From: Tubulanus polymorphus | Lineage: Eukaryota > Animalia > Nemertea | DNA length: 64,000 nucleotides | Assembly: GCF_964204645.1 (NCBI RefSeq) | Contig: NW_027437448.1 | Span: 1 to 64,000 of the forward strand | Direction of reading: 5' to 3' | Part shown: in pieces, positions 1 through 64,000 of the stretch | Layout of the letters: each line of letters opens with the position of its first letter | How positions within the stretch are numbered: position 1 is the stretch's first letter | Made by a program: the position numbers and the translations under genes | Notes under the pieces: model-generated | Told to the model about the DNA's origin: nothing | Seen by the model: the letters and a program-made list of their open reading frames with translations, nothing else | The model's database searches: none

Positions 1-1315
1 ACAGTTTACTGCGCGTTTAACGTCAATGTTGGCATGGCAATATGTATGACCAGTACTGCGAACTGGTGTGTATATATGGAGTCTATAAACAAAAGATGAA
101 GCCATGCGAGCGTGCGCCAGTGCGTGCGTGTGCTGGTCATCAACAAAGACACATTTTGTTATTCATAATGAATTAAATCAGTAAACAATCAATGAAGTAA
201 TCATATATTTATTCTATAGTTTGAATGCACTGTTCCAGGTCACATGAACTCTCGACGATGAGACCGATATAGGATTAGCGTGAATGCCGTCTTCTCTATA
301 ACTAATACGTATCAGTCAAAACTTGCTCAGTTGATACATGCATAACTCGAGTCGTTCTGCGTCAACAAGTGTAGTCATCATTTGGATTTGCCTATTTTGA
401 TACCACGAGGCTTCCACGGGTAGGTGGTCGGGTTAGAGAGACTCCAAGGGCTCGCCTGTTTGCTCCTAGTTATCGGATAATCTCGCTGTCTATTACCGTA
501 AAAGTACACGTGACCTCACGATACAAATAACAACTGATTATTACATATAAACAAGTTGTCGGGATTAGAGCGGTTTAAACTAAAGCTCCCCAGCGGTTCC
601 TATTGCATAATAGGCCTAGATCCAATTATACTAACAGGTTTAACTGAACTGAGGGTGGAGGAGGGTCTAGTCCAGTTACGTGTGTCAGTGGTATATCGGT
701 GTGGGTTCGCCATTCGGGTTCTTCTACCTACAGAGAAACGAACCATCTTCCTCGATGAACCACCCATTACACGAATATTCTATCGATTTTCTTACAAAAG
801 GTTCATATGTTTTCACGGAAATTATTGTCAGAGGCCGCAAATACTAGACGTCTTATAGAAAACCTCACTGAAACCATCCGGGATGAAGGAAAAAATGTGT
901 TTAAAACACCCACAAATTCAAAACATATTCAAATTACTCGTAATTAAGTTAATTACTCGTAAATTAATTAATTAGGCAACATTAATTATTTCTCTAAAGT
1001 CGTTCAACTTATTTAGAAACGACTGTATTCGTTTCTTCAAATGCGTGGAAGGACAGCAGTGTCTGATGTAACCGCTAGATGGCGAATAGGTCGTTCGTGC
1101 TCACCTGGCGCCTGACCTAGATATTTAGATGATGGATTAGACTTGTATTTACTCACTGCGCGCGTTCATATTTACATTTTAATCGACACAGGACGACGAT
1201 ACCGCTGATATTAGGAACTATGCCGCCGTGTATAAGATAACGCGAGGTGTTTTGTTATCTAAACTCAGTGTGCGCAGTTAGAATCAGAGCGATACGAGCG
1301 AGATACGATTTTAAC

Positions 1316-3384
1316 ATGGATTCACTGATTCCTATCGTACTAGTCTTACTGAGTCTAACTTGTACTCATGCTAATAATTACCAGAATGTAGGTGAGTATA
1401 ATGTGGGGGGAGAGGGACGGAGAGGGGCGGTTATAAAGGGCAAGTCGGAGACCCAGTTACAGGTATCGATTGAATGGTTGCCAGCACAGCAGAGTTCAGC
1501 GCAGTATCCGGCAGTACACTGCGTCTACTCGTGATGACGTCACAGCTGTGCGCGGCACTAAGTGGCGGGTTTGAATTCAAACGCTGAAAAAGATTTGCAT
1601 ATTCCTTATTTATTCATAATAAAAAGATATATTTCAACGGTTAAACAAGTGCAAGTTTAATGTATCGAATTTTGAGATAAGTTTTATGACCACAGTTTTA
1701 CAATAAGCTTCTTATACTGAGTTTTAAAAACCCGGAAGCAAAGTGCAATATAAACCGGCTTCCTCCTCAGTGTCTGTATAATAAATGTACTGATGTTACT
1801 GTATATTGTAGTGTATATGGATCAGTCATGTGGACAGACGATTAGAACTGATCAATATCCGGTTAGAGCGGGAATATTGAAATTGACATCGAAAGCTGCC
1901 TATGATAGAAACATGGATTGTAACGTGACGTTACAAGCTCCGGCGAATTCACACGTGTCTATTTACATCACAGATATTTCCGTAACTCCTGGTCCGGCAT
2001 TCACATCCCCGCCCTGTCTAACTGATAAATTAGATGTCCTCGAAAACAACGTCAAGAAACCGCTTTTACGTGAGTTTAAATTGTAGCAATCTCTGCAGCC
2101 TGTAAAACCACCTGTTACCTCTCAAACAGTCGTTCACACAGCACTGAGACATTTTTATAAAAAATGAACTACAAACACCAGACATAACACATTTTAATCA
2201 GCACACTTTCAAAAACGGATCATCCAACGTGTCCAAGACTTTGCCTGACACATTTTTTATTGAAAATGAACTACTAACACCAGATATTAGATATTTTATC
2301 AGCACACTTACAAAATCTGATCGTCCACACTTCACCACGCCAGAACGTTAAATGTCTGAAGGGTTTCAGGTTCCAGGAAGGGCTGCAGGTTTCAGGCTGC
2401 AGATTGTCTGAAGGTGTGCAGGTTACAGGCTGCAGATTGTCTAAAGGGGTACAGGTTACAGGCTGCAGATTGTCTGAAGGTGTGCAGGTTCCAGGCTGCA
2501 GATTGTCTGAAGGGGTACAGGTTACAGGCTGCAGATTGTCTGAAGGGGTACAGGTTACAGTCTGCAGATTGTCTGAAGGGTTGCAGGTTCCAGGCTGTAA
2601 ATTGATACCTGGTGGAATCCGAACCCTGGACACATCAGTTCTAGTTTTAATTCTATTTTTTAGCGAATGGTATTTGTGGCTCGACTGCGACAGCGTTAGA
2701 TACTAATCACAGATTCGTCAGATCAGATTTGAATAATTTACAGTTAAAGTTTACGAGTTCAGCAGCTGGAACTAGTGGAACAGGGTTTACTATTGTATTC
2801 ACACAGTTCGCAATACGAACAGGTCAGTAACCCCTTCCCCCCTAAATCTCCAACCTGTCCCCCCTCATCCAGTCTCTCCCTCCAGGTCTGTGATCTGAGG
2901 TATACTGCAAAACTAAATGTAAATCCAGGATGAATTTAACTGATCATTATTATTGCAGTGCATGTGGTCAGGCCCTGTACCTGGCTCTTGGGATCTCTCA
3001 GTTCCTAATGAATCTCACACAGCCCACCCCCCACGCCCCCCCCCCCACGCCCCCCAGATGAGTTCAACTGTTTGTTTATTCTATACAGGTGACTGTTTAA
3101 CCAGTGAATTCCAGTGCGGAATTGGTGCTGATTTAGCTTGCATTAATAAACTGCTGAAATGTGACGGAGAAATTAATTGTAAAGACGGAACTGATGAATT
3201 CATTAATGGCAAAAAATGTGCAGGTAATAAAACTACGAACCGTCTAATTAATTATCAGACTAATTAATTAATTAATTAATAAACTAATTAAGTTTTTATG
3301 TAATTTTCCATCCTAGGAGTTTGTCACCTCGGAAGTATCCTCCTTATTATTGTCGCCTGTATCCTAGCAACGATCGTTAACTGA
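1316..3384 (+). CDS. Secreted/surface CUB + LDL-receptor class A domain protein (5 exons; short hydrophobic, possibly GPI-signal, C-terminus)
   Basis: Exons 1316-1391, 1812-2069, 2664-2822, 3089-3223, 3317-3384 join in phase with GT-AG ends. Signal peptide MDSLIPIVLVLLSLTCTHA; CUB-like C..Y.RNMDCNVTLQAP..C.TDKL..ICG..GFTIVF; LDLa CLTSEFQC..CINKLLKCDGEINCKDGTDE; AATAAA at ~3612. Confidence 0.8.
2354..2598. repeat. 33-bp intronic minisatellite (~7 copies)
   Basis: Unit gtctgaaggggtacaggttacaggctgcagatt repeated within intron 2 of the CUB/LDLa gene. Confidence 0.9.
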
Positions 3385-3503
3385 TGGACGTCTGATGAAA
3401 TTGTATCGAGTTTTAATCAGAAAAGAAGGGGTTAATTTCAAATACAGACATAAATATATAGAAATGATTGGACAATATTTACATAAACTCATTGTTGATT
3501 GAT

Positions 3504-3561
<58 letters not shown>

Positions 3562-4026
3562 ATCCGTATATATTTGATCTAGATAAAATCAACTTTTTTG
3601 ATTCCCTATTTAATAAACTATGCAAATAATGTCTGGCAGTATTTATTGATTATACTGTGTATTGATTAGTGAATAAATTATGCTTTGCTTCCTTAGAGAA
3701 CCTTGAGTCCTGTTCATGATATTTCGTTGGTACCACAATTCGTCAGTGGTGTAGTCGCTCTCGGGGGCGGATCCAGCATTTTGTAGGGGGGGGCATGCCA
3801 CGTACGCCCCCATTCGGATATCCGCCACTGGCTCCCCAAAACCTGGGCTGGTTCCGCAGTCTCAGCTAAGATCTACCAGTCTAAGACCCTATTCTAAGCC
3901 AAACTTACAGCTTAACGCTATAGTTAAGATTTAAGACCACTTTTATTGGAAGTCGTTCTACAAAGCGTAACGCAACGATCTAATCTTAACCGAGGTTGTA
4001 GATCAGGGTTTAAGAAAGCAGTTCTG

Positions 4027-4320
4027 TAGAATCTACATCCATCTGGCTGCAGTCGAGCCTATCTAGGACAGATATCTAGTTCGGCGTTCTAGAAATCTAC
4101 ATCCATCTGGCTGCAGTCGAGCCTCAGATATCTAGTTCGGCGTTCTAGAAATCTACATCCATCTGGCTGCAGTCGAGCCTATCTAGGACAGATATCTAGT
4201 TCGGCGTTCTAGAAATCTACATCCATCTGGCTGCAGTCGAGCCTCAGATATCTAGTTCGGCGTTCTAGAAATCTACATCCATCTGGCTGCAGTCGAGCCT
4301 ATCTAGGACAGATATCTAGG
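4027..4320. repeat. Minisatellite with alternating ~64/56-bp units (120-bp higher-order period)
   Basis: tagaaatctacatccatctggctgcagtcgagcct... recurs; lines 4081-4200 and 4201-4320 are near identical. Confidence 0.9.
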
Positions 4321-4447
4321 CACACATCGGTGTTCGGCTAATGTAGAGTAAAACCATGGTAAAATGCTGGAAAAGTCACAAGAATCATTCATTGTGAAAT
4401 CTTCATCCAGCCAGGCTTATTGTATCGATTGTTTGTTGTAATTACAG

Positions 4448-5166
4448 AAATGTTGCCATGCGAGACAGCCGCGGCAGGCGAGGACAATGGAGGAGGGCAG
4501 TGTAAAGCGCCCCCTACCACCACGTGTTATGAAGCTATGATTGGTTTCGGTGTTGCTGTCGGTTTAGATATTTTACTGTTGATATTAGTGTTTGTATTTT
4601 GTGCTAAATGGAGACAAGCAGTTTATTCTTATCAATTAGAACACGACCAAAGATTAAATGTAAGTATAGACATGACGTGACTTCCTACACAGTCCTGATC
4701 CGAGGTTTGAGCAAATAACAGCCGGTTTTCTGCTGGGGAAGTACCGTGTTTGTATCAGGACGATTCCTTTCCTTTCAAGTAGTTGTCGGGGGACTGTCTG
4801 ATACCGGCGCACCGAGTTGTAGAGCACCCGGGGTGCACGATACGATATATAGATAAAAAGATGGTCACTTGTATTATTTGTAGGAAGAAGGAAAGCGATG
4901 GCAGTGGTCAGGTGATGCACCTACATTAGAATCATTAGTTTACTGAAACCTGTTCAACCGCGCTGCGCCGAGTACAATTTATACCGTACAGTGCTGCCAC
5001 CCCACTGTAGTTTGTTTCCCACCCTGGCACGCGAATACCTAAAAACGAGAGCTATCCGTACGGTGCTGCCATCATTTCACAAACTGACTACACTTACCAG
5101 AGCAGGAATCAAACTCCTCGATTCTTCAGTACTAATAAACACGACTTGTATAATAAATTATTTTAA
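4448..5166 (+). CDS. Probable alternative 3' exons of the CUB/LDLa gene encoding a transmembrane helix and cytoplasmic tail
   Basis: Acceptor attacag at 4447 is phase 1, matching the donor at 3223; exon 4448-4659 encodes AMIGFGVAVGLDILLLILVFVFCAKWR (TM plus basic stop-transfer), donor gtaagt; candidate last exon 5101-5166 ends in TAA overlapping AATAAA. Confidence 0.55.
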
Positions 5167-5325
5167 TAAAATATTTTACAAATAATACGATATTAATCTG
5201 ATTGTTTTCTGGTAGTCGCCCGCAGGGTATCTACAGGTATCTACAGGTCACTCATGCACTAACATGCTACTAAACTCACAACTATAAACTCCAGTCTCTA
5301 GTCTTTTAGTCTCTAGTCTATTCCG

Positions 5326-8300
5326 TTAAAAGATCTCACGTAATTTCTGTATCCATAGCGATATCGGTAACCAATGGTAACGTTGTTGTAATTGCGGATG
5401 GAATAAATCGAAATCGGCTTTTTGTAATCTGGTTAAATACGCCTCTAATCCCGCCTGAAAACAGACAACACAATCAAACAATCCACAAGTGAAATATCAG
5501 GTAGAAAGAAATAGAAATAAACTTACTGTTGATAAAAATGCTTTATACGCATTTGGAGGAAGATCAGCTTTCAGAGACCTGGCCTACAATAACAATAGTT
5601 ACACACAGAGTCAATCAGAGTCAGAGTCAGTGTGAATCACCGGTGTGATGTATGTGAATCACCGGTGTGATGTATGTGAATCACCGGTGTGATGTATGTG
5701 AATCACCGGTGTGATGTATGTGAATCACTGGTGTGATGTATGTGAATCACCTAACAAACCTTAGTTAAATGTTGATGCGCGATGCTCGCGATATCATAAA
5801 CTAAATCTTTCACTTTCTGCTCTTTTATTCCCCGAATTAAATCTTGTTGAGATACATTGTACTGAAAAAATAAATTAACTCATGATATATCAAAAAATAT
5901 CGAGATACACGTGTAAAATATCGATATATTTACAAACCTGTATCATTAGATCGAGTGGTAGATAAACATGTTGACGACTCGAGTGAAATAAAGTAGATCT
6001 CAATAATGTAACAATACCATGTGTTTTACCAATATGACTAGCAACATGATCAGCATTTATATCCTTTATACCTGAAGTTTTAATAAACAAACAATTTATT
6101 AAACGCACAGTTTTAACCCTTTCACTGCTGAATAATTAATACCTGCAGGAGATAATTTGAAATTTAAAAAGAATTCCCACCCACTGTGTTGAATAACAGG
6201 CATATATCGCTATAGTGCATCTACACCGCGGTGCAGTGTATTACAGGCATATATCGCTATAGTGCATCTACACCGCGGTGCAGTGTATTACAGGCATATA
6301 TCGCTATAGTGCATCTACACCGCGGTGCAATGTATTACAGGCATATATCGCTATAGTGCATCTACACCGCGGTGCAGTGTATTACAGGCATATATCGCTA
6401 TAGTGCATCTACACCGCGGTGCAGTGTATTACAGGCATATATCGCTATAGTGCATCTACACCGCGGTGCAGTGTATTGTTAGTTACCACTATGTTTGACA
6501 GGTGCTGCCATCTTTCAATAGATATAAAAACTAATAACATCAATACACCGCACTGTGGTGTAGATGCACTGAAAAGGTTCATCTGTGTTGAGATTCAGAT
6601 ACAAACCTAAACTTTCTAGAATCAAATAATAAATCGGAGTCACTGAATTATCACTGTATTCTTCAACTTCATCCATATTCTTAAACTGTTGATTATTCAT
6701 CCGCGATTCCTTTAAAAATGAGTAAATGATTGATTACTCACACGTATAGATGAACAGTAGGAATGAGTAATTGAATATATACTCACTCTAGCTATGAGTA
6801 ATCTCATTAACCATTGTTTAGATATGTTGTGTCTTTTGACAGCCTGAAATATATGAATATTGATCTGTGGCTGGCTTCAAATCGAAAATCTTACAAAGAT
6901 TCGTGAGAAACAAAATATCGAAAGAAGAAAAAAAGTTTTAATTCTTTATGTACAAAAAAATTTGTTGCTAGTTTATTTTCAGTTTTTTTCGACTATGATA
7001 TTCACGTATTAGACATCAGATTTAAGACATCAGATATAAGGAATAAGAAATAAGTGTTTAGTCATCTTCACTTTCATCGTGTTGATTTTGAATCTGTTTT
7101 ACTGGAACAATTGAATCGATTAAAATAATTTCTCGTAATAATTCCACTAAATTCTGCAATAAAAGTAATTTGCCGTAAACCGATTCTGTGAAATCATTTT
7201 CTGAGACGTCGTTCAAATTTCCAGTTCGACAGTTGATCATTTTAACACAATCCACGTCTAAATATTCATTTATTTGTTGTGAAAGTTTTATAAACGATGA
7301 ATTATTGTAAGAATTCTCACAAATAATTTGCGGAACGATTAAAACAGCATCGCTTAACATTCTACACAATAAACTAACATCGGACGGTAACCGTGACAAC
7401 TTGCGTAAACTACGACTGATTAGATATTCAAATACGCCACCAGGGGGCAGTGCAGTCGTCGTTGCCCTGTAATTTGTAGTACTACATGCGCCACTAGGGG
7501 GCGGATCAGTGTTACTAATCAGATATTCGGGAAGTTTAAAAGTTTTCAAATATTTTAAACAGTTTCTGAGTGAATTACAGATAGTTTTATATTGACAATG
7601 ATCAGGAGCGCAGATACTCAGTGAATGAACTGAATAATTACATTTATTCTCCTCAATATTAAACGAATTGTTGAATATAAAATATAATCCATGATTCATT
7701 GGTTTAACGGAGTCAATGACACCGATATTTAAATCATCTGAGATGAGCTCGGTAAAACTGGTGACTGGTAAAACACGGATCAATCTCTGTAATAATCTCA
7801 AATCATCGACATCTATCGATTCTAAAACTGATATTTCATATCGTCGATATTGAGATCTCTGAGATTGCGTTAAACTGCTCGTAATCAATATCAGATCAAC
7901 TCCTAAATCTTTAATACGTTTAAACCATCGATCAGCAGCTGATTGTCTCCATAGCAACGACTCTACGATATCGCTTTCATTGTTGATTTCAATTGTTGCC
8001 GTTTCATTTTTATCGCATTCATCAACAATGATGAATTTAATATCGGTTGCTAATAACGATGGAAATTGAGTCAGTTTATTCCCAGGAATAAATAAACCTG
8101 GATTAACTCGTGATATCGATATATCACTATCAATTGATACAGCGGTGAGATTATCAAAATACTCAATTATAAACTCAATAACTGGATAATTGAGATGATC
8201 AGCAGCAGCAGCAGCAGCAGCAGCAGGTGTGCTGCTGCTGCTGCTGCTGGAATCAATGATAAACTGTGATAATAAATCTGATAATAATTCACTGATGCAT

Positions 8301-9809
8301 GAATTGTATTTTCCTGTTAAACTAGTTTTAAATATTTCTGTTAATTTATCTTTATGTAAATTAATCCTGGAACAATGCGATAAAATCTCATCGAGTAAAC
8401 GTCTCTGTATATCAACAGATCGATACATCGTGCATTGACGCGCTAGCGCCACCATACTGCAACCACTCGTACTAATTATATTCACTAACTCTCCGAGAAT
8501 CAAAATAAACGTTTTAATTCCGTCACCGACGCCTTTATGATGACGCAGCGCCCCCTGGATTATCAGTTTATCAACGGGATGATTATAATTTAAACTAGAG
8601 AGTATGAGATATCCATCAGCGGTGATTAAACTCCGTCCCGATGATGTTGTAATCAGAGTGTACGTCGAACATGGTCCAAATGAACGTTTCAATAAATGTT
8701 TTAATGTTGAACAGACTCTAATTAATTCCTTTAATCCTACTAGTTGCTCATTCTCTTCACAGGTGGCGCTCATCTTAAACCTATATCAAATAAACCAATT
8801 TACCTATAAAAGCCTTAATACCTCTACTACCAAAACCACAATTGGAAGAGAGGGAGGGAATGGGAGAGATGGAGGGAATGGGAGAGAGGGAGGGAATGGG
8901 AGAGAGGGAGGGAATGGGAGGGGGACGATGGGAAATAGAAGGAAATGGGCTAGGGGGAATGAGAGAGGGAGAAAGAGAAGTGACTGAGAGCAGGGGATGA
9001 GAGCAGGGGAGAGGGGGATGAGGGGAAAGAGAAGGGACTGGGAGAGGGGGATGAGGGGAAAGAGAAGGGACTGGGAGAGGGGGATGAGGGGAGAGAAAGA
9101 GGAGGGACTTGTAAGTTATAACTACATGTATAAGTAATGAAATAGTGAACTTACTTTAGTTAATTCCAAAGCGATCGGAGTGTGTGGTGGTTTACCCTAA
9201 AACAAGTCAATAATGAGTGATATAATAATGAGAGAACTGAGTCCGACCCCCACAAATAGTTTATAGATTATACAAACCTTGTATATATTATTGATTGAAT
9301 CTTTCCAGAATTGAATCCTCATTAAACCAATGTTTGAATCACTAACAGTATCATGAATCTAGTATCCAATAAAACAAAAAATATTAATAGATTATTTAAC
9401 ACAGAGGGCGGAATAGGAAGCAGGCACTGGCAGGTGGGGGACACCAAACTGACCTGAGATATTTCCACATTTGCAGCTCTTATTGCGAACACCGTTGATC
9501 TTGTAAGTCGAGGTAGAAGAAGAGTGGCTAAAAAATTCTCATAATCTGATTTACTACAAAAAAAAACAAGTCAAAAGAAGACACATTATTATTTGATTAG
9601 AACCGTCGAAGAACCCTAGTCCCTAGCCCTGGGCCTCTCGTATGGATTCTACTGTTTGTTTAAGGAGATAAAACTAACCGCACTAGATCCATACAGTATT
9701 CACTATGAGTTTTATATACGCTTTCTGAATAATGTTTCACATGGCGCCCGATATTTTGCAAAACATTCGAAATTTTATTTTTCGGCAAAAAAATCATGGG
9801 CGCCGCCAT
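5326..9809 (-). CDS. NDUFAF6: NADH dehydrogenase (ubiquinone) complex I assembly factor 6, multi-exon
   Basis: Spliced minus-strand translation: MAAPMIFLPK..EYCMDLVR/KSDYENFLATLLLP..VFAIRAANVEISQ/..GKPPHTPIALELTK/AVKRHNISKQWLMRL/..GIKDINADHVASHIGKTHGIVTLLR/..DIASIAHQHL/..LQKADFDLFHPQLQQR, colinear with remembered human NDUFAF6. Confidence 0.93.
5631..5751. repeat. 22-bp minisatellite in NDUFAF6 intron
   Basis: gtgaatcaccggtgtgatgtat x5. Confidence 0.9.
6117..6577. mobile_element. Degenerate piggyBac-like MITE containing a 47-bp tandem array (6197-6478, 6 copies)
   Basis: Left end TTAA|CCCTTTCACTGC, right end GCACTGAAAAGG|TTCA (imperfect TIR/TSD); internal unit is an inverted copy of the right subterminal sequence. 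Confidence 0.55.
7058..8773 (-). CDS. BBS10: Bardet-Biedl syndrome 10 chaperonin-like protein, intronless, nested in NDUFAF6 intron 4
   Basis: 571-aa ORF with chaperonin motifs SFGP..LITADG..LSSL..NHP and GDGIKTFILILGEL (BBS10-type GDGxKTF), LPPGGVFE, and C-terminal ESVYGKLLLLQNLVELLREIILIDSIVPVK; own AATAAA on minus strand at 6977-6972. Confidence 0.85.
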   Translation of the reverse strand: MSATCEENEQLVGLKELIRVCSTLKHLLKRSFGPCSTYTLITTSSGRSLITADGYLILSSLNYNHPVDKLIIQGALRHHKGVGDGIKTFILILGELVNIISTSGCSMVALARQCTMYRSVDIQRRLLDEILSHCSRINLHKDKLTEIFKTSLTGKYNSCISELLSDLLSQFIIDSSSSSSSTPAAAAAAAADHLNYPVIEFIIEYFDNLTAVSIDSDISISRVNPGLFIPGNKLTQFPSLLATDIKFIIVDECDKNETATIEINNESDIVESLLWRQSAADRWFKRIKDLGVDLILITSSLTQSQRSQYRRYEISVLESIDVDDLRLLQRLIRVLPVTSFTELISDDLNIGVIDSVKPMNHGLYFIFNNSFNIEENKCNYSVHSLSICAPDHCQYKTICNSLRNCLKYLKTFKLPEYLISNTDPPPSGACSTTNYRATTTALPPGGVFEYLISRSLRKLSRLPSDVSLLCRMLSDAVLIVPQIICENSYNNSSFIKLSQQINEYLDVDCVKMINCRTGNLNDVSENDFTESVYGKLLLLQNLVELLREIILIDSIVPVKQIQNQHDESEDD

Positions 9810-10225
9810 ATTTGTATTAATCCGCATCCGTTTTGGAACGATTTGTTATCTCAATAATTGATGAAAACCATCTATAAATAAACTGAATTCTAAGAAATTA
9901 TTTGATGTAAATTGAGATGAGATTTTCAAATTGCTTAAGTTGGCTTCAAGCAGCTGATTAATTTCATGGCGAATGAAGACGCCTTTTACTCGTACGGAAT
10001 ATCGGACACCGTCGCGGACTCATACGGACACTGGTTCGGATACTGCGGAACATTAATCGGAACTAGGGTTAGGGTTAGACTGGTTGACGTTCTAATGTAG
10101 ATGGCGCAAAATTCAACCGAGAACCAGTCTAGGGTTAGGGTTAGGAGGGCGCCACATGACGGTATAAAGTTGACGCGTGTATCTGGATCAGTACTGAACC
10201 CGCTGCTGCTGCAGATGTTGTTAAA
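9810..10225. promoter_or_regulatory. Probable bidirectional promoter (NDUFAF6/BBS10 versus TMEM208)
   Basis: Only ~415 bp between divergent start codons; YY1-like ATGGCG motifs and two (TTAGGG)2-like tracts (~10064, ~10130). Confidence 0.6.
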
Positions 10226-11305
10226 ATGCCTGTAAGTTTTCAACCCAGCGCTTGTTAAATAGCAAGAGTTTTATATCGTATTTGAAACTGAATTTTATCA
10301 CAACAAGATAAACCGTAAAAACTCTTCGAGACCGAAATTCAACCAAAATACAACAGAAATCAGAATTCACAAATCAATCAATTAAAAACATTTTATTTAT
10401 TGTTTTTTTTAAGCCTAAAGGAAAACAAGCGACAAAAGGTCAAAAACAGATCGTGGAGGAAAATAAATCAACATTGAATTATTATTTATATATAATCACA
10501 GCAGTTAATGTAAGTATTACCGGAATACCCGCCTGCCGCAGCCACCTGTCGGGGTGACGCTCGCTAATCAAAGTAATCTGGACTGATTTGTATTTGTATT
10601 TTAGGCTGTCTATATTTTACTACAAGTTTTACTATTCTGGGATTCATTCACTTTATTTTATTGGGTAAGATTTCGAAGAAGTTATAAGCTGATTCGTAGT
10701 TATAACTATACTATAGATGGCGTTGTTGTTGTATTTATTACAGTTTTTATACGGGCTAGCTCTAACAGTATCTATAGGATGCTATCAGTTCATGGCGTAT
10801 ATGGCAAAAGCTAAATATGGAGCGTCTGGAAACCTCATTGATGGAGGCATTGATTTAAATATGGAATCAGGAATGGCTGAGTATGTAATTACAATGAGTT
10901 CTCTCCGGGTTTAAATCTGGCCCTGGGTTATAGTTTAAACCAGGTGTAAGACTTTAAACTCGGTCTGTGGTTCGCTGGTAAAGATATAATTTTGATATTT
11001 TTCAGACACACAAAGGATATGATTATATTAACTGCTGTATCTCAGAGTTTGTCTCTTATATCTGGATATTTCTGGTTGTTACTGCTTCTCGTAAGTGCCT
11101 CCCCCTCTCCCCCTTCCCTCGTCCCAATAGCTCCCTCTAGTGGTTTATCGTGTAATCGTTGTATTTTCAGGGTCCAATTCGAGGGTTCTATTTATTATGG
11201 GTGAATATTTTATCTCCGTGGTTCTTCGCGGAACCGCCTCCAGAAATGGACGAGAAAAAAAAGAAAAAATTAGAGAGAAAACAACAGAAAATTCGCTATA
11301 GATGA
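10226..11305 (+). CDS. TMEM208: Transmembrane protein 208 (SND2 family)
   Basis: Spliced MP/PKGKQATKGQKQIVEENKSTLNYY..GNLIDGGIDLNMESGMAE/HTKDMIILT..FWLLLLL/GPIRGFYLLWVNILSPWFF..DEKKKKKLERK; canonical splice sites. Confidence 0.93.
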
Positions 11306-11582
11306 TTTAGAGATTGATCCATCAGCACCAGTAACAGCAGCAGCTTTAATCATCACCACCAGCAACAGCAGCAACTTTAATCATCACCACTAGCAACAGC
11401 AGCAGCTTTAATCATCATCATCATCACAGCTGCTGCTTTTAACAATTAGTTTTGAAATAAATTCCATTTTATTTATTAAATTTGTAGTTATTTAGTTGTC
11501 AATGAGTAGTTGCTGTGTGATTCTCTACTCTATCCACTCGAGGATTCCCCTTGGAATCTTGATATGGTTGGGGATTCCCCTT

Positions 11583-12173
11583 GATTCGAGATGATTCCCC
11601 CTCTAGTTGGGGATTCGAGATGATTCCCCCTCTAGTCGGGGATTCGAGATGATTCCCCCTCTAGTTGGGGATTCGAGATGATTCCCCTCTAGTTGGGGAT
11701 TCGAGATGATTCCCCTCTAGTTGGGGATTCGAGATGATTCCCCCTCTAGTTGGGGATTCGAGATGATTCCCCTCTAGTCGGGGATTCGAGATGATTCCCC
11801 CTCTAGTTGGGGATTCGAGATGATTCCCCTCTAGTTGGGGATTCGAGATGATTCCCCTCTAGTTGGGGATTCGAGATGATTCCCCCTCTAGTTGGGGATT
11901 CGAGAGGATTCCCCTCTAGTTGGGGATTCGAGATGATTCCCCCTCTAGTTGGGGATTCGAGATGATTCCCCCTCTAGTTGGGGATTCGAGATGATTCCCC
12001 TCTAGTTGGGGATTCGAGATGATTCCCCCTCTAGTTGGGGATTCGAGATGATTCCCCCTCTAGTTGGGGATTCGAGAGGATTCCCCCTCTAGTTGGGGAT
12101 TCGAGAGGATTCCCCCTCTAGTTGGGGATTCGAGAGGATTCCCCCTCTAGTTGGGGATTCGAGAGGATTCCCC
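11583..12173. repeat. 28-29-bp minisatellite (~20 copies)
   Basis: Unit gattcccc(c)tctagttggggattcgagat between the convergent 3' ends of TMEM208 and UBE2V. Confidence 0.93.
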
Positions 12174-12289
12174 GCTGCGAGTCACAGTAATTGAAAAACT
12201 CATAACAACTGAATTCAATTATTAACGTGGATTTTATATGTTTTTATTTTTCCAGTGAAAACATGATTATAATAACACAAGAGGAACAG

Positions 12290-12990
12290 ACAGTAAGACT
12301 GTCCGTCAAATAGACAGAAGACTGTCTGACCGAGCAGGCTGTATACTGGCTGCCAAACAGACAGTAGACTGGCTGTCAGCCGAGAGGAGACAGACTGTCC
12401 GCCGAGACGGACTGGCTGTCAGCCGAGACAGGAGACAGACTGTCCGCTGAGACAGAGACTGGCTGTCAAACAGACAGGAGACAGACTGTCCGACCGAGCA
12501 GGCAGTATACTGGCTGCCAAACAGACAGTAGACTGGCTGTCCGACCGAGCAGGCAGTATACTGGCTGCCAAACAGACAGTAGACTGGCTGTCAGCTGAGA
12601 CAGGAGACAGACTGTCCGCCGAGACAGACTGGCTGTCAGCCGAGACAGGAGACAGACTGTCCGCCGAGACAGAGACTGGCTGTCAAACAGACAGGAGACA
12701 GACTGTCCGACCGAGCAGGCAGTATACTGGCTGCCAAACAGACAGTAGACTGGCTGTCCGACCGAGCAGGCAGTATACTGGCTGCCAAACAGACAGTAGA
12801 CTGGCTGTCAGCTGAGACAGGAGACAGACTGTCCGCCGAGACAGAGACTGGCTGTCAGCCGAGACAGGAGACAGACTGTCCGCCGAGACAGAGACTGGCT
12901 GCCAAACAGACAGTAGACTGGCTATCAGCCGAGACAGGAGACAGACTGTCCGCCGAGACAGAGACTTGCTGCCAAACAGACAGGAGACAG
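12290..12990. repeat. Complex AGAC/CTGTC-rich minisatellite
   Basis: Modules such as gagacagactgtccgccgagacagagactggctg reiterated with ~180-bp higher-order duplication. Confidence 0.85.
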
Positions 12991-13260
12991 ATCATATTCT
13001 AATTAATTCTACACATCTATAAACATTAGTTATCGAATTTGAGACAGTAACCATGACAACTGATTGAATAATTGAGAATTATCTAGAGTAACTAAACAGA
13101 ATGATTACAAGCAGCGCCATCTATGAACATACGTCGTCTTTATTTCAGCATCATCAGTAGACTGCTCGCTTGCACTTGCCTCACTGGACCAATCAAATTC
13201 TCTCTGTGACGAGGCAAGTGAATTCCCGAGCAGTCGGTTATGTTAATTTCACGTAACGAG

Positions 13261-15432
13261 TCAATAAGTCGAGCCCTCGGGAGGTTGCGGTAACTTGACG
13301 TTTTCTTTAAGAGTCATTGTTTTTCTGAAATCTGCCAATAATGTTTTTATACGCGATTTTTCCGACCAACGATTTAAAAATGGAAATTTCTTCACTTCGA
13401 TCTGTGAAAAATAAAACATGGTAATTTTCAGTTATAAATCCTCAATATTTCAGGTGAACGCACGCGATGACTGAGGTTAGACTGAGGTTAGACTGAGGTT
13501 AGACTTACGTTGCCGTTGCTACCAACTCCATTCATATTTATTCTAGTTATAAATCTCACTGTCGGAGCCTCTTTCGGATATTTAGGTCCACATATAATTC
13601 GTAATGAATAAATTCTATTTTCACAAGTCGTCTGAAATTCGAAGAGAAGAAACTGTTATAATTGTTGATACTACGGAGCTGGATCTGATTGAACACGTCG
13701 TTCTGATCAGGTACAACTTCAGCCCGCCGGCTTGACCACATACAACCCCTACAGCCCATGGGCTGGGTTATATGCGGCCAAGCCCACGGGCTGAAGGGAT
13801 TTATGTGGTCAAGCCCTCAGGCTGAAGCGGTTGAGTGTTGTAGAGCCCGCGATGGTTGTAACTATGGTCGAGGCCACAGACCGGATACTAACCCTCACAG
13901 GTCCGACTATTGTCGCAGACCGGATACTAACCCTCGTAGGTCCGACTATTGTCCCAGACCGGATACTAACCCTCACAGGTCCGACTATTGTCGCAGACCG
14001 GATACTAACCCTCGTAGGTCCGACTAATGTCCCAAACCGGATACTAACCCTCGCAGGTCCGACTATTGTCCCAGACCGGATACTAACCCTCACAGGTCCG
14101 ACTATTGTCCCAGACCGGATACTAACCCTCACAGCTCCGACTATTGTCCCAGACCGGATACTAACCCTCACAGGTCCGACTATTGTCCCAGACCGGATAC
14201 TAACCCTCACAGGTCCGACTATTGTCCCAGACCGGATACTAACCCTCACAGGTCCGACTATTGTCCCAGACCGGATACTAACCCTCGTAGGTCCGACTAA
14301 TGTCCCAGACCGGATACTAACCCTCACAGGTCCGACTATTGTCCCAGACCGGATACTAACCCTCACAGGTCCGATTATTGTCCCAGACCGGATACTAACC
14401 CTCACAGGTCCGACTATTGTCCCAGACCGGATACTAACCCTCACAGGTCCGACTATTGTCCCAGACTGGATACTAACCCTCGCAGGTCTGACTATTGTCC
14501 CAGACCGGATACTAACCCTCGCAGGTCCGACTATTGTCCCAGACCGGATACTAACCCTCGCAGGTCCGACTATTGTCCCAGACCGGATACTAACCCTCAC
14601 AGCTCCGACTATTGTCGCAGACCGGATACTAACCCTCGTAGGTCCGACTAATGTCCCAGACCGGATACTAACCCTCACAGGTCCGACTATTGTCCCAGAC
14701 CGGATACTAACCCTCACAGGTCCGACTATTGTCCCAGACCGGATACTAACCCTCACAGGTCCGACTATTGTCCCAGACCGGATACTAACCCTCGCAGCTC
14801 CGACTATTGTCGCAGACCGGATACTAACCCTCGCAGGTCCGACTATTGTCCCAGACCGGATACTAACCCTCGCAGGTCTGACTATTGTCCCAGACCGGAT
14901 ACTAACCCTCGCAGGTCCGACTATTGTCCCAGACCGGATACTAACCCTCGCAGGTCCGACTATTGTCCCAGACCGGATACTAACCCTCACAGCTCCGACT
15001 ATTGTCGCAGACCGGATACTAACCCTCGCAGGTCCGACTATTGTCCCAGACCGGATACTAACCCTCACAGGTCCGACTATTGTCCCAGTCCATGTTGATA
15101 AAGTTATATCATGATCATCTTCTAAACCCCAACTTATATTTCCATCTCCTCCTTTTTCTCCTTGTTCTAATTCTTCAAGAAGGACGAAATTGCGAGGAGT
15201 TACAATCCCTCCTGATCCTAATAAAACAAAACAATCAATCAATCAATTACAGTTCCAGGACTAAGGGCTGGGGACTGGCGAGTGGCCCAGTGGAAGATTT
15301 ATGTCAAGGCTCTACTGGTGGTTGTGGGCGTGGCCCAGGGCACACTGATGATCGGGTAGCAGGCTGTGTAGAGGTTTTATATAATCAGGAGATATTTTTA
15401 CCTTGTTTCGAGCTCGGATCTGAGGTCGCCAT
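13261..15432 (-). CDS. UBE2V: Ubiquitin-conjugating enzyme E2 variant (UEV1/MMS2 family), copy A
   Basis: Exons 15432-15402, 15217-15063, 13631-13509, 13401-13261: [54 protein letters not shown]/..[23 protein letters not shown]/..[15 protein letters not shown]; no catalytic Cys. Confidence 0.93.
13879..15088. repeat. 39-bp minisatellite (~31 copies) built from the UBE2V-A exon 2/intron 2 junction
   Basis: Minus-strand unit TGGGACAATAGTCGGACCTGTGAGG|GTTAGTATCCGGTC = last 25 nt of exon plus first 14 nt of intron. Confidence 0.93.
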
Positions 15433-15796
15433 CAGTGAAGAGCGCCGAATACCCCGACTCTACTAGGAAAAAAACACGCCTTTCCGCGTATGTCCTATGA
15501 AAAACATACCGGACCGAGACCTATTAAACTTGGCCTTGGAAAAATAAGATCAATTTTAAAACAGAAGTTCTTAGTTAGAGTTAATAATTTTATCAATATG
15601 AAATTGATTTGGTTTGTTTCAATTGTAAATATGATGAAAATCATTTTTAGGAAGTAAATTGTGTAACATAGTGAATTGAATTGATTGGTCAGAGAGCTCG
15701 CTGTGAAACCCGCCGGTAAATATTATAGCAATAAACATCTGAAATTCGCATAAAATACTTTCAATTTATACCTAATTGGGTGTTTACTGTTTGGTG

Positions 15797-16139
15797 AAAG
15801 TGCAGATCTGCACCTCTCTGCGTTAACGGTTCAATCAATTACATTAAATATAATTGTTTCAGATTCAAAATGTCATCAGACATCAGCAATTCATACATTG
15901 CCATAAATAGTAGTTAGTTACCTAATCGTTGGTGGTAGCTTTTTATAATCGGATGGGCTTATACCTGACTGTGGTTTGTGAAAGTATCCGATCGTGAAAC
16001 TAAACCACAGACAGGTTACTATATCTAACATTGCCATTGGTTAATTTTAAGATATCTTCACTGACACTGGAAAGATTTTAGCCTGGATTCTATCATTCAG
16101 TAGATTGCGTCAATCACGAGAGGCGCTGATCTGCACTTT
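15797..16139. mobile_element. MITE-like element with ~30-bp imperfect terminal inverted repeats
   Basis: aaagtgcagatctgcacctctc at left is the reverse complement of gagaggcgctgatctgcacttt at right (2 mismatches). Confidence 0.6.
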
Positions 16140-16268
16140 AACCCCCTGTTTTATAAGTTAATTATCAGCTATTCTTTTATAATCGACTTTCGCATTTTTT
16201 AACTCCAGAATCACGAGAAGGAACAAACCTGAAACGGGCACCTGCCGCTTCTTACATTATCCATAGTA

Positions 16269-16562
16269 GTCATACTGTCTGGCTCTTAACCCTGGCCCTG
16301 GGCCCCCTCGTCATACTGTTGGGCTCATAACCCTGGCCCTGGGCTCCGTCGTCATACTGTCTGGCTCTTAACCCAGGCCCTGGGCCCCGTCGTCATACTG
16401 TCTGGCTCTTAACCCTGGCCCTGGGCCCCGTGGTCATACTGTCTGGCTCTTAACCCAGGCCCTGGGCCCCGTGGTCATACTGTCTGGCTCTTAACCCTGG
16501 CCCTGGGCCCCATCGTCATGCTGTCTGGCTCTTAACCCTGGCCCTGGGCCCCGTCGTCATAC
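16269..16562. repeat. ~41-bp minisatellite (~7 copies)
   Basis: gtcatactgtctggctcttaaccctggccctgggccccgtc. Confidence 0.9.
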
Positions 16563-16845
16563 ATGGTTATGCTCTTCCTGACCCTAGGCCCATTCAGCCG
16601 GGCTTTACCCGGGCTAATGAGGCCCGAGAAGCTCTTACACTATGTGAAACTCGGTTAGAGAAATTGTTTAGAGTATGAGTTATTTATTAGACTGGTTGTG
16701 GGTATTGTTCACAGTTCTCTTCAGAACTCTGTTTGTTAAACATAATACAGTCTGATCAATCTGGTGTCTTATAATTCACCCTGGAATATTTATTCATTCG
16801 GTTTATTTATTGACCTTCCACATTCTTGTAGGCTTTTACCTCTAG

Positions 16846-18476
16846 GAGCAGAGCACGCTACTGTTCTCATGGTGGCTCGGAGCGCGCTACTGTTCTCAGG
16901 GAGGCTCGGAGCACGCTACTGTTCTCAGGGTGGCTCGGAGCACACCGCTGTTCTCAGGGTGGCTCGGAGCAAGCCGCTGTTCTCAGGGTGGCTCGGAGCA
17001 CACTGCTGTTCTCAGGGTGGCTCGGAGCACACCGCTGTTCTCAGGGTGGCTCGGAGCAAGCCGCTGTTCTCAGGGAGGCTCGGAGCACGCTGCTGTTCTC
17101 AGGGTGGCTCGGAGCAAGCCGCTGTTCTCAGGGAGGCTCGGAGCATGCCGCTGTTCTCAGGGTGGCTCGGAGCACGCTACTGTTCTCAGGGTGGCTCGGA
17201 GCACGCTACTGTTCTCAGGGTGGCTCGGAGCACGCTACTGTTCTCAGGGTGGCTCGGAGCACACCGCTGTTCTCAGGGTGGCTCGGAGCAAGCCGCTGTT
17301 CTCAGGGTGGCTCGGAGCACACTGCTGTTCTCAGGGTGGCTCGGAGCACGCTGCTGTTCTCAGGGTGGCTCGGAGCACGCCGCTGTTCTCAGGGTGGCTC
17401 GGAGCAAGCCGCTGTTCTCAGGGTGGCTCGGAGCACGCAACTGTTCTCAGGGTGGCTCGGAGCACACCGCTGTTCTCAGGGTGGCTCGGAGCAAGCCGCT
17501 GTTCTCAGGGTGGCTCGGAGCAAGCCGCTGTTCTCAGGGTGGCTCGGAGCACACTGCTGTTCTCAGGGTGGCTCGGAGCACGCCGCTGTTCTCAGGGAGG
17601 CTCGGAGCATGCCGCTGTTCTCAGGGTGGCTTGGAGCACACCGCTGTTCTCAGGGAGGCTCGGAGCAAGCCGCTGTTCTCAGGGTGGCTCGGAGCACGCC
17701 GCTGTTCTCAGGGTGGCTCGGAGCAAGCCGCTGTTCTCAGGGTGGCTCGGAGCAAGCCGCTGTTCTCAGGGTGGCTCGGAGCAAGCCGCTGTTCTCAGGG
17801 AGGCTCGGAGCACACCGCTGTTCTCAGGGTGGCTCGGAGCAAGCCGCTGTTCTCAGGGTGGCTCGGAGCACACTGCTGTTCTCAGGGTGGCTCGGAGCAA
17901 GCCGCTGTTCTCAGGGAGGCTCGGAGCAAGCTGCTGTTCTCAGGGAGGCTCGGAGCAAGCTGCTGTTCTCAGGGAGGCTCGGAGCAAGCCGCTGTTCTCA
18001 GGGTGGCTCGGAGCAAGCTGCTGTTCTCAGGGTGGCTCGGAGCAAGCTGCTGTTCTCAGGGTGGCTCGGAGCAAGCTGCTGTTCTCAGGGTGGCTCGGAG
18101 CACGCCGCTGTTCTCAGGGTGGCTCGGAGCAAGCCGCTGTTCTCAGGGAGGCTGTTCTCAGGGTGGCTCGGAGCACGCCGCTGTTCTCAGGGTGGCTCGG
18201 AGCAAGCTGCTGTTCTCAGGGAGGCTGTTCTCAGGGTGGCTCGGAGCAAGCTGCTGTTCTCAGGGAGGCTCGGAGCATGCTGCTGTTCTCAGGGAGGCTG
18301 TTCTCAGGGTGGCTCGGAGCAAGCTGCTGTTCTCAGGGAGGCTGTTCTCAGGGTGGCTCGGAGCAAGCTGCTGTTCTCAGGGAGGCTCGGAGCAAGCCGC
18401 TGTTCTCAGGGTGGCTCGGAGCATGCCGCTGTTCTCATGGTGGCTCGGAGCATGCTGCTGTTCTCAGGGTGGCTCA
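16846..18476. repeat. 29-bp GC-rich minisatellite (~55 copies)
   Basis: ctgttctcagggtggctcggagca(c/a)gccg; lacks stops on +, generating the three spurious 500-aa ORFs. Confidence 0.95.
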
Positions 18477-18662
18477 GTTTGGTTATATTTTGTACCAATT
18501 GACTCAATTTTCTAGGTTTTTTTGTTACTCAATTTGTTTCGCTTTTATAATAATGTACTATGGTTAGATTTTTGTCCCAGGTTAAACTCCTAATTGCAGT
18601 AGCTTTAGTCACTGAATACAACGTTATCACTTTGGAATCTGATTTGTTCTGTTGCAGATAAA

Positions 18663-19267
18663 ATGACGGTTGTACCTCGTAATTTCCTATTACTTGAAGA
18701 GTTAGAGGAAGGACAGAAAGGAGGTGATGGAAATATCAGCTGGGGTTTAGAAAAAGACGATGATATGACTTTAACAACTTGGACTGGAATGATTCTAGGA
18801 TTGCCTCGGGTAAGTATCATACCTCCTCACCTCCTCATTATACCTCCTCACCTCTCTCATTATACCTCACCTCCTCATCTCTTGATTGTTTCAATATTTT
18901 CAGACGACTTGTGAAAATAGGATCTATAATTTACGAATTATATGCGGACCTAAATATCCTAAAGAGCCCCCTATTGTCAGCTTTACTACTAGAATCAATA
19001 TGGTGGGAGTAGATGGATATGGCAATGTAAGTTCTGAATCTAGTTCCACAGTTGTGGACTCATTTCCACAGTAATGTGGACAGAATGGAAGTGGTTAATG
19101 ATGCTGATATATTTGTATGATTTCAGATTGATATGAAACGTTTCTCATTTTTCAACCAATGGTCTAAAGATTCTAGTATCAAAACAGTTCTGACTGAAAT
19201 ACGAAAAGCAATGGGTCATAAAGAGAATGCTAAATTGCCTCAACCTCCGGAGAATTCAACTTATTGA
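18663..19267 (+). CDS. UBE2V: Ubiquitin-conjugating enzyme E2 variant (UEV1/MMS2 family), copy B
   Basis: Exons 18663-18809, 18904-19026, 19127-19267: [46 protein letters not shown]/..[16 protein letters not shown]/..[15 protein letters not shown]; same intron positions as copy A. An upstream exon may exist (acceptor at 18657). Confidence 0.92.
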
Positions 19268-19532
19268 TTCTATATCTACAAACAACAATCCTACACAACA
19301 ACTCACATTGAACTGAGATACTGAAACATTTATTTAATGTCATTATGTTACACTAGATGTCGCTAGTGTATGATTTATTTATAAAGAATTACGTACCCCA
19401 AATACATTGTATATAAAATGTAGATAAGTTTTAAAAAGTAGGAAATAAAAAATATACTTTGTAATAATATTAGCAGTTAACTTTGTTAGCATTGGTGGTT
19501 AACACTATGATTAGAGTTAACTGATGCAACTG

Positions 19533-21231
19533 CTGGGTTCGAAACCGGGACACCCCTGTACATCCTCTATTCAGCATCAGGACAACTCTGAATCAGTGTC
19601 AGTAATTACTGGGTCTGAACCCGGGACACCCCTGTACATCCTCTATCCAGCATCAGGACCACTCTGAATCAGTATCGGTAATAACTGGGTTCGAACCCGG
19701 GACACCCCTGTACATCCTCTATTCAGCATCAGGACTGCTCTGAATCAGTGTCAGTAATTACTGGGTCTGAACCCGGGACACCCCTGTACATCCTCTATCC
19801 AGCATCAGGACAACTCTGAATCAGTATCAGTAATTACTGGGTCTGAACCCGGGACACACCTGTACACCCTCTATCCAGCATCAGGACTGCTCTGAATCGG
19901 TGTCAGTAATTACTGGGTCTGAACCCGGGACACACCTGTACACCCTCTATCCAGCATCAGGACTGCTCTGAATCGGTGTCAGTAATTACTGGGTCTGAAC
20001 CCGGGACACCCCTGTACATCCTCCATTCAGCATCAGGACTGCTCTGAATCGGTGTCAGTAATTACTGGGTCTGAACCCGGGACACCCCTGTACATCCTCC
20101 ATTCAGCATCAGGACTGCTCTGAATCGGTGTCAGTAATTACTGGGTCTGAACCCGGGACACCCCTGTACATCCTCTATCCAGCATCAGGACAACTCTGAA
20201 TCAGTATCAGTAATTACTGGGTCTGAACCCGGGACACACCTGTACACCCTCTATCCAGCATCAGGACTGCTCTGAATCGGTGTCAGTAATTACTGGGTCT
20301 GAACCCGGGACACACCTGTACACCCTCTATCCAGCATCAGGACTGCTCTGAATCGGTGTCAGTAATTACTGGGTCTGAACCCGGGACACCCCTGTACATC
20401 CTCCATTCAGCATCAGGACTGCTCTGAATCGGTGTCAGTAATTACTGGGTCTGAACCCGGGACACCCCTGTACATCCTCCATTCAGCATCAGGACTGCTC
20501 TGAATCGGTGTCAGTAATTACTGGGTCTGAACCCGGGACACCCCTGTACATCCTCTATCCAGCATCAGGACAATTCTGAATCAGTGTCAGTAATTACTGG
20601 GTCTGAACCCGGGACACCTGTACACCCTCTATCCAGCATCAGGACTGCTCTGAATCAATGTCGGTAATTACTGGGTCTGAACCCGGGACACCCCTGTACA
20701 CCCTCTATCCAGCATCAGGACTGCTCTGAATCAGTGTCAGTAATTACTGGGTCTGAACCCTGGACACCCCTGTACACCCTCTATCCAGCATCAGGACTGC
20801 TCTGAATCAGTGTCAGTAATTACTGGGTCTGAACCCGGGACACCTGTACACCCTCTATCCAGCATCAGGACTGCTCTGAATCAATGTCGGTAATTACTGG
20901 GTCTGAACCCGGGACACCCCTGTACATCCTCTATCCAGCATCAGGACAACTCTGAATCAGTATCGGTAATTACTGGGTCTGAACCCAGAACACCCCTGTA
21001 CACCCTCTATCCAGCATCAGGACTGCTCTGAATCAGTGTCAGTAATTACTGGGTTCGAACCTGGGACACCCCTATACATCCTCTATCCAGCATCAGGACT
21101 GCTCTGAATCAGTGTCAGTAATTACTGGGTTCGAACCTGGGACACCCCTGTACATCCTCCATTCAGCATCAGGACAACTCTGAATCAGTGTCAGTAATTA
21201 CTGGGTTCGAACCTGGGACACCCCTGTACAT
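19533..21231. repeat. 76-bp minisatellite (~22 copies)
   Basis: ctgggtctgaacccgggacacccctgtacatcctctatccagcatcaggactgctctgaatcagtgtcagtaatta; outer copies carry gggttcgaacc. Confidence 0.95.
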
Positions 21232-21374
21232 TCATTCTCAAAACAATAAAGACATAAAAAGAATGGTTAATGTGTAAAATACAGAATCATTTTATTAAGT
21301 CTCAAAAATAGTGAAAAACTTAACCATACACAATCAACAAGATGAGCAGCTTATTGGGGAAGAGGCTATTAGCA

Positions 21375-21889
21375 ATACGAGGATTGATTAGTTTTTCGGG
21401 GGCTTATAGTACTAGGATTGATTAGTTTTTCGGGGGCTGATAGTACGAGGATTGATTAGTTTTTCGGGGGCTTATAGTACTAGGATTGATTAGTTTTTCG
21501 GGGGCTGATAGTACGAGGATTGATTAGTTTTTCGGGGGCTGATAGTACGAGGATTGATTAGTTTTTCGGGGGCTGATAGTACTAAGATTGATTAGTTTTT
21601 CGGGGGCTGATAGTACTAGGATTGATTAGTTTTTCGGGGGCTGATAGTACGAGGATTGATTAGTTTTTCGGGGGCTGATAGTACTAGGATTGATTAGTTT
21701 TTCGGGGGCTGATAGTACTAGGATTGATTAGTTTTTCGGGGGCTGATAGTACGAGGATTGATTAGTTTTTTGGGGGCTGATAGTACGAGGATTGATTAGT
21801 TTTTCGGGGGCTGATAGTACGAGGATTGATTAGTTTTTCGGGGGCTTATAGTACTAGGATTGATTAGTTTTTCGGGGGCTGATAGTACG
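21375..21889. repeat. 34-bp minisatellite (~15 copies) containing the last codons and stop codon of AMT
   Basis: Minus-strand unit (c/a)gtactatcagcccccgaaaaacTAAtcaatcct; the first copy is the true YYQPPKN* end. Confidence 0.93.
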
Positions 21890-24800
21890 ATGCAGCTACA
21901 AACGGCATTTTACTAACTGTCGCCTGTACGAGTTTATTTCGCACTTTTATTTGAACTTTCGTATTATTTTTACTGAACGGTGTTTCTATGTAACCCATAG
22001 AGATGTTTGTTTTCAGTGTTGGTGACGGCGAACCGCTCGTTATTTTACCAATTTCTTTTTCACCAGATTCATCAAAGATTACAGCGCCACCTACAATAAA
22101 CAATACATTACAGAAATCAGAATCAATTCTTGGTGAACATATGGATACACCTGGGCCTGGATGCTTACCCTGAGCAGGAGCCCTGGATATCCGCCTGCCG
22201 GATACCCACCCACCAGAACCCGGATACTTACCCCGGGTTGGAGCCCCGGATACCCGCCCACCAGACCCCGGATACTTACCCCGGGTTGGAGCCCCGGATA
22301 CCCACCCACCAGAACCCGGATACTTACCCCGGGCTGGAGCCCCGGATACCCGCCCACCAGAACCCGGATACTTACCCCGGGCTGGAGTCCCGGATACCCG
22401 CCCACCAGAGCCCGGATACTTACCCCGGGCTGGAGCCCCGGATACCCGCCCACCAGAACCCGGATACTTACCCCGAGCTGGAGCCCCGGATGTTGAAACA
22501 AATCCAACTCTTTTCTTTGTCGGTTTATTCTTTAATTGTTCCAATATGATTTGAGCCCCGGGAAAGTCCGCAGTTTTCCTCCTACGTTTACCTGTATCCA
22601 AATCAATAAAACAAACACAAAACTGAGTAAATAAGGAATAAGCTTTGGTTAGTTGGATGTGGTCCGGACTGGTCGGGACCGGTGTGTACCTATAGTCCAC
22701 GCGAGAGTGCCCTCTATTGGTGTAGTATTCTCATCTATATCGTTTCCGTATAAACACAATCCAGCCTCTAATCTCAGTGAATCACGTGGTCCAAGTCCGG
22801 CTAATTTCACATCCATTGTTTTACTAGACAGTAATATCTCACAGATTTCAGCAGCTTTATCTTCAGGTACCGATAACTAGAAATAGATCGCACATACACA
22901 TAGACAGATACCTGAGATAGACAGATACCTGAGATAGACAGATACCTGAGATAGACAGCTATCTGAGATAGACAGTTATCTGAGATAGACAGATACCTGA
23001 GATAGACAGATACCTGAGATAGACAGCTATCTGAGATAGACAGATACCTGAGATAGACAGATACCTGAGATAGACAGATACCTGAGATAGACAGCTATCT
23101 GAGATAGACAGCTATCTGAGATAGACAGATACCTGAGATAGACAGTTATCTGAGATAGACAGCTATCTGAGATAGACAGCTATCTGAGATAGACAGCTAT
23201 CTGAGATAGACAGATACCTGAGATAGACAGATACCTGAGATAGACAGATACCTGAGATAGACAGATACCTGAGATAGACAGATACCTGAGATAGACAGTT
23301 ATCTGAGATAGACAGCTATCTGAGATAGACAGCTATCTGAGATAGACAGCTATCTGAGATAGACAGCTATCTGAGATAGACAGCTATCTGAGATAGACAG
23401 TTATCAGATAGACAGTAATTGAGACAGCCACCAGATAGACAGACAGCTGTCAGATATTTACCTCTACCCCGTCCTCACCAGTATAACCACATCTCGTCAC
23501 ACGACAGTTTTTAATTCCACATAAAGTTGTTATGACACTCGTCATAAAATATAATTTACTGAGATCGGTTTCAACGAGTGGCTGTAACGCTTTTACCATT
23601 CCGGGACCTACAATACACAATACATACACAATACACAATACGTCGTCACAAAGGAGACCCTTTAATCAGCTGCAGCCCATGATAAACTGGTCAACTCTTA
23701 ATCAGCTGCAGCCCCTGATAAACTGGTCAACTCTTAATCAGCTGCAGCCCCTGATAAACTGGTAAACTCTTAATCAGCTGCAGCCCATGATAAACTGGTC
23801 AACTCTTAATCAGCTACAGGCCTCGATAACTATTTTACCTTGAAGAGCTAATAAAGCCATATTGATTTTTTCTACATTCACATCTAAACCTTTACCGATC
23901 ATTTCACTTTCTTTTGCCTGGAAATAGAAAATAAACAATTGAATGAATCATTTCTATCGCCATGAATCACTCATTATTCAAACAATCGTCATAGTTACCT
24001 TCATATTATTGAAATCTTTATCAGCGCAGGCAGCATTAGAAACTACGTATAAATAATCTTCATTAGTTTTAGTGATAATTAAATCATCGTTAATTCCGCC
24101 ATTATCGCGAGTAAATAACGATAGAGTTCCCTGATTATCCTTCAATCCTTCGACATCGGCCACTGTTAAACTCTCCATAAATTCAATTCTATTTTTACCG
24201 GTGACTTTAGTTTGAAGCATGTGAGACACGTCAAATATCACTGCTTTATTACGGCAATGTTCATGAGATATAATCAACGAATCTTTATATTGAACTGGCA
24301 TCAAATATCCGGCGAACGGAACCATTTTACCACCTTGACTGACATGAAAATCATATAAACATGTCTTCTTCAAATCAGCCTAAAATATATTCAATGAAAA
24401 TCAACAATGTATTAAAATAGCCTACAGGACTCTACCACCAACGATGGAGCCATCCTCCGTGCTCCACTCCTCTTCCCACAGTGGAGCCATCCTCCGTGCT
24501 CCAGACTCCTCTTCCCACAGCGGAGCCATCCTCTGTGCTCCAGAATGCACCACCCACCATGATGGAGCCATCCTCGGTGCTCCAGACTCAACCAACCACC
24601 ATGATGGAGCCATCATCCGTGCCCCAGACTCGACCACCCACCAACGATGGAGCCATCCTCGGTGCTCCAGACTCCACCACCCACCATGATGGAGCCATCC
24701 TCTGTGCCCCAGACTCCACTACCCACGTTGGAGCCATCCTCCATGCCGGCCCAGACAGTGATTTGGATTATCTGGTGCCAGAATATTCTAAATTGGCCCC

Positions 24801-25203
24801 CAATACTGTCTACGCCTGGTTCAGAGACTCCACTCAACCGACCCATATATTCACGACACAGAATTCACAAGCCGCGTTCGCATTGCGGAAAATAATCAAT
24901 TCGGCCCCTTGTTGAACATAGGCCTAGAACCAAGAAATTCTTGGGTCTATTTCAATTTTCAAGACAATCAGAATCAGTCCAGGAGTGCGCCCCTCCAGAG
25001 GGGTCCAAAGTTCAACAAGTTTAGTAGTCATTCATGGTGTGGTGTGCAATGCAAGCCGAGAGTAGGCCGAGTACTAGAAACAAAAACATGTTTTCAATTC
25101 TTACCTTTGAAGCAAAATAACGACATGACGTAATGACGTCACTGGTGAGGGCTGTTCGTGATGTCACCGCCTGCTGTAACAGTGATAAAACATTCCTCTG
25201 CAT
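21864..25203 (-). CDS. AMT: Aminomethyltransferase, mitochondrial (glycine cleavage system T protein), 7 exons
   Basis: Transit-like [16 protein letters not shown]..; [37 protein letters not shown]; LLALQGP; [15 protein letters not shown]; [24 protein letters not shown]; [24 protein letters not shown]. Start could be 25218. Confidence 0.96.
22161..22490. repeat. 48-bp minisatellite built from the AMT exon 6/intron 6 junction
   Basis: Minus-strand TCCGGGGCTCCAGCCCGGG|GTAAGTATCCGGGTTCTGGTGGGCGGGTA; GTAAGT donors at 22471, 22423, 22375, 22327, 22279, 22231 plus a degenerate one at 22168. Confidence 0.9.
22900..23445. repeat. 17-bp minisatellite in AMT intron
   Basis: gagatagacag(a/c)ta(c/t)ct, ~30 copies. 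Confidence 0.92.
23662..23830. repeat. 36-bp minisatellite in AMT intron
   Basis: ttaatcagctgcagccc(a/c)tgataaactggtcaactc x~5. Confidence 0.9.
24441..24745. repeat. ~40-bp degenerate minisatellite in AMT intron 1
   Basis: gatggagccatcctc.gtgctccagactc.. x~8. Confidence 0.85.
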
Positions 25204-27195
25204 CTTCAACAAATACATCTCATCAACAACAACCGAAACTGAACTCTGAACTGTCAAACCGGCTGGATATCTGGAGAGTTTGCGGAACTGTCAACTCGGG
25301 TCCTAGATTCCGGTTCAGAACTTCACCGTCAAGTGCTGTCTCTATATAAAGCATTGGCGGCGAATGAGCGAACTAACTTTGTACTCGCGCGCCGCAGTAA
25401 GAATATTGTCATGTCGAGTTAGTTCACACGTTCGCCGCTTATGCTTAATATAAAGGCAGGACTTAACGGTTGTTACGGTATGAACATCAGAAGTGCCGTG
25501 CGCGGCGGTCACGGATGAGTACCCGGTGCCTAATTCTGGCTAAACCCACTCAACGGTTGAAAATTCTCACAGTTCTTGAACACCGAAGTTGTGAGAAATA
25601 TTTTCCGAAGTAAGTTTAGAAAGTGGAGAACCCCCGGGTTGCGGGAGCTGCCGGGTCCAGACCGGCCGCTCACCGAATTAACTTAGTACTCATTCAATAG
25701 AACGCGGAAAGATTGACGAAGCGACCGAAGGTGCAAAGCCATCCCGGGATGTTTGGAGTTCTCCCCAGGATTTTTTTCATTCATTTGGAAGCCCGGCTGC
25801 GGCTCGAGGCATCAACCAAATCACACTGGGAATAATGAAAGACGGACTAGTTTTTATATACATAAGGTCTACTGAGTCACTGCTGAGATTTCGTAAGTGA
25901 CCCCCGAAACTGATCGCCTGTAATCTCACTAATTTGGATGAGAAAATTCTGTGGATTTTCGAATGGAGTGAAATTCAACTTCAGAATCACAAAACAATTA
26001 AAAGAAACTGCAATGCCGGTACAATTCTTAATCTACAGCAGATGAAAGAAATTTCGGAAAATAATTCTGCTGCCTAGGGTTGGTGCCCTTGGTGCTAGTT
26101 TACGCAATTTGAACGTGCCCTGAAGTACTTGACACAAGCCGTAGAATGCCTGTCACTGTTTAGAATGTTTTTAGTAATGAGATTGGAACTTTTGGAAATT
26201 AGCCCTCAAACAATTTTCAGTGACCAAGCCGTTGTGCCCTTTAAACTTTTTGGCAACTTGACCCAGTGACCCTGAAAGTGACATCTCTTGTGCGGCCTGC
26301 AGGGTTGGTGCCCTTATTTGCGCAATTTCGAACGTGCCCTGAAGTACTTGGCACTTAAAGCCGTGGAGTGGTCACTTTTTACAATGTTTTTTGGTAATGA
26401 GATTGTAAGTTTTGGAAATTAATTCTGCCCTTAAACACTAGGCTGCCAATTTTCACTGAGTGTCCTAGCTTAAACTTTCTTTTCGGAAGTGCAACTTGAA
26501 CGTGCCTGAAAGTGCACCTGCCCTTTTGGTTCCGCATCGGACGGTATCTTGCGAACAAAAATTCGTTGAAAATGGCCTTGACAAAGAAATCTGGCCTGTG
26601 TGTCCCCGGGCCGCTCGGTGGTCAGGGCGGAGGTCGGCCCCCTAATCCGGTCCCTGCATTTCCTATAATCTCAGATGGAGCAAATAACGACGAGTTCAAG
26701 TTCATACGTAGAAATCTTTAGTATTATATGAATTTAATTTGGTATTTATGTGTTACAATCTGTAATCACTCAAGGTGCCGCCTTTATTCATATGTTAGCA
26801 CTTTAGCATATCGACTAAACAGCTGCAGGTTTGAACCCGAGGTGACAGGTGTCTGTGAACTCTACAGAATCATCTAAACATGGCGGCGCCCATACCGCAT
26901 AACACATATATAACAACGCCTCTGATTGGCTACAATACGCACTAGCTCTTAGACGCCTAATTACAGTTTTTTAACTGAAATTCCTAATCTAAAATCTAAA
27001 AAATAAGATAAACTCATTAACAATCAATAATCAAATCGTAAAATAATAGATTTCAACGAATTAAACCTATTAATTCGTAGAAAACATCGATAGTAGTTCG
27101 AATCTCAGAAACATATCCACCAATCAGAGAAAGCGTTACATCGTTAAGTTACATCGATATTATTTAGAAGGAAGTAAAATAAAGAAAACAGAAAG

Positions 27196-30100
27196 ATGTT
27201 GTATTTAGAAGATTACGTTGAAAGTGAGTTGATTTAACTTTGTATTTATTCAATTAGGGCAATGTCTGCGTGTCGGCCTCATAGTTTGAATATTTGTAGA
27301 AAGTGAATTCTGATAAATCGCCCTCACTGTTTCCTGCACCTTGTTTTACCACTTAAATTGTTTATTTAGTGATAGAGAATTTGCCTATGGAGATGAGGGA
27401 ACGATTTACTGAAATGAGAGAAATGGATTTAACAGTTCAAAGTATGTACATTGCATATAATTGCACATTTGTAGTTTTTATTTCCACCAGTTGGTGGCAG
27501 CACCTGCTGGTCGTACATCACTGCTATACCGTTGAATGTCCTTATATACATTGTATCTCTAGATGCTATGGATTACTTGGATGGTCAAGTATCTGGATTT
27601 TTCAAGAAATGTCAACAGCCAAATTTCGACGATAATTGGAAGAACGAGCAATTTGAAAAAATAAAAGAGGTAAAAAACTTTATTGTGCGAAGCTCCGCTC
27701 CTGGGAGGCATCTCAGCAGGAACAGGAGCAGGGGTGGGAGACTCGTAAAAAGTCCATCAAATTTTTTGTTTTCGGGTGCCATTTTCATTTTGTCACTAAA
27801 GAAAGTTGGTGCATTTCAATGCAAGATTGTGCCTTGTATTGCCTGGAGATCAAAATTCCCAGTAATAAGTTTGTGGATCCAGGGAGACTTTTTTTTTTTG
27901 AGTGAAACTTTGTGCATTTGAATACAGGAGTGAGGGTGCCTTATATTGCCTATTTGGAGATCAAAGTTCCCTGTAATAAGTTCCTCAAAATTGGACTGTG
28001 AATCTACCCCTGAGCTGGGTAAACAGTCTTACTTGTCTATGTCTAGGATGTTAGATAACTCTTGATAGGTCGTAATTTCTTAATGATGTTTTTTTAGGGT
28101 TATTCAAAAGCGGTAGAAAATGCGGATGAAAAAGTTCAGATGGCGAATCAAATTTATGAAATGGTAAATATTGAGATGAATCTCAGTTTGTTTTTTTCTC
28201 TCAGAGTTTGGTTTGTTTGAAATAGATTTAATTATTTTTAGGTCGATCGACATCTCAGAAAATTGGATCAAGAATTATCTAAATTTAAGATGGAATTAGA
28301 GGCTGATAATGCGGGAATCACGGAAGTTTTAGAGAAACGTAAGGCGTTCGTATCTAACCCGAGTTTTCACCGGATCGGTCGAGACGTTTCACAGGATCGG
28401 TCGAGGGGTTTCACCGGATCGGCCGAGGGGTTTCACCGGATCGGCCGAGGGGTTTCTCCGGATCGGTCGAGGGGTTTCACCGGATCGGCCGAGGGGTTTC
28501 ACCGGATCGGCCGAGGGGTTTCACCGGATCGGTCGAGGGGTTTCACCGGATCGGTCGAGGGGTTTCACCGGATCGGTCGAGGGGTTTCACCGGATCGGTC
28601 GAGGGGTTTAACCGGATCGGTCGAGGGGTTTCACCGGATCGGCCGAGGGGTTTCACCGGATCGGTCGAGGGGTTTCACCGGATCGGTCGAGGGGTTTCAC
28701 CGGATCGGTCGAGGGGTTTCACCGGATCGGTCGAGGGGTTTCACCGGATCGGCCGAGACGTTTCACAGGATCGGTCGAGGGGTTTCACCGGATCGGCCGA
28801 GACGTTTCACAGGATCGGTCGAGGGGTTTCACCGGATCGGTCGAGGGGTTTCACCGGATCGGCCGAGGGGTTTCACCGGATCGGCCGAGGGGTTTCACCG
28901 GATAGGTCGAGACGTTTCGCCGGATCGGTCGAGGGGTTTCACCGGATCGGTCGAGGGGTTTCACCGGATCGGCCGAGGGGTTTCACCGGATCGGTCGAGG
29001 GGTTTCACCGGATCGGTCGAGACGTTTCGCCGGATCGGTCGAGGGGTTTCACCGGATCGGTCGAGACGTTTATTTATAATCTAATCATATATTTATTAAT
29101 TATAGGATCATTAGAAATGGATAATCCACAACCGGGACAAAACCATCGAGATCGTGAGTAGTATTTACTGCACTCCGAGTTACACCACAGTTATCAGTAA
29201 CTCCCAGCTGTAGATCTGTGTCCGGCATGATTAAAACTTTCAGGGTGGTGCCACTTACCGGTACCTGGAAATCGGGGAAATTTCTGTTGAAAGTCAGGGA
29301 ATTTAAAGTAAAAGAAGTAAAGAAGCCTAAAATCTGCGAAACATGTTGAGATTTTGTCAGAGGATATGTTGAGATTGCTAGAGTGCGCGTAAAATCAAAC
29401 AGTTTCTGTCTTTTGTTACATTTTTGACTGCGTTAATTGATTGGATTCTTAGCAGATCAAGTGTGGGATAACATAATTCATGTCAGGGAATAGTCACGGA
29501 AATAAGCAATTCAAATAAACGTGGCTCCCCCTGTTGGGACTTAGCTTTGACAAAAGTGGCTCCCCCTAGACTTTGGGTTCAACTTTTAATTATTTTCAGG
29601 AAAACGACATCACATTTCATCATCATCTAATAACGTCGAGAAGAAACTAATGACGGAGAAAGTTTTATCATCGATAGCGAGTGAAGTGGCGACAGGTGGC
29701 GCTGGTTTAGCGGCAGTCGGAGTGAGAGAATCAAATATACAAACACAGTCTACAACTAATAATACATCATCAACATCTAATACTACTACATCTAACTTCA
29801 ATTATAACTATGGTTTAGGTATGTATATCCCCTCTCCCTTCCCTCCTCTCCCTCCCCTCTCCCTTCCCTCAACATGTGAGTTTAATAAATCTATTTTCAG
29901 GCGATTATTTACAAGGTCAAAGTCGTAAAGTTGAAAAACCGAAGCATAAATTCAACAAAAATAAAGGTAAATTTTATTGTATTGTACAGTAGACTTCGCC
30001 AAATCAAATCCCATCAACTTTGATAAAAATCGCAACTGGTTGAAATATTTTTAAACATCAAACTCAGTATCACTGAAGGCGGACACATTTTTACGGCTCA

Positions 30101-31064
30101 AAAAGATCCGACTTAAACAGGGTCTACTCACCGTCCAGGCTCCCCGGAGTCCAGGCTCCCCGGAGTCCAGGCTCCCCGGAGTCGAATTCATCAGGTACCG
30201 ATATTAGAATTGTGTTTGTTAACAGGTACGAGTAGCAGTGCTGCATTAGCAGCTGCAGCGTCACAAGCGATCGCAGCTACACAGAATATGCAACAAGGTC
30301 GCCGAACCGCCAGTTTAAAGGCGAGTTACGAAGTTTTAGCTAAAGGAGGGACGTTGACGGACTTTACAGTAAAACAAGAACCTGGATTACAAACATCGTC
30401 TATAGAACCAGTAACGCCACCTACACCGGTTATAGTATCATCATCTTCATCTTCGCGCAGGAATAAAAAGTAAGTCTATCTCAATGTTAGTCCGGGATTA
30501 ACACTGCTAGTCCAATCGATGTTAGTCCGGGATTAACACTGCTAGTCCAATCGATGTTATTCTCGGAACAACTTTTTCACCTTGTAAAACGATTGATCTC
30601 ATATAACAGGAGTTCAAAGAAACAACTTTTGTTACAACAACAACAACAAGCAGCTGCAGCAGCGGCGGCAGCAGCAGCTGCAGCAGCTGAACAGACCGAT
30701 CCACAACAACAAACAACTGATTCTACGACGCAACAACAATCGACCGATGAAGTAATGGTCGATGAAAATGGTCAACAAGTCGACTGGCAATACGACCCTT
30801 CAGAACCGAGATATTGTTTATGTAATCAAGTTTCTTATGGTGAAATGGTTGGTTGTGATAATGAAGATGTAAGTAGCAATATTTGTCTCTATTTCTGATA
30901 ATACGCATTGTTTTCGGGCTGAGCCTAAAATTCTAATTGTATATTTATTTCAGTGTCCTATAGAGTGGTTTCATTATGGTTGTGTTAATCTAACTCATGC
31001 TCCTAAAGGTAAATGGTATTGTCCGCAATGTTTAGCTGCCATGAAACGTAGAGGACGAAGATAA
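27196..31064 (+). CDS. ING3: Inhibitor of growth protein 3 (NuA4/TIP60 PHD-finger subunit)
   Basis: [167 protein letters not shown]. Confidence 0.96.
28360..29070. repeat. 22-bp minisatellite (~32 copies) in ING3 intron
   Basis: cgaggggtttcaccggatcgg(t/c). Confidence 0.95.
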
Positions 31065-31418
31065 ATGACCACGAAAAATAAATACCCGCGAAATTAACAA
31101 ATATAAGTGTCTGTTGTAAATAAATGATTATCGATGTAAATAAATGAATTTAAGTTACACGTAATTCGTTTCTTGTTGATTCTTCTTTAAGGTTAGTTAT
31201 GTATTTTTCTCAGGGATTTTAAGCATTGTACAACTACCAAAATTACTTACAAATCAAAAATGTGCAAAATTTAGCACAGAAAAAACATTGATTTATTCTG
31301 TTAAATTGATGAGCTTGAAGTGGGTTTTGCTAAAAACACAATACAATATACAGTTTACTTAAAAAGAAATATGGAAATATCGTTTGAAAGGACAAGAAGA
31401 TTCATAGTTTATTGATGA

Positions 31419-31592
31419 TAGGTGCCACAGTGATCCGTATTGTGCTTAATGAGGAAATATCTTTTACATACTATCTAAATAATGCGAAACTTTATTAGTT
31501 CACAAAAATTCCGCTATGGTTATTCATAGGGGCAGCACTGAACGGTTGATATTTGATACAGCCTCGCTAGTCTACTGTGGCATGCAAGGAAA
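31419..31592. mobile_element. Truncated copy of the MITE family also at 61781-62231 (opposite orientation)
   Basis: aaattccgctatggttattcataggggcagcactgaacggttgatatttgatacagcctcgctagtctactgtggcatgc aligns by eye with the reverse complement of ~62100-62190. Confidence 0.75.
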
Positions 31593-32724
31593 ACATACAT
31601 TCAAAAGTCACTTTTTGCGGCCAGAACTCGAAAGCGTAAAGCATCGGTGCCAGGCACGCCGGTGGGCCCAATCCGCAGAGTGATCTATCATATTTCTGAA
31701 TAGACTTAATACGCATTGAATCATCGGATTTCACGATCTAATCAGATCACGGCTGTTGGAGTAGTATTCAGGGAACCGCTTGAATCGAGGAACCGGTAGA
31801 TGGCGGGTCAATCGCTCATTCAATAGATGGCGTTCCTTTCATCAGTAGGAGCAATGGCTGCCAATCGAACTGTAAATATCGAAAAAATGCACTCAAAAAA
31901 TGATGATAGGATGAGCTTAGGCCTTAATTTCAAGCTAGATTTTTATGCTTCCACCGTGCTCGAATTTAGGGGATCCAGAAGGGAGGTTTTACCTGGATCA
32001 AAGTTCCGTGACGAATGAGGTTGTGTAACAACGCGCAAAATCATGCGGAAATCTTTGCTGCATGAATTGAATGTACCGTACTAATTACACTTACAGCGCC
32101 CTAGGCTACAAGCCATGGATGAATCAAATTGTCTTAATTTGGACAAAATTCTATATTCGGCCTATCCCAGTTGGTTTTAGCAAGGTTCCACTGATTGATT
32201 TATTCTCTTGAACTTTGAAACATGCCATAGGAGCCCTAAATCAATTTGGTCTTAATTTGATAGTACCGATACCAAAGTCGTCATTGAATCAATTTCTTTC
32301 AATCTGAATCAGAGCAGAGAATACTTAATGAACTATGCCTAAATCAATTTTAACAATTTGTTCACGTGCCCAACGTTTTAGATTAATCTCAAATCATCAA
32401 AAATATGGTTTATAAGCATGGAAACAGGAAACATCTCAAGAATTTCAAACCTTTTCTCTTCAACATGAGAAAATGAAGACTTTTTGATAATCCTTCAATG
32501 CCATGTGAAAAATCAATGGATATAAAATGATGGTAGGCCTATATTGAGACTGCACAGTTTCACGGGTGGTATTTAATTAAGACCAAATTTGAGGTATGTG
32601 TTGAAAAGATTAAGCAAAATATCCCCAAAAAATTGGGTGCTGATCAGGCCAAATATGAAGGCACTTTGGGTCTTTGAGGGGGTCCCTGGACTCGGGGCCA
32701 AGAATAGTCCCCAGGGTTGTATTG

Positions 32725-35700
32725 TAAAGCCACCAGGAGTCCATTTACCTGTTAGGGGGGCCGGGGCCAAGACTCATCGGGCAAATGTGATGAGGGTTTG
32801 GTTAATCGTTAAGGGGTACACCCTGCAGGTGCTTGTTAAATTTAGCACTAATCAAACCACAGGTAAAGCCACCAGGAGTCCATTTACCTGTTAGGGGGGT
32901 CCCTGGGCCCAGGGCCAAGACTCATCGGGTAAATGTGATGAGGGTTTGGTTAATCGTTAAGGGGTGCACCGTGCAGGTGCCTGTTGAATGTAGCACCAAT
33001 CGGACCACAGGTAAAGCCACCAGGAGTCCATTTACCTGTTAGGGCGGTCCCTGGGCCCAGGGCCAAGACTCATCGGGCAAATGTGATGAGGGTTTGGTTA
33101 ATCGTTAAGGGGTACACCCTGCAGGTGCTTGTTAAATATAGCACTAATCGGACCACAGGTAAAGCCACCAGGAGTCCATTTACCTGTTAGGGGGGGTCCC
33201 TGGGCCCGGGGCCAAGACTCATCGGGCAAATGTGATGAGGGTTTGGTTAATCGTTAAGGGGTACACCCTGCAGGTGCTTGTTAAATTTAGCACTAATCGG
33301 ACCACAGGTAAAGCCACCAGGAGTCCATTTACCTGTTAGGGGGGTCCCTTGGCCCGGGGCCAAGACTCATCGGGCAAATGTGATGAGAGTTTGGTTAATC
33401 GTTAAGGGGTACACCCTGCAGGTGCTTGTTAAATTTAATCGGACCACAGGTAAAGCCACCAGGAGTCCATTTACCTGTTAGGGGGGTCCCTTGGCCCGGG
33501 GCCAAGGCTCATCGGGCAAATGTGATGAGGGTTTGGTTAATCGTTAAGGGGTACACCCTGCAGGTGCTTGTTAAATTTAGCACTAATCGGACCACAGGTA
33601 AAGCCACCAGGAGTCCATTTACCTGTTAGGGGGGTCCCTGGGCCCGGGGCCAAGACTCATCGGGCAAATGTGATGAGGGTTTGGTGAATCGTTAAGGGGT
33701 ACACCCTGCAGGTGCTTGTTAAATTAAGCACTAATCGGACCACAGGTAAAGCCACCAGGAGTCCATTTACCTGTTAGGGGGGTCCCTTGGCCCGGGGCCA
33801 AGGCTCATCGGGCAAAAGTGATGAGGGTTTGGTTAATCGTTAAGGGGTACACCCTGCAGGTGCTTGTTAAATTTAGCACCAATCGGACCACAGGTAAAGC
33901 CACCAGGAGTCCATTTACCTGTTAGGGGGGGTCCCTTGGCCCGGGGCCAAGGCTCATCGGGCAAATGTGATGAGGGTTTGGTTAATCGTTAAGGGGTACA
34001 CCCTGCAGGTGCTTGTTAAATTTAGCACTAATCGGACCACAGGTAAAGCCACCAGGAGTCCATTTACCTGTTAGGGGGGTCCCTGGGCCCGGGGCCAAGA
34101 CTCATCGGGCAAATGTGATGAGGGTTTGGTTAATCGTTAAGGGGTACACCCTGCAGGTGCTTGTTAAATAAAGCACTAATCGGACCACAGGTCAAGCCAC
34201 CAGGAGTCCATTTACCTGTTAGGGGTCCCTTGGCCCAGGGCCAAGGCTCATCGGGCAAATGTGATGAGGGTTTGGTTAATCGTTAAGGGGTACACCCTGC
34301 AGGTGCTTGTTAAATTTAGCACTAATCGGACCACAGGTAAAGCCACCAGGAGTCCATTTACCTGTTAGGGGGGGTCCCTTGGCCCGGGGCAAAGACTCAT
34401 CGGGCAAATGTGATGAGGGTTTGGTTAATCGTTAAGGGGTACACCCTGCAGGTGCTTGTTAAATTAAGCACTAATCGGACCACAGGTAAAGCCACCAGGA
34501 GTCCATTTACCTGTTAGGGGGGTCCCTTGGCCCGGGGCCAAGGCTCATCGGGCAAATGTGATGAGGGTTTGGTTAATCGTTAAGGGGTACACCCTGCAGG
34601 TGCTTGTTAAATTTAGCACTAATCGGACCACAGGTAAAGCCACCAGGAGTCCATTTACCTGTTAGGGGGGTCCCTGGGCCCGGGGCCAAGACTCATCGGG
34701 CAAATGTGATGAGGGTTTGGTTAATCGTTAAGGGGTACACCCTGCAGGTGCTTGTTAAATTTAGCACTAATCGGACCACAGGTAAAGCCACCAGGAGTCC
34801 ATTTACCTGTTAGGAGGGTCCCTTGGCCCGGGGCCAAGGCTCATCGGGCAAATGTGATGAGGGTTTGGTTAATCGTTAAGGGGTACACCCTGCAGGTGCT
34901 TGTTAAATTTAGCACTAATCGGACCACAGGTAAAGCCACCAGGAGTCCATTTACCTGTTAGGGGGGTCCCTGGGCCCGGGGCCAAGACTCATCGGGCAAA
35001 TGTGATGAGGGTTTGGTTAATCGTTAAGGGGTACACCCTGCAGGTGCTTGTTAAATTTAGCACTAATCGGACCACAGGTAAAGCCACCAGGAGTCCATTT
35101 ACCTGTTAGGGGGGTCCCTTGGCCCGGGGCCAAGGCTCATCGGGCAAATGTGATGAGGGTTTGGTTAATCGTTAAGGGGTACACCCTGCAGGTGCTTGTT
35201 AAATTTAGCACTAATCGGACCACAGGTAAAGCCACCAGGAGTCCATTTACCTGTTAGGGGGGTCCCTTGGCCTGGGGCCAAGGCTCATCGGGCAAATGTG
35301 ATGAGGGTTTGGTTAATCGTTAAGGGGTACACCCTGCAGGTGCTTGTTAAATTTAGCACTAATCGGACCACAGGTAAAGCCACCAGGAGTCCATTTACCT
35401 GTTAGGGGGGTCCCTGGGCCCGGGGCCAAGACTCATCGGGCAAATGTGATGAGGGTTTGGTTAATCGTTAAGGGGTACACCCTGCAGGTGCTTGTTAAAT
35501 TTAGCACTAATCGGACCACAGGTAAAGCCACTAGGAGTCCATTTACTTGTTAGGGGGGGTCCCTGGGCCAAGACTCATCGGGCAAATGTGATGAGGGTTT
35601 GGTTAATCGTTAAAAGGTACACCGTGCAGGTGCCTGTTGAATTTAGCACCAGTCGGACCACAGGTAAAGCCACTAGGAGTCCATTTACTTGGTAGGGGCC

Positions 35701-35770
35701 AAGACTCATCGGGCAAATGTGATGAGGGTTTGGTTAATCGTTAAAAGGTACACCCTGCAGGTGCTTGTTG
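32725..35770. repeat. 148-bp satellite array (~20 highly homogeneous copies)
   Basis: ORF track repeats every 148 bp; unit includes the inverted pair acaggtaaa..tttacctgt. Confidence 0.97.
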
Positions 35771-35822
35771 AATTTTGTGCCGATACAAGGTAGTTAATCT
35801 GTAATTGATTGTTTCATTGTAG

Positions 35823-38800
35823 GTGCTTCCTCCAGGTCTTAGAAACCCTGGTAATGTCTGTTTCCTCAATTCTGTCGTGCAATGTCTTCGGGCCACCCGA
35901 GGCTTTTTACATCGCTTTTTTAAGAAAGCATGTTCGCAGCCCTGTAGGCCTACCTGCAATGCATGTAACATTCAGCAATCGTTACTTGGCAACACTGAGC
36001 CACTTATTGATAACATAAAAGGTATGTATAATTTTCATTGCAGTTTTTAAATGACAGACTTGTATGATAGATGAAACAACAATTTTTGATTGAAATGGTT
36101 TTAACTTGCAGCGTTGATATTTGACAATTGTTGTTTCACTGTCGAGTTAGAATATCTACTTAATTCACAGTGGATAAGTACATGCCTATTGTCAGACAGA
36201 CCATCAAATTTGTGTCTGAATGAAAGGTCAAGGCAACGTGGGCTCCAAAAGCACAAGATAAATCCATGGGCACAAGATTATCAGTAGGTGAAGGAACTAC
36301 ATTACAGAGCCGCAGCTTTCGATGTTCCTGAGATCGTACATAGTCTCTATGGGCATAGAAAATCTCATAGTGTTCATACGATTATTCTTGATGAAAAGAA
36401 ACGTGGGTTTTTTGCTAGCATTGAAGTGCATGTAGCAATTTTGCGATCTTTATCAGAAAGCATTGTTATTGAATATGACTCCCTATGTACTTTTGTAATT
36501 ATATTTTCCAGACTTCGTGGTCGATGCAGAAAAGCACCAACAGCAAGATGTGATGGAATTTTTTCATGGCGTGTGTTTGAAAGTCAAAGAAAAGTAATTA
36601 TTTTGTTCTCATCTTTTTAGCCAACTTGGTACCCACTTGGTACCATCCCCCCTGGTAGGGCTTGAAATCTGATGGCATTGATTGAGACTTGCCACTTCAT
36701 GAAACCTTACCATACTAGACAGAGAATGCAGCTTAGAAGATGCAATTATAAGCCAATCATAAATCCTGATTAATTTAAGCCCAGGTTTTTCCATTGATAG
36801 TTTATCTGTGAAATTAGTCTCGGTGATTATTCAATCAATCTGATTGGTGCCGCAAGTTTTCAAACCTGCATCTAGTGTGGCAGAGTTTCGTGCCGCTGCT
36901 AAGTCTAGCAATGCCATCAAGTTCTTATCCCTGCCAGGGGGATAACTTAGGATTTACATCCCACTTCTTTCATCATCTGTAGACAGAATCTAGTTTTCAA
37001 TACGCTTTGATTATGACCTTTCCAAGTCATAGGTTTGTGCATATATGTTCACCAGAGGGCATTGAATTTTGAAATTGTCAGATTGTTGACCAGTTCAGAT
37101 GGCGCGGTGTCCTTGGACCTCAGACCGGCCTGGTCAGAATCAAGATGGCCGACTGGTGCTGGCACTGTATCGTGGTTCAGTTCATTTTTCTAATCAAGAC
37201 AAAATCTACTCCTACCTTTAATTGCATTCCTGTTTCGTTATCTGATATAAGCATTTCATAAGGCTGTGGTAAACCTCTTGGCGCATTATTATTATTATTT
37301 CAAACCACCTTCCAAGTGGGCATGGTATCCCTATGGACCCCTAGTCAACTTTTTACCCTAAGAGGTATGGGTATGATTTCCATATTTTACTTTTTCATAC
37401 TGGTATATTTTGTGATCAATCTATTCTGTATTTGCTGTCACCTAGCGTACTATATTTTCAGTTTTCACTTTTGTTCTCTCTAGCTTCACTTGTGTATTTA
37501 TTTGCAGAATGCCGCTTTGTTTTGAATTTGTGCTGAAAACAACAGGTAGGTCGATGTGACTTTTCACAGAAAATTGCTGATATTTTCCTAATCAATTTTT
37601 GTAATGATGTAGCTATCCATTTGCAGACACTTGCCTGGAATGTGGAAAAGAGAGCATACGTCAGTCGGAACATTTGAATATGTCTTGTGCCATCGAGGTG
37701 AATATTAAGAATGTATTATATGCTAGTATTAGAAATTGCTCCACTGTTGTTTGATTGTATACAACCATGGAAGATGAACCGTGTCGACCCCTGATAGATT
37801 CAAACAGCTCATATCAGTGACTTGGAATTAATTTTGACCAGTTCCAAGATATACGGATATTCTGATTATGTGAAAAATTGGCCTTTAGTGGGTGTGGCAG
37901 GAGGTGGTATATCGCGGGTTTGGTTCACTGCAAGTTTTTTTAGTAAAATAACAATAATTACGCAGAAGCTCATCTGCAATTTGACTTATAATAGTGGTAG
38001 GGCTACAAGATCTGTTAATGCAAATATGCTTATGGTACCTAGAACACTCATTAGGTCTGGTGATCATGTCTTTAAATCTTATGGACCTCGTTTATGGAAT
38101 ACACTTCCTGTGGATATGAGAACAATTGTTACATTGAGACATATAAAAACTTATTTAAGAATTGTCTGTTTAAAAGGGCCTTCCTCGACCAAGAGATAGC
38201 ACAGTTAGCAAGTTTTTCAGTATAGTGCTTTACAAATTACTTGTGCTATGTCAATGACAAACCTATAATTAGATTCATCTTTGAATTCATTTTGTAGTCA
38301 GAAGAACGGAAAGCATTCCAGACCATTCAGGAATGCGTAACTAATTTCTTCAGTCTAGAGGAGGTGACGGTTCGGTGTTCAGAGTAAGATATCAAAGATT
38401 AAGTACCAGTATACTCTCTTTCAGTCCACTTCTAATACAAATGATGTAACCTTGTTATTCTTATAGTATTAACAACTATAAGTTTGGTTGTGTGCACTGT
38501 ATATGTATAACCTACCGGTAAATATCATCAGATATAATACATGTCCCCACTTAATCCATCAACAGGTGTCCGTGTGAACAAGCTTTTCGCTTTCAAGAAC
38601 TTGTGAATGCACCTGATTTCATTGTCATTGATTTGAAAAGGTTAGCCATGTTATTTGTATTTTTTGAGCTGTTTCACATCGTAAATTTGATAATATCTAT
38701 AATGGAAATATAATGATAATATATATAATATATGAACTTTCTAATTGAAATACTTCTAATGGATTTCATATAGATATCGTTGGTTCGGCAATGCAGGGAA

Positions 38801-41800
38801 ACTCATGCACCACGTAAACATTGGAAAGAATTTAGATATTCTTGTTGGAAATGATCAGGTAATCTTCTACTATTTCACTTGGAAGTTGTTTAAAACAATG
38901 TAAAACGCTTGCATGACATTGTGGCATGCTCTAGGGGAAATTTTTTCCCAGTTACGTTTTAACTCCTGACACTATTAATCATTATAATCAGTATTACTCA
39001 ATAGCGTATTTTATTATCATGATCATTTGAAGTGCTTTGATCAAAGTAAATCTTGAGTGTCAAGAATCAGTCATCATGTTTTTTGTATGTGTGATTTCAG
39101 TATGTTTATGAGTTATATGCTGTCATTACTCATCGAGGTGTCGAGGTAACCAGTGGGCACTATGTTGCATATCTGAAAGTTATGAATGGTTGGGCTCTTG
39201 CCGATGATGATAATGTAAGTTTAGCAAATCAATAATGAAATGAAAGCTAATTTATGATCAAAGTATGATTTGGGTCGTTGAATTCTAATGCAGTTCATGT
39301 TAATACAAATGTATTCCAAAACCTGTCATCAATTAAATCTATTGATATATAATGAGATTAGGCTATACATTATTTTTTCATCTGTCAGGTTTCCAGTATG
39401 AGAGCTCCAATCTTTCAAGGAGGCGAGCCGTATGTTTGCTTTTATGAAAAGAAAATTCACTCTGTAAGTACAATTTGCTTATTCATATTGATACACGGAT
39501 ATATGTATCAATAACCACAATCAATTGCAAAATTGTAACTCCTGGTGGCTTTACCTGTGGTCCGATTAGTGCTAAATTTAACAAGCACCTGCAGGGTGTA
39601 CCCCTTAACAATTAACCAAGCCCTCATCACATTTGCCCGATGAGTCTTGGCCTTGGGCCCAGGGACCCCCCTAACAGGTAAATGGACTCCTGGTGGCTTT
39701 ACCTGGGGTCCGATTAGTGCTAAATTTAACAAGCACCTGCAGGGTGTACCCCTCAACGATTAACCAAACCCTCATCACATTTGATTAGTTTTTAGTATAT
39801 GGTCACCAGGGGACATTGAATATTGGAGTATTCTGATTGTTGAGCAGCATTTCAAACCACATCCCATGGTGTCCCTGGATAGTTTAATATTGACAAGTTC
39901 GATCCCTACGTTATCTTGACTTAAGCACGTACAGAAGATTCCTATCAGTTTAATCAATCACATCAGTTTAATCAAAAGACCTTGCCTACAAGGCTGTCAA
40001 ATTAGTATTATCATGTATAGTATATATTTAGCCCACATTTGATTTTTGAAGTGTTAGAAATTTTCTTATCATTATTACTATAAGATATATCATTTATTAT
40101 AGAGGTTTTGATTCGCAATTATTGTGCAAAGCTTGGAGCACAGGTTGACATGACCACAGTTTTTTATGTATTGCTCAGCCTTTTTTTAAATGTCTTTCAA
40201 TTCATATATTGCAGGTTAATACATCAGAAATGCCTCAAACTGTAAGTAGAAATAATTTATTTCTTATTCCTGAATTGTACCTCATTGGGTTTTGAACCAA
40301 CTTTTGACGTATGTGGTCCTGAGCTTAATTTCTATATATAAACGTCTGAATCAGACAGTGATTATGTATATTTGTGACAATTTGCTGAAATCTAATTTAC
40401 CGGTAGTTAACTCAACCTATGTTCAACGGAGGAATGATAAATTGCTGATCTTAGTTAAGATTCAAATAGATGATTTGGGGAATTAATACACTTATCATAT
40501 CGAAATTTGTATGGGAAAATTTAGAGGTTTAACAAGTTTTGAACCTATGAGTTTTAGAAGTTTTGTAGAAAAAGATTTTTAATTAATCATTGTTTAAAGT
40601 TTGGCCCATCACCATAAGAAAAATTTGGTCGATCGGACTCAAGTTGGCAGTCCTATGACCTTTTTAGTGCCCAAAAAGGTCAATTTTGGCACAAATTCTG
40701 AGTCCTGTAGCTTCTTACTGGTTTGCCATTTCTCATTGCAATTTGTGATGGGTATTCTTTGGACCCCTAGTTTGTGTGGCGAAAATGGACCGTGTTTAAC
40801 ATCTCCGGTTCGTTTTCGTTACAACATCTCATCATCCTTTCCTCCGATATCTCCAGGTGGAGCGATTTCATATATATAAATATGTTTTGTATTGTGTAAA
40901 TTTGTATCTGTGTACTACTGTCAATTTTTCGGGCGTCTCGTTACGGTCTATCGCGTTCGGGTTGGGGGTTTTGGTCGGTTTTTGTCGGGAAATAGCACGA
41001 TCACATCTTTTTATTCGGCTTTTATCATAAATTCGCGCTATGACATTCTGGTTACTTACCGGCAGTCTATTCCTTTGTATTCGCTTTTCAATTTTGAACT
41101 GCCGTTTTGTGATGTCATAATCCCACTTTCATCATATTTCCGTAGTTTGATTTGTTCTCATCGGTTTCTCGCTCGCGAGTTGAGCATTGTCGCACTGCTA
41201 GGCGGCTCACTATTATTGCGCGCGGATATCAAACTCGGGTTTGATTTTCAAATTCCGCTTTTAACCTTTCAAACTTATTCTTTTGGCATTTTTATCGCGT
41301 ATATCGTGATATCACTAATGGCCAATGAGCGCCCCCGGATTTCTATAAAAGGCGGGTCGTTCGAGCACAGTCATTCTGATTTTCGAATCACTCGCACGTA
41401 CTTATAGTATCAGCGAACAACTTACAGCAATTAAATTCTTAATCAAATATAACTATTAAAATGTAAGCGATAAGAGACGCACCCTCTCTATCCCGCCTTC
41501 GGGTTGGATAGGGTCATCTTGTCCAACCCGAAGGATGAGATATATTCACTTTTAGATCGTCCGGCCAAGTTAGATGCTGACCGAGTTTGATTTTGGCCAA
41601 GTTTGATTCCGGCCCACTTTGATTTCAACCAAGTTTGATTTTTTCGGTCTCCTAGTCTAGCAAAATCTACCGACCGAGAGCGTCACTATGATGGACAGTC
41701 ATGATCAATTTTGTTTAGTTTAGTCGAGCCGACTTTTGTTCATACGTAGAATTATTTTCCGGGCGTATTGATCGTCACATCATTTTCAACTACGACTGTA

Positions 41801-44800
41801 TTGATCCACTCTCGGTCGAGCGATTTTGCTCCGATTGTATATAAAATATATATGTTTCTACATTTGAGCGCGATTGAATAATGATTTGAGATCGTCGCTA
41901 TAATTTTCAAATCATCTCTCACCGTACGCCCGAATAAGGTGACTCTAACGTAATTTCGTGACTTCGTATAATTTGACGTTCCTGACGCGAGACCGTACGG
42001 AGATGCACCCGAGGTGTAAACTTTATGAACTGGAGAAATGATTAAATTCAGGAGTTCAACTCTTGACATGATTAATCTTATACAAGTCTTACATTTTCGT
42101 CTTTTCTGAACAAGGAGAGGAGTTCCACCGCTATTTTCTGTCTCAGTGCCAATTATTATTATTCGTCTTAATGAGAGGACCAGTTCGATCGGGGACGTAT
42201 CGGCAGTAGTTACATGAAGACCATCAATCGAGGATTCGAACCCCCAATCTTTGTATCGACTGACGGCCTTTATCCAGGGGAAGTCATGACAAAGTGTCAT
42301 ACGGAGCGAAGGTAGATGTTGGGAGAACTAGGTTCGATCGCGTGCGAAATCCTGGCCAGGTAGTCGCCTACGAGGATGCTGAGCCCTGATCATGGAATGA
42401 GAAGACTGAATATTTTTATTTGATTATAATTTCGACAAGAACTGATATCTTTTCCCTGAGGAGGAATTACTTCCCCCAATATTTTCGCATAACCCGATTA
42501 TATTGTCTCAGGGCGAACCCTAGTAGCAAACGCCTATTGCATCTATTATATACGTAAACATATAAAGACCCGCTACCCAGGAGAGATACGCTACATTTGC
42601 TATTCTACCAGTTTGGATGGATTACCGAATAGACTAGTACCGTTATAGGCCGACTCTACTGTATATCACTTGGGGCGAGACCGCCACCTCTACTGTATAT
42701 CACTTTGGGGTGAGAGGACGTTACCAGAATTATCCAACTCAAAACAGAACAAACTATATTTTGAAGAAGAATTCACGATTGATTTTTATTAATTATCTTA
42801 TGTTGCGATACATCATAGGACGATTCACACTGTAGAGCATCAAACATTCGCTTTAACAACTTAAATATCGGTATAAACGGAAGATGCTACATATTCACAT
42901 AGTTTCAAGCTGCATATTTACAATTTCATATTATAATATTCATTGGCCCTGTTACTTATTTGATTGGTATTTTTTTTTCATTTGGTATAACAATCTCATC
43001 ACACCTTCTGGAGACAAAACAGGGGCTTTGATTTTGAAATCAAAGATTCACATATAGTTGTGTGATTGGTGGTCAAATAAACAGAGTTTTCTTGTGGAAA
43101 TTTTATGTTTTGGTAGTTTTCCCTGTATGAATAGTTGTTTTTAAACCCAACTTCGTACAATACCATTATAGTTTATCAATGTTAGCTATGCATTTTGTTA
43201 TTTTAGATAAATACATCTCGGGGACCATCAGCTCTCAGCGACGATGTGTATGAGATCATGCTTTCTGTGCTAAGTGGAAAGAAGATGCTCTCATCATATC
43301 AAGTTACTTCCGGTGACAAAAAATATGATGCTGTGCGCAAAAATGCTGCAAATAAGTTATCTTCAAAAGCTTACATATGTCAAAAAGTTAACAACAAAAA
43401 TGAAATTATATTCCTAAAAACGAGAAAAATTATTCCAAAATCATCAGCCATTGCCTCAATTATTGATCAGTACCACACGAGCATGGCTGGATCAGGTTCG
43501 TCCAAATTAGTAGGAGCAATCAGCAGCAGTTTCCATGGTATATCAAAGCAAACTATCCAAGATCATCTTAATTCGAAGCCAACGCACACGATACGGAATC
43601 CATTATTTACGAACAAGCCACCTATTAAGAATATAACAGCATCTGCTCCGATGAGCCGGGTACAAATAGATTTAGTACTAATGGAAGAAGTTGAGAACGA
43701 AGGATCTACGTACAGATATGTGTGCAGTGTGATTGACGTATTTAGTAGGTTCCTTTGGTTACGCCCAATTCAGAACAAAACATCGAAAACGGTGGCCGAA
43801 GTGACAAAAAATATATTCTGTGAGTTCGGCAACCCGCAATACGTACAGACCGATAATGGAACGGAATTCAAAGGAGAGTTTGATTCATTTTTGAAGACTG
43901 CAAAAATAAAGCATATATTTGGTTCGCCTAGGCATCCCCAATCACAAGGAAAAGTAATGATTATATTTTGATTGAAAAAATTGGGAAGTAGTTTTTGTAT
44001 TACAAATTTAACAATGTTTTTACCGTTCTTTACAGTCCGAAAGATCACATGGGAGCTGGAAGAAGATGCTTCGGTACCTACTCGGGAGAGATGATGAGAC
44101 AAATTGGGTTGCGCACATTCCTGAGCTCCAGAGAATTATGAATCAACGATCACATAAAGCATTTTGTATGTAATTAGGGTATTCTGCCTACCTTTGTTAG
44201 AAACCTTATTGTTATCCTAGGTATCATAATGATAGCCCTACTCCTCTTTTTCAGCCGATAAGATGACTCCTTTCGAAGTATTTTTTGCCAGGAAGCACAA
44301 TCAAGGTGAAGGCCTTCAAAATGGTCAAATGACGAAAGCAGACTCCGTAGATGAAGAAAATACTTCAGATGTGGCTTCTTCAAATGTGAATACAGTAAAA
44401 CCCCTTGCATGAATACCTCCCTATAGTGAATACTTCCTATAATGAACACCCTATGTGCGGTCCCAAAACCTAAAATACATCCCATGTCACATCATTACCT
44501 AACCCTCCCCATAGTGAACACTTTGCTTGGTCCCGATGGCGTTCACTATACAGAGGCTTTACTCTACTTCAGATGTGACTAGTAATAATACATGTTGATG
44601 ATGTGTTATATAACACATGAAACTTTTGTACTTTAAAATTTCAAGCTCACTGCCTGGGAGAATGAATCCGCTTCAAAGCGAAAAGCAGCTGAAGCACTTT
44701 CAACTGTATATAATGCTGCAATGGTCAAGGGACATAAGAATAGATACCCTTGTTCCCAGTATGAACCTGGACACCGTGTTTTGGTGAATGTAAGTACTTG

Positions 44801-45731
44801 TTAAATCTGCATTCTTTCATCCAGTGTGGAAATAAAGCTTGAAATGCTTTTATCTTCCATTTATACACATTGTGTATTCAATAAACATTACTGGCTTAGG
44901 GGTATTGCCATCTGTCAGGAAGAGAATGCTCCTGCTCTAAAGTCTACTTCTGTTTTGAACCAATTTTCTGATTACATGGTAGGTGAATAATGGATGGAAG
45001 ATGTGCTGTATTGTTTTTACTCGTGTAGATTATCCAAGATAGCCGCCACAGCTATATTTATAGAGCCTTCATAGTGTAGCTCTAGTTACATTTTATGTAC
45101 AATTATTAAAGAATTTACCAATTTTCAACCCCCTCCTTATATTTTACAAACTTCCAAAAAATCTGCTTCCCCTAGTACGTGCAATGAGTTCTAAATCAGT
45201 TTATCATTATCAGGCAACAGCAATGAAAAAGACGAAACTTTATAGTAAGACTGGGCCAAAGTGCCATAAAGGAGTCATCCTAAAGGTCGGTAAAATGGGA
45301 AGAAAGTACCAAGTCCTGGTCAAAGATTCTCTGTTGTGGGTGGATATTAGTATGCTGACATCCCTGACAAGGATGAAGCAAAAGAAGCTTTTAGGAACTA
45401 AATGTAAGTACTAACGGAATTAACTGTTTCCAAAAGTGCACTGATTCATTAGAATTATTCACACTTGCATAAAAGAGGTTTTACTGTAATTACTGATGAA
45501 TGATGTTGTTTTATTCTTATTCTATGACAGCTCCTCTAAATAGATATTGTATGTGTGTTTCCAAGTGCAAGAAGACAAGGGCACCGAAGTGTGAAAACTA
45601 TATGCACAGAGACTGCTGCAAGAGTGCAGGAAAAAAGTGTGCTCTTCACAATATCCTGTAAGTAATCATCCGATTGGTTGATTTGTAGATAGATGAAATT
45701 TATCTGAAATTTATCTCAAGTGAGTGGTGAG

Positions 45732-45775
<44 letters not shown>

Positions 45776-48621
45776 TGTATCTGCACATATTCGTACACAT
45801 AGATTTTATGATGGCTTATATGATGGATTTAATGGTATATACAACTATGAAAGTGTATTTAATTGAGAATGGTTTTCCATTTTAGGGGTGATGAAACCAT
45901 TTCTACTGAAACCAGGCACATTATGGATCGCGTTGTTGGTGAGGTAGAGCATTTTTTTGTGAATTCTGTCAAATCAATCCTATCGGATCTTTTCATTTGA
46001 AATCTTCATTTAGAGTACCAGATCTATTTAAGGACTTGAGTTGTTGTGTTAATGAATATACATAATAGGAGGCTAAACTTTGCCATAATTTTTCAGTTTA
46101 AGATAGTTGCTAATTCGTAAGTATTTTTTGGCTCACACCAAATCATGTGTATACAAGTGACGCATGCACATGGTTTCTGTTTTCACACCTTTTAATTTAA
46201 TGTGAGTGGTTTAAATTAATTCGAAAATAACAGTTGGTATTATTTGTCAAAGGGTATATATATATATATTTACATCTTGGTGTATGTGCACATATTCTGC
46301 CTTTTATAACACGCTATCAATGTGAAACACATGTATTTACTTTAATCTCTGCAGGTGCTTTAGCGTATGTGTCTGTGTGTCTGGAAGACACATGGACCAA
46401 TACACTATTGATATCTTAACAAATCATATATCATATTCTTTGATTATCCCGTGATCAGTTTACGGTCTAGGTATTGTGTCATTGCTTTTTAGCCAACTAG
46501 TCCCAGCGGGCTATGAAGGTTCAGTTTGTCGGTCCGTAGACAGAATCCAGTTATTTAAGGAAGTTTTACAGATGCTGCGGTAGACAGTTGATAGTTAAGC
46601 ACTTCAAACCAGCTCCCAAGTGGGCAAAATGGGCCTGCACCCCTAGTCTTAGTGTATTTTTCTAATTCTGCTACACTATGCTTTTACGCTATGTATGTAG
46701 TGAAATAATCATGTAATATCCATAAAACCCCTGTGTGATCACATTAATTGTATCGTTTTTCTTTAACATTCCAGTTGAATGCAGACACTCATCATATTGA
46801 TCAATGTGCGCAACAAATATCTGATAAGATTAAAGCTAGTAACAGGTAAGCCATACTATAAACTATAACTGTTATGGTTTGCAATTTCCACACGTTAATT
46901 CATACCAATATCTCATTCCTGAATATTTCAGCTCTGATCAGGGTGACAGCAACGCTCACAAGCAGGGCGTGGAAGGAATGATGACTCTTATTAAGACAGT
47001 GAAGTGAGTAGTCATGATGAATGTACAGTCCACCCCGATATCCCGCCCTCCCCGCCTACTGCCAGGTTTTCTCCATGTACATCTCAAAACACCTCCGATA
47101 TACCGCCATACTCTCTATAGTGTCATACTCTCTATACCGCCAAAATCGTTCTGCACTGATGTGGGCGCAGTATACCAGGGGTTGACATTAGTGGTAAAGC
47201 AAAATCATTTTGATATTAGACACTGGTATCAAACTGCCTCAAGCTTTATTGTATTTAATCCGAATGGTCTAAGAGCAGTCAATGCTAAAGTATGAATCAT
47301 TTTTACTTACAGAGATGTTTCGCAGCTAGAAGATAAGCAATTAACTTATTTGGTTATGCAGAATGAGTGCTATTTGAGGAATATTTTCCAGGGAAAGGTA
47401 GTGTACTTAAAATAATCATATATACCAGTCATTAGCGATTAATTTTGTGTTCAGGTGTCGTACAAAACTATCTCTCTAAGGTATTATATTAGTCTTCCAT
47501 GACTGATATGTATCACAGTATTCATTACTTGTAGTCAACAGTAATGCTCATTTAATATATATATACTTTTAGACTAAATGTCGACGCCATGAAGACTACA
47601 AGAATGGCGGAAAGAGCAGGCGTAAGTTGAAAATTAAGTACAATAACCAGTAGCTAATACCCTGGTAACCAAGTGTTTATGTGCCTTGCTTACTGTATTT
47701 CAGGTAACTTGACCTTGCAAGTACCAATCACTTTGTACAGTGATGCGCAATGTGATGTAATAATAAAGGGATTAATGGACATGTTTTGCCCAACTGATAC
47801 GAAGGTTTGTATATACCGGTAAAGCTTTAAGTAATTTACCCTAGTATATCAAGTATTGCGTATGTAACCCACTTAAGTGAGCCATTTCGGTGTAGACGAA
47901 ATATTTTGGGTTGTTTTAAATATGCTTCAATGCTTGTCTCGCTATGTTCACCAGGGGTTGTTTAATAGTAGATGTTCTATCCTCCCCTGGCAGGGTTCGT
48001 ACCCGATGGCATTGGCACAAAACCCTGCCACATTAGACCGAGTGCGCAGCTACCAGGCAGCTTAGATGATGACATTATCATTATTAGCAAATCAGATATC
48101 CCGGGTTTTCCCATTCTTTGTTGTTCCGTGAAATTTACCTCCGCGATTCTACAGCAAGCAATCTGATTGGTGCCGTAAGTTTTCGCGTGGCAAAGCTGCA
48201 CACCCGGTCAAGTGTGGCAGGGGTTTGTGCCGTGTGGCTGAGTGAAGCGATGCCATCGGGTTCGATTCCCTGCTGTGGGAGGATGTAGATGTACCTGCAT
48301 ATATTGTTATATTTTGTATGTACTGCATTTTTAATGTCATTGATTCCTTAATTTGTTCACAGGGGGCATTGAATATTGAAATTGTCTGATTGCTAAGCAT
48401 TTCAGCAAATGTGCATGTTGTCTCTTAACACTTTGTTAGCCCGACCTCACCAAACTTTTGAATTATATTTTCAGTACATGGATTATGTGTTTCGAGTTTT
48501 GTTGCCAGAAACACTGATAAAGATCTATATGGAGGTCCATCAAACATCACATGTACTAGCAGAAGAACGCTTGGCCGATGCTCTTTTGGGAAGTGAAAGT
48601 GATGAAGACACTGAAAGCTGA
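35823..48621 (+). CDS. 23-exon gene encoding USP (C19) deubiquitinase domain + DDE integrase (Ginger/GIN-like) + SH3/GPY-like region + Cys-rich finger + PWWP3/MUM1-C-terminal-like domain; first exon not resolved
   Basis: Exons 35823-36021, 36512-36593, 37508-37545, 37627-37697, 38298-38383, 38566-38640, 38774-38858, 39101-39214, 39389-39463, 40215-40241, 43207-43953, 44036-44165, 44255-44385, 44646-44789, 45214-45403, 45531-45657, 45886-45943, 46775-46845, 46932-47003, 47313-47397, 47573-47621, 47704-47804, 48475-48621; all GT-AG, phases match, 2904 nt with no internal stop. Motifs GLRNPGNVCFLNSVVQCL, QQQDVMEFF, CLECG, IVIDLKRY, YELYAVITHRG..SGHYVAY..WALADDD; RVQIDLV, VIDVFSRFLWLRP, QTDNGTEFKG, SPRHPQSQGKSER. 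Confidence 0.8.
36650..37090. mobile_element. Degenerate copy of an interspersed repeat also at 47945-48395 (fragment at ~39805)
   Basis: Shared caatctgattggtgccg.aagttttc and gttcac.ag.gggcattgaat.ttgaaattgtc.gattg blocks. Confidence 0.7.
37975..38170 (+). mobile_element. 3' fragment of an L2/CR1-group LINE ORF2
   Basis: YNSGRATRS..LMVPRTLIRSGDHVFKSYGPRLWNTLPVDMRTIVTLRHIKTYL matches the typical L2/CR1 ORF2 tail pattern (LRS..L.VP..G.R.FS..GP.LWN.LP..IR). Confidence 0.7.
39537..39782 (-). repeat. Inverted ~1.6-unit copy of the 148-bp satellite
   Basis: Minus-strand ORF 39508-39756 reproduces the satellite peptide; near-exact reverse complement of the array unit. Confidence 0.95.
40775..42595 (+). 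mobile_element. Solo LTR (Gypsy-like), 1821 bp, in the intron between the USP and integrase exons
   Basis: Ends TGTGGCG..CGCTACA (inverted, TG..CA) flanked by a perfect 4-bp TSD TTTG (40771-40774, 42596-42599); TATAAAA at ~41345 followed ~25 nt later by Inr-like CAGTCATT. Confidence 0.8.
44393..44564. mobile_element. Tc1/pogo-type MITE
   Basis: TA|CAGTAAAACCCC..GAGGCTTTACTC|TA, internal tatagtgaa/ttcactata inverted motifs. Confidence 0.7.
47945..48395. mobile_element. Interspersed repeat with inverted arms containing tRNA-like A/B boxes (SINE- or MITE-derived)
   Basis: tggctgagtga (A-box-like) and gggttcgattccc (B-box-like) at ~48236-48271; 47990-48050 is an inverted degenerate copy of 48195-48275. 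Confidence 0.6.
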
Positions 48622-50727
48622 TCAATTGCCATATCTATAGTCGTTATTACGAGGTTCCACTGTTACATGATTGAAGTGTATGTTCCATCCATGCTTTTCG
48701 TAATTGACTTTGTGTTTTACATAGAGCAAAATATTTTTCATATACGTGGCAATGTACGTTGTATATTATAATTCATTGATACTGAAACAAAGTAATTTTG
48801 TATTGGTATATTAAGTATGTTGAACTGTTCTGACAATCACATATCACTGATGTTTTTCATATTCTTTTTTATTGTTTGGTGAAAACGAAAACATTCAAAT
48901 AATGTATGTAGAGTAGGTATTGGGTTAAGAAAATTTTATCAACAAAACAAACGTCCGTTGTGTTTTGTCTTTTATAAGCTTCGAGAGAACTAAGTATCAG
49001 TGGATAGAAAGAGGTACATGTATATAATATTCCTGTGTATATATTTTTTAATGTCAACGCAGAGGGATGTAAAATTAGAATCTTGTAAAATTGACATGTT
49101 CATTTTAAAAGAGATTATACATATGGTTATTATATTAATTTGGTCCTTTAGATGTAATATGCATTTGTATGTTTACTGATATATTTTATATGATAATAGA
49201 GCATAATTCAATCTTTTATCCTATTTTTATCAAATGTCAAAATGCTCAATAACATATTAAATCAGTTCATACTTATAACTACATATCTAGCTCTGTTTTC
49301 GAATAGATCTGAAGTTAACTAGTCTACATATCATATAACTCAATAAAAAGTCTAATTCATTTAGGCTTAGATGCATGAAATCAAAATATTTGATATGCGT
49401 AGTATGAAAACTTGGGCCTAGTCAAATGTTTACACTAAATTTGGCTAAATGAAATAGATTAAAATACTTACCTGTAAATATCAGCGAATAGAAAGAGTAA
49501 GATATATAAAATTAATGTGTATATGTATCGAGAGTTTTAAAATCTGAATAACTTTCTGAGTCACTGCGACTATATATCTACCCTTGGGCTAGCTGGTGTC
49601 AGATGGCCTAATATTTAATTAAATACAAACTATTCGTGCAATCGATCGCTATTACTCGTCGATTACTGCACGCTATTACTACCTTGTTTGAGTGTATCGT
49701 CAAACCGCCAGATTGTATAATATTGATAATTGATAAGTTTGTTTAATGATATGATAAATATCAATTGAGCAAGATGGTAGACACACAGGTGCTCACAGTA
49801 ATTCACAGTTTTAATTCGACTGATTTTCCTGAAAATTGAGACAAAACAACGTGTTTGCCGATAAATAATCAAAGTAAATTAAAGTCTGCCTTTCCGTCTG
49901 CCATCTAAACTTCGCATCAATGAAAAACTGATATTATCAGATTGACACATGCATTTACACTAAAGAATATATGTGAAATTAAGTGTTGCTAAATATTTGT
50001 AATATGCTCACACTATACATGCTACGTTTCACAAGTACGATCGTCTTTCCAGTATGCATAGCAATTTAGTTATTTTTTGAATTACACTACTTATATTTTC
50101 TAGACATATCATTTGTAGTGCATTTATGAATGACATAAATAAAGGTATTTTGTATTAATTAAGTTTGGTTTCAATTGTTTTTATGCCATTCTTTGTAACA
50201 AGGCTACGTACGTTGCTGACGAGCAAAGAAGATTGCATACAGATCGTTGCAATTCCTAGATACGATTCCTGTCAATTAAGTTCTCTCTATGTTTGTTGTA
50301 AAAAATACGTTCTGGATCTGGAACTTGGCAATAAGCAAATGAAACATGGTGTATAGACTGCCAAAAGAACTATCGTTTCAAGAGCATCGCCATTATGAAT
50401 AATCATCTAGAAATTCGAGGAAAAGCTGTGCGATTTGTTAGGGATAAGTGAATAACTTAAATTTCACAATTTTCAAAGATTGCCCTAGCTACGCTTATAG
50501 GGGTAGGAGATAGAAAATATCTATGCACGTTGTATGTATATTCGAAAGAATACCCACAATGAGCTAGTTTTTTTGTAATTTATACATGAAATATCAAATT
50601 AACATATAACTGAATAGTGCATGGAGATTTGATACACTAGTTTGTTAGTTATTCGAATCAAATGTTTCGTTGAAAGCACTGGCTTAAAATTATGTTTTTG
50701 TTGTTATAATTTTGAATATGAATAAAC

Positions 50728-52380
50728 GGTTGTAGGTAAAAATCCCCTGGGTAAAAATCCCCCAGGTAAAAATCCCCCAGGTAAAAATCCCCTAGGTAAA
50801 AATCCCCAATTATTCAAAGTAGGTAAAAGTCCCCCACCTTTTGAATGTAGTCCAAATTAGATACAATTTTAAGGTCAATTTATTCGTATTAATATATTCT
50901 ATTTATTATTTACCTTATAATTGCGTTACATAGAAATATCATGTATAGAAGTTATCGCATTTCAATGAAAAATACAAAATTAGAAGTTAATTAATTCACA
51001 AAATCGCATCACATTAAAAATTACAAATTGGTTGTTCATTAATACTGTATCGCACAAAATATAAGTTAAAAAGAAAACAATCGCACAGTTCAAACATATT
51101 ATGATTTTAATTTTCAAAAAGCACTCTAAATTAAAAGTTTATTTATAACGCACAGCTTAAATAATATATCACAAGTTTAAAAAGGCTCATCAAATAGGTA
51201 AAAGATATTACATTTTGAAGTTTAAAAAGTATTACAAATTAGAAGTTATTAATTAATGTACAAAATCGCATCACATTGTAAATCACATCGCACAGTACTG
51301 CATCGCGCAAAATATAAGTTAAAAAGAGGTCATCGCACAGTTCAGTTTTATTTTCAAAAAGTACTCCAAGTTAAAAGTTACTTTAGTTAACGTTTATCAA
51401 TTCTAATTTCCAAGCGGAATGTTATGACCCACACCACGCAGGAAATCGGCCATATTCAAATGTCCATCATTGTATTGTCGACACAGTATTTGTAATCGTT
51501 CGTGTAACGGACGATGGATGTTGCTAACCCGTCGTTGTGGAACTCCACCGATGGCGTTTTCCATTATCTTGGTGCTTGTGACACTCTGTTCCATTTGAAT
51601 GGGACGGATGGCGCGCCATATAGAAGGGTGTTTTGTGCCCAATCAAATTGCGGAATCTGTTGTTCCATTCTTCTGAAACATTATTAGTTTTTGGGTCAGA
51701 GTTTAAAGTTGCTCGATTTACGTTCCATCTCTCGGGTGCAAATCTCGGAGCAATTCTCCGTATTATGTGTCGATTCTCTTCTCCGATTCTTCTTTCCCTA
51801 TATGTTCCATTAACATATGTCGCATCGAAGTAGTTAATAAGAGGATCACAACCATCTGAGGCAACATCTCGTAGATGTTGCATTCCCGCCACAACATCCG
51901 CAGTGGGAAGAAATGCCAAACCATCAAGCCCACAGAATAACTTGAAATCGTCCTCATTCTGATACCTGAATACATAAGAGTAAATGAGTCAACAACAATT
52001 TGTACAAAATCATTCAATTATTTTAAAAATTAAAAAAAGGTCATTTTCTTACCGATTTGCCATCCCGAGCTCTTGTATCTTGCGCCAGGTTGATTGTCTT
52101 AGGTGATAAAAACAACCCTGAATCTGCAGTGCATCGCCGAAGACAGCTCTTAACGCGTGATGAACATCTCAAAGTCCACTATAACTGTATCGGGATCAAT
52201 ACCATCGACATTTTCACTGATGGCATTGAACAAATCCTCGTATGTACCTTCTGACTTCCGCTGTAAGAATGTGTACACTAAAGGAACTGTTATATTGTCA
52301 ACCAAAGGAGCATGGATGACATACACCTGAGAAAAAAGTGGTGGTGCCATCGAAAAAGTTCACAAAGGATATTGGTGAGG
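50728..52380 (-). pseudogene. Truncated, frameshifted MULE (Mutator-like) transposon with 3' TIR
   Basis: Minus-strand fragments PPLFSQVYVIHA..VPLVYTFLQRKSEGTYEDLF..IVDFE and AFLP..INYFDATYV..FAPERWNV..PKTNNVSEEWNNRF, HPSIWRAI in different frames; TIR ggttgtaggtaaaaatcccc with internal 15-bp repeats at 50728. Confidence 0.85.
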
Positions 52381-52463
52381 AATTAAAACTTGAAAGCAGC
52401 AAGCGGAAAACAGTTCGATTTAAATTTGTCGTAATTCAAAGTAAGCATAGGCAAAGAGCTAAC

Positions 52464-53145
52464 GGTTGTAGTTAAAAGCCCCCTCTGTAAAAATCCTCTA
52501 GGTAAAAATCCCCAAATATTCAAAGTAGGTAAAATTCCCCACTTTTCAATGATGTTCAAGAACATTTCAAAGCAAAATGTTTCTGAAATTTTATTCATTT
52601 GCAATGAGATTGAAATATGTTTGAACTGCGCAATGAAATCTTTCGTTGGGGTGAATTAGTTAACTCTTAGAATAAGATAAATTGTTAGAATTAATAAGAA
52701 TAATGAACTTATTATTCTTTATATCGAAAAATTCGAACTGAAATGGTATATTTTTGAAATGTGAAATCGTGTTAACTTGTATTTCAGCTGTGCGATGCCA
52801 TGAGTTAATAGAAATAATGAACGTTTAATTTGAAATACTTTAGATTCAAGCTAGTGCGATAAATTTTAAATGTGCGATGAACCCTTTCATTAACTGCTAT
52901 AACTTAAAGTACTAATTTGGTATTAATGAACTGTTAATTTGTTGTAAGTTTTAATGCAATTAGTGTATACTATAGTTTGTACGCTCGTGATATCCTATGG
53001 TTTTCCACGGTAAAATATAAATAAATTGGATATGTGTATCTGAATTAATTTACCTCAAATTGTATCACTTCATTCAAAAGGAGGGGGATTTTTACCTACT
53101 CTGAAGAATTGGGGATTTTTACCTAGGGGATTTTTACCGCTAACC
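52464..53145. mobile_element. Complete non-autonomous MULE element of the same TIR family
   Basis: Inverted ends ggttgtagttaaaagcccc../..ggggatttttaccgctaacc; 9-bp TSD AGAGCTAAC (52455-52463) / AGAGCTTAC (53146-53154). A further degenerate TIR lies at ~53360-53510. Confidence 0.8.
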
Positions 53146-53568
53146 AGAGCTTACAAGCCATTATACATTGAACCTTATTAAATCTAGATGACCCCGTAAT
53201 TCCTTCAATTACGTACGTACACAATATGATCACGGAAAGCGTACCAGGTGATAACGAATAATTACTCGGCCACTATATATTGATATTACGAATCGATGTA
53301 TTTAATTCGGTTATCTAAACTCAGTCTACAATTCTTTAAATCACTAGTTAATTAAAAGGGTTAGGGGTAAAAAAAATCACCTAGTTAAAGATCCCCTATA
53401 GGTAATGTCCCCTCGGTGAAAAACCCCAATTCTCCAAAGTAGGTAACCCCCTACATTTTGATTTGGAGTGCAAGTAGATACACATTTTAAGGTCAATTTA
53501 TTCATATTATTCACGTACTTCTACGAATCTACGAGCAATTATCTGAAATTCAAACCATAGAACCACAG

Positions 53569-53732
53569 GGGCTCGTATCAGAGTTGTAGATTATGTAAAA
53601 ACGATAATCTGTTAATGCAATGTATATAGTATATATAAAATAACTTTATATATTATATTATTTTATATATACTATATACATTGGATTAACAGATTATCGT
53701 TTTTACATTACCTACAACTCTGATACGAGCCC
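53569..53732. repeat. Near-perfect ~75-bp-arm palindrome (foldback)
   Basis: gggctcgtatcagagttgtag..gtatatagtatatataaaataa / ttattttatatatactatatac..ctacaactctgatacgagccc with a short AT loop. Confidence 0.9.
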
Positions 53733-55740
53733 GTGTGCATAGCACAGGTGGATCCGTTTCATCTATGATTGTGCACTAAAAAGAACAAATTGCTGCTTCT
53801 AGAAATGTCTTCACATTGCTAAAGATCATAAAAACACCTTTTAGCAACAATTCTACTTGACCTCCCTACCATGTCGCCAGGATCGAGGTTCCCAGCGCCT
53901 AGTTTTGCCTGTGCACAATTCGAAAGAGCGCTTTGAAAAGGGTACTCCCAAAAACTTGGTGATCTTTCATTGTATTTCCAAGTGACCATTTCATTTGAAT
54001 AACCAACACTCTCGTAAAACCATCAAAATTGTCAATTTGTTTATGTTCAATATGCTGCAAATGCAATATCTTTTTATTATCTCCAAAAACAACTTGTCAT
54101 TTCTTCAAGTCGATCACGGAGTGGGGTTTATCACGATCTAGGCGCTTTTTTCAGATTAATTTAAAAGACGCATGAATCTTTTCTGCCATGTTTACAGTGA
54201 TAACCCTTATGGCCTTATTCCCAGTGATCCTGACAAGTAAGTGTTGGTAAACGTTGCATTTTACGGTACTTGATGGGCCAGCCAAAGATTTCTTTGAACT
54301 TTTTGGTTGAGTAAATTCTCTACAATTTTTATCTTTTCGAAATTTCAAACCTGAACTCAGTTCACAAAAATTCCCCTGACGTCAATAATCATAATTAGAT
54401 AAAAATTACACAATATGTTTTTGACAAATATTTATTAATATATGTAATAAAAATGTGCATTTTTTATTAAAATTGTTAGATGGAAGATGGGAAGATTGTT
54501 AGATGGGAAATTCAATGATTTTAAAGCAGGGCCACATTCAGGCATCGGCTACTGGCAGCTCTAGTACCTGCATTGATTAAAGTAGGTCTGTAAACGAATT
54601 AATACGGTATGGGAGAAAATGGCCTCTATATCCTGCAAGTCTGGTCTGGATTTTTCGCCGATGAGTCAACAGCCGATACTTCGTAGTTTGATTTTGATAA
54701 ATTCCGTCGTATAAAATTGTTATGTGAGATCAAATGTAATAAATATAGAATGTGTGAAGGGCTGGGATCACCTGCAATCTCCATTTCCTTAGAAACAAAA
54801 TCCACATTGGAATCAGATAGATAAAACGAAAATTTCCATACAAAGACTTTATTATTATTCAAGCTTTATTTTCATTTTTCAATCACATATTCAATCTATA
54901 CATGCCACTTCTAAAAAAAAATAGAAATAAGGCAGTTGGATGATACATGCTGTATACTGCTATATACACATCTACCAGCTACATAACCTCATATTTTAAC
55001 GTTAACCAGATACTAATTAAAAGTTCATCATTATCATACCAGTCCCCAAATTAATCAGCCATTATAAAGCATCAACCAAGATTACAGTTTGATAATCATT
55101 ATGTTTATAACTCCAGAGATGTACAAGGAAGTCAATCCAAAGTCAAATTTGGTTAAGTGCTCATAATGATAAGTCAAAGTGATGTTTGAAACATAAATAC
55201 TCAAGTCACAATCTGTATTTCTAATATGTATTTATAATCAAATCTGCCAAATGTAAGTGATCATCTGGATAAGTCGTCACTTTTATCACAATCCCCAAAG
55301 TGTCGAGTTAACCGTGGTTAACTGTTTTAGTTGAATCAACACATCAAAAGGGAGTCCCACCCTACGGTCTTATAATCACTCGATACGGTTCAGATACAGT
55401 TCAGAAGAAGAGTTAACAGCGTGATAAGTCTTATTGGTTCCCACTCTGTTTCTCTGTTTGTAGTTTTCTGTCAGTATGCTGCAAGTAGATAAAAAAATGT
55501 ATGTCAATTATCAAAATTTTATGTGATTTTGTATAAATATGTAATAATGAATACTCACAACTGTTCACAGCATTTCTTCTTTATGCTCGCCAGTTCAGCC
55601 ATGAATCATCATAACCTGGTAACATATTATCTGCCAATCCATTTACTTATAACCCTAGGAGGCACTGGTGGTCGACTCAATACAAAAACAGCAATCTTCC
55701 CTGCTAATAAAAACGTGGACAATACATAAATGTCTATTAT

Positions 55741-56021
55741 GATGGGCGTCACCAGGATTTTTTTGGAGTTCATTTTTAGGAATAGAGGGGGTCTGGGTGT
55801 CCTCCCCAGAAAATTTTGTGCAAGCAGGCGTGTTCTGGTGCAATCTGAGGACGATAGGTAGACTGGTTCCCGTTTATAGGTAGACTGTTTCCCGTTTACT
55901 TTGTCTTTGCATGTATTCATTTTATTTTGCTAATTTAGCAAATGCAAACCATGAGCCGACGTTTGAAAATTCAAAAAAGGGGGTTCGTTTTAACTACCGA
56001 ATCCCCCTAGCGACGCCCATG
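55741..56021. mobile_element. hAT-like MITE
   Basis: TIRs gatgggcgtcaccagg / cctagcgacgcccatg; internal gggggtctgggtgtcctcccca..tggtgcaatctg; TSD not clear. Confidence 0.6.
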
Positions 56022-56786
56022 ATTACTGATACACACACAGGCCCAGACTGTGGTATTAACTTTAACCCGGGGGCCAACTCAATTAAGAAAAAAATTAATG
56101 TGCATGATCACCCAGATAGCATATTTCCCAATAACAGATGTACACACTCTCACGAGCAGTTTCCAGCAAAAAATAAATATCTCCTATCTGTCCAGCAAGT
56201 AAGTAAGAAATGCTTGTGAAAACCAAGCAATGTGACATGTGACTATATAAGCATCCCAGGGGCAGATCCAGGCTGGGAAAATGGGGTGGGGGTTCACTTT
56301 ATATGACAAGGGCATTTTATCGTTGTGAAAAGTGTCCAATCGCATTGAGTGGGGCAGGCGCGACACACCACTAAGCTGCAGACTTTTGTCATATGCTGAG
56401 ATCATTTGTAGGGTGGAATCTTTTGTAGTGAGATTTTCAAAAGGGCTGGGCAGAAAAGGGGTTGAAACCCTGGATCTGAGCATCCCTCAAAACAAGTTAG
56501 ACAATCCCGTCCGAAAAACTCCCAGTAATTTACTCTACATACCATACCGGGGCAAGTTGGTAGGCTCCAAAAGTTACCAAAACCATTGGCATTGCCATTG
56601 GGCCAGTGTCTATTTCTCAAAGACGTTGGACTGGTTCAACGTCCCTTTGGTTTTGGAGATGATATCGATGATTTTGAATGATAGGACCTAAACATGCAGT
56701 AAATTAGGACATGCAAAAAATTTGCCAGTTTTGTTGAATAAGACAAGTGTCAAAGTGACGTGAAAAACATGACAGAGCAGATCTTT

Positions 56787-56991
56787 ACACGGACTTGACA
56801 CAAAACGATTTTGACCTCAGTATCCTAGGTACTGTCTTTTTATATATAGTACCTAGGATACTGGGGTCAAAATCCTTTTTTCAAGTCCCTGTGGATCTTT
56901 TAGTTAAATGTTTAAATTCCGCAGCGGAACCAGGAAGTGACAGCGTAGCGCAGCGCACCTAGAGCGGCGCGCAGCGCCGCTCTAGGTGCGC
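56787..56991. promoter_or_regulatory. Two hairpins at the probable SPS promoter
   Basis: ~45-bp-arm imperfect inverted repeat 56787-56893; perfect 18-bp GC-rich inverted repeat gcgcacctagagcggcgc (56953-56970)/(56974-56991); ETS-like caggaagtg at ~56931. Confidence 0.55.
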
Positions 56992-57627
56992 GGCCGCCGC
57001 CGTGAAGGTTGAAAATGACACCCTCTAGCGGTTCCTTGTTTGATGTGGTTCCTCGAATGCTACCCCGACACACGGCGTCTTTAATTTAATCAAAAATCGC
57101 GGGCATTTGCATTAAAAAACACGTTATAGTAGAATTTACTTTTATGGTTACAATTTAGCTTTCTTGTATTTTCTTTTTAATTGTACGAGTTAAACAAATT
57201 GTTAAATTGATCGGCCGATCCAGAAAATAAAACCAGTGAGAGTAACCGCGCGGATGAGCGGCACTAGGTTTGTCACGTTAATGCTTTTTCCGGACTCTTT
57301 CACTTTATCATTCCATGGTCGCAAGAATTTGAAGAGCCCAGTACTACACCCTTTCGGGTGCATTTTGGTTTTAACTAATTAATTTTCGCGCCAATTCTGC
57401 CGTCAACGCACGCTATTTACAAACTGCTCCCTCGCAGGGAGCCTCTCATAACAAATCAATCGCGCCTCATTGTAAATGAACGCGGACATCCGGGTATTTC
57501 ACCAGCGACTAGACAAAGAGGGAGTTGGTGATAATTTTGAGCCCCGGAGGAGCCGCGCTCAAAACATTGAATTTATTCTGTAAATACGAATCGACAGCGA
57601 AATTGATCGATTTACAGAGATTCAGCG

Positions 57628-60600
57628 ATGGATAGTGTGGAAGCCGTAGCTGTAGAACAGACCGCTGAACTCACTAATAAACCGGTAATTCGTAGATTCG
57701 TTCCAACCGATCATGATTTGGAAGCCTCTTTCCGACTCACTAAATTTGCCGACCTGAAAGGATGAGGGTGTAAAGTCCCCCAAGAAGTTCTGCTCAAACT
57801 TCTGGAGGGACTTCAAGAACAGGAAAGCAATGAAAGTGTAGTCGCAGGAGATGGTGGAGATGGAACCTATGGATACGGTGCCGGCGGTGCTGCTGCACAG
57901 TTACCTAGAATCGGTAAGTTGTTCATTGCTGGTCCCGAGCCCGAGGAGCCACGTTCAACTTCACGCACATTTTTCATTTCCGAATAAACTTCAAATTCTT
58001 ATAATTTATCGCCATCTGATTCGATAAAAATGATTATTTATTATATTTGAAACATTTGAACAAGAATCAGTTTTATTTAGCGGTCTATTTATGGTTAAAA
58101 TGGTGATCTAATTTCATCGATTCATCTCCCGTTCGTTTCTCTTATTTTCAACATGGCGGATCAAGTCGAGTCACATGATCTGTATATTTGTAAACACGAG
58201 CACGTGTTCAACTACTGGTTCGTCGACTGTCACATGTTTACGACGAGTGGGTTCGAATCCTGAATTAATGGTGTTTGTATTTGTTATTTCAGGTATAGGA
58301 ATGGATTCGTGCGTGGTACCTCTGAGGCAACCTAATTTATCATTGGTGCAAACAACTGATTTTTTCTACCCATTGGTTGATGATCCGTACATGATGGTAT
58401 CTTTTTAGATTTTTTGTGACGTTTTTTTATCCTGGCAGCTTGAGGTGGCCCGGATTGAGGGAGGTGCTGAGACAGGCTGGGTCACTCAGCAGCTGATATA
58501 TTATATAACTGATTTTGGTATATGTATTTTAGGGTAAGATAGCGTGTGCTAATGTATTGAGTGATCTGTATGCTATGGGTGCAATGGATTGCGATAATAT
58601 GTTAATGCTGTTAGGAGTCAGTCAGAAGATGAGTGATAAAGAGAGAGATGTCGTCGTTCCTTTAATCATGAGAGGATTCAAGGTAAAAATCTCCTAAATC
58701 ATTATTTATAAGTCCGTACTTCAATTCATGGTAAAATACTAAACTTCTGTTAAGATGTCTATTTGTGACGTAGTTTTTTGAGTAACACAAGTTGAGGCTT
58801 TACTTCAGACACCTGCACCTGTAGTTGTGGTTATATATTGTAGGATACAGCTGAAGAGGCAGGTACCGCTGTCACTGGAGGTCAAACTGTTCTCAATCCA
58901 TGGTTAACTATTGGGGGCGTGGCTACATCAGTCTGTCAATCAAATGAGTTTATCATGTAAGTTTTTTGTTCGAAGTCTTTTTCGTTAAATTGAGATTCCG
59001 TATTTTAGTGTTTGTGTATTTACGCTAGGCCCGATGATGCGGTAGCCGGGGATGTTTTAGTGTTAACCAAACCGTTAGGAACGCAAGTAGCGGTAAACGC
59101 TCATCAGTGGTTGGACGTTCCTGAAAAATGGAACCGTTTAAAATTAGTCGTCAGCGAAGAAGACGTAAGAAAAGCTTATCACAGAGCGATGACTAGTATG
59201 GCTAGACTGAATAGAACAGGTTCGTACACCTCCCCTCATCCCCCTCCCTATCCTCTCTCCCTTCCTCTCCCCTTCCCTCATCCCTCTAGACTGAATAGAA
59301 CAGGTTCGTACACCTCCCCTCATCCCCCTCCCTATCCTCTCTCCCCCTCCCCTATCCTCTCCCCTTCCCTCATACCTCTAGACTGAATAGAACAGGTTCG
59401 TACACCTCCCCTCATCCCCCTCCCTATCCTCTCTCCCCCTCCCCTATCCTCTCCCCTTCCCTCATCCCTCATACCTCTAGACTGAATAGAACAGGTTCGT
59501 ACACCTCCCCTCACCCCCCTCCCCTATCCTCTCTCCTATCCTCTCCCCCTCCCCTATCCTCTCCCCTTCCCTCATCCCTCCCCCTCTAGACTGAATAGGA
59601 CAGGTTCGTACACTTCCCCTCATCCCCCTCCCTATCCTCTCTCCTATCCTCTCCCCCTCCCCTATCCTCTCCCCTTCCCTCATCCCTCCCCCTCTAGACT
59701 GAAAAGGACAGGTTCGTACACTTCCCCTCATCCCCCTCCCTATCCTCTCTCCTATCCTCTCCCCCTCCCCCTCTAGACTGAATAGAACAGGTTCGTACAC
59801 CTCCCCTCATCCCCCTCCCTATCCTCTCTCCTATCCTCTCCCCCTCCCCTATCCTCTCCCCTTCCCTCATACCTCTCCCTTTAGACTGAATAGAACAGGT
59901 TCGTACACCTCCCCTCATCCCCTTCACCCCCCTCCCCTTTTGTCCCTCCCCTCTTCATCCCCCTTCTTTCTCTAGACTAAATAGAACAGGTTCGTATACC
60001 CTCTTCCCTCCTCATCTCCCCAAACCCCCTCCTCCCCTTCACATCCCCTCCCTCTCCTCCATCCTCTTCATTAGACTGAATCAAACAGGTTCATCTCTCC
60101 TCATCCCCTCTCCCTCCACCCTCTCCCCTCCCCTGTCTCCTCTCCCCTCCCTTCCCTCATCCATCTTCCTCTAGACTGAATAGAACAGGTTCGTACACCC
60201 CTTACCTCCTCTCCCTCTATCCTCCCTCTGATCTTCATCCCCTCCCTCTCCCCTTTCCTCCCTCTTCTCATCCCCCACCCCTTCCATCTCCTCTTTTCCT
60301 CTACCTACCACCCTCTCCTCCATCCTCTCCTCCATCCTCTCTCCCTGTACCTACCACCCTCTCCTTAATCCTCTCTCCCTCCATCCTCTCTCCCTCCACC
60401 CTCTCCTTAATCCTCTCTCCCTCCCTGTGGTGTATATAATAATTAATTGTTTATATTTGTAGCTGCGAAATTAATGCATAAATACAGCGCTCACGGTGCA
60501 ACAGATGTCACTGGTTTCGGGTTGCTAGGACACGCTAATAATTTGGCTCGTATTCAAAAACGTGAAGTCAGTTTCGTTATTCATAATTTACCGGTTATCG

Positions 60601-60993
60601 CTAAGATGGCCGCCGTTAGTAAAGCATGCGGAACTACGTTCGGTTTATATCAGGGGATGTCAGCTGAAACATCAGGTTCGTTCATTTCTCTGTCTATGTG
60701 GCTGTCTGTCCGTGTGGCTGTCTGTCTGTCTGTGGCTGTCTGTTTGTCTGCCTGTTTTACTGTAATCTCAGTATTTATTTATTGATCTGTTTTGTTTATA
60801 ATTGATAGGTGGATTATTAATCGCGTTGCCACGGGAACAAGCCGCTGCGTTCTGTAAAGATATCGAGAGACAGGAAGGATATCAGGCGTGGATTATCGGA
60901 ATCGTCGAGAGGGGTAACCATACAGCACGGATCATCGAGAAACCTCGAGTGATTGAGGTCCCGGCCAAAGAGAAAGACAATGAATCGTGGTAG
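57628..60993 (+). CDS. SEPHS2: Selenophosphate synthetase (SPS2-type selenoprotein, Sec at codon 46), 7 coding exons
   Basis: Exons 57628-57913, 58293-58396, 58533-58682, 58844-58956, 59029-59219, 60463-60675, 60809-60993; [18 protein letters not shown] (TGA 57763-57765), [82 protein letters not shown]. Confidence 0.95.
57773..57813 (+). promoter_or_regulatory. Sec redefinition element (SRE) hairpin just 3' of the UGA
   Basis: AAGTCCC-CCA(A)GAAGTT / AACTTCTGG-(A)-GGGACTT stem with 7-nt loop, starting 8 nt after UGA; preceded by GGGTGT. Confidence 0.8.
59202..60200. repeat. Variable-length tandem array (11 copies) of the SPS exon 5/intron 5 junction with polypyrimidine spacers
   Basis: ctagactgaatagaacag|gttcgtacac at 59202, 59286, 59378, 59477, 59586, 59694, 59773, 59881, 59972, 60071, 60171. 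Confidence 0.92.
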
Positions 60994-61283
60994 AGCCCCC
61001 TGGTGGTGGACTCGAGAAACAGCCCAGTAGCGTAATTCCACAACACTTGGTTATAATAATCATTTAAATCCATTCGTCTCGGGTTCGAAAATAATCATCA
61101 CATTTCATTGCATTTAAAATTTGATGAATTGTATAAAAATCATGAAAATTATCGTCCATATTTTTGATTGTTTTATGAAGAATTTTGAATCCAATAATAG
61201 AGTCGGTTAGTTACTGTTGGCATGAGCAACCACTGTACTATAAACTCCGATGAAATACCGATTTATCTAAACCATATCGAGAT

Positions 61284-61376
61284 ATTCTGCAACTTTCTTG
61301 ATGAAATTATTTAGAGAAATTAAACTCATGGTTGATTCTAAATAATGGATGTTTTTATGAATGAAAGTTGTGGAAT
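61284..61376 (+). promoter_or_regulatory. Eukaryotic SECIS element (type II) in SPS 3' UTR
   Basis: Helix I attctgcaactttc/gaaagttgtggaat; core AUGAA (61301-61305)..GGAU (61347-61350); helix II attatttagag/ttctaaataat (11 bp); apical AAA (61317-61319) and short helix III; AATAAA at ~61414. Confidence 0.92.
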
Positions 61377-61780
61377 TTGGTTTTTATGTCGGTTTTAAAC
61401 TAAACTATGATTCAATAAACTAATTTTATAAGATAGAAATTTGCTTTTTATGTCGTTGGTTTTAATTCCTGCTGCCTGGGGTCTGGTGTCTGTAGATCGA
61501 TAGGGTCCATTGAAGTATCCCAGTGATCCAACATTATCAGCTATCTATAGTCAATCTCTGACTGGTTTAGGGTGTAAGTCTATACAATGTACCGTTATTA
61601 TCTCGATGAGAGTATATGACAGTGTATTTGGGGATGTTTTGTGCCTACTTTTCATAAAAATGCTGAAAATGCTACTACGCTGAAGTCTAATAAGTAACTT
61701 AAAAGTTTCTGAAAAATACTTGTAAAATGGATATACATGTAATGCGTAGAGCAAAAAATTAAAAGCCAAGCACACATCAC

Positions 61781-62231
61781 TTAATGTGCCCTATTTGGTC
61801 CCGTGAGATACGAGGAAAATGCAAACTAGTCGAGTTTTAGTCAAATATTGACTGAATTCTATTCCTGGGAAATAAAATAATATTTGCTTCAAATTCTTCC
61901 TGTGGCATGTGAATCTGCCGCTTTACCGCTTGCAACTACATCCGCTGAGTAACGAGTTCTATTAAACGTGGCTTGAAAATTTATTTCAAAGTCAGATTCA
62001 TAATGATAAAGCTTTAATCCCAATAAAATGATGCATTTAAAACAAACTTATGTTAAGTGATGAATGAAATTTGACTTGGTTGAAAATATCTGCAATCTTA
62101 TTCTTCGCATGCCACAGTAGACAAGCGAGGATGTATTAAATCTCATCCGTTCAGTGCTGCCTCTACGAACAACGATAGCGGAATTTCATTGAACTAATGT
62201 ATTTACACTATGGACCACTGTGGCACCTAAT
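61781..62231. mobile_element. ~450-bp MITE with TTAA-like ends (Kolobok-like, tentative)
   Basis: ttaatgtgccctatttggtcc at left versus ggaccactgtggcacctaat at right; partial second copy at 31419-31592. Confidence 0.55.
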
Positions 62232-63367
62232 TCTAATATTGTTGTAATCATTTGAATAGGAACTATGGTATTATGAATCATGAATTGTGATTTATATATT
62301 TTTAGATAACTTATTCTCAATTAGCAAAAAACTATTTTGCTTATCAATTACTGATCAGAATAAGTCATCATCATTTTTGAATGATCAATTATCCAAATCA
62401 TTGACAAAACCGCCATTATTTCCTGAGAAAATCGTCATTTGGAATACGGAACAAATCCCGAAATAAATTCGGGATTCGAACTTACAAACATTGCATTGTG
62501 GGATAAGCTACCCTAGCGGTGATGGAACAAACTACAGTAAATATAATGAGATAATTTGTGAAAAATGACAGGTTAATAAACGATGTTCACAGGTAAATAT
62601 TGAACTAATCTCAGTATTATAAACACAGTATCAAACATATAAATCAGTTGCATATACTGTATCGCTGAGGAATGGGGCCTGGCTGCATGCAGCAGCAGCA
62701 GCATCAGCATCCTCTGCAGCATCCTCTCTATCCAGCAGTCTCCATCTTCCTACCCTCAATCACTGTGGTGTATCCTGCATCACAGCCTCTCTTGCTGCTT
62801 CTTACACACAGTGTTGTTGCGTTAAACTGATAAATGCTGGATGCAGCAGCACTAACCGGGTCACTAGTCGGTGTCAGCTGCTGGCGGCCGTTACAGAAAG
62901 CTGACAGGAGCGTGGAGGAGGTAGCTACCCTACCCCTAGTATACTACTGACACTGACACTGCCTACACTGCTGCTGATACCATACCTCTCCCTTACCCTC
63001 CCCATCTCCCTCCCTGTCCCCTCCTCTCTCCCCTCCCTCCCACTCCCCCTCTCCCCTCCTCTCTCCCCTTCTCTCCCTCCCCTCCTCCCTCTCCTCCCAC
63101 TCCCCCTCTCCGCTCCTCTCTCCCCTCCATCCCCCTCTCCCCTCCTCCCTCCCCTCTCCCCTCCCTCCCCCTCTCCCCTCCTCCCTCCTATCTCCCCTCC
63201 ATCCCCCTCTCCCCTCCTCCCTCCCCTCTCCCCTCCCTCCCCCTCTCCTCCCTCTCCTCCCACTCCCTCCCTGATTATTATTTCATTTGTTTAATTTTTA
63301 TATTTTTCATTTCAGGATTTTGTGATTAATTCAACTACAACAATGTAAGACAGTTGAACTCTGAGCC

Positions 63368-64000
63368 ATGAGACGTAAACTATCAGAGGAAGAGCCGCGA
63401 TCAGTGGCGGATAAAACCACCAATAGATGGCGTACTAATCGACAATCTAAACACGACGAATCGGACAACAATGCGAAACCGATAGTAACCGGGCGAAGGT
63501 CGAGGTCAAATTCGCCGAGGATTCGTAAATCTCCGAAAGAAGAGAAAAAGAAAACTTTAAAACGAAAAAAAGAGGAGGAAAGTAAAGATGAAGATAAGAG
63601 TGAAGAGGTTGATAGTACAGCGGTGACACCTAGTGTGAAAAAACGAAAACTCACGGACACCGGTCAAGCTAAACCTAAACCTAAACCTAAACCTAAACTT
63701 AAAACTAATCCTAAACCTAAAAGGATCAGTAAAAAACTTGTCAAAAATGACAATCAAAATACGAAAACTGCAGCGCCCTCTAGTGGTGAAACCAGTATAG
63801 CAGCACCCTCTAGTGGTGAAACCAACCAAACAGTGACCTCTAGTGGTGAAACCAGTACAGAACAAGCGCCACCTAGTGGTGAATCCGGTACAACAATAGT
63901 GACATCTAGTGGCGAAACCAATCAAACAGCGACCTCAAGTGGTGAATCCAGTAAAACGCTAGTTACCTCTAGTGGCGAAACTAATGCCGCGGCGACCTCT
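63368..64000 (+). CDS. 5' part of an unidentified Lys-rich, low-complexity (probably nuclear) protein; ORF runs off the window
   Basis: gccATG in good context after acceptor at 63316 and an in-frame upstream stop; open to 64000: MRRKLSEEEPRS..KKKTLKRKKEEE..VKKRKL..KPKPKPK..(APSSGET)n. Confidence 0.65.
   Translation, partial: MRRKLSEEEPRSVADKTTNRWRTNRQSKHDESDNNAKPIVTGRRSRSNSPRIRKSPKEEKKKTLKRKKEEESKDEDKSEEVDSTAVTPSVKKRKLTDTGQAKPKPKPKPKLKTNPKPKRISKKLVKNDNQNTKTAAPSSGETSIAAPSSGETNQTVTSSGETSTEQAPPSGESGTTIVTSSGETNQTATSSGESSKTLVTSSGETNAAATS

Follow-up and report, generated by a model that had tools for sequence, protein, structure and literature searches.

A BBS10 gene nested in NDUFAF6 of Tubulanus polymorphus is very probably an alternative last exon of its host and may be translated by reinitiation

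An intact BBS10 gene of T. polymorphus lies on the NDUFAF6 strand within one of the introns of this ten-exon host gene, which is likewise intact. From the contig depths of a single sequencing run (X2), we deduce that BBS10 is very probably an alternative last exon that is spliced onto NDUFAF6 exon 4. We further propose, with about even confidence, that this splice creates a two-ORF message in which BBS10 is made by reinitiation at an AUG one base after the stop codon of the truncated NDUFAF6 frame. All positions refer to the window, i.e., the whole stretch of 64,000 nucleotides analysed (contig NW_027437448.1, positions 1 to 64,000).

Structure of the locus

TMEM208: 10145..11379, plus strand. 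It is head to head with NDUFAF6, has five GT..AG joints in X2, and contains the Pfam domain PF05620.
Interval separating the divergent contigs of NDUFAF6 and TMEM208: 10020..10144, no strand, 125 nt.
NDUFAF6 exon 1: 9679..10019, minus strand. This is the extent covered by an X2 contig; it ends in phase 2. The RefSeq start ATG is at 9827, and a strong-context ATG (A at -3, G at +4) is at 9809.
NDUFAF6 exon 2: 9454..9553, minus strand. Its joint is in X2; likely shared. It carries an SQS_PSY piece (E 0.0016).
NDUFAF6 exon 3: 9278..9358, minus strand. Its joint is in X2; likely shared.
NDUFAF6 exon 4: 9155..9196, minus strand. It ends in phase 0 and, as the last shared exon, is the point at which the transcripts fork.
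NDUFAF6 intron 4: 6844..9154, minus strand, 2311 nt, GT..AG.
C/T-rich tandem repeats: 8843..9096, minus strand, inside the part skipped by the splice.
AG acceptor of the BBS10 exon: 8781..8782, minus strand, used in the X2 contig.
GTT TAA G: 8774..8780, minus strand. These bases end the 119-125-codon NDUFAF6 frame (last codon, stop) and leave a single base ahead of the BBS10 ATG.
Second AG: 8775-8774, minus strand. Its use would give an in-frame fusion and is absent from the X2 contig.
BBS10 CDS: 7058..8773, minus strand. Intronless ORF of 571 aa with the phosphate-loop motif GDGIKT at residue 83.
AATAAA: 6972..6977, minus strand, candidate BBS10 polyadenylation signal.
ATTAAA: 6942-6937, minus strand, a further candidate signal.
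NDUFAF6 exons 5-10: 5326..6843, minus strand, the other last-exon choice, identical to the RefSeq protein P0002. Individually, the exons are 6843-6787, 6709-6607, 6071-5938, 5861-5760, 5583-5527, and 5454-5326.

An earlier sequence-only reading had placed an intronless BBS10 at 8773-7058, filling the host intron 9154-6844, and all of its coordinates are correct. The remaining eight NDUFAF6 introns measure 72-535 nt, compared with 2311 nt for intron 4. As exon 4 ends in phase 0, splicing to 8780 yields ..ELTK-V-stop, and a single base separates this stop from the BBS10 ATG; this layout had also been described, and the sequence confirms it. The 125-nt gap upstream of exon 1 is likely a bidirectional promoter shared by NDUFAF6 and TMEM208, and contig ends cannot mark the true starts. 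The AATAAA assigned to BBS10 in that reading is at the position given; such a hexamer occurs in 549 of 2000 shuffles of the 214-nt gap, so its presence is near chance.

Identity of the proteins

Domain and similarity searches upheld the names previously given to BBS10, NDUFAF6, and TMEM208. The 571-aa protein contains the group II chaperonin domain Cpn60_TCP1 (PF00118, E 3.4e-34), and its PDB matches are chains of CCT and of the thermosome, the best with an E of only 6e-14. It is similar over its full length to Lineus XP_064618621 and Saccoglossus XP_002741267 (28-29% identity, E 2e-31 and 4e-34), with which it has in common a lysine in the GDG motif. According to PMC2846930, BBS10 is characterized by a retained Gly-Pro ATP-binding dipeptide and an altered GDG phosphate loop. 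Here, GP is found at residue 33 and GDGIKT at residue 83. Among 149 BBS10 relatives, GDGxK occurs in 76, 61 give no GDG match, and none contains an NDUFAF6 piece. Names were present on 5 of the 20 match clusters looked up (four BBS10, one "TCP1 theta-like"). In the Atlas, the closest structure neighbour is BBS10 (TM 0.82), and the feature search returned an MKKS cluster in third place (0.95). The protein resembles BBS10 more closely than it does canonical CCT, MKKS, or BBS12. Word-based searches with BBS10 returned no match besides itself, and the single-sequence AlphaFold model (pLDDT 32) was useless. In a quick tree, the query sat on a long branch, and the tree was left out of the relationship claims.

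For NDUFAF6, the SQS_PSY domain (PF00494) was detected on three of the seven exons scanned, each alone below the curated cut-off. Exon 7 is identical to the RefSeq NDUFAF6-like protein P0002 and 47-48% identical to Haliotis. The gene is a full-length orthologue with an SQS_PSY domain. Nothing that we saw points to a functional connection of the NDUFAF6 and BBS10 proteins.

RNA evidence for the splice from exon 4 to BBS10

X2 represents one sample, and all of the splice evidence comes from it. It behaves as RNA because its contigs are spliced, with eight canonical joints listed (three in NDUFAF6, five in TMEM208); pieces of X3 and X4 run through exon-intron borders and contain none of these eight joints, and X5 yielded no piece. 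The shared contig passes unbroken through exons 1-4, and its length of 565 requires an end one base past exon 4. This final base would be the last one that the two acceptors share, which is what a fork would produce.

The joint to BBS10 is deduced from record 2, of which letters 32-498 correspond to 8778-8312 with zero mismatches. Its first 31 letters were placed at 9183-9153, the end of exon 4, with a sum of squares of 0.006 compared with 21.9-53.3 for five alternatives. When placements were tested, 3 of 50,655 fitted, which were near-identical and all at the exon 4 end. The BBS10 contig kept by X2 hence bridges 8779-9152 to reach exon 4; the exon-4 side of the joint consists of only these 31 letters, two of which are compatible with either side. 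Between 6634 and 11297, four spliced records reproduce the X2 depth in 22 of 22 bins within 0.06. The contig depths of 86.2 (shared), 38.3, and 29.1 (both BBS10) serve for placing pieces and are not expression levels. The BBS10 contig extends to 6990; contigs cannot define 3' ends, show transcript starts, or phase exons 1-3 with BBS10. X2 cover is missing on NDUFAF6 exons 5-10 and on 8183-8311, which does not imply absence as the filter can drop records. The X2 word share of 0.53 does not discriminate between presence and absence of these exons either, the values being 0.453 without and 0.514 with exons 5-8 (repeats left out of the count).

The support for the splice is the RNA contig and not the sequence layout. 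The acceptor had been called clean, with a long pyrimidine tract before it. The tract exists as the tandem repeats, whose end is separated from the acceptor by about 60 nt. Because the pyrimidine fraction at -22..-3 is 0.50, under all nine NDUFAF6 acceptors (0.55-0.80), the 8781 acceptor is not unusually clean. The proposal that BBS10 is an alternative terminal exon of NDUFAF6 gains support from the X2 contig, which links exon 4 to this acceptor. Its alternative, a spliced leader at 8781, does not agree with this contig, as the kept contig joins exon 4 and a model with an unplaced leader gives a sum of squares of 21.9 vs. 0.006. Short leader tips of a minor spliced-leader form at 8781 could be pruned in assembly. 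That the two proteins are competing outputs holds insofar as the layout makes the two last exons mutually exclusive; the layout is the basis of this statement, which does not extend to a regulated choice.

Other genomes

In two other loci that possess intron 4 (L074 and L078), it is empty and short, at 260 and 268 nt. A metagenome scan found a BBS10 match in none of 80 NDUFAF6 loci, most of them short or of a distant, non-animal type. Accession adjacency gave no species with both BBS10 and NDUFAF6 accessions among the matches. Across L074, L078, and the 80 NDUFAF6 loci, conservation of BBS10 within intron 4 was not found.

Translation of BBS10

The spliced message contains 12 upstream AUGs, of which seven open ORFs of at most 17 codons, and an NDUFAF6 frame of 119-125 codons that stops one base before the BBS10 AUG. 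Direct scanning to BBS10 is unlikely because of these 12 AUGs and the strong-context ATG at 9809. The BBS10 ATG itself sits in a good context. We propose coupled termination-reinitiation as the likeliest route, a view we hold about as firmly as we doubt it. Coupled reinitiation is described for stops and starts within 20 nt of each other (PMC10275272), and the 1-nt distance lies inside this range. The spacing is near chance: the probability of a stop in either of the two codons preceding the BBS10 ATG is about 0.12 and within 20 nt about 0.40. Without the TAA, the NDUFAF6 frame would terminate five codons past the BBS10 ATG. The whole leader of the spliced message contains no UGGGA (TURBS core), and the junction fold is weaker than that of shuffles (z +2.0) with no stable upstream structure. 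An Rfam scan gave 21 weak matches, none reaching the gathering score. Cellular cases of reinitiation without TURBS are described in PMC5972666 (section 16). According to the same source, mammalian uORFs that permit reinitiation usually have <30 codons, vs. 119-125 here, and a bicistronic mRNA tested as a reporter in human cells yielded roughly a thousandfold less protein from its downstream ORF (PMC11751868).

In the proposed mechanism, the same molecules would carry exons 1-3 and start from the NDUFAF6/TMEM208 promoter. Choice of the 8781 acceptor, together with cleavage near 6970, would exclude exons 5-10 and leave one product per transcript. One gene start would thus lead to either full NDUFAF6 or the two-part BBS10 message. 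In the latter, the truncated NDUFAF6 frame would terminate at the TAA, and ribosomes would restart at the BBS10 AUG one base on. By the general exon-junction rule, a stop codon in the last exon is spared junction-dependent decay; as BBS10 is intronless, the early stop falls into this class and would be spared. Reinitiation would mean a low BBS10 output, which may be enough for an assembly chaperone. BBS10 likely entered intron 4 by insertion or local rearrangement and would then have been captured by the host promoter. A stricter version, to which we give somewhat less than even credence, is that BBS10 is promoterless and made only by TURBS-free reinitiation after the 119-codon NDUFAF6 frame, so that the exon 4 splice decides which product is formed.

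The splice may also be real while the translated BBS10 mRNA is short at its 5' end and effectively monocistronic, if transcription began internally, within exons 2-4 or intron 3, or if a spliced leader were added at the exon 4 acceptor. Exon 4 is without AUG, and a start in exon 3 would leave at most a 10-codon and a 30-codon uORF; contigs are blind to starts, and assemblers prune short tips. However, the exon 1-4 contig is unbroken, the four spliced records cover every X2 bin with no intron 3 sequence, and a literature search on spliced-leader trans-splicing in Nemertea found Nemertea only in a reference title. We consider this reading unlikely; under it, only the unusual 5' exon would set the locus apart from ordinary nested genes. 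Slightly less likely is a promoter of its own in intron 4 that drives BBS10 in ciliated cells, the exon 4 splice being a read-through by-product that gives little protein. The kept X2 contig, which joins exon 4 across 8779-9152, argues against it, as does the lack of an X-box-like motif in 8780-10300 (six matches elsewhere in the window), whereas the weak acceptor (pyrimidine fraction 0.50), the near-chance stop-start layout, the good ATG context, and the single sample speak for it.

Improbable, in our view, is a minor in-frame splice as the source of BBS10. The frame from exon 1 (phase 2) to 8780 is open into BBS10, with a predicted product of 617 aa, and the second AG, which abuts the ATG, would yield an NDUFAF6(1-118)-BBS10 fusion when joined to exon 4. 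An AAG acceptor is already in use at NDUFAF6 intron 5, and contigs lose rare variants. The BBS10 part of the kept contig, however, begins at 8778 and not 8773, and comes from exon 4 and not exon 1. Both fusions would carry the NDUFAF6 N-terminus, likely a mitochondrial presequence and wrong for a basal-body protein, and 0 of 149 BBS10 relatives have an NDUFAF6 piece. Just as improbable is that ribosomes reach BBS10 on the long message by leaky scanning with uORF hopping, enter internally, or shift into the +1 frame when they meet the stop. A study of a bicistronic reporter favoured leaky scanning (PMC11751868), which the seven short upstream ORFs would help, but the ATG at 9809 is in a strong context (A at -3, G at +4), and a frameshift product would bear the host N-terminus.

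Few cellular mRNAs are described in which a real protein requires reinitiation behind a long ORF, and the rules are unsettled (PMC10275272, PMC5972666). The locus offers a compact, testable natural case of a reinitiation candidate with a conserved second gene. If the proposed reinitiation is true, an intact conserved gene would depend on it after a long ORF in a natural cellular setting, and the splice choice at exon 4 would decide whether a complex I assembly factor or a chaperone for BBSome assembly is made. The locus would also show a route by which an intronless gene without a promoter can persist, namely by trapping the coding exons of a housekeeping gene.

Comparison with known systems

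unc-17/cha-1: In C. elegans, unc-17 lies in cha-1 intron 1 (PMC3875643; PMC2776167), and as here, an unrelated gene occupies a host intron on the same strand; as proposed here, upstream exon sequence is shared, and the choice is made by alternative splicing and 3' end formation. BBS10 is likewise nested on the host strand and, as deduced from one run, spliced to a host exon. In these sources, the shared unc-17/cha-1 exon is untranslated, both mRNAs are monocistronic, and the two proteins belong to a common pathway. Here, by contrast, four exons with at least 118 host residues are likely shared, exon 4 is coding, exons 1-4 form a 119-codon ORF that places the nested gene behind a long frame, and no functional link between the products is evident.

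Mouse GAD: Splicing of an embryonic GAD variant also makes stop and start neighbours in a bicistronic cellular mRNA (PMC5972666, section 16). There, the codons overlap as UGAUG, a single gene supplies both ORFs, and a putative TURBS is described. In the present message, a whole, unrelated gene forms the second ORF, TAA-G-ATG has no overlap, and UGGGA is missing.

Viral TURBS: Caliciviruses and influenza B BM2 similarly combine a long first ORF with an out-of-frame second one within 20 nt (PMC10275272). The present message differs in being cellular, made by splicing, and without a UGGGA core or stable upstream fold.

Dicistronic and operon mRNAs: Drosophila stoned and Adh-Adhr have mature mRNAs with two frames, translated without trans-splicing (PMC2776167), as would be the case here. 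Their first ORF is a complete gene, whereas the first ORF here encodes a truncated host protein, with the full host mRNA as the other possible product. In spliced-leader operons, a leader is added at the downstream acceptor; here, the kept contig joins exon 4 instead.

Human BBS10: The human gene has two coding exons (PMC5534436), compared with one in the Tubulanus copy nested in NDUFAF6.

A nested BBS10 gene in NDUFAF6

The locus comprises the following features:
9154-6844, minus strand: NDUFAF6 intron 4, 2311 nt
8773-7058, minus strand (same as NDUFAF6): BBS10 ORF, 571 aa, intronless, within intron 4
Plus strand, head to head with NDUFAF6: TMEM208

NDUFAF6 consists of ten exons on the minus strand, and its spliced frame is open up to the stop. 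Exon 7 is identical to P0002, a RefSeq NDUFAF6-like protein of Tubulanus polymorphus, which the whole product matches. The other eight introns measure 72-535 nt, far below intron 4. At 6196-6580, in intron 6, a tandem repeat of 47 nt (6 copies) adjoins a palindromic element of very high copy number, which has many loose-ended contigs in the sequencing runs X2, X3, and X4; it looks like a MITE-type repeat.

The protein encoded there is BBS10. It contains a Cpn60_TCP1 domain and has 465 relatives at E ≤ 0.001 in a full HMMER scan. Of 20 hit clusters looked up, 5 were named: four were BBS10 (Lineus, Saccoglossus, Glandiceps, Branchiostoma) and one was "TCP1 theta-like." The top Atlas structure neighbour is BBS10 (TM 0.82), and an MKKS cluster also ranked high in the Atlas feature search. 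Its GDGIKT fits GDGxK, which is present in 76 of 149 relatives. Relatives' alignments start at query residues 10-18; hence, with its own ATG the ORF is already complete. In Branchiostoma, P0143, which bears the name BBS10, extends about 100 residues further at its N-terminus, ahead of the chaperonin match; these residues are not NDUFAF6. At 8200-8249, opposed CAG/TGC triplet runs code for poly-Ser and then poly-Ala; they fold as a hairpin that attracts spurious miRNA matches.

Evidence on a probable exon 4-BBS10 splice

The sequence-only reading had proposed BBS10 as an alternative terminal exon of NDUFAF6 or, failing that, as SL trans-spliced. Its coordinates and the AG-GTT-TAA-G-ATG layout were right on re-check. 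The pyrimidine tract before the acceptor is present, but it is tandem repeat DNA and ends ~60 nt upstream. The acceptor at 8781, described as clean, is lower in pyrimidine content than all nine NDUFAF6 acceptors. An AATAAA does lie 3' of BBS10, but 549 of 2000 shuffled versions of the 3' gap contain one as well, and the chance of a stop within the two codons preceding the BBS10 ATG is about 0.12. Taken alone, the sequence cues for a shared transcript are weak.

None of the runs carries an RNA label; the RNA-like character of X2 was read from the joints, as its contigs have canonical splice joints for three introns of NDUFAF6 and five of TMEM208. In X3 and X4, pieces run over exon-intron borders. 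Letters 32-498 of X2 record 2 (498 nt) were placed at 8778-8312. Letters 1-31 were placed via depth bins, the contig's own joint row being among 7 left out of the table. With an origin at 9183-9153, made up of the exon 4 end and two letters that match on both sides, the sum of squares was 0.006. For five other origins (an unplaced leader, unspliced upstream sequence, and exons 1, 2, and 3) it was 21.9-53.3. With start and length left free, 3 of 50,655 placements of the record's 5' letters fit, all at 9152/3-9183/4. Four X2 records account for all 22 depth bins from 6634 to 11297 within 0.06. The exon 1-4 contig is 565 nt long and so terminates one base beyond exon 4. This base is the last that the exon 5 and BBS10 acceptors share, and we read the contig end as the transcript fork.

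This placement joins exon 4 to the 8781 acceptor and supports the proposed alternative last exon in one run and one sample, on contigs instead of reads, with 31 letters on the exon 4 side. A real shared transcription unit of NDUFAF6 and BBS10, deduced from that run's contig depths, is well supported. RefSeq transcript models may already draw the splice from exon 4 to 8780.

Among 80 NDUFAF6 loci kept of 85 confirmed on metagenome contigs, most being short or without intron 4, none had a BBS10 match. Intron 4 lies at the same position in two of seven loci examined there (L074 and L078; 260 and 268 nt). Thus, nesting is not general among genes having this intron.

Translation of BBS10

Transcription of exons 1-4 is likely under a single promoter region that lies between NDUFAF6 and TMEM208. 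After exon 4, splicing to 6843 would give full NDUFAF6, and splicing to 8780 would give BBS10 as the last exon. The NDUFAF6 leader holds two short uORFs (9940-10019; 10 and 6 codons, leader positions 52 and 148) upstream of the main start codon. The gap between the NDUFAF6 and TMEM208 contigs (10020-10144) contains two TTAGGG-like pairs, at about 10064-10078 and 10129-10146, and one AGATGGCG, which we take to be YY1-like.

By the exon-junction rule, a stop located in the last exon escapes junction-dependent decay. As the early stop sits in the last exon, the BBS10 message would avoid this decay, which is possible only because BBS10 is intronless here; human BBS10, in contrast, has two coding exons (PMC5534436).

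Twelve AUGs precede the BBS10 start on its message, and the host frame spans 119-125 codons, with its stop one base ahead of the BBS10 AUG. The context of the host ATG at 9809 is strong, so scanning past it to BBS10 is unlikely, and coupled termination-reinitiation after the truncated NDUFAF6 frame is therefore ranked first; as the leading candidate route, it has roughly an even chance. Against it count that UGGGA, the core of the upstream element TURBS (PMC10275272), was not found in the message leader, that no stable fold was found at the stop-start region, and that permissive uORFs are mostly short, according to PMC5972666. In its favour, section 16 of that paper describes cellular reinitiation without TURBS.

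Exons 2, 3, and 4 end in phase 0 and would yield the same V-stop on joining 8780; exon 1 alone would join in frame with BBS10, and no NDUFAF6 piece occurs in the 149 relatives. That a minor in-frame fusion yields BBS10 appears improbable, and we regard other ribosome entry routes on the shared message as equally so. The exon 4-8780 joint is deduced from depth bins, and the contigs do not phase exons 1-3 with BBS10; a BBS10 mRNA with a short 5' end is unlikely, and a promoter of its own, with the exon 4 joint arising by read-through splicing, somewhat more so.

Reinitiation, if it operates, is what would make the locus striking. The arrangement is of the same kind as the alternatively spliced nested locus of the unc-17/cha-1 type (PMC3875643, PMC2776167), but unusual in that the shared exons are coding. 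By titles and abstract starts in non-subscription journals, literature on BBS10 with NDUFAF6 was human or rodent disease genetics. The same journals gave no match for a nested, shared-exon, bicistronic arrangement, and none of the Tubulanus polymorphus genome papers listed addressed the locus by title or abstract start.

Other features of the window

1793-3400, plus strand: gene carrying CUB pieces and LDL-receptor class A pieces
18663-19270, plus strand: compact gene, presumably resembling a ubiquitin-conjugating enzyme variant
21864-24379, minus strand: aminomethyltransferase (GCV_T)
27475-30898, plus strand: exons that presumably resemble an ING-family PHD protein
43207-43971: integrase core (rve) ORF

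An 83-aa piece of the compact gene had no Pfam match. The aminomethyltransferase gene has a repeat-filled intron that is still open in frame, and a tandem repeat at 28300-29100 accompanies the PHD-like exons. The rve ORF is likely a transposon remnant.

What the first reader, a model, noticed from the sequence alone, without database searches (positions are those of the whole stretch)
13879..15088. About 31 tandem in-frame copies of a real splice donor in UBE2V-A
Seen: the 39-bp unit is exon end plus GTTAGT donor, length divisible by 3, with no stop on the coding strand, so every copy is a usable donor; using the nth adds n x [11 protein letters not shown](V/A/T)R inside the E2 fold. Inference: either the spliceosome strictly selects the first of ~31 near-identical donors, or a ladder of isoforms is made and array length acts as a tunable splicing element.
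Basis: partly seen in the sequence, partly recalled or inferred. Interest (0 to 1): 0.7.

Follow-up and report, generated by a model that had tools for sequence, protein, structure and literature searches.

The report
Splice-donor minisatellite in ribbon-worm UBE2V intron
A 39-base piece spanning the end of an exon and its splice signal is repeated 31 times in an intron of a ribbon worm's ubiquitin-pathway gene; the assembled RNA uses only the first copy, so it is likely a harmless repeat of a kind already known from human and lancelet genes.

Summary
The array is real. It has 31 identical donor cores at exact 39-nt spacing (13877-15088, minus strand) with an open coding frame. DNA reads of another sample hold the unit at roughly 24-43 copies. 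The host is a UBE2V paralog whose public protein is labelled Tubulanus polymorphus. In 2 of 2 spliced runs (one sample) the only contig entering exon 3 comes from donor 1. No ladder form was seen, but contigs drop rare forms, so minor use is not excluded. The in-frame property is chance-level (about 1 in 5). Arrays fill 25% of this window, and 3 of 35 donors are reiterated (also AMT and SEPHS) against 0.9-1.6 expected. Predicted RNA structure does not favour donor 1, so position likely decides, as shown for human F7 intron 7. The kind is published (F7, CBS, 6-16, LMNB2, PDGF; lancelet 'mirages'), and this scan has noted it before on other DNA. Verdict: new member of a known kind, low interest.

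The parts
13877..15088 (-). 39-bp minisatellite, 31.1 copies; its first 26 nt are the end of exon 2, the rest lies in intron 2
   Evidence: unit at high depth in DNA runs X7 and X1
15057..15065 (-). [quoted passage not shown]
   Evidence: spliced contigs in X3 and X6; spliced translation identical to P0001
13887..15026 (-). 30 further donor copies (first bases 15023 down to 13892, every 39 nt), identical to donor 1 over -3..+9; no use seen
   Evidence: no unit-to-exon-3 joint among the contigs laid
15402..15432 (-). UBE2V-A exon 1 (coding part)
   Evidence: X3 joint skipping 184 nt
15063..15217 (-). UBE2V-A exon 2 (155 nt)
13632..13876 (-). unique 3' part of intron 2 (245 nt) with the acceptor; intron is 1431 nt from donor 1 and would be 261 nt from donor 31
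13509..13631 (-). UBE2V-A exon 3
13261..13401 (-). UBE2V-A exon 4 (coding part)
   Evidence: joint 13401/13509 in X3 and X6
18663..19267 (+). UBE2V-B, head-to-head paralog with the same two intron positions; its equivalent intron is 94 nt with no reiterated donor
22158..22491 (-). second case in the window: AMT last intron, 48-bp unit, 7 donor copies including the first; annotated protein uses the first
59202..60200 (+). third case in the window: SEPHS intron, 11 donor copies including the first at 79-109 nt spacing; 6 of the 10 downstream copies are out of frame; annotated protein uses the first

Best explanation
This is a minisatellite whose 39-nt unit spans the exon 2/intron 2 junction of a UBE2V paralog; the assembled RNA is spliced at the first of its 31 donors, and the array is likely a tolerated, near-neutral repeat. 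Shown: the anatomy, high copy number in independent DNA reads, and donor-1 splicing in contigs. Inferred: (1) it arose by slippage or unequal crossover between two short look-alike stretches 39 nt apart (5 of 6 bases match at the array ends) and grew by further unequal exchange (a four-unit block recurs at units 2-5 and 12-15); (2) the donor is picked by position, not by sequence or RNA structure: the first donor downstream of the defined exon commits, as shown experimentally for human F7 intron 7; (3) because the whole array then leaves with the intron, it costs little and persists in a genome that makes minisatellites at a high rate.
For: Donor-1 joint in X3 (789-nt contig covering exons 1-4 unbroken, depth 13) and in X6 (329 nt, depth 5.8): after the 26 nt shared by all units, the upstream letters are exon 2 in both. 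Spliced translation is identical to public protein P0001, a one-member cluster; the longer-protein search returned no insert-bearing form among 26 candidates. All 31 donors are identical at -3..+9, and donor 1 ranks 31, 29 and 31 of 31 for predicted accessibility; fold z = -0.03. Arrays cover 24.6% of the window and lie in 16 of 35 annotated introns; 3 reiterated donors against 0.9-1.6 expected, P(3 or more) 0.06-0.22. The SEPHS case is mostly out of frame, so frame-keeping is not needed. Precedent: PMC1557585, PMC3087553, PMC3902484.
Against: The RNA evidence is two contig sets of one sample at depth 13 and 5.8; contigs drop rare variants. X3 also holds an unlinked 69-nt contig of the unit at depth 4.4. 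It fits pre-mRNA or genomic background (about 0.3x per copy), but minor isoforms could also give it. None of 9 variable unit positions in the window, or 12 with X7's variants, falls in the 9-nt donor core (P 0.07 and 0.02; longest invariant run P 0.13 and 0.04; post hoc), a weak hint of constraint on the copies. Depth ratios in X2 and X4 (about 3) are well below the 9-13 expected from the window's array; this is unexplained. In human 6-16 and CBS the next two donors are also used.
Confidence: 0.8

Rival explanations
1. Leaky first-donor choice (6-16/CBS type): donor 1 dominates, but donors 2-3 give a few percent of in-frame mRNA with 13 or 26 extra residues after R61, as tolerated noise without function.
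For: Human 6-16 and CBS use the two next donors (PMC1557585 Introduction). The frame is open, so such mRNAs would likely escape nonsense-mediated decay. Unlinked unit contig in X3.
Against: No unit-to-exon-3 contig in X3 or X6 and the main contig is unbroken. A full 69-nt cyclic unit contig needs at least two intron-type units, so donor 2 alone cannot give it (inference).
Confidence: 0.3
2. Functional ladder: array length or unit content tunes UBE2V-A isoforms in some tissue or stage, and selection keeps the copies in frame with intact donors.
For: Unit is 3n and stop-free; the donor core is invariant in the window's 31 copies and shows no listed variant among about 70 X7 reads (P 0.02-0.07, post hoc); the AMT array is also 3n.
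Against: No ladder form in RNA contigs or in public proteins. 3n plus stop-free is expected about 1 time in 5. The SEPHS array is mostly out of frame. Paralog B has no such array. Orthologous structures have no insertion at this position in the one alignment shown.
Confidence: 0.07
3. Assembly artefact: the array is over-expanded or misplaced in the assembly.
Against: X7 raw reads of another sample: about 70x on the unit against 6-10x on flanks, with 58 and 53 head-to-tail joints, giving about 24-43 units. X1 ratios are 12.5 and 12.7 against 12.3 and 13.1 expected. 12 ordered unit types.
Confidence: 0.03
4. RNA structure or unit variants silence donors 2-31 rather than position.
For: All donors have low predicted accessibility.
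Against: Donor 1 is predicted the least or nearly least accessible in 3 of 3 window sizes; the fold is no better than shuffles; nine downstream units have the same last 25 nt as exon 2 and the same donor.
Confidence: 0.07

Closest known systems
Human F7 intron 7 37-bp VNTR (Borensztajn et al. 2006, PMC1557585; seen: abstract, passages of Introduction and Results, whole Discussion)
   Same: First unit spans the exon/intron boundary; identical donors follow; only the most upstream is used; structure does not explain the choice.
   Different: 5-9 copies against 31; 4 exon nt per unit against 25; 37 nt (frame-shifting) against 39 nt in frame; mammal against ribbon worm; usability of the copies was shown by mutation in F7 and is untested here.
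Human interferon-inducible 6-16 intron 2, CBS intron 13, LMNB2 and PDGF intron 4 minisatellites (known only from the Introduction of PMC1557585; the original 6-16 paper was not held)
   Same: Long runs of reiterated donors (25 pseudo-sites in 6-16; 15-20, 10-15 and 16-18 units in the others).
   Different: 6-16 and CBS also use the next two donors; LMNB2 and PDGF use only the first, as seen here at contig resolution.
Lancelet 'mirages' in Adh3, globins, troponin C and PGBD5 (PMC3087553 and PMC3902484; passages seen)
   Same: Invertebrate minisatellite-like duplications of exon/intron boundaries, in several genes of one genome, reported not to disturb splicing; unstable in length.
   Different: Mirages include acceptor-side cases; this window has 3 donor-side and 0 acceptor-side cases among 35 introns (not significant). 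Copy number here is higher than the 3-6 given for BflGb6; different phylum.
UBE2V1/UBE2V2 (UEV1A, MMS2) ubiquitin E2 variants
   Same: Host protein aligns over residues 9-149 to human UBE2V2, E 6e-54; Pfam UQ_con above cut-off.
   Different: One of two head-to-head paralogs in this window; no reiterated donor in the other.

Membership tests
Junction-spanning minisatellite (F7 IVS7 type; lancelet 'mirage') | Head-to-tail array of a 10-160 bp unit | tested here: met
   period 39, 31.1 copies
Junction-spanning minisatellite (F7 IVS7 type; lancelet 'mirage') | First unit spans a real exon/intron boundary, so the splice site is reiterated in the intron | tested here: met
   donor at 15063/15062 used in X3 and X6; 30 downstream copies
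Junction-spanning minisatellite (F7 IVS7 type; lancelet 'mirage') | Normal mRNA is made from the most upstream donor | tested here: met
   2 of 2 spliced runs, one sample, contig level; public protein P0001
Junction-spanning minisatellite (F7 IVS7 type; lancelet 'mirage') | Copy number varies between individuals (VNTR) | tested here: inconclusive
   X7 has unit variants absent from the window's units (unit positions 9, 12, 25), so content differs; length estimates 24-43 overlap 31; no spanning reads
F7-type silent pseudo-sites | Downstream copies work when the first donor is inactivated | not testable with these tools
   needs a minigene; all copies match donor 1 at -3..+9
6-16/CBS-type multi-donor minisatellite | Donors 2-3 are also used in mRNA | tested here: inconclusive
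   no such contig in X3 or X6, but contigs drop rare forms and no raw RNA reads were listed
UBE2V/MMS2 E2 variants (host gene) | UBC fold sequence with UEV/MMS2 proteins as closest solved relatives | tested here: met
   Pfam PF00179 46.7 bits; 14 of 17 solved-structure hits named UBE2V1/2 or Mms2, including the best 12
UBE2V/MMS2 E2 variants (host gene) | No catalytic cysteine; partner of UBE2N/Ubc13 (recalled) | not tested
   no alignment to an active E2 and no binding test was run

The most novel reading that the evidence does not exclude
The 30 downstream donors are kept intact and in frame by selection (no variant in the donor core among 12 variable unit positions) and give a low-level, allele-length-dependent ladder of UBE2V-A isoforms in some tissue or stage, so that a mutable repeat tunes a K63-ubiquitin cofactor; the AMT array would be a second in-frame case in the same 10 kb.
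Probability: 0.08. Interest if true: 0.55.

Novelty: new member of a known kind. Interest (0 to 1): 0.17.

Why it matters
As it most likely stands, it is one more natural case of a known rule, now in a ribbon worm. One point has modest value: array-free introns in this window are short (median 121 nt), where pairing across the intron would be expected to favour the last donor (261-nt intron), yet the RNA uses the first (1431 nt). With three such introns in 64 kb, this genome likely holds many, so its RNA-seq could test first-donor choice and leak rate genome-wide outside vertebrates. If a selected, length-dependent ladder were shown, it would be a repeat acting as a dial on protein isoforms, which would be of real interest.

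Tried and rejected
No whole genome is held, so no genome-wide count and no check for copies of the unit elsewhere. No RNA holder was listed as such; X3 and X6 were recognised as spliced only by their joints. 6 of 10 listed runs were laid (X1, X2, X3, X4, X6, X7); X5, X8, X9, X10 were not. Reads were laid on the two flanks with two units each, not across the array, so the donor used was read from the letters upstream of the shared 26 nt. RNA-structure masking: rejected. A bias of arrays to the 5' end of introns: not significant, 11 of 16, P 0.21. Donor-over-acceptor asymmetry, 3 against 0 of 35: too few. In one search the translation check for UBE2V-B, ING3 and SEPHS used start coordinates off by one; corrected, intron list unchanged. 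Single-sequence fold of P0001: pLDDT 37.8, not used, so 'loop between two strands' for the insertion point is recalled, not shown. The search for relatives with natural insertions at R61/T62 was queued and never returned. Pfam matches of the read-through frame to PCF11_RFEG_rpt and SAF are treated as repeat artefacts: no matched stretch passed on its own. Rfam: 0 hits in the window. A paper search for U1 double-occupancy at about 40-nt spacing returned 0 papers, so that idea was dropped. Searches naming Tubulanus polymorphus (listings and abstract starts only) showed no paper on its repeats; this is not proof that none exists. PMC10078293 and PMC12783039 (passages) added nothing on reiterated donors. 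No supplements were read.

Full report
OBSERVATION. Tandem Repeats Finder gives a 39-bp array at 13877-15088 with 31.1 copies. On the minus strand it holds 31 AGG|GTTAGT donors at exact 39-nt steps, from 15062 to 13892. Each unit is 14 intron bases followed by the last 25 bases of exon 2. There are 12 unit types among 30 full units, 97% identical to the consensus. The coding frame runs through without a stop.

THE GENE. Four exons (15432-15402, 15217-15063, 13631-13509, 13401-13261) translate to a 149-aa protein identical to public record P0001, named 'ubiquitin-conjugating enzyme E2 variant 2-like [Tubulanus polymorphus]'. It aligns to human UBE2V2 at E 6e-54 with no gap at the R61/T62 junction. 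A head-to-head paralog at 18663-19267 has the same intron positions; its equivalent intron is 94 nt without a reiterated donor.

IS IT IN THE DNA? Ten runs were listed and six were laid on two flanking stretches that carry two units each. Raw genomic reads X7, from a sample that differs from the window at five fixed sites in the unique part, cover the unit about 70-fold against 6-10-fold on the flanks, with 58 and 53 head-to-tail joints. This gives about 24-43 units. In X1 the depth ratios are 12.5 and 12.7, against 12.3 and 13.1 expected from the window's own array. Against this, X2 and X4 give ratios near 3 where 9-13 are expected. The tool warns that contig depth is no copy number; the cause is unexplained and could be a shorter allele or library bias. 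No read spans the array, and copies of the unit elsewhere in the genome could not be excluded. X7 shows unit variants at positions 9, 12 and 25 that the window lacks, so unit content differs between samples.

WHICH DONOR IS USED? X3 and X6 (one sample) are spliced. X3 has one unbroken 789-nt contig (depth 13) through exons 1-4; it leaves the genome at 15063 and continues with exon 3. From the other side, in both X3 and X6 (329 nt, depth 5.8) the contig entering exon 3 carries the 26 nt shared by all units and then exon 2 letters, not repeat letters. So donor 1 is the only form seen, in 2 of 2 spliced runs. X3 also has an unlinked 69-nt contig of the unit at depth 4.4, while unique intron sequence has no contig. 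Spread over about 13 matching copies this is about 0.3x each, under 3% of the mRNA depth, which fits pre-mRNA or genomic background (inference). Minor isoforms could also give it, and contigs drop rare forms, so a minor ladder is not excluded. P0001 is a one-member cluster and the longer-protein search found no insert-bearing form among 26 candidates.

IS THE ANATOMY SPECIAL? I annotated 35 introns in seven genes; all models translate without internal stops except one in-frame TGA in SEPHS. Arrays cover 24.6% of the window (46 merged arrays) and lie in 16 of 35 introns. Three donors are reiterated (UBE2V-A, the last intron of AMT, intron 5 of SEPHS) and no acceptor. With arrays arising at random, 0.9-1.6 such donors are expected, P(3 or more) 0.06-0.22. 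The public AMT and SEPHS proteins use the first donor too; these are annotations, not reads. Six of the ten downstream SEPHS copies are out of frame. A 3n period occurs in 14 of 41 arrays and a stop-free 15-mer after 63 of 105 donor phases, so 'in frame and open' has a chance near 0.2. One result leans the other way: none of 9 variable unit positions (12 with X7) lies in the 9-nt donor core, P 0.07 and 0.02, or 0.13 and 0.04 as a longest-run test. This is post hoc and weak.

MECHANISM. Origin (inferred): the two ends of the array share a short look-alike stretch 39 nt apart, 5 of 6 bases, as slippage or unequal crossover would need; a four-unit block recurs at units 2-5 and 12-15. Choice of donor: sequence cannot decide, because all donors are identical at -3..+9. 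Predicted structure does not favour donor 1, which ranks 31, 29 and 31 of 31 in accessibility, and the fold is no better than shuffles. Position is what remains. For human F7 intron 7, 50 constructs showed that the downstream copies work but only the most upstream functional one is used (PMC1557585; abstract, passages and Discussion). I infer the same here. It is notable that this holds although array-free introns in the window have a median of 121 nt and the last donor would give a 261-nt intron. Since the array leaves with the intron, it is likely near-neutral.

WHAT IS KNOWN. The Introduction of PMC1557585 lists F7, 6-16 (25 pseudo-sites, next two also used), CBS (two also used), LMNB2 and PDGF (first only). 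In lancelets such boundary duplications are named 'mirages', occur in Adh3, globins, troponin C and PGBD5, and are reported not to disturb splicing (PMC3087553, PMC3902484; passages). This scan's earlier notes list the same layout in other genomes, with first-donor use in most, a hint of multiple donors in one and last-donor use in another (unchecked AI notes). It works like F7 intron 7, and it meets the three features of the class that could be tested; length polymorphism and minor donor use are inconclusive.

VERDICT. Observation confirmed; interpretation partly supported; new member of a known kind; interest 0.17. The most novel reading not excluded, a selected low-level isoform ladder, has a probability of about 0.08.

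Noticed in passing
window 22091-22491 (-): AMT last intron: 48-bp unit reiterates the donor (7 copies with the first); the whole 381-nt intron is a multiple of 3 and open in frame, so any copy or full retention would keep the frame. The public protein uses the first donor. No reads were laid here.
   Followed up: partly
window 59202-60424 (+): SEPHS intron 5: 11 copies of the exon end plus a weak donor, separated by variable pyrimidine tracts that end in AG just before most copies, so each copy also looks like a tiny exon. The public protein uses the first donor.
   Followed up: partly
window 57628-60993 (+), TGA at 57763: The selenophosphate synthetase gene has one in-frame TGA in the LKG-x-GCKVP motif, likely selenocysteine (recalled motif); the public annotation starts downstream and calls it inactive. 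Rfam found no SECIS at the gathering score.
   Followed up: partly
window 13261-19267: Two UBE2V paralogs lie head to head with a 41-bp x7 and a 29-bp x56 array between them.
   Followed up: partly
window 32757-35698 and 39540-39780: A 148-bp x20 array has a dispersed inverted partial copy about 4 kb away; both flank or interrupt exon-like pieces of what looks like a degenerate ubiquitin-specific protease gene (read by eye, not tested).
   Followed up: no
whole window: 46 merged tandem arrays cover 24.6% of a gene-dense window; 16 of 35 annotated introns carry one.
   Followed up: yes
window 7058-8785 (-) and 43207-43971 (+): A single-exon chaperonin-like gene (Pfam Cpn60_TCP1) and an integrase-core fragment (Pfam rve).
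   Followed up: no

Follow-up and report, generated by a model that had tools for sequence, protein, structure and literature searches.

Tandem arrays at the exon boundaries of three genes

The window analysed here is a 64 000-nucleotide stretch of the genome of the nemertean Tubulanus polymorphus (contig NW_027437448.1, positions 1 to 64 000). A sequence-only reading of it had described four tandem arrays in three genes, each starting inside the 3' end of a coding exon, and all four proved real: those in UBE2V-A and SPS and the 48-nt array of AMT span a 5' splice donor, while the 34-nt array of AMT spans the stop codon. The gene identities were likewise borne out, with UBE2V and SPS matching the NCBI names and AMT matching Pfam GCV_T.

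The donor-spanning minisatellite of UBE2V-A (13877–15088, minus strand) consists of 31 units of 39 nt, each made up of 26 nt of exon and 13 nt of intron; the final 26 nt of exon 2 (15063–15217, minus strand) form the exon part of unit 1. Donors are intact in 31 of 31 units, and the 30 later ones are all in frame without a stop. Intron 2 (13632–15062, minus strand) is 1431 nt long, or 258 nt if the array is reduced to a single unit. Arrays with 41- and 29-nt units also lie at 16269–18475, near candidate upstream exons.

The AMT region considered (19864–25203, minus strand) holds the coding exons, from 25203 to 21864, and extends into a downstream 76-nt intergenic array. Its donor-spanning minisatellite (22198–22491, minus strand) has six units of 48 nt (20 exon and 28 intron), followed by a degenerate seventh donor at 22168 that differs by one change. 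The host intron 6 (22091–22471, minus strand) measures 381 nt, or 135 nt when collapsed to one unit, and is the sole case among 45 modelled introns to be both a multiple of three in length and stop-free in frame. It offers seven in-frame donors (22471, 22423, 22375, 22327, 22279, 22231 and 22168), the later six all without an intervening stop. The stop-spanning minisatellite (21376–21890, minus strand) has 15 units of 34 nt; the stop codon lies at 21864–21866, with copies 2–15 downstream of it. Introns 1, 3 and 4 of AMT carry wholly intronic arrays with units of 42, 36 and 17 nt, respectively.

The SPS array (59202–60252, plus strand) has 11 units of 79–109 nt, a range that corrects the 84–110 bp given earlier; successive spacings are 84, 92, 99, 109, 108, 79, 108, 91, 99 and 100 nt. 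It starts 18 nt inside exon 5, and its units consist of 18 exon nt, a donor and a C/T-rich spacer, unit 1 comprising 18 nt of exon and 66 nt of intron. The reading frame is lost beyond unit 2: of the 10 later donors, four keep the frame and one is reached without a stop. Intron 5 (59220–60462, plus strand) is 1243 nt long, or 276 nt with one unit. No Rfam family matched the window at gathering score, and none of seven weak Rfam hits behind SPS was a SECIS element. Intact donor copies thus number 31 in UBE2V-A and 11 in SPS, with seven in AMT of which the last is degenerate; among the copies listed, donor scores equal that of unit 1 except for SPS unit 10.

Donor use in the expanded introns

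Five sequencing runs, none recorded as RNA, were available for comparison. We treated X5 as transcript-like on a single ground, namely that its contig skips GT-AG introns. This contig, 1298 nt long at a depth of 9.8 and with 0 other letters, reads through AMT exons 5 and 6, exits at donor 1 and continues into exon 7, so in this one contig splicing takes the authentic donor and gives a normal mRNA. It represents the main form, as contigs drop rare forms, and it bears on one of the three donor arrays; the animal behind X5 may or may not carry the 48-bp array, which is present on contigs of X1 and X2. X2 and X4 have patchy AMT cover and are uninformative on the uncovered parts. Use of the first donor leaves a 381-nt intron, while the seventh in-frame donor would leave a typical one of 78 nt. 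On the usual intron-definition view, the donor closest to the acceptor would be preferred where introns are so short.

For UBE2V-A, the spliced first-donor model is identical to NCBI P0001, and for SPS, NCBI P0002 is a suffix of our model. Predicted first-donor use at both genes therefore agrees with the NCBI gene models, which are themselves no independent proof. Repeat-containing UBE2V-A isoforms were absent from 26 candidates, a weak test. The earlier suggestion that donor duplication is tolerated, with the first donor winning, is thus upheld by one contig for AMT, and the gene models of the other two agree with it. Because the one spliced transcript observed takes the first donor, the donor and stop duplications are likely harmless. 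The 34-nt stop array is probably transcribed, as the X5 contig breaks off with the last unique 31-mer that precedes it.

That end point also bears on the idea that an assembler inflated or invented the arrays: the contig stops exactly at the point where a graph of 31-mers would fork on meeting the 34-bp repeat. Copy numbers do come from the assembly alone, and X1 is possibly the sample from which the window itself derives. However, X1 depth over AMT units 1–2 is 121–267 against 22 on unique sequence, X2, which is another sample, also has contigs at these units, and recurring variants (substitutions) distinguish the units of the arrays. We regard an artefact as highly improbable.

A further possibility is that splicing from later donors is frequent enough to let no units survive but those that are a multiple of three and stop-free, with minor isoforms gaining 13-residue (UBE2V-A) or 16-residue (AMT) repeats. 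The first units of the donor cases are indeed all multiples of three (39, 48 and 84 nt; naive P 0.037), as had been noted, and the later donors of UBE2V-A (30/30) and AMT (6/6) hold the frame. These facts, with the length and openness of AMT intron 6, count against an explanation without any frame rule. Uniform units hold frame automatically, though, so each array counts as one event, and background intronic arrays are multiples of three in 5/16, 5/13 or 5/11 cases depending on the set (Fisher P 0.058–0.21). The poor frame record of the later SPS donors, the X5 contig unbroken at AMT donor 1 and the fact that most of the human units cited below are not multiples of three all speak against such a filter. 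The frame selection proposed from the sequence is accordingly not sustained, and we consider it quite unlikely.

Array positions compared with chance

Tandem arrays make up 23–24% of the bases of the window and occur in 18 of 45 modelled introns, which confirms the very high local density remarked on earlier; 18 of the 45 introns are short (110 nt or less). The 45-intron set omits loci whose models could not be anchored: the USP-like gene (35.8–39.5 kb), the integrase-like gene (43.2–48.6 kb), a small membrane gene (4.4–4.9 kb), the final gene of the window (63.3 kb onwards) and every intron within a UTR. As a comparison set, we used 11–16 further arrays lying wholly inside these introns (2358–60755, no strand assigned), with units of 11–47 nt; none of them ends less than 23 nt from an acceptor. 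No array scoring 70 or more is confined to coding exon sequence in the eight genes.

Three of 14–19 intron-touching arrays span a donor (P(≥3) 0.30–0.87). The number expected is 2.3–3.2 under global placement, 2.8–4.4 within the same introns and 1.9–2.7 across weightings, so there is no excess of donor-spanning arrays (3 observed against 1.9–4.4 expected; 45 introns, one window, n = 3). One array spans a stop, where approximately 0.19 would be expected for eight stops. The sequence-only reading had proposed a boundary-directed or regulatory process and had itself named donor overlap at chance level as the finding that would count against it. Since the overlap does equal chance, a directed process is unsupported.

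The asymmetry between donors and acceptors fared less clearly. As claimed, acceptor-spanning arrays are absent from the 45 modelled introns, against 2.3–2.8 expected (P 0.04–0.07), but base composition confounds the comparison and the deficit fades with GC weighting (P 0.12–0.57). Three donor cases against no acceptor case gives a binomial P of 0.25, and a sign test of donor against acceptor distance was not significant (12/19, 11/16 and 8/14). G+C exceeds the intron background in 25 of 26 units (median 0.53 versus 0.37), the last 20 nt of introns have a G+C of 0.23, and the highest part measured is a peak at intron positions +21 to +40, which reaches 0.43 in the 27 array-free introns.

Array starts were also compared with random placement. 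Counting the spanning cases, 10 of 18–19 arrays begin no more than 20 nt from a donor, roughly double the 4.4–5.8 expected under global nulls with or without GC weighting (P 0.005–0.033); a symmetric within-intron null gave 5.5 (P 0.017). The distance cut-offs were set post hoc and these P values are uncorrected. This excess, which counts against a wholly untargeted origin, is what would be seen if a 5' splice site raised the local duplication rate, so that new arrays arose preferentially at donors or immediately behind them, perhaps through hybrids of nascent RNA with DNA, pausing of the polymerase or the G+C peak near the start of the intron, a peak that array-free introns share. Yet strictly spanning arrays are no commoner than chance predicts, 6.7–8.6 starts are expected within the same introns once the acceptor side is left out (P 0.07–0.31), the strict set has 6/14 against 3.8 expected (P 0.15), and the comparable amphioxus arrays discussed below occur at both boundaries. 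We therefore rate donor-directed mutation as improbable. That the nemertean genome as a whole has donor-biased duplication, with births about twice chance at or behind 5' sites and almost never at 3' sites, is a doubtful proposition also; if true, it would link minisatellite birth to splicing or to the composition of the intron 5' end, and hundreds of donor ladders would allow donor choice to be assayed across the genome of an animal with short introns.

Three sequence-level candidates were also considered. Six identical bases at +7 to +12, common to the UBE2V-A and AMT donors, recur in 3/26 units against 0.55 expected; we rejected this motif because its P of 0.017 is among 762 hexamers. CCGG occurs in 8/26 units against 4.8 expected (P 0.056). 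A 47-bp unit that seemed to be a copy of BBS10 exon sequence was discarded, as the copied sequence is intronic.

Relation to described repeats and probable origin

Published accounts describe closely similar repeats. One is the 37-bp VNTR of human F7 intron 7 (Borensztajn et al. 2006, PMC1557585), and that paper cites others in 6-16, CBS IVS13 (31 bp; PMC2630376), LMNB2 (100 bp) and PDGF (81 bp). There, as here, the first monomer crosses the exon/intron border (exon plus intron 26+13, 20+28 and 18+66 nt in our arrays) and identical donors repeat downstream; up to approximately 25 copies are reported for the human cases. First-donor use with the same anatomy is reported for F7, LMNB2 and PDGF and seen here for AMT, while splicing of human CBS and 6-16 also employs two pseudo-donors (PMC1557585). 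Units of 37, 31, 100 and 157 nt in these accounts are not multiples of three. The window differs in its invertebrate host, very short introns, three cases per 64 kb and first units that are all multiples of three. The earlier notion of a natural experiment in 5' splice-site choice is thus right in idea, but already in print for F7 (PMC1557585).

Similar too are the amphioxus 'mirage' minisatellites of Adh3, troponin C, the globins BflGb6 and BflGb9, and PGBD5 (PMC3087553, PMC3902484), which are likewise gene-private tandem duplications of exon/intron borders recurring across genes in a marine invertebrate. They reportedly leave splicing undisturbed and were suggested to be a general feature of the amphioxus genome. 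Those mirages occur at 5' and 3' borders, whereas the window, from a different phylum, has donor and stop cases only. Literature searches found no report of boundary-spanning arrays in Nemertea, and the passages of PMC10078293 consulted do not mention them.

Duplicated splice signals also feature in intron gain by tandem genomic duplication, in which the new intron takes its two ends from an exonic AGGT (PMC3443670). Birth of introns in this way, a chain of micro-exons or a series of recursive splice points might be imagined above all for the SPS units, whose order is pyrimidine tract, AG, 14 nt and GT and whose length is about that of the shortest introns of the window. Against this, the internal AGs of the arrays score below every real acceptor (best 1.3, −1.5 and −0.4 versus 2.9 for the weakest), and we rejected micro-exons and recursive splice points in SPS on these scores. 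Nor do both splice sites derive from the duplicated segment in any of the three introns: their acceptors lie 107–245 nt past the arrays, beyond ordinary intron sequence. The UBE2V and SPS introns are not absent from relatives, intron 1 of the paralogue UBE2V-B lying at the position of UBE2V-A intron 2 and SPS intron 5 being shared in position with other animals; counted by eye, approximately 32 of the 101 UBE2V hits that match the motif, and 14 of the 120 for SPS, continue into intron-like sequence at the position concerned. As both introns predate their arrays, this is expansion and not gain: unlike in PMC3443670, old introns lengthen and keep their own acceptor, and the intron expansion foreseen from the sequence is plain in the collapsed lengths. 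Intron birth is scarcely credible here.

The arrays are further examples of an already described repeat type, and a targeted process is unsupported by this window. They are probably minisatellites of an exon boundary, like the F7 VNTR and the 'mirages', and an untargeted by-product of frequent tandem duplication in which the first donor or stop defines the product. A short stretch including the exon end would be copied head to tail, likely without targeting, through the very frequent tandem duplication of this genome. Partial terminal units suggest that the seed arose by slippage between direct repeats of 3–6 nt, and it may then have expanded by unequal exchange. Arrays wholly within coding exons would be purged, while those at exon ends are likely retained because the product is still set by the first donor or the first stop. 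Commitment to the upstream donor, as in F7, would silence later donors, so that no frame rule is needed. Acceptor-side arrays may be scarce because AT-rich intron 3' ends make poor seeds, and probably also because such arrays disturb the branch point and pyrimidine tract.

The window thus adds new examples of this repeat type in a phylum for which we found no report. Should the excess of arrays near donors extend to the whole genome, the birth of minisatellites would be tied to gene architecture, and many natural tests of donor competition would be on offer in an animal with introns of 70–110 nt. Annotators should be aware that such arrays create long false in-frame ORFs; that of UBE2V-A stays open through all 31 units.

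Minisatellites at exon ends

Tubulanus polymorphus is a palaeonemertean ribbon worm, and in the window its introns are short and AT-rich and its minisatellites many. All statistics given here refer to this 64-kb window, in which we built eight gene models by hand, comprising 45 GT-AG introns; four further genes without anchored models and all UTR introns lie outside this set. The NCBI protein models for UBE2V (P0001 and P0122) are identical to ours, and that for SPS (P0002) is a suffix of ours. AMT was identified by a Pfam GCV_T match; ING3, NDUFAF6, TMEM208, BBS10 and CUB-LDLa are putative names for window genes. Tandem Repeats Finder returned 100 rows. Merged arrays with a period of at least 10 numbered 41, 31 or 26 at scores of 50, 70 or 100 and made up 23–24% of the window, and none scoring at least 70 lay wholly within a coding exon of the eight models.

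All four arrays described in the sequence-only reading were recovered by Tandem Repeats Finder and unit-by-unit inspection. In UBE2V-A, 31 units of 39 nt each hold 26 nt of exon 2 and 13 nt of intron; all 31 donors are intact and the reading frame is open across every unit. The array at AMT intron 6 comprises six units of 48 nt followed by a degenerate seventh donor, with all seven donors in frame, and this is the sole intron among the 45 that is both a multiple of 3 in length and free of stops. At the end of the same gene, 15 units of 34 nt cover the stop codon. The SPS intron 5 array has 11 units of 79–109 nt; four of its ten later donors are in frame, and donor 2 alone is reached without a stop. 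The authentic donors of the three donor-spanning arrays rank 13, 12 and 32 among the 45 on a matrix derived from introns of the window itself.

Overlap with donors, acceptors and stops

Each array was collapsed to one unit, and the chance of a seed of that length landing on a border was calculated. Arrays touching the 45 introns numbered 19, 16 or 14, with three spanning a donor and none an acceptor. The three donor-spanning cases compare with 2.3–2.6 expected under uniform placement, 2.9–3.2 once acceptor-spanning seeds were removed, 2.8–4.4 given each array's own intron and 1.9–2.4 with G+C-weighted seeds; there was no excess among these introns under any null (P 0.30–0.87). Overlap is at the chance level because collapsed introns are approximately 100 nt long, so that a seed of 20–80 nt often covers a border. 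The very high local duplication rate proposed from the sequence agrees with the array density, while donor targeting and a boundary-directed process find no support in these counts. The single stop-spanning array (approx. 0.19 expected) is unremarkable.

The absence of acceptor-spanning arrays, also noted earlier, holds for all 45 modelled introns and is borderline against the 2.3–2.8 expected (P 0.04–0.07). No array ended within 20 nt of an acceptor, compared to 3.8–5.5 expected (P 0.001–0.012, uncorrected, with a cut-off set after seeing the data). This scarcity could reflect selection against disturbance of acceptors or a bias of composition: G+C content exceeds the intron background in 25 of 26 units (median 0.53 versus 0.37) and is only 0.23 in the final 20 nt of introns. 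With G+C weighting, the expectations fall to 0.6–2.0 spanning (P 0.12–0.57) and 0.9–3.1 near an acceptor (P 0.03–0.41), and the two explanations cannot be separated in this window. Units may also have gained G+C after seeding.

Counting against an untargeted origin, 10 of 18–19 arrays begin no more than 20 nt from a donor, compared to 4.4–5.8 expected under global nulls (P 0.005–0.033) and 5.5 when placement within introns is symmetric (P 0.017), with distance cut-offs picked post hoc on the same data and P values uncorrected. The excess shrinks within introns when the acceptor side is excluded (P 0.07–0.31) and when only the strict set is counted (6 of 14, P 0.15). Array starts may be biased approximately twofold toward donors, and arrays may be scarce at acceptors.

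Reading frame

First units are indeed multiples of 3 in all three donor-spanning arrays (naive P 0.037). Uniform units keep frame automatically, so each array is one count, and wholly intronic arrays are also multiples of 3 in 5/16, 5/13 or 5/11 cases (Fisher P 0.058, 0.20 and 0.21). In SPS, with units of varying length, frame is lost at once and one of ten later donors is stop-free. The suggested filter for frame therefore gains little from these data. Among published units, 37, 31, 100 and 157 nt are not multiples of 3, and 81, 60 and 108 nt are (PMC1557585, PMC2630376, PMC3087553, PMC3902484).

Donor use

AMT (22380–22895) was compared with contigs from four of five listed sequencing runs. 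A single 1298-nt contig from the transcript-like run X5 (study P2), with a depth of 9.8 and no other letters over AMT, skips intron 5 and departs from exon 6 at the first donor, with a loose end that matches exon 7 (22059–22088). Donor choice in the main form of AMT therefore falls on the first, even though an intron of typical size (78 nt) would result from the seventh; the contig reports this main form, contigs drop rare forms, and the X5 animal may or may not carry the 48-bp array. For UBE2V-A and SPS, donor 1 is the one predicted in the NCBI models, which are not independent proof. The idea that the first donor wins thus stands for the AMT main form, from one contig, and is a matter of gene models for the other two.

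If colinear, the X5 contig ends at 21861, the last unique 31-mer ahead of one occurring seven times in the window, from which we infer that the 34-bp AMT array is present and transcribed there. Run X1 has a depth of 121–267 over AMT units 1–2, against 22 on unique sequence, and run X2 has contigs there too; the 48-bp array is therefore present in read data. X1 may be the source sample of the window. Within AMT intron 5 (22592–22649), contigs of X2 and X4, both from sample S2, depart from the window at 22649 into letters absent from it and also differ at 22685; this is probably another allele with an insertion.

Age of the introns

Intron 1 of UBE2V-B interrupts its gene at the codon where UBE2V-A has intron 2. 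Of 120 UBE2V matches examined, 101 carried the exon-end motif and approximately 32 of these ran into intron-like sequence there, as did 14 of 120 SPS matches at the SPS site (both counted by eye). Ordinary intron sequence continues for 107–245 nt beyond each donor-spanning array, and the AGs inside the arrays score lower than the weakest real acceptor, which also makes it unlikely that SPS units act as micro-exons. These features argue against creation of introns by arrays; the old introns of UBE2V-A and SPS were enlarged, in keeping with the proposed route to intron expansion.

Known cases and a possible mechanism

Arrays of this kind are already known. The first unit of the human F7 37-bp VNTR spans the exon 7 donor, the most upstream donor alone is used though others are functional, and a reading-frame explanation is argued against; 6-16, CBS, LMNB2 and PDGF are cited as further human cases, with two pseudo-donors also in use in 6-16 and CBS (PMC1557585). 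The window arrays resemble F7 in the first unit over the donor and, for the AMT main form, use of the upstream donor. Amphioxus 'mirages' lie at 5′ and 3′ borders of several genes with splicing unharmed (PMC3087553, PMC3902484), whereas none of our 45 introns has an acceptor-spanning array. The literature covered, with few subscription papers, contained neither a genome-wide count comparing donors with acceptors nor work on T. polymorphus repeats.

Slippage between short direct repeats (the partial terminal units measure 3, 6 and 5 nt) could create seeds, which would then enlarge via unequal exchange. Arrays within coding exons would be purged by purifying selection, donor-spanning arrays would persist owing to earlier commitment of the upstream donor, and copies past a stop would stay untranslated. 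The observation is real; on present evidence, the proposed process cannot be told apart from duplication that is frequent and untargeted, combined with tolerance.

Neighbouring genes and elements

A 47-nt unit at 6196–6478 includes one of the two arms of a 30-nt inverted repeat, and the second arm lies 62 nt off in the same intron (6541–6570); similar short hairpins occur at 13717–13827. Small hairpin elements may be the seeds of some arrays. An intronless chaperonin-like gene (7057–8773, minus strand, Pfam Cpn60_TCP1), which we take to be BBS10-like, sits within intron 4 of the NDUFAF6-like gene (region 6844–9154, minus strand), both genes reading in the same direction. The UBE2V paralogues are divergent, head to head (13261–15432, minus; 18663–19267, plus), with shared intron positions; between them, possible exons at 15862–15909 and 16210–16264 adjoin 41- and 29-nt arrays and are absent from P0122.

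Codon 46 of the SPS gene (57628–60993, plus strand) is an in-frame TGA within the motif LKG*GCKV, presumably the usual selenocysteine site. P0002, which carries the label 'inactive', begins downstream of this codon; the model is probably cut short, and the gene would encode a selenoprotein or a read-through SPS. Rfam found no SECIS behind the gene.

A spliced ubiquitin-protease-like gene (35.8–39.5 kb, Pfam UCH) is flanked by inverted copies of a 148-nt unit, 20 on the left (32757–35775) and approximately two on the right (39530–39790), with 93–94% identity over 62–76 nt; together they may form a transposon whose terminal inverted repeats are made of this unit. An integrase gene with introns (43207–48620, plus strand, Pfam rve) is probably a DNA transposon, and transposase-like fragments without a Pfam match lie at 51500–52400 (minus strand). 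A low-complexity ORF at the window end (63669–63985, plus strand), also without a Pfam match, carries coding repeats with periods of 6, 30 and 63 nt, all multiples of 3.

Follow-up and report, generated by a model that had tools for sequence, protein, structure and literature searches.

Positions 35823-48621 of the forward strand hold a 23-exon gene model in which a USP (peptidase C19) domain lies in front of a DDE transposase. We tentatively favor its interpretation as one low-copy, recently duplicated Ginger-like unit, in which the in-frame USP is spliced from exon 10 to exon 11 onto the transposase, yielding one protein. The gene was rebuilt from splice-site candidates in the window (the whole stretch of 64,000 nucleotides that was analysed); it comprises 967 codons followed by TGA, with 0 internal stops, and 22 of the 22 introns are of the GT-AG type. 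Such a structure is far beyond chance.

Gene structure, domains and copies

The initial annotation had described 23 exons, about 967 aa and 22 GT-AG introns without a stop, which we reproduced by coordinates. The introns are 81-2965 nt long. The features are as follows.

31827..32532, forward strand: candidate first coding exons, predicted (ATG, phase-0 donors 31871 and 32532; a third donor at 31135)
32757..35698, no strand: tandem repeat, 148 bp x 20, presumed first intron
35823-36021, 36512-36593, 37508-37545, 37627-37697, 38298-38383, forward strand: exons 1-5 (USP), Cys box in exon 1
38566-38640, 38774-38858, 39101-39214, 39389-39463, forward strand: exons 6-9 (USP), His box in exon 8
40215..40241, forward strand: exon 10, a 27-nt linker with an in-frame ATG inside (acceptor 10.1, donor 8.9)
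40781..42900, forward strand: CpG-rich block in intron 10 (CpG o/e 1.41), predicted internal promoter or foreign insert
43207-43953, 44036-44165, forward strand: exons 11-12, DDE integrase core preceded by an N-terminal transposase domain that lacks HHCC
44255-44385 (or 44394), 44646-44789, 45214-45403, 45531-45657, forward strand: exons 13-16, integrase C-terminal region and Cys/His-rich module
45886..48621, forward strand: exons 17-23, linker followed by a PWWP3A/B C-terminal-like domain, stop codon at 48619-48621
45886-45943, 46775-46845, 46932-47003, 47313-47397, forward strand: exons 17-20
47573-47621, 47704-47804, 48475-48621, forward strand: exons 21-23
48622..49400, forward strand: presumed 3' UTR, first AATAAA at 49342

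The first exon proposed earlier at 32527 is not the only choice, as at least three phase-0 candidates are present (donors 31135, 31871 and 32532). A partial inverted copy of the 148-bp array is situated in intron 9 (39538-39783). A profile of 16 related transposases is colinear with the protein over aa 295-772 (E 5e-117), that is, across exons 11-16, and hence independently supports these junctions; the junctions of exons 18-23 are the same in the RefSeq models of near-identical copies. The exon-13 donor 44385, which had been considered the least certain, is preferred by the splice matrix (6.6 vs 2.6 for 44394), although one RefSeq model uses 44394, adding 3 aa without a change of phase.

The USP domain occupies aa 1-275 (exons 1-9), and the catalytic C13, H232 and D248 are all present, in agreement with the intact Cys, His and Asp reported initially. 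The HMM search suggested there (UCH, rve) gave matches above the cut-off for UCH on exons 1 (E 2.9e-7) and 8 (E 8.5e-9), among the eight exons scanned, and for rve on exon 11 (E 9.8e-18). Among PDB sequences, the best matches are USPs, with weak scores (E 1.4e-4 for exon 1, 3.3e-4 for exon 8). With exon 1 as the query we observed no scored homologue among longer proteins, and in the ESM Atlas only clusters of UCH fragments. The USP looks catalytically complete, and at the same time appears to be minimal, divergent and distant from any solved host USP.

The integrase triad is D439, D500 and E535 with 34 residues between the second D and E, exactly as the initial annotation had it. The fold model of exon 11 has pLDDT 89.5, and its best match is a foamy-virus integrase. 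The HHCC finger was not found, there being neither a zf-H2C2 nor an Integrase_H2C2 Pfam match, nor any CxxC within 85 aa before the first D; inspection of the translation revealed no YPYY or GPY/F motif. The Cys/His-rich module in the region of exons 13-16 is common to some relatives.

The tail (aa ~835-960) matches PF20886, the PWWP3A/B C-terminal domain, with E 6.5e-5, under the Pfam cut-off. This is the sole Pfam match in the tail region; OTU is absent from it, and there is no accompanying PWWP domain. In three T. polymorphus proteins the profile is aligned over its positions 14-123 of 141 (E 6.5e-5 to 1.5e-3; 18.9-23.3 bits vs the cut-off of 27). The PWWP3A/B-C-like tail had no counterpart in the initial annotation, and its fold model is poor (pLDDT 46). 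PWWP3A/EXPAND1 binds 53BP1.

Among 47 candidates obtained with exon 23 as the query, two proteins came from the ribbon worm T. polymorphus, which is also the most likely source of the window, and a cluster look-up gave a third. One of them, P0162 (LOC141905893, on a 24.9 Mb contig), is identical at 168 of 169 positions over aa 794-962; another, P0164 (LOC141898740, on a 32.1 Mb contig), matches exons 13-23 with few private substitutions. The two agree at 98% of positions with each other and at 98-99% with the 3' exons of the gene. As such similarity is seen on different contigs, the unit has been recently duplicated: at least two loci seem to carry the 3' part, while one of these may be the same locus on the other haplotype. 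The RefSeq models of both P0162 and P0164 contain neither the USP nor the integrase core. Both read exon 17 in another frame, as P0164 does exon 16; we rejected this reading of exons 16-17, because the Cys/His-rich frame matches the relatives. These models look like unsupported predictions, uninformative about the true transcript. The remaining protein, P0163 (LOC141911569, 536 aa), is the product of a separate T. polymorphus gene and resembles the present one in the tail alone (69% over 138 aa). P0162, P0163 and P0164 all match PF20886 below the cut-off, and P0162 as a query produced no match in the ESM Atlas. At least two further DNA samples also contain the sequence of the locus.

The transposase lineage and the element ends

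Among 1.84 billion representatives, 1187 are related to exon 11 at E<=1e-10. Long relatives (the listed matches of at least 400 aa, n = 56) carry OTU in 34 cases (one assignment being just under the cut-off) and Ulp1 in one; three are RT polyproteins, the other 53 of 56 having no RT, and none has UCH. UCH is also absent from the domain lists of 13 longer proteins. The integrase of the relatives is N-terminal, with the motif that starts exon 11 lying ~5-50 aa from the protein start. Most of the relatives are single-ORF calls, in which a spliced upstream USP could not be seen, hence 80 related loci were examined; these are short, ~4 kb on average, and the best USP match in them has only E 0.076. 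Of the 224 open stretches lying upstream in 16 loci, 84 were compared with Pfam, and none of these gave a UCH match.

In four related loci (L010-L013) the gene is surrounded by TIRs, L012 being 4444 bp long, with TIRs of 236 bp, ends of the form TGT..ACA and a TSD of 5 bp. The transposase in these four loci starts ~1.0-1.2 kb from the left TIR, matching the start of exon 11. Of the 63 informative related loci, 62 are unspliced where the gene has intron 11. The check by integrase phylogeny, proposed initially, took the form of a quick tree of 68 cores: the protein adjoins the OTU group (support 82-83), not firmly inside it, the closest row being P0001 (47% identity), and the HHCC-bearing matches, which are rows without named references, branch apart. 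Judging by its sequence, the transposase is a member of a widespread Ginger-like lineage of TIR DNA transposons without the HHCC finger. Thus, the original assignment to a Ginger-like family holds, but not to Ginger1 or Ginger2 as strictly defined, since H2C2 is absent. Of 41 pattern matches in viral contigs, none is a relative.

The initial annotation had found no TIRs, and neither did our further searches of the window for TIRs and TSDs: self-BLAST, TG..CA scans and alignments of the upstream region, intron 9 and intron 10 with the downstream region yielded nothing above shuffles. In intron 10, no left TIR with a match downstream was seen. The terminal pair 40919/49096 was rejected (a 10-bp match, TSD absent). 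There are no long direct repeats (LTRs) around the gene. Reading the 64 open frames of at least 100 aa, not all of which were scanned, we recognised no RT, RNase H, gag or DNA polymerase, as had been stated, and no Polinton/Maverick genes (DNA polymerase B, ATPase, capsid). Rfam gave two weak chance matches only.

One unit, one protein or two

A CpG-poor domain extends from ~32000-32100 to ~49400 and spans both the USP and the transposase, with CpG o/e of 0.75 in USP exons, 0.41 in USP introns, 0.72 in transposase exons, 0.59 in tail exons and 0.54 in introns 11-22. From their ORFs we take the neighbouring host genes to be BBS10, ING3 and SelD; these putative genes and most flanks have CpG o/e of 0.89-1.34, a range into which 8 of the 11 other stretches fall, while the stretch 53750-56900, outside the gene, is also CpG-poor (0.58). 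GC3 is 0.39, 0.39 and 0.41 in the USP, transposase and tail, respectively, vs 0.29-0.36 in four host coding pieces. The common CpG depletion and GC3 argue that the USP and the transposase belong together, and they likely travel together.

Read depth was considered in X5, raw DNA reads of another sample (1934 million letters). Given the genome size of 313-358 Mb (from the available part of PMC8468679), one diploid locus is expected to have a depth of ~5-6. We observed 16-18 at USP exon 8, 11-18 at five sites in 44231-47459, 7.5-8.5 at 49070-50397, 28-42 at 41577-42310 and 50-57 where exon 11 begins. These depths weakly fit two or three loci for the USP and the transposase alike, the weakness being due to two misfitting bins, 45086-45749 (5.5) and 54382-55700, outside the gene (12.6-17.2). 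An X2 contig covering 49285-50197 is unbranched across the compositional edge. The contigs of two further runs, X6 and X7 (the latter presumably RNA), contained almost none of the sequence words and nothing on the exons, which weighs neither way.

Intron 10, of 2965 nt, is three times as long as the next longest, the other introns being 81-914 nt. Without the CpG-rich block it would have 845 nt, within the range of the others, and its flanks are CpG-poor. The block contains a TATA box at 41344 with an initiator-like site ~26 nt on, the sole match to the TATA-plus-initiator pattern in the window, and a strong splice pair 93 nt apart (donor 41462, acceptor 41556); such a splice pair occurred in 6 of 300 shuffles, with the patterns and thresholds for both features chosen after the site had been seen. 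Two open frames in the block reach 191 and 175 codons, and 0/300 shuffles had two such frames; neither has a Pfam match. Its depth in X5, 11-42 at the listed sites, is USP-like or higher, hence it is not private to this copy.

As there is an in-frame stop just upstream of exon 11, and the first Met of this exon (302) lies past the family N-terminal motif and is Thr in 19 of 50 X5 reads, translation of exon 11 has to be initiated further upstream, with a phase-0 exon leading into it. If it began at the ATG within exon 10, the transposase N-terminus would have the family length. In the block, ATG 42214 and donor 42311 delimit a candidate exon of 98 nt, which is out of phase with exon 11 in the window allele; one extra base after 42310, seen in 32 of 38 X5 reads and in most of the X2 contig depth, brings it into phase. 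A split start codon (an exon ending at 41462 plus an exon at 42278-42311) is in frame in the window but out of frame in 32/38 X5 reads, and was set aside.

On the USP side, exon 10 has strong splice sites (acceptor 10.1, donor 8.9 by the leave-one-out matrix) and no in-frame stop. No in-frame stop occurs behind the USP before 43076, and there is no AATAAA between 39464 and 43075. The acceptors 40857, 41066, 41556, 41869, 43172 and 43186 score 5.1-9.2 (including 7.0, 7.8, 5.9 and 9.2) vs 4.7 at 43207, and each intron-10 acceptor that outscores 43207 closes the USP frame. In particular, acceptor 41066 would add 113 codons up to a stop at 41405, with ATTAAA at 41430 and 41455, 25 and 50 nt later.

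The initial annotation had joined the USP to the integrase by a phase-0 link and had named an independent promoter in front of the integrase as an argument against one gene. The junction 40241>43207 is indeed phase-compatible, but given the promoter-like block this does not establish one fused protein. The argument against one gene is partly raised, as the block, with its TATA box and initiator, would offer a transposase start and a separate last USP exon, all as a prediction only. Thus, the first alternative, which we consider possible although less probable than a fusion, is two genes in one mobile unit: a separate USP, in which exon 10 is spliced to 41066 (stop 41405) or to 41556, and a transposase transcribed from the intron-10 promoter via the ATG exon ending at 42311, the USP then helping the transposase in trans. 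It agrees with the promoter-like block and splice pair, with the closure of the USP frame by every internal acceptor, with the in-frame majority X5 allele at 42310, with the depth of the block (11-42) in the second individual and with the relatives, whose transposase starts at exon 11; the shared composition and depth would still tie the USP to the unit. However, in the window allele the 98-nt exon is out of phase, the leader would be ~750 nt long and contain short upstream frames, the putative last USP exon is followed by ATTAAA, not AATAAA, and overlaps the promoter exon, and exon 10, with its 27 nt and phase 0, looks more like a dedicated linker than like a penultimate exon. Our preferred reading stays with the splicing of exon 10 to exon 11, by which a fused USP-transposase protein may be made.

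Comparison of the 22 introns with the core unspliced in 62/63 related loci, together with the absence of a TIR or TSD from the searches, makes immobilisation of the unit possible. The same observations are among those in favor of a domesticated or immobilised chimeric host gene, similar to KRBA2/SCAND3 or Gin-1, in which a Ginger-like transposase had captured USP and PWWP3-like exons, and which was copied by segmental duplication, not transposition. The intron number (0-4 in Ginger1, 6-8 in Gin-1/2), the presence in at least two other DNA samples, the tail 69% identical to that of the separate gene LOC141911569 and the unbranched X2 contig point in this direction. On the other hand, the DDE triad is intact, near-identical copies are found on two large contigs, the CpG depletion is unlike that of the adjoining host genes, and the USP is far from solved host USPs (best E 1.4e-4 and 3.3e-4), so that we consider a host gene improbable. 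Still less probable is a chance neighbourhood, that is, a transposon starting in intron 10 behind an unrelated USP gene with a one-in-three coincidence of phase. In its favor, the USP is absent from all relatives examined, and the rise in depth at 41577-42310 and the exon 11 start does not extend to the USP exons, a pattern that partial copies beginning in the block would give. Against it, the CpG and GC3 signature is the same on both sides, no left TIR in intron 10 has a match downstream, and the USP, minimal and divergent as it is, does not resemble a conserved host enzyme.

Possible mechanism and comparison with known systems

Under the preferred fusion, a long transcript with exon 10 spliced to exon 11 would encode a USP-integrase-PWWP3C-like protein. 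Its USP would have replaced the OTU of the relatives and taken over its job, stripping ubiquitin from the transposase, or from chromatin or repair proteins where the element is excised and inserted, and would thereby let the DDE core last long enough to cut and paste. In view of the binding of 53BP1 by PWWP3A/EXPAND1, the PWWP3-C-like tail may anchor the enzyme to chromatin or repair factors, and the intron-10 block may also yield a short, transposase-only form. A stronger version, which we consider possible but less likely than not, is that of an active 17-kb transposon with 22 introns, an OTU-to-USP swap and a captured host domain of DNA repair and chromatin, whose upstream promoter yields the USP-integrase-PWWP3C fusion, and the internal one, the bare transposase. 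If it were true, the choice of promoter would switch the built-in deubiquitinase on or off. The locus would also illustrate how closely a cut-and-paste element can approach the build of a host gene, with 22 introns and a captured PWWP3-like tail, and still keep the triad and recent copies.

The closest systems are the TIR elements with an integrase and an OTU (P0001, P0018, P0050, P0002; L010-L013), 35-47% identical over the integrase region and colinear over aa 295-772. They likewise have no HHCC finger, and some have the Cys/His-rich module. However, they are single-ORF elements of about 4.4 kb with a C-terminal OTU or Ulp1, whereas the gene is split by 22 introns, lacks an OTU, ends in a PWWP3-C-like tail and has the USP upstream, and no TIR was found for it. 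We found no name for this lineage in the parts of the literature examined.

Ginger1 elements, as described in the available part of Bao, Kapitonov and Jurka 2010 (PMC2836005), contain 0-4 introns, have CCGG/CCGT TSDs and encode a Gypsy-like DDE transposase that shows YPYY, H2C2 and GPY/F motifs and carries its protease (OTU or Ulp1) at the C-terminus; the related host genes Gin-1/2 have 6-8 introns (PMC2836005). The gene resembles Ginger1 in the Gypsy-like DDE transposase without RT, the introns and the cysteine isopeptidase, but it has no H2C2, literal YPYY or GPY/F, and its protease is a USP located upstream, not a C-terminal OTU or Ulp1. Ginger2/Tdd elements have the H2C2 finger but neither GPY/F nor YPYY, and no protease is described for them in the accessible text of PMC2836005 and PMC3575427. 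Their DDE core, and that of KRBA2/SCAND3, is similar, and TGT ends with a 4-5-bp TSD are also seen in relatives of the gene; unlike Ginger2/Tdd, the gene lacks H2C2, while KRBA2/SCAND3 are known fusions of host domains (KRAB, SCAN) to an integrase. GingerRoot/IS3EU mostly have TA..TA ends and a 6-bp TSD, whereas the relative L012 has TGT..ACA and 5 bp. The integrase of the gene is without HHCC, like those of Polintons.

Proteases are carried by several transposons: OTU or Ulp1 by Ginger1 and Ulp1 by Mutator (PMC2836005), OTU or VTD by Helitrons (PMC9741609). In the portions of these papers available to us, deubiquitinase classes are interchangeable on Helitrons and are proposed to protect transposition proteins from the proteasome (PMC9741609), and a role of transposon proteases in DNA repair signalling at transposition is proposed (PMC2836005); the benefit of deubiquitinases and deSUMOylases for transposition is conjectural (PMC2836005; PMC9741609). 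In the literature searched, partly available and with supplementary tables and Repbase aside, a USP on an rve-type transposase, its N-terminal placement and a PWWP3-C tail are absent. Hence the novelty of the USP/C19 fusion, suggested initially, appears to stand for rve-type transposases, but was somewhat overstated, as the integrase-OTU lineage exists, as does Trichomonas vaginalis XP_001314237.1, a transposase_11 joined to Peptidase C19 (Discussion of PMC2836005). The latter, known by citation, is likewise a DNA transposase with a USP-class deubiquitinase, but from a protist and another transposase family (pfam01609). Compared with the OTU behind the integrase in the lineage, the USP in front of it here would be a natural swap, arguing that the activity, and not the fold, is selected, and the locus offers an intact domain pair for testing this.

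Intron 10 and the exons flanking it

In the CpG-rich block of intron 10 we observed two long stop-free frames on opposite strands, a hairpin and a short repeat array:

40880-41407, plus strand, stop-free frame of 175 codons
41496-41534, hairpin
41563-41642, five 16-bp repeats
41752-42327, minus strand, stop-free frame of 191 codons

None of the 300 shuffles gave two such long frames, and the Pfam search of both frames yielded no match. At the borders of the intron, exon 10 (40215-40241) and the start of exon 11 (43207-43233) have an 8-base word in common, and their first residues are also similar; one of the two may have arisen from the other by duplication.

Other elements and genes of the window

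The segment 50735-53138, recognised by eye, is probably a decayed Mutator-like element; the Pfam search of this segment produced no match. Its parts are:

~50735-50907 and 53020-53138, inverted repeats
51524-51988, minus strand, transposase-like remnant (read by eye)

Many introns in the window (1-64000) are filled with minisatellite arrays, mutually unrelated, with periods of 17-148 bp and lengths up to 2.9 kb. Long tandem arrays also lie beside each of two gene starts in opposite orientation (13809-15242, minus strand; 18609-18914, plus strand), which we take to be UBE2V-like. The gene at 57627-57915 and the following exons, presumably selenophosphate-synthetase-like, has an in-frame TGA at 57762 within a Lys-Gly-X-Gly-Cys-Lys motif (read by eye), and this TGA is likely a selenocysteine codon.

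Related transposase loci and proteins

In 14 of the 22 related loci checked, several of them near-duplicates, we observed a hydrophobic leader, 20-41 aa long, that starts with Met:

L001, L002, L007, L009-L013, L016, L021, L023, L026, L027, L064, leader upstream of the integrase match

The leader resembles a signal peptide; alternatively, read-through of a T-rich intron end could create this appearance. Three loci (L005, L006, L019) have a plain splice acceptor at this position instead of the leader. Upstream of a distant integrase relative (L072:845-4138) there are PC4, NADAR and BIR genes, surroundings that resemble those of a Polinton or a virus.

In two of the 56 related proteins (P0071 and P0081) the OTU is followed by an F-box-like domain, a Pfam match below the cut-off; in these, one transposase would carry a ligase adaptor together with an enzyme that removes ubiquitin.
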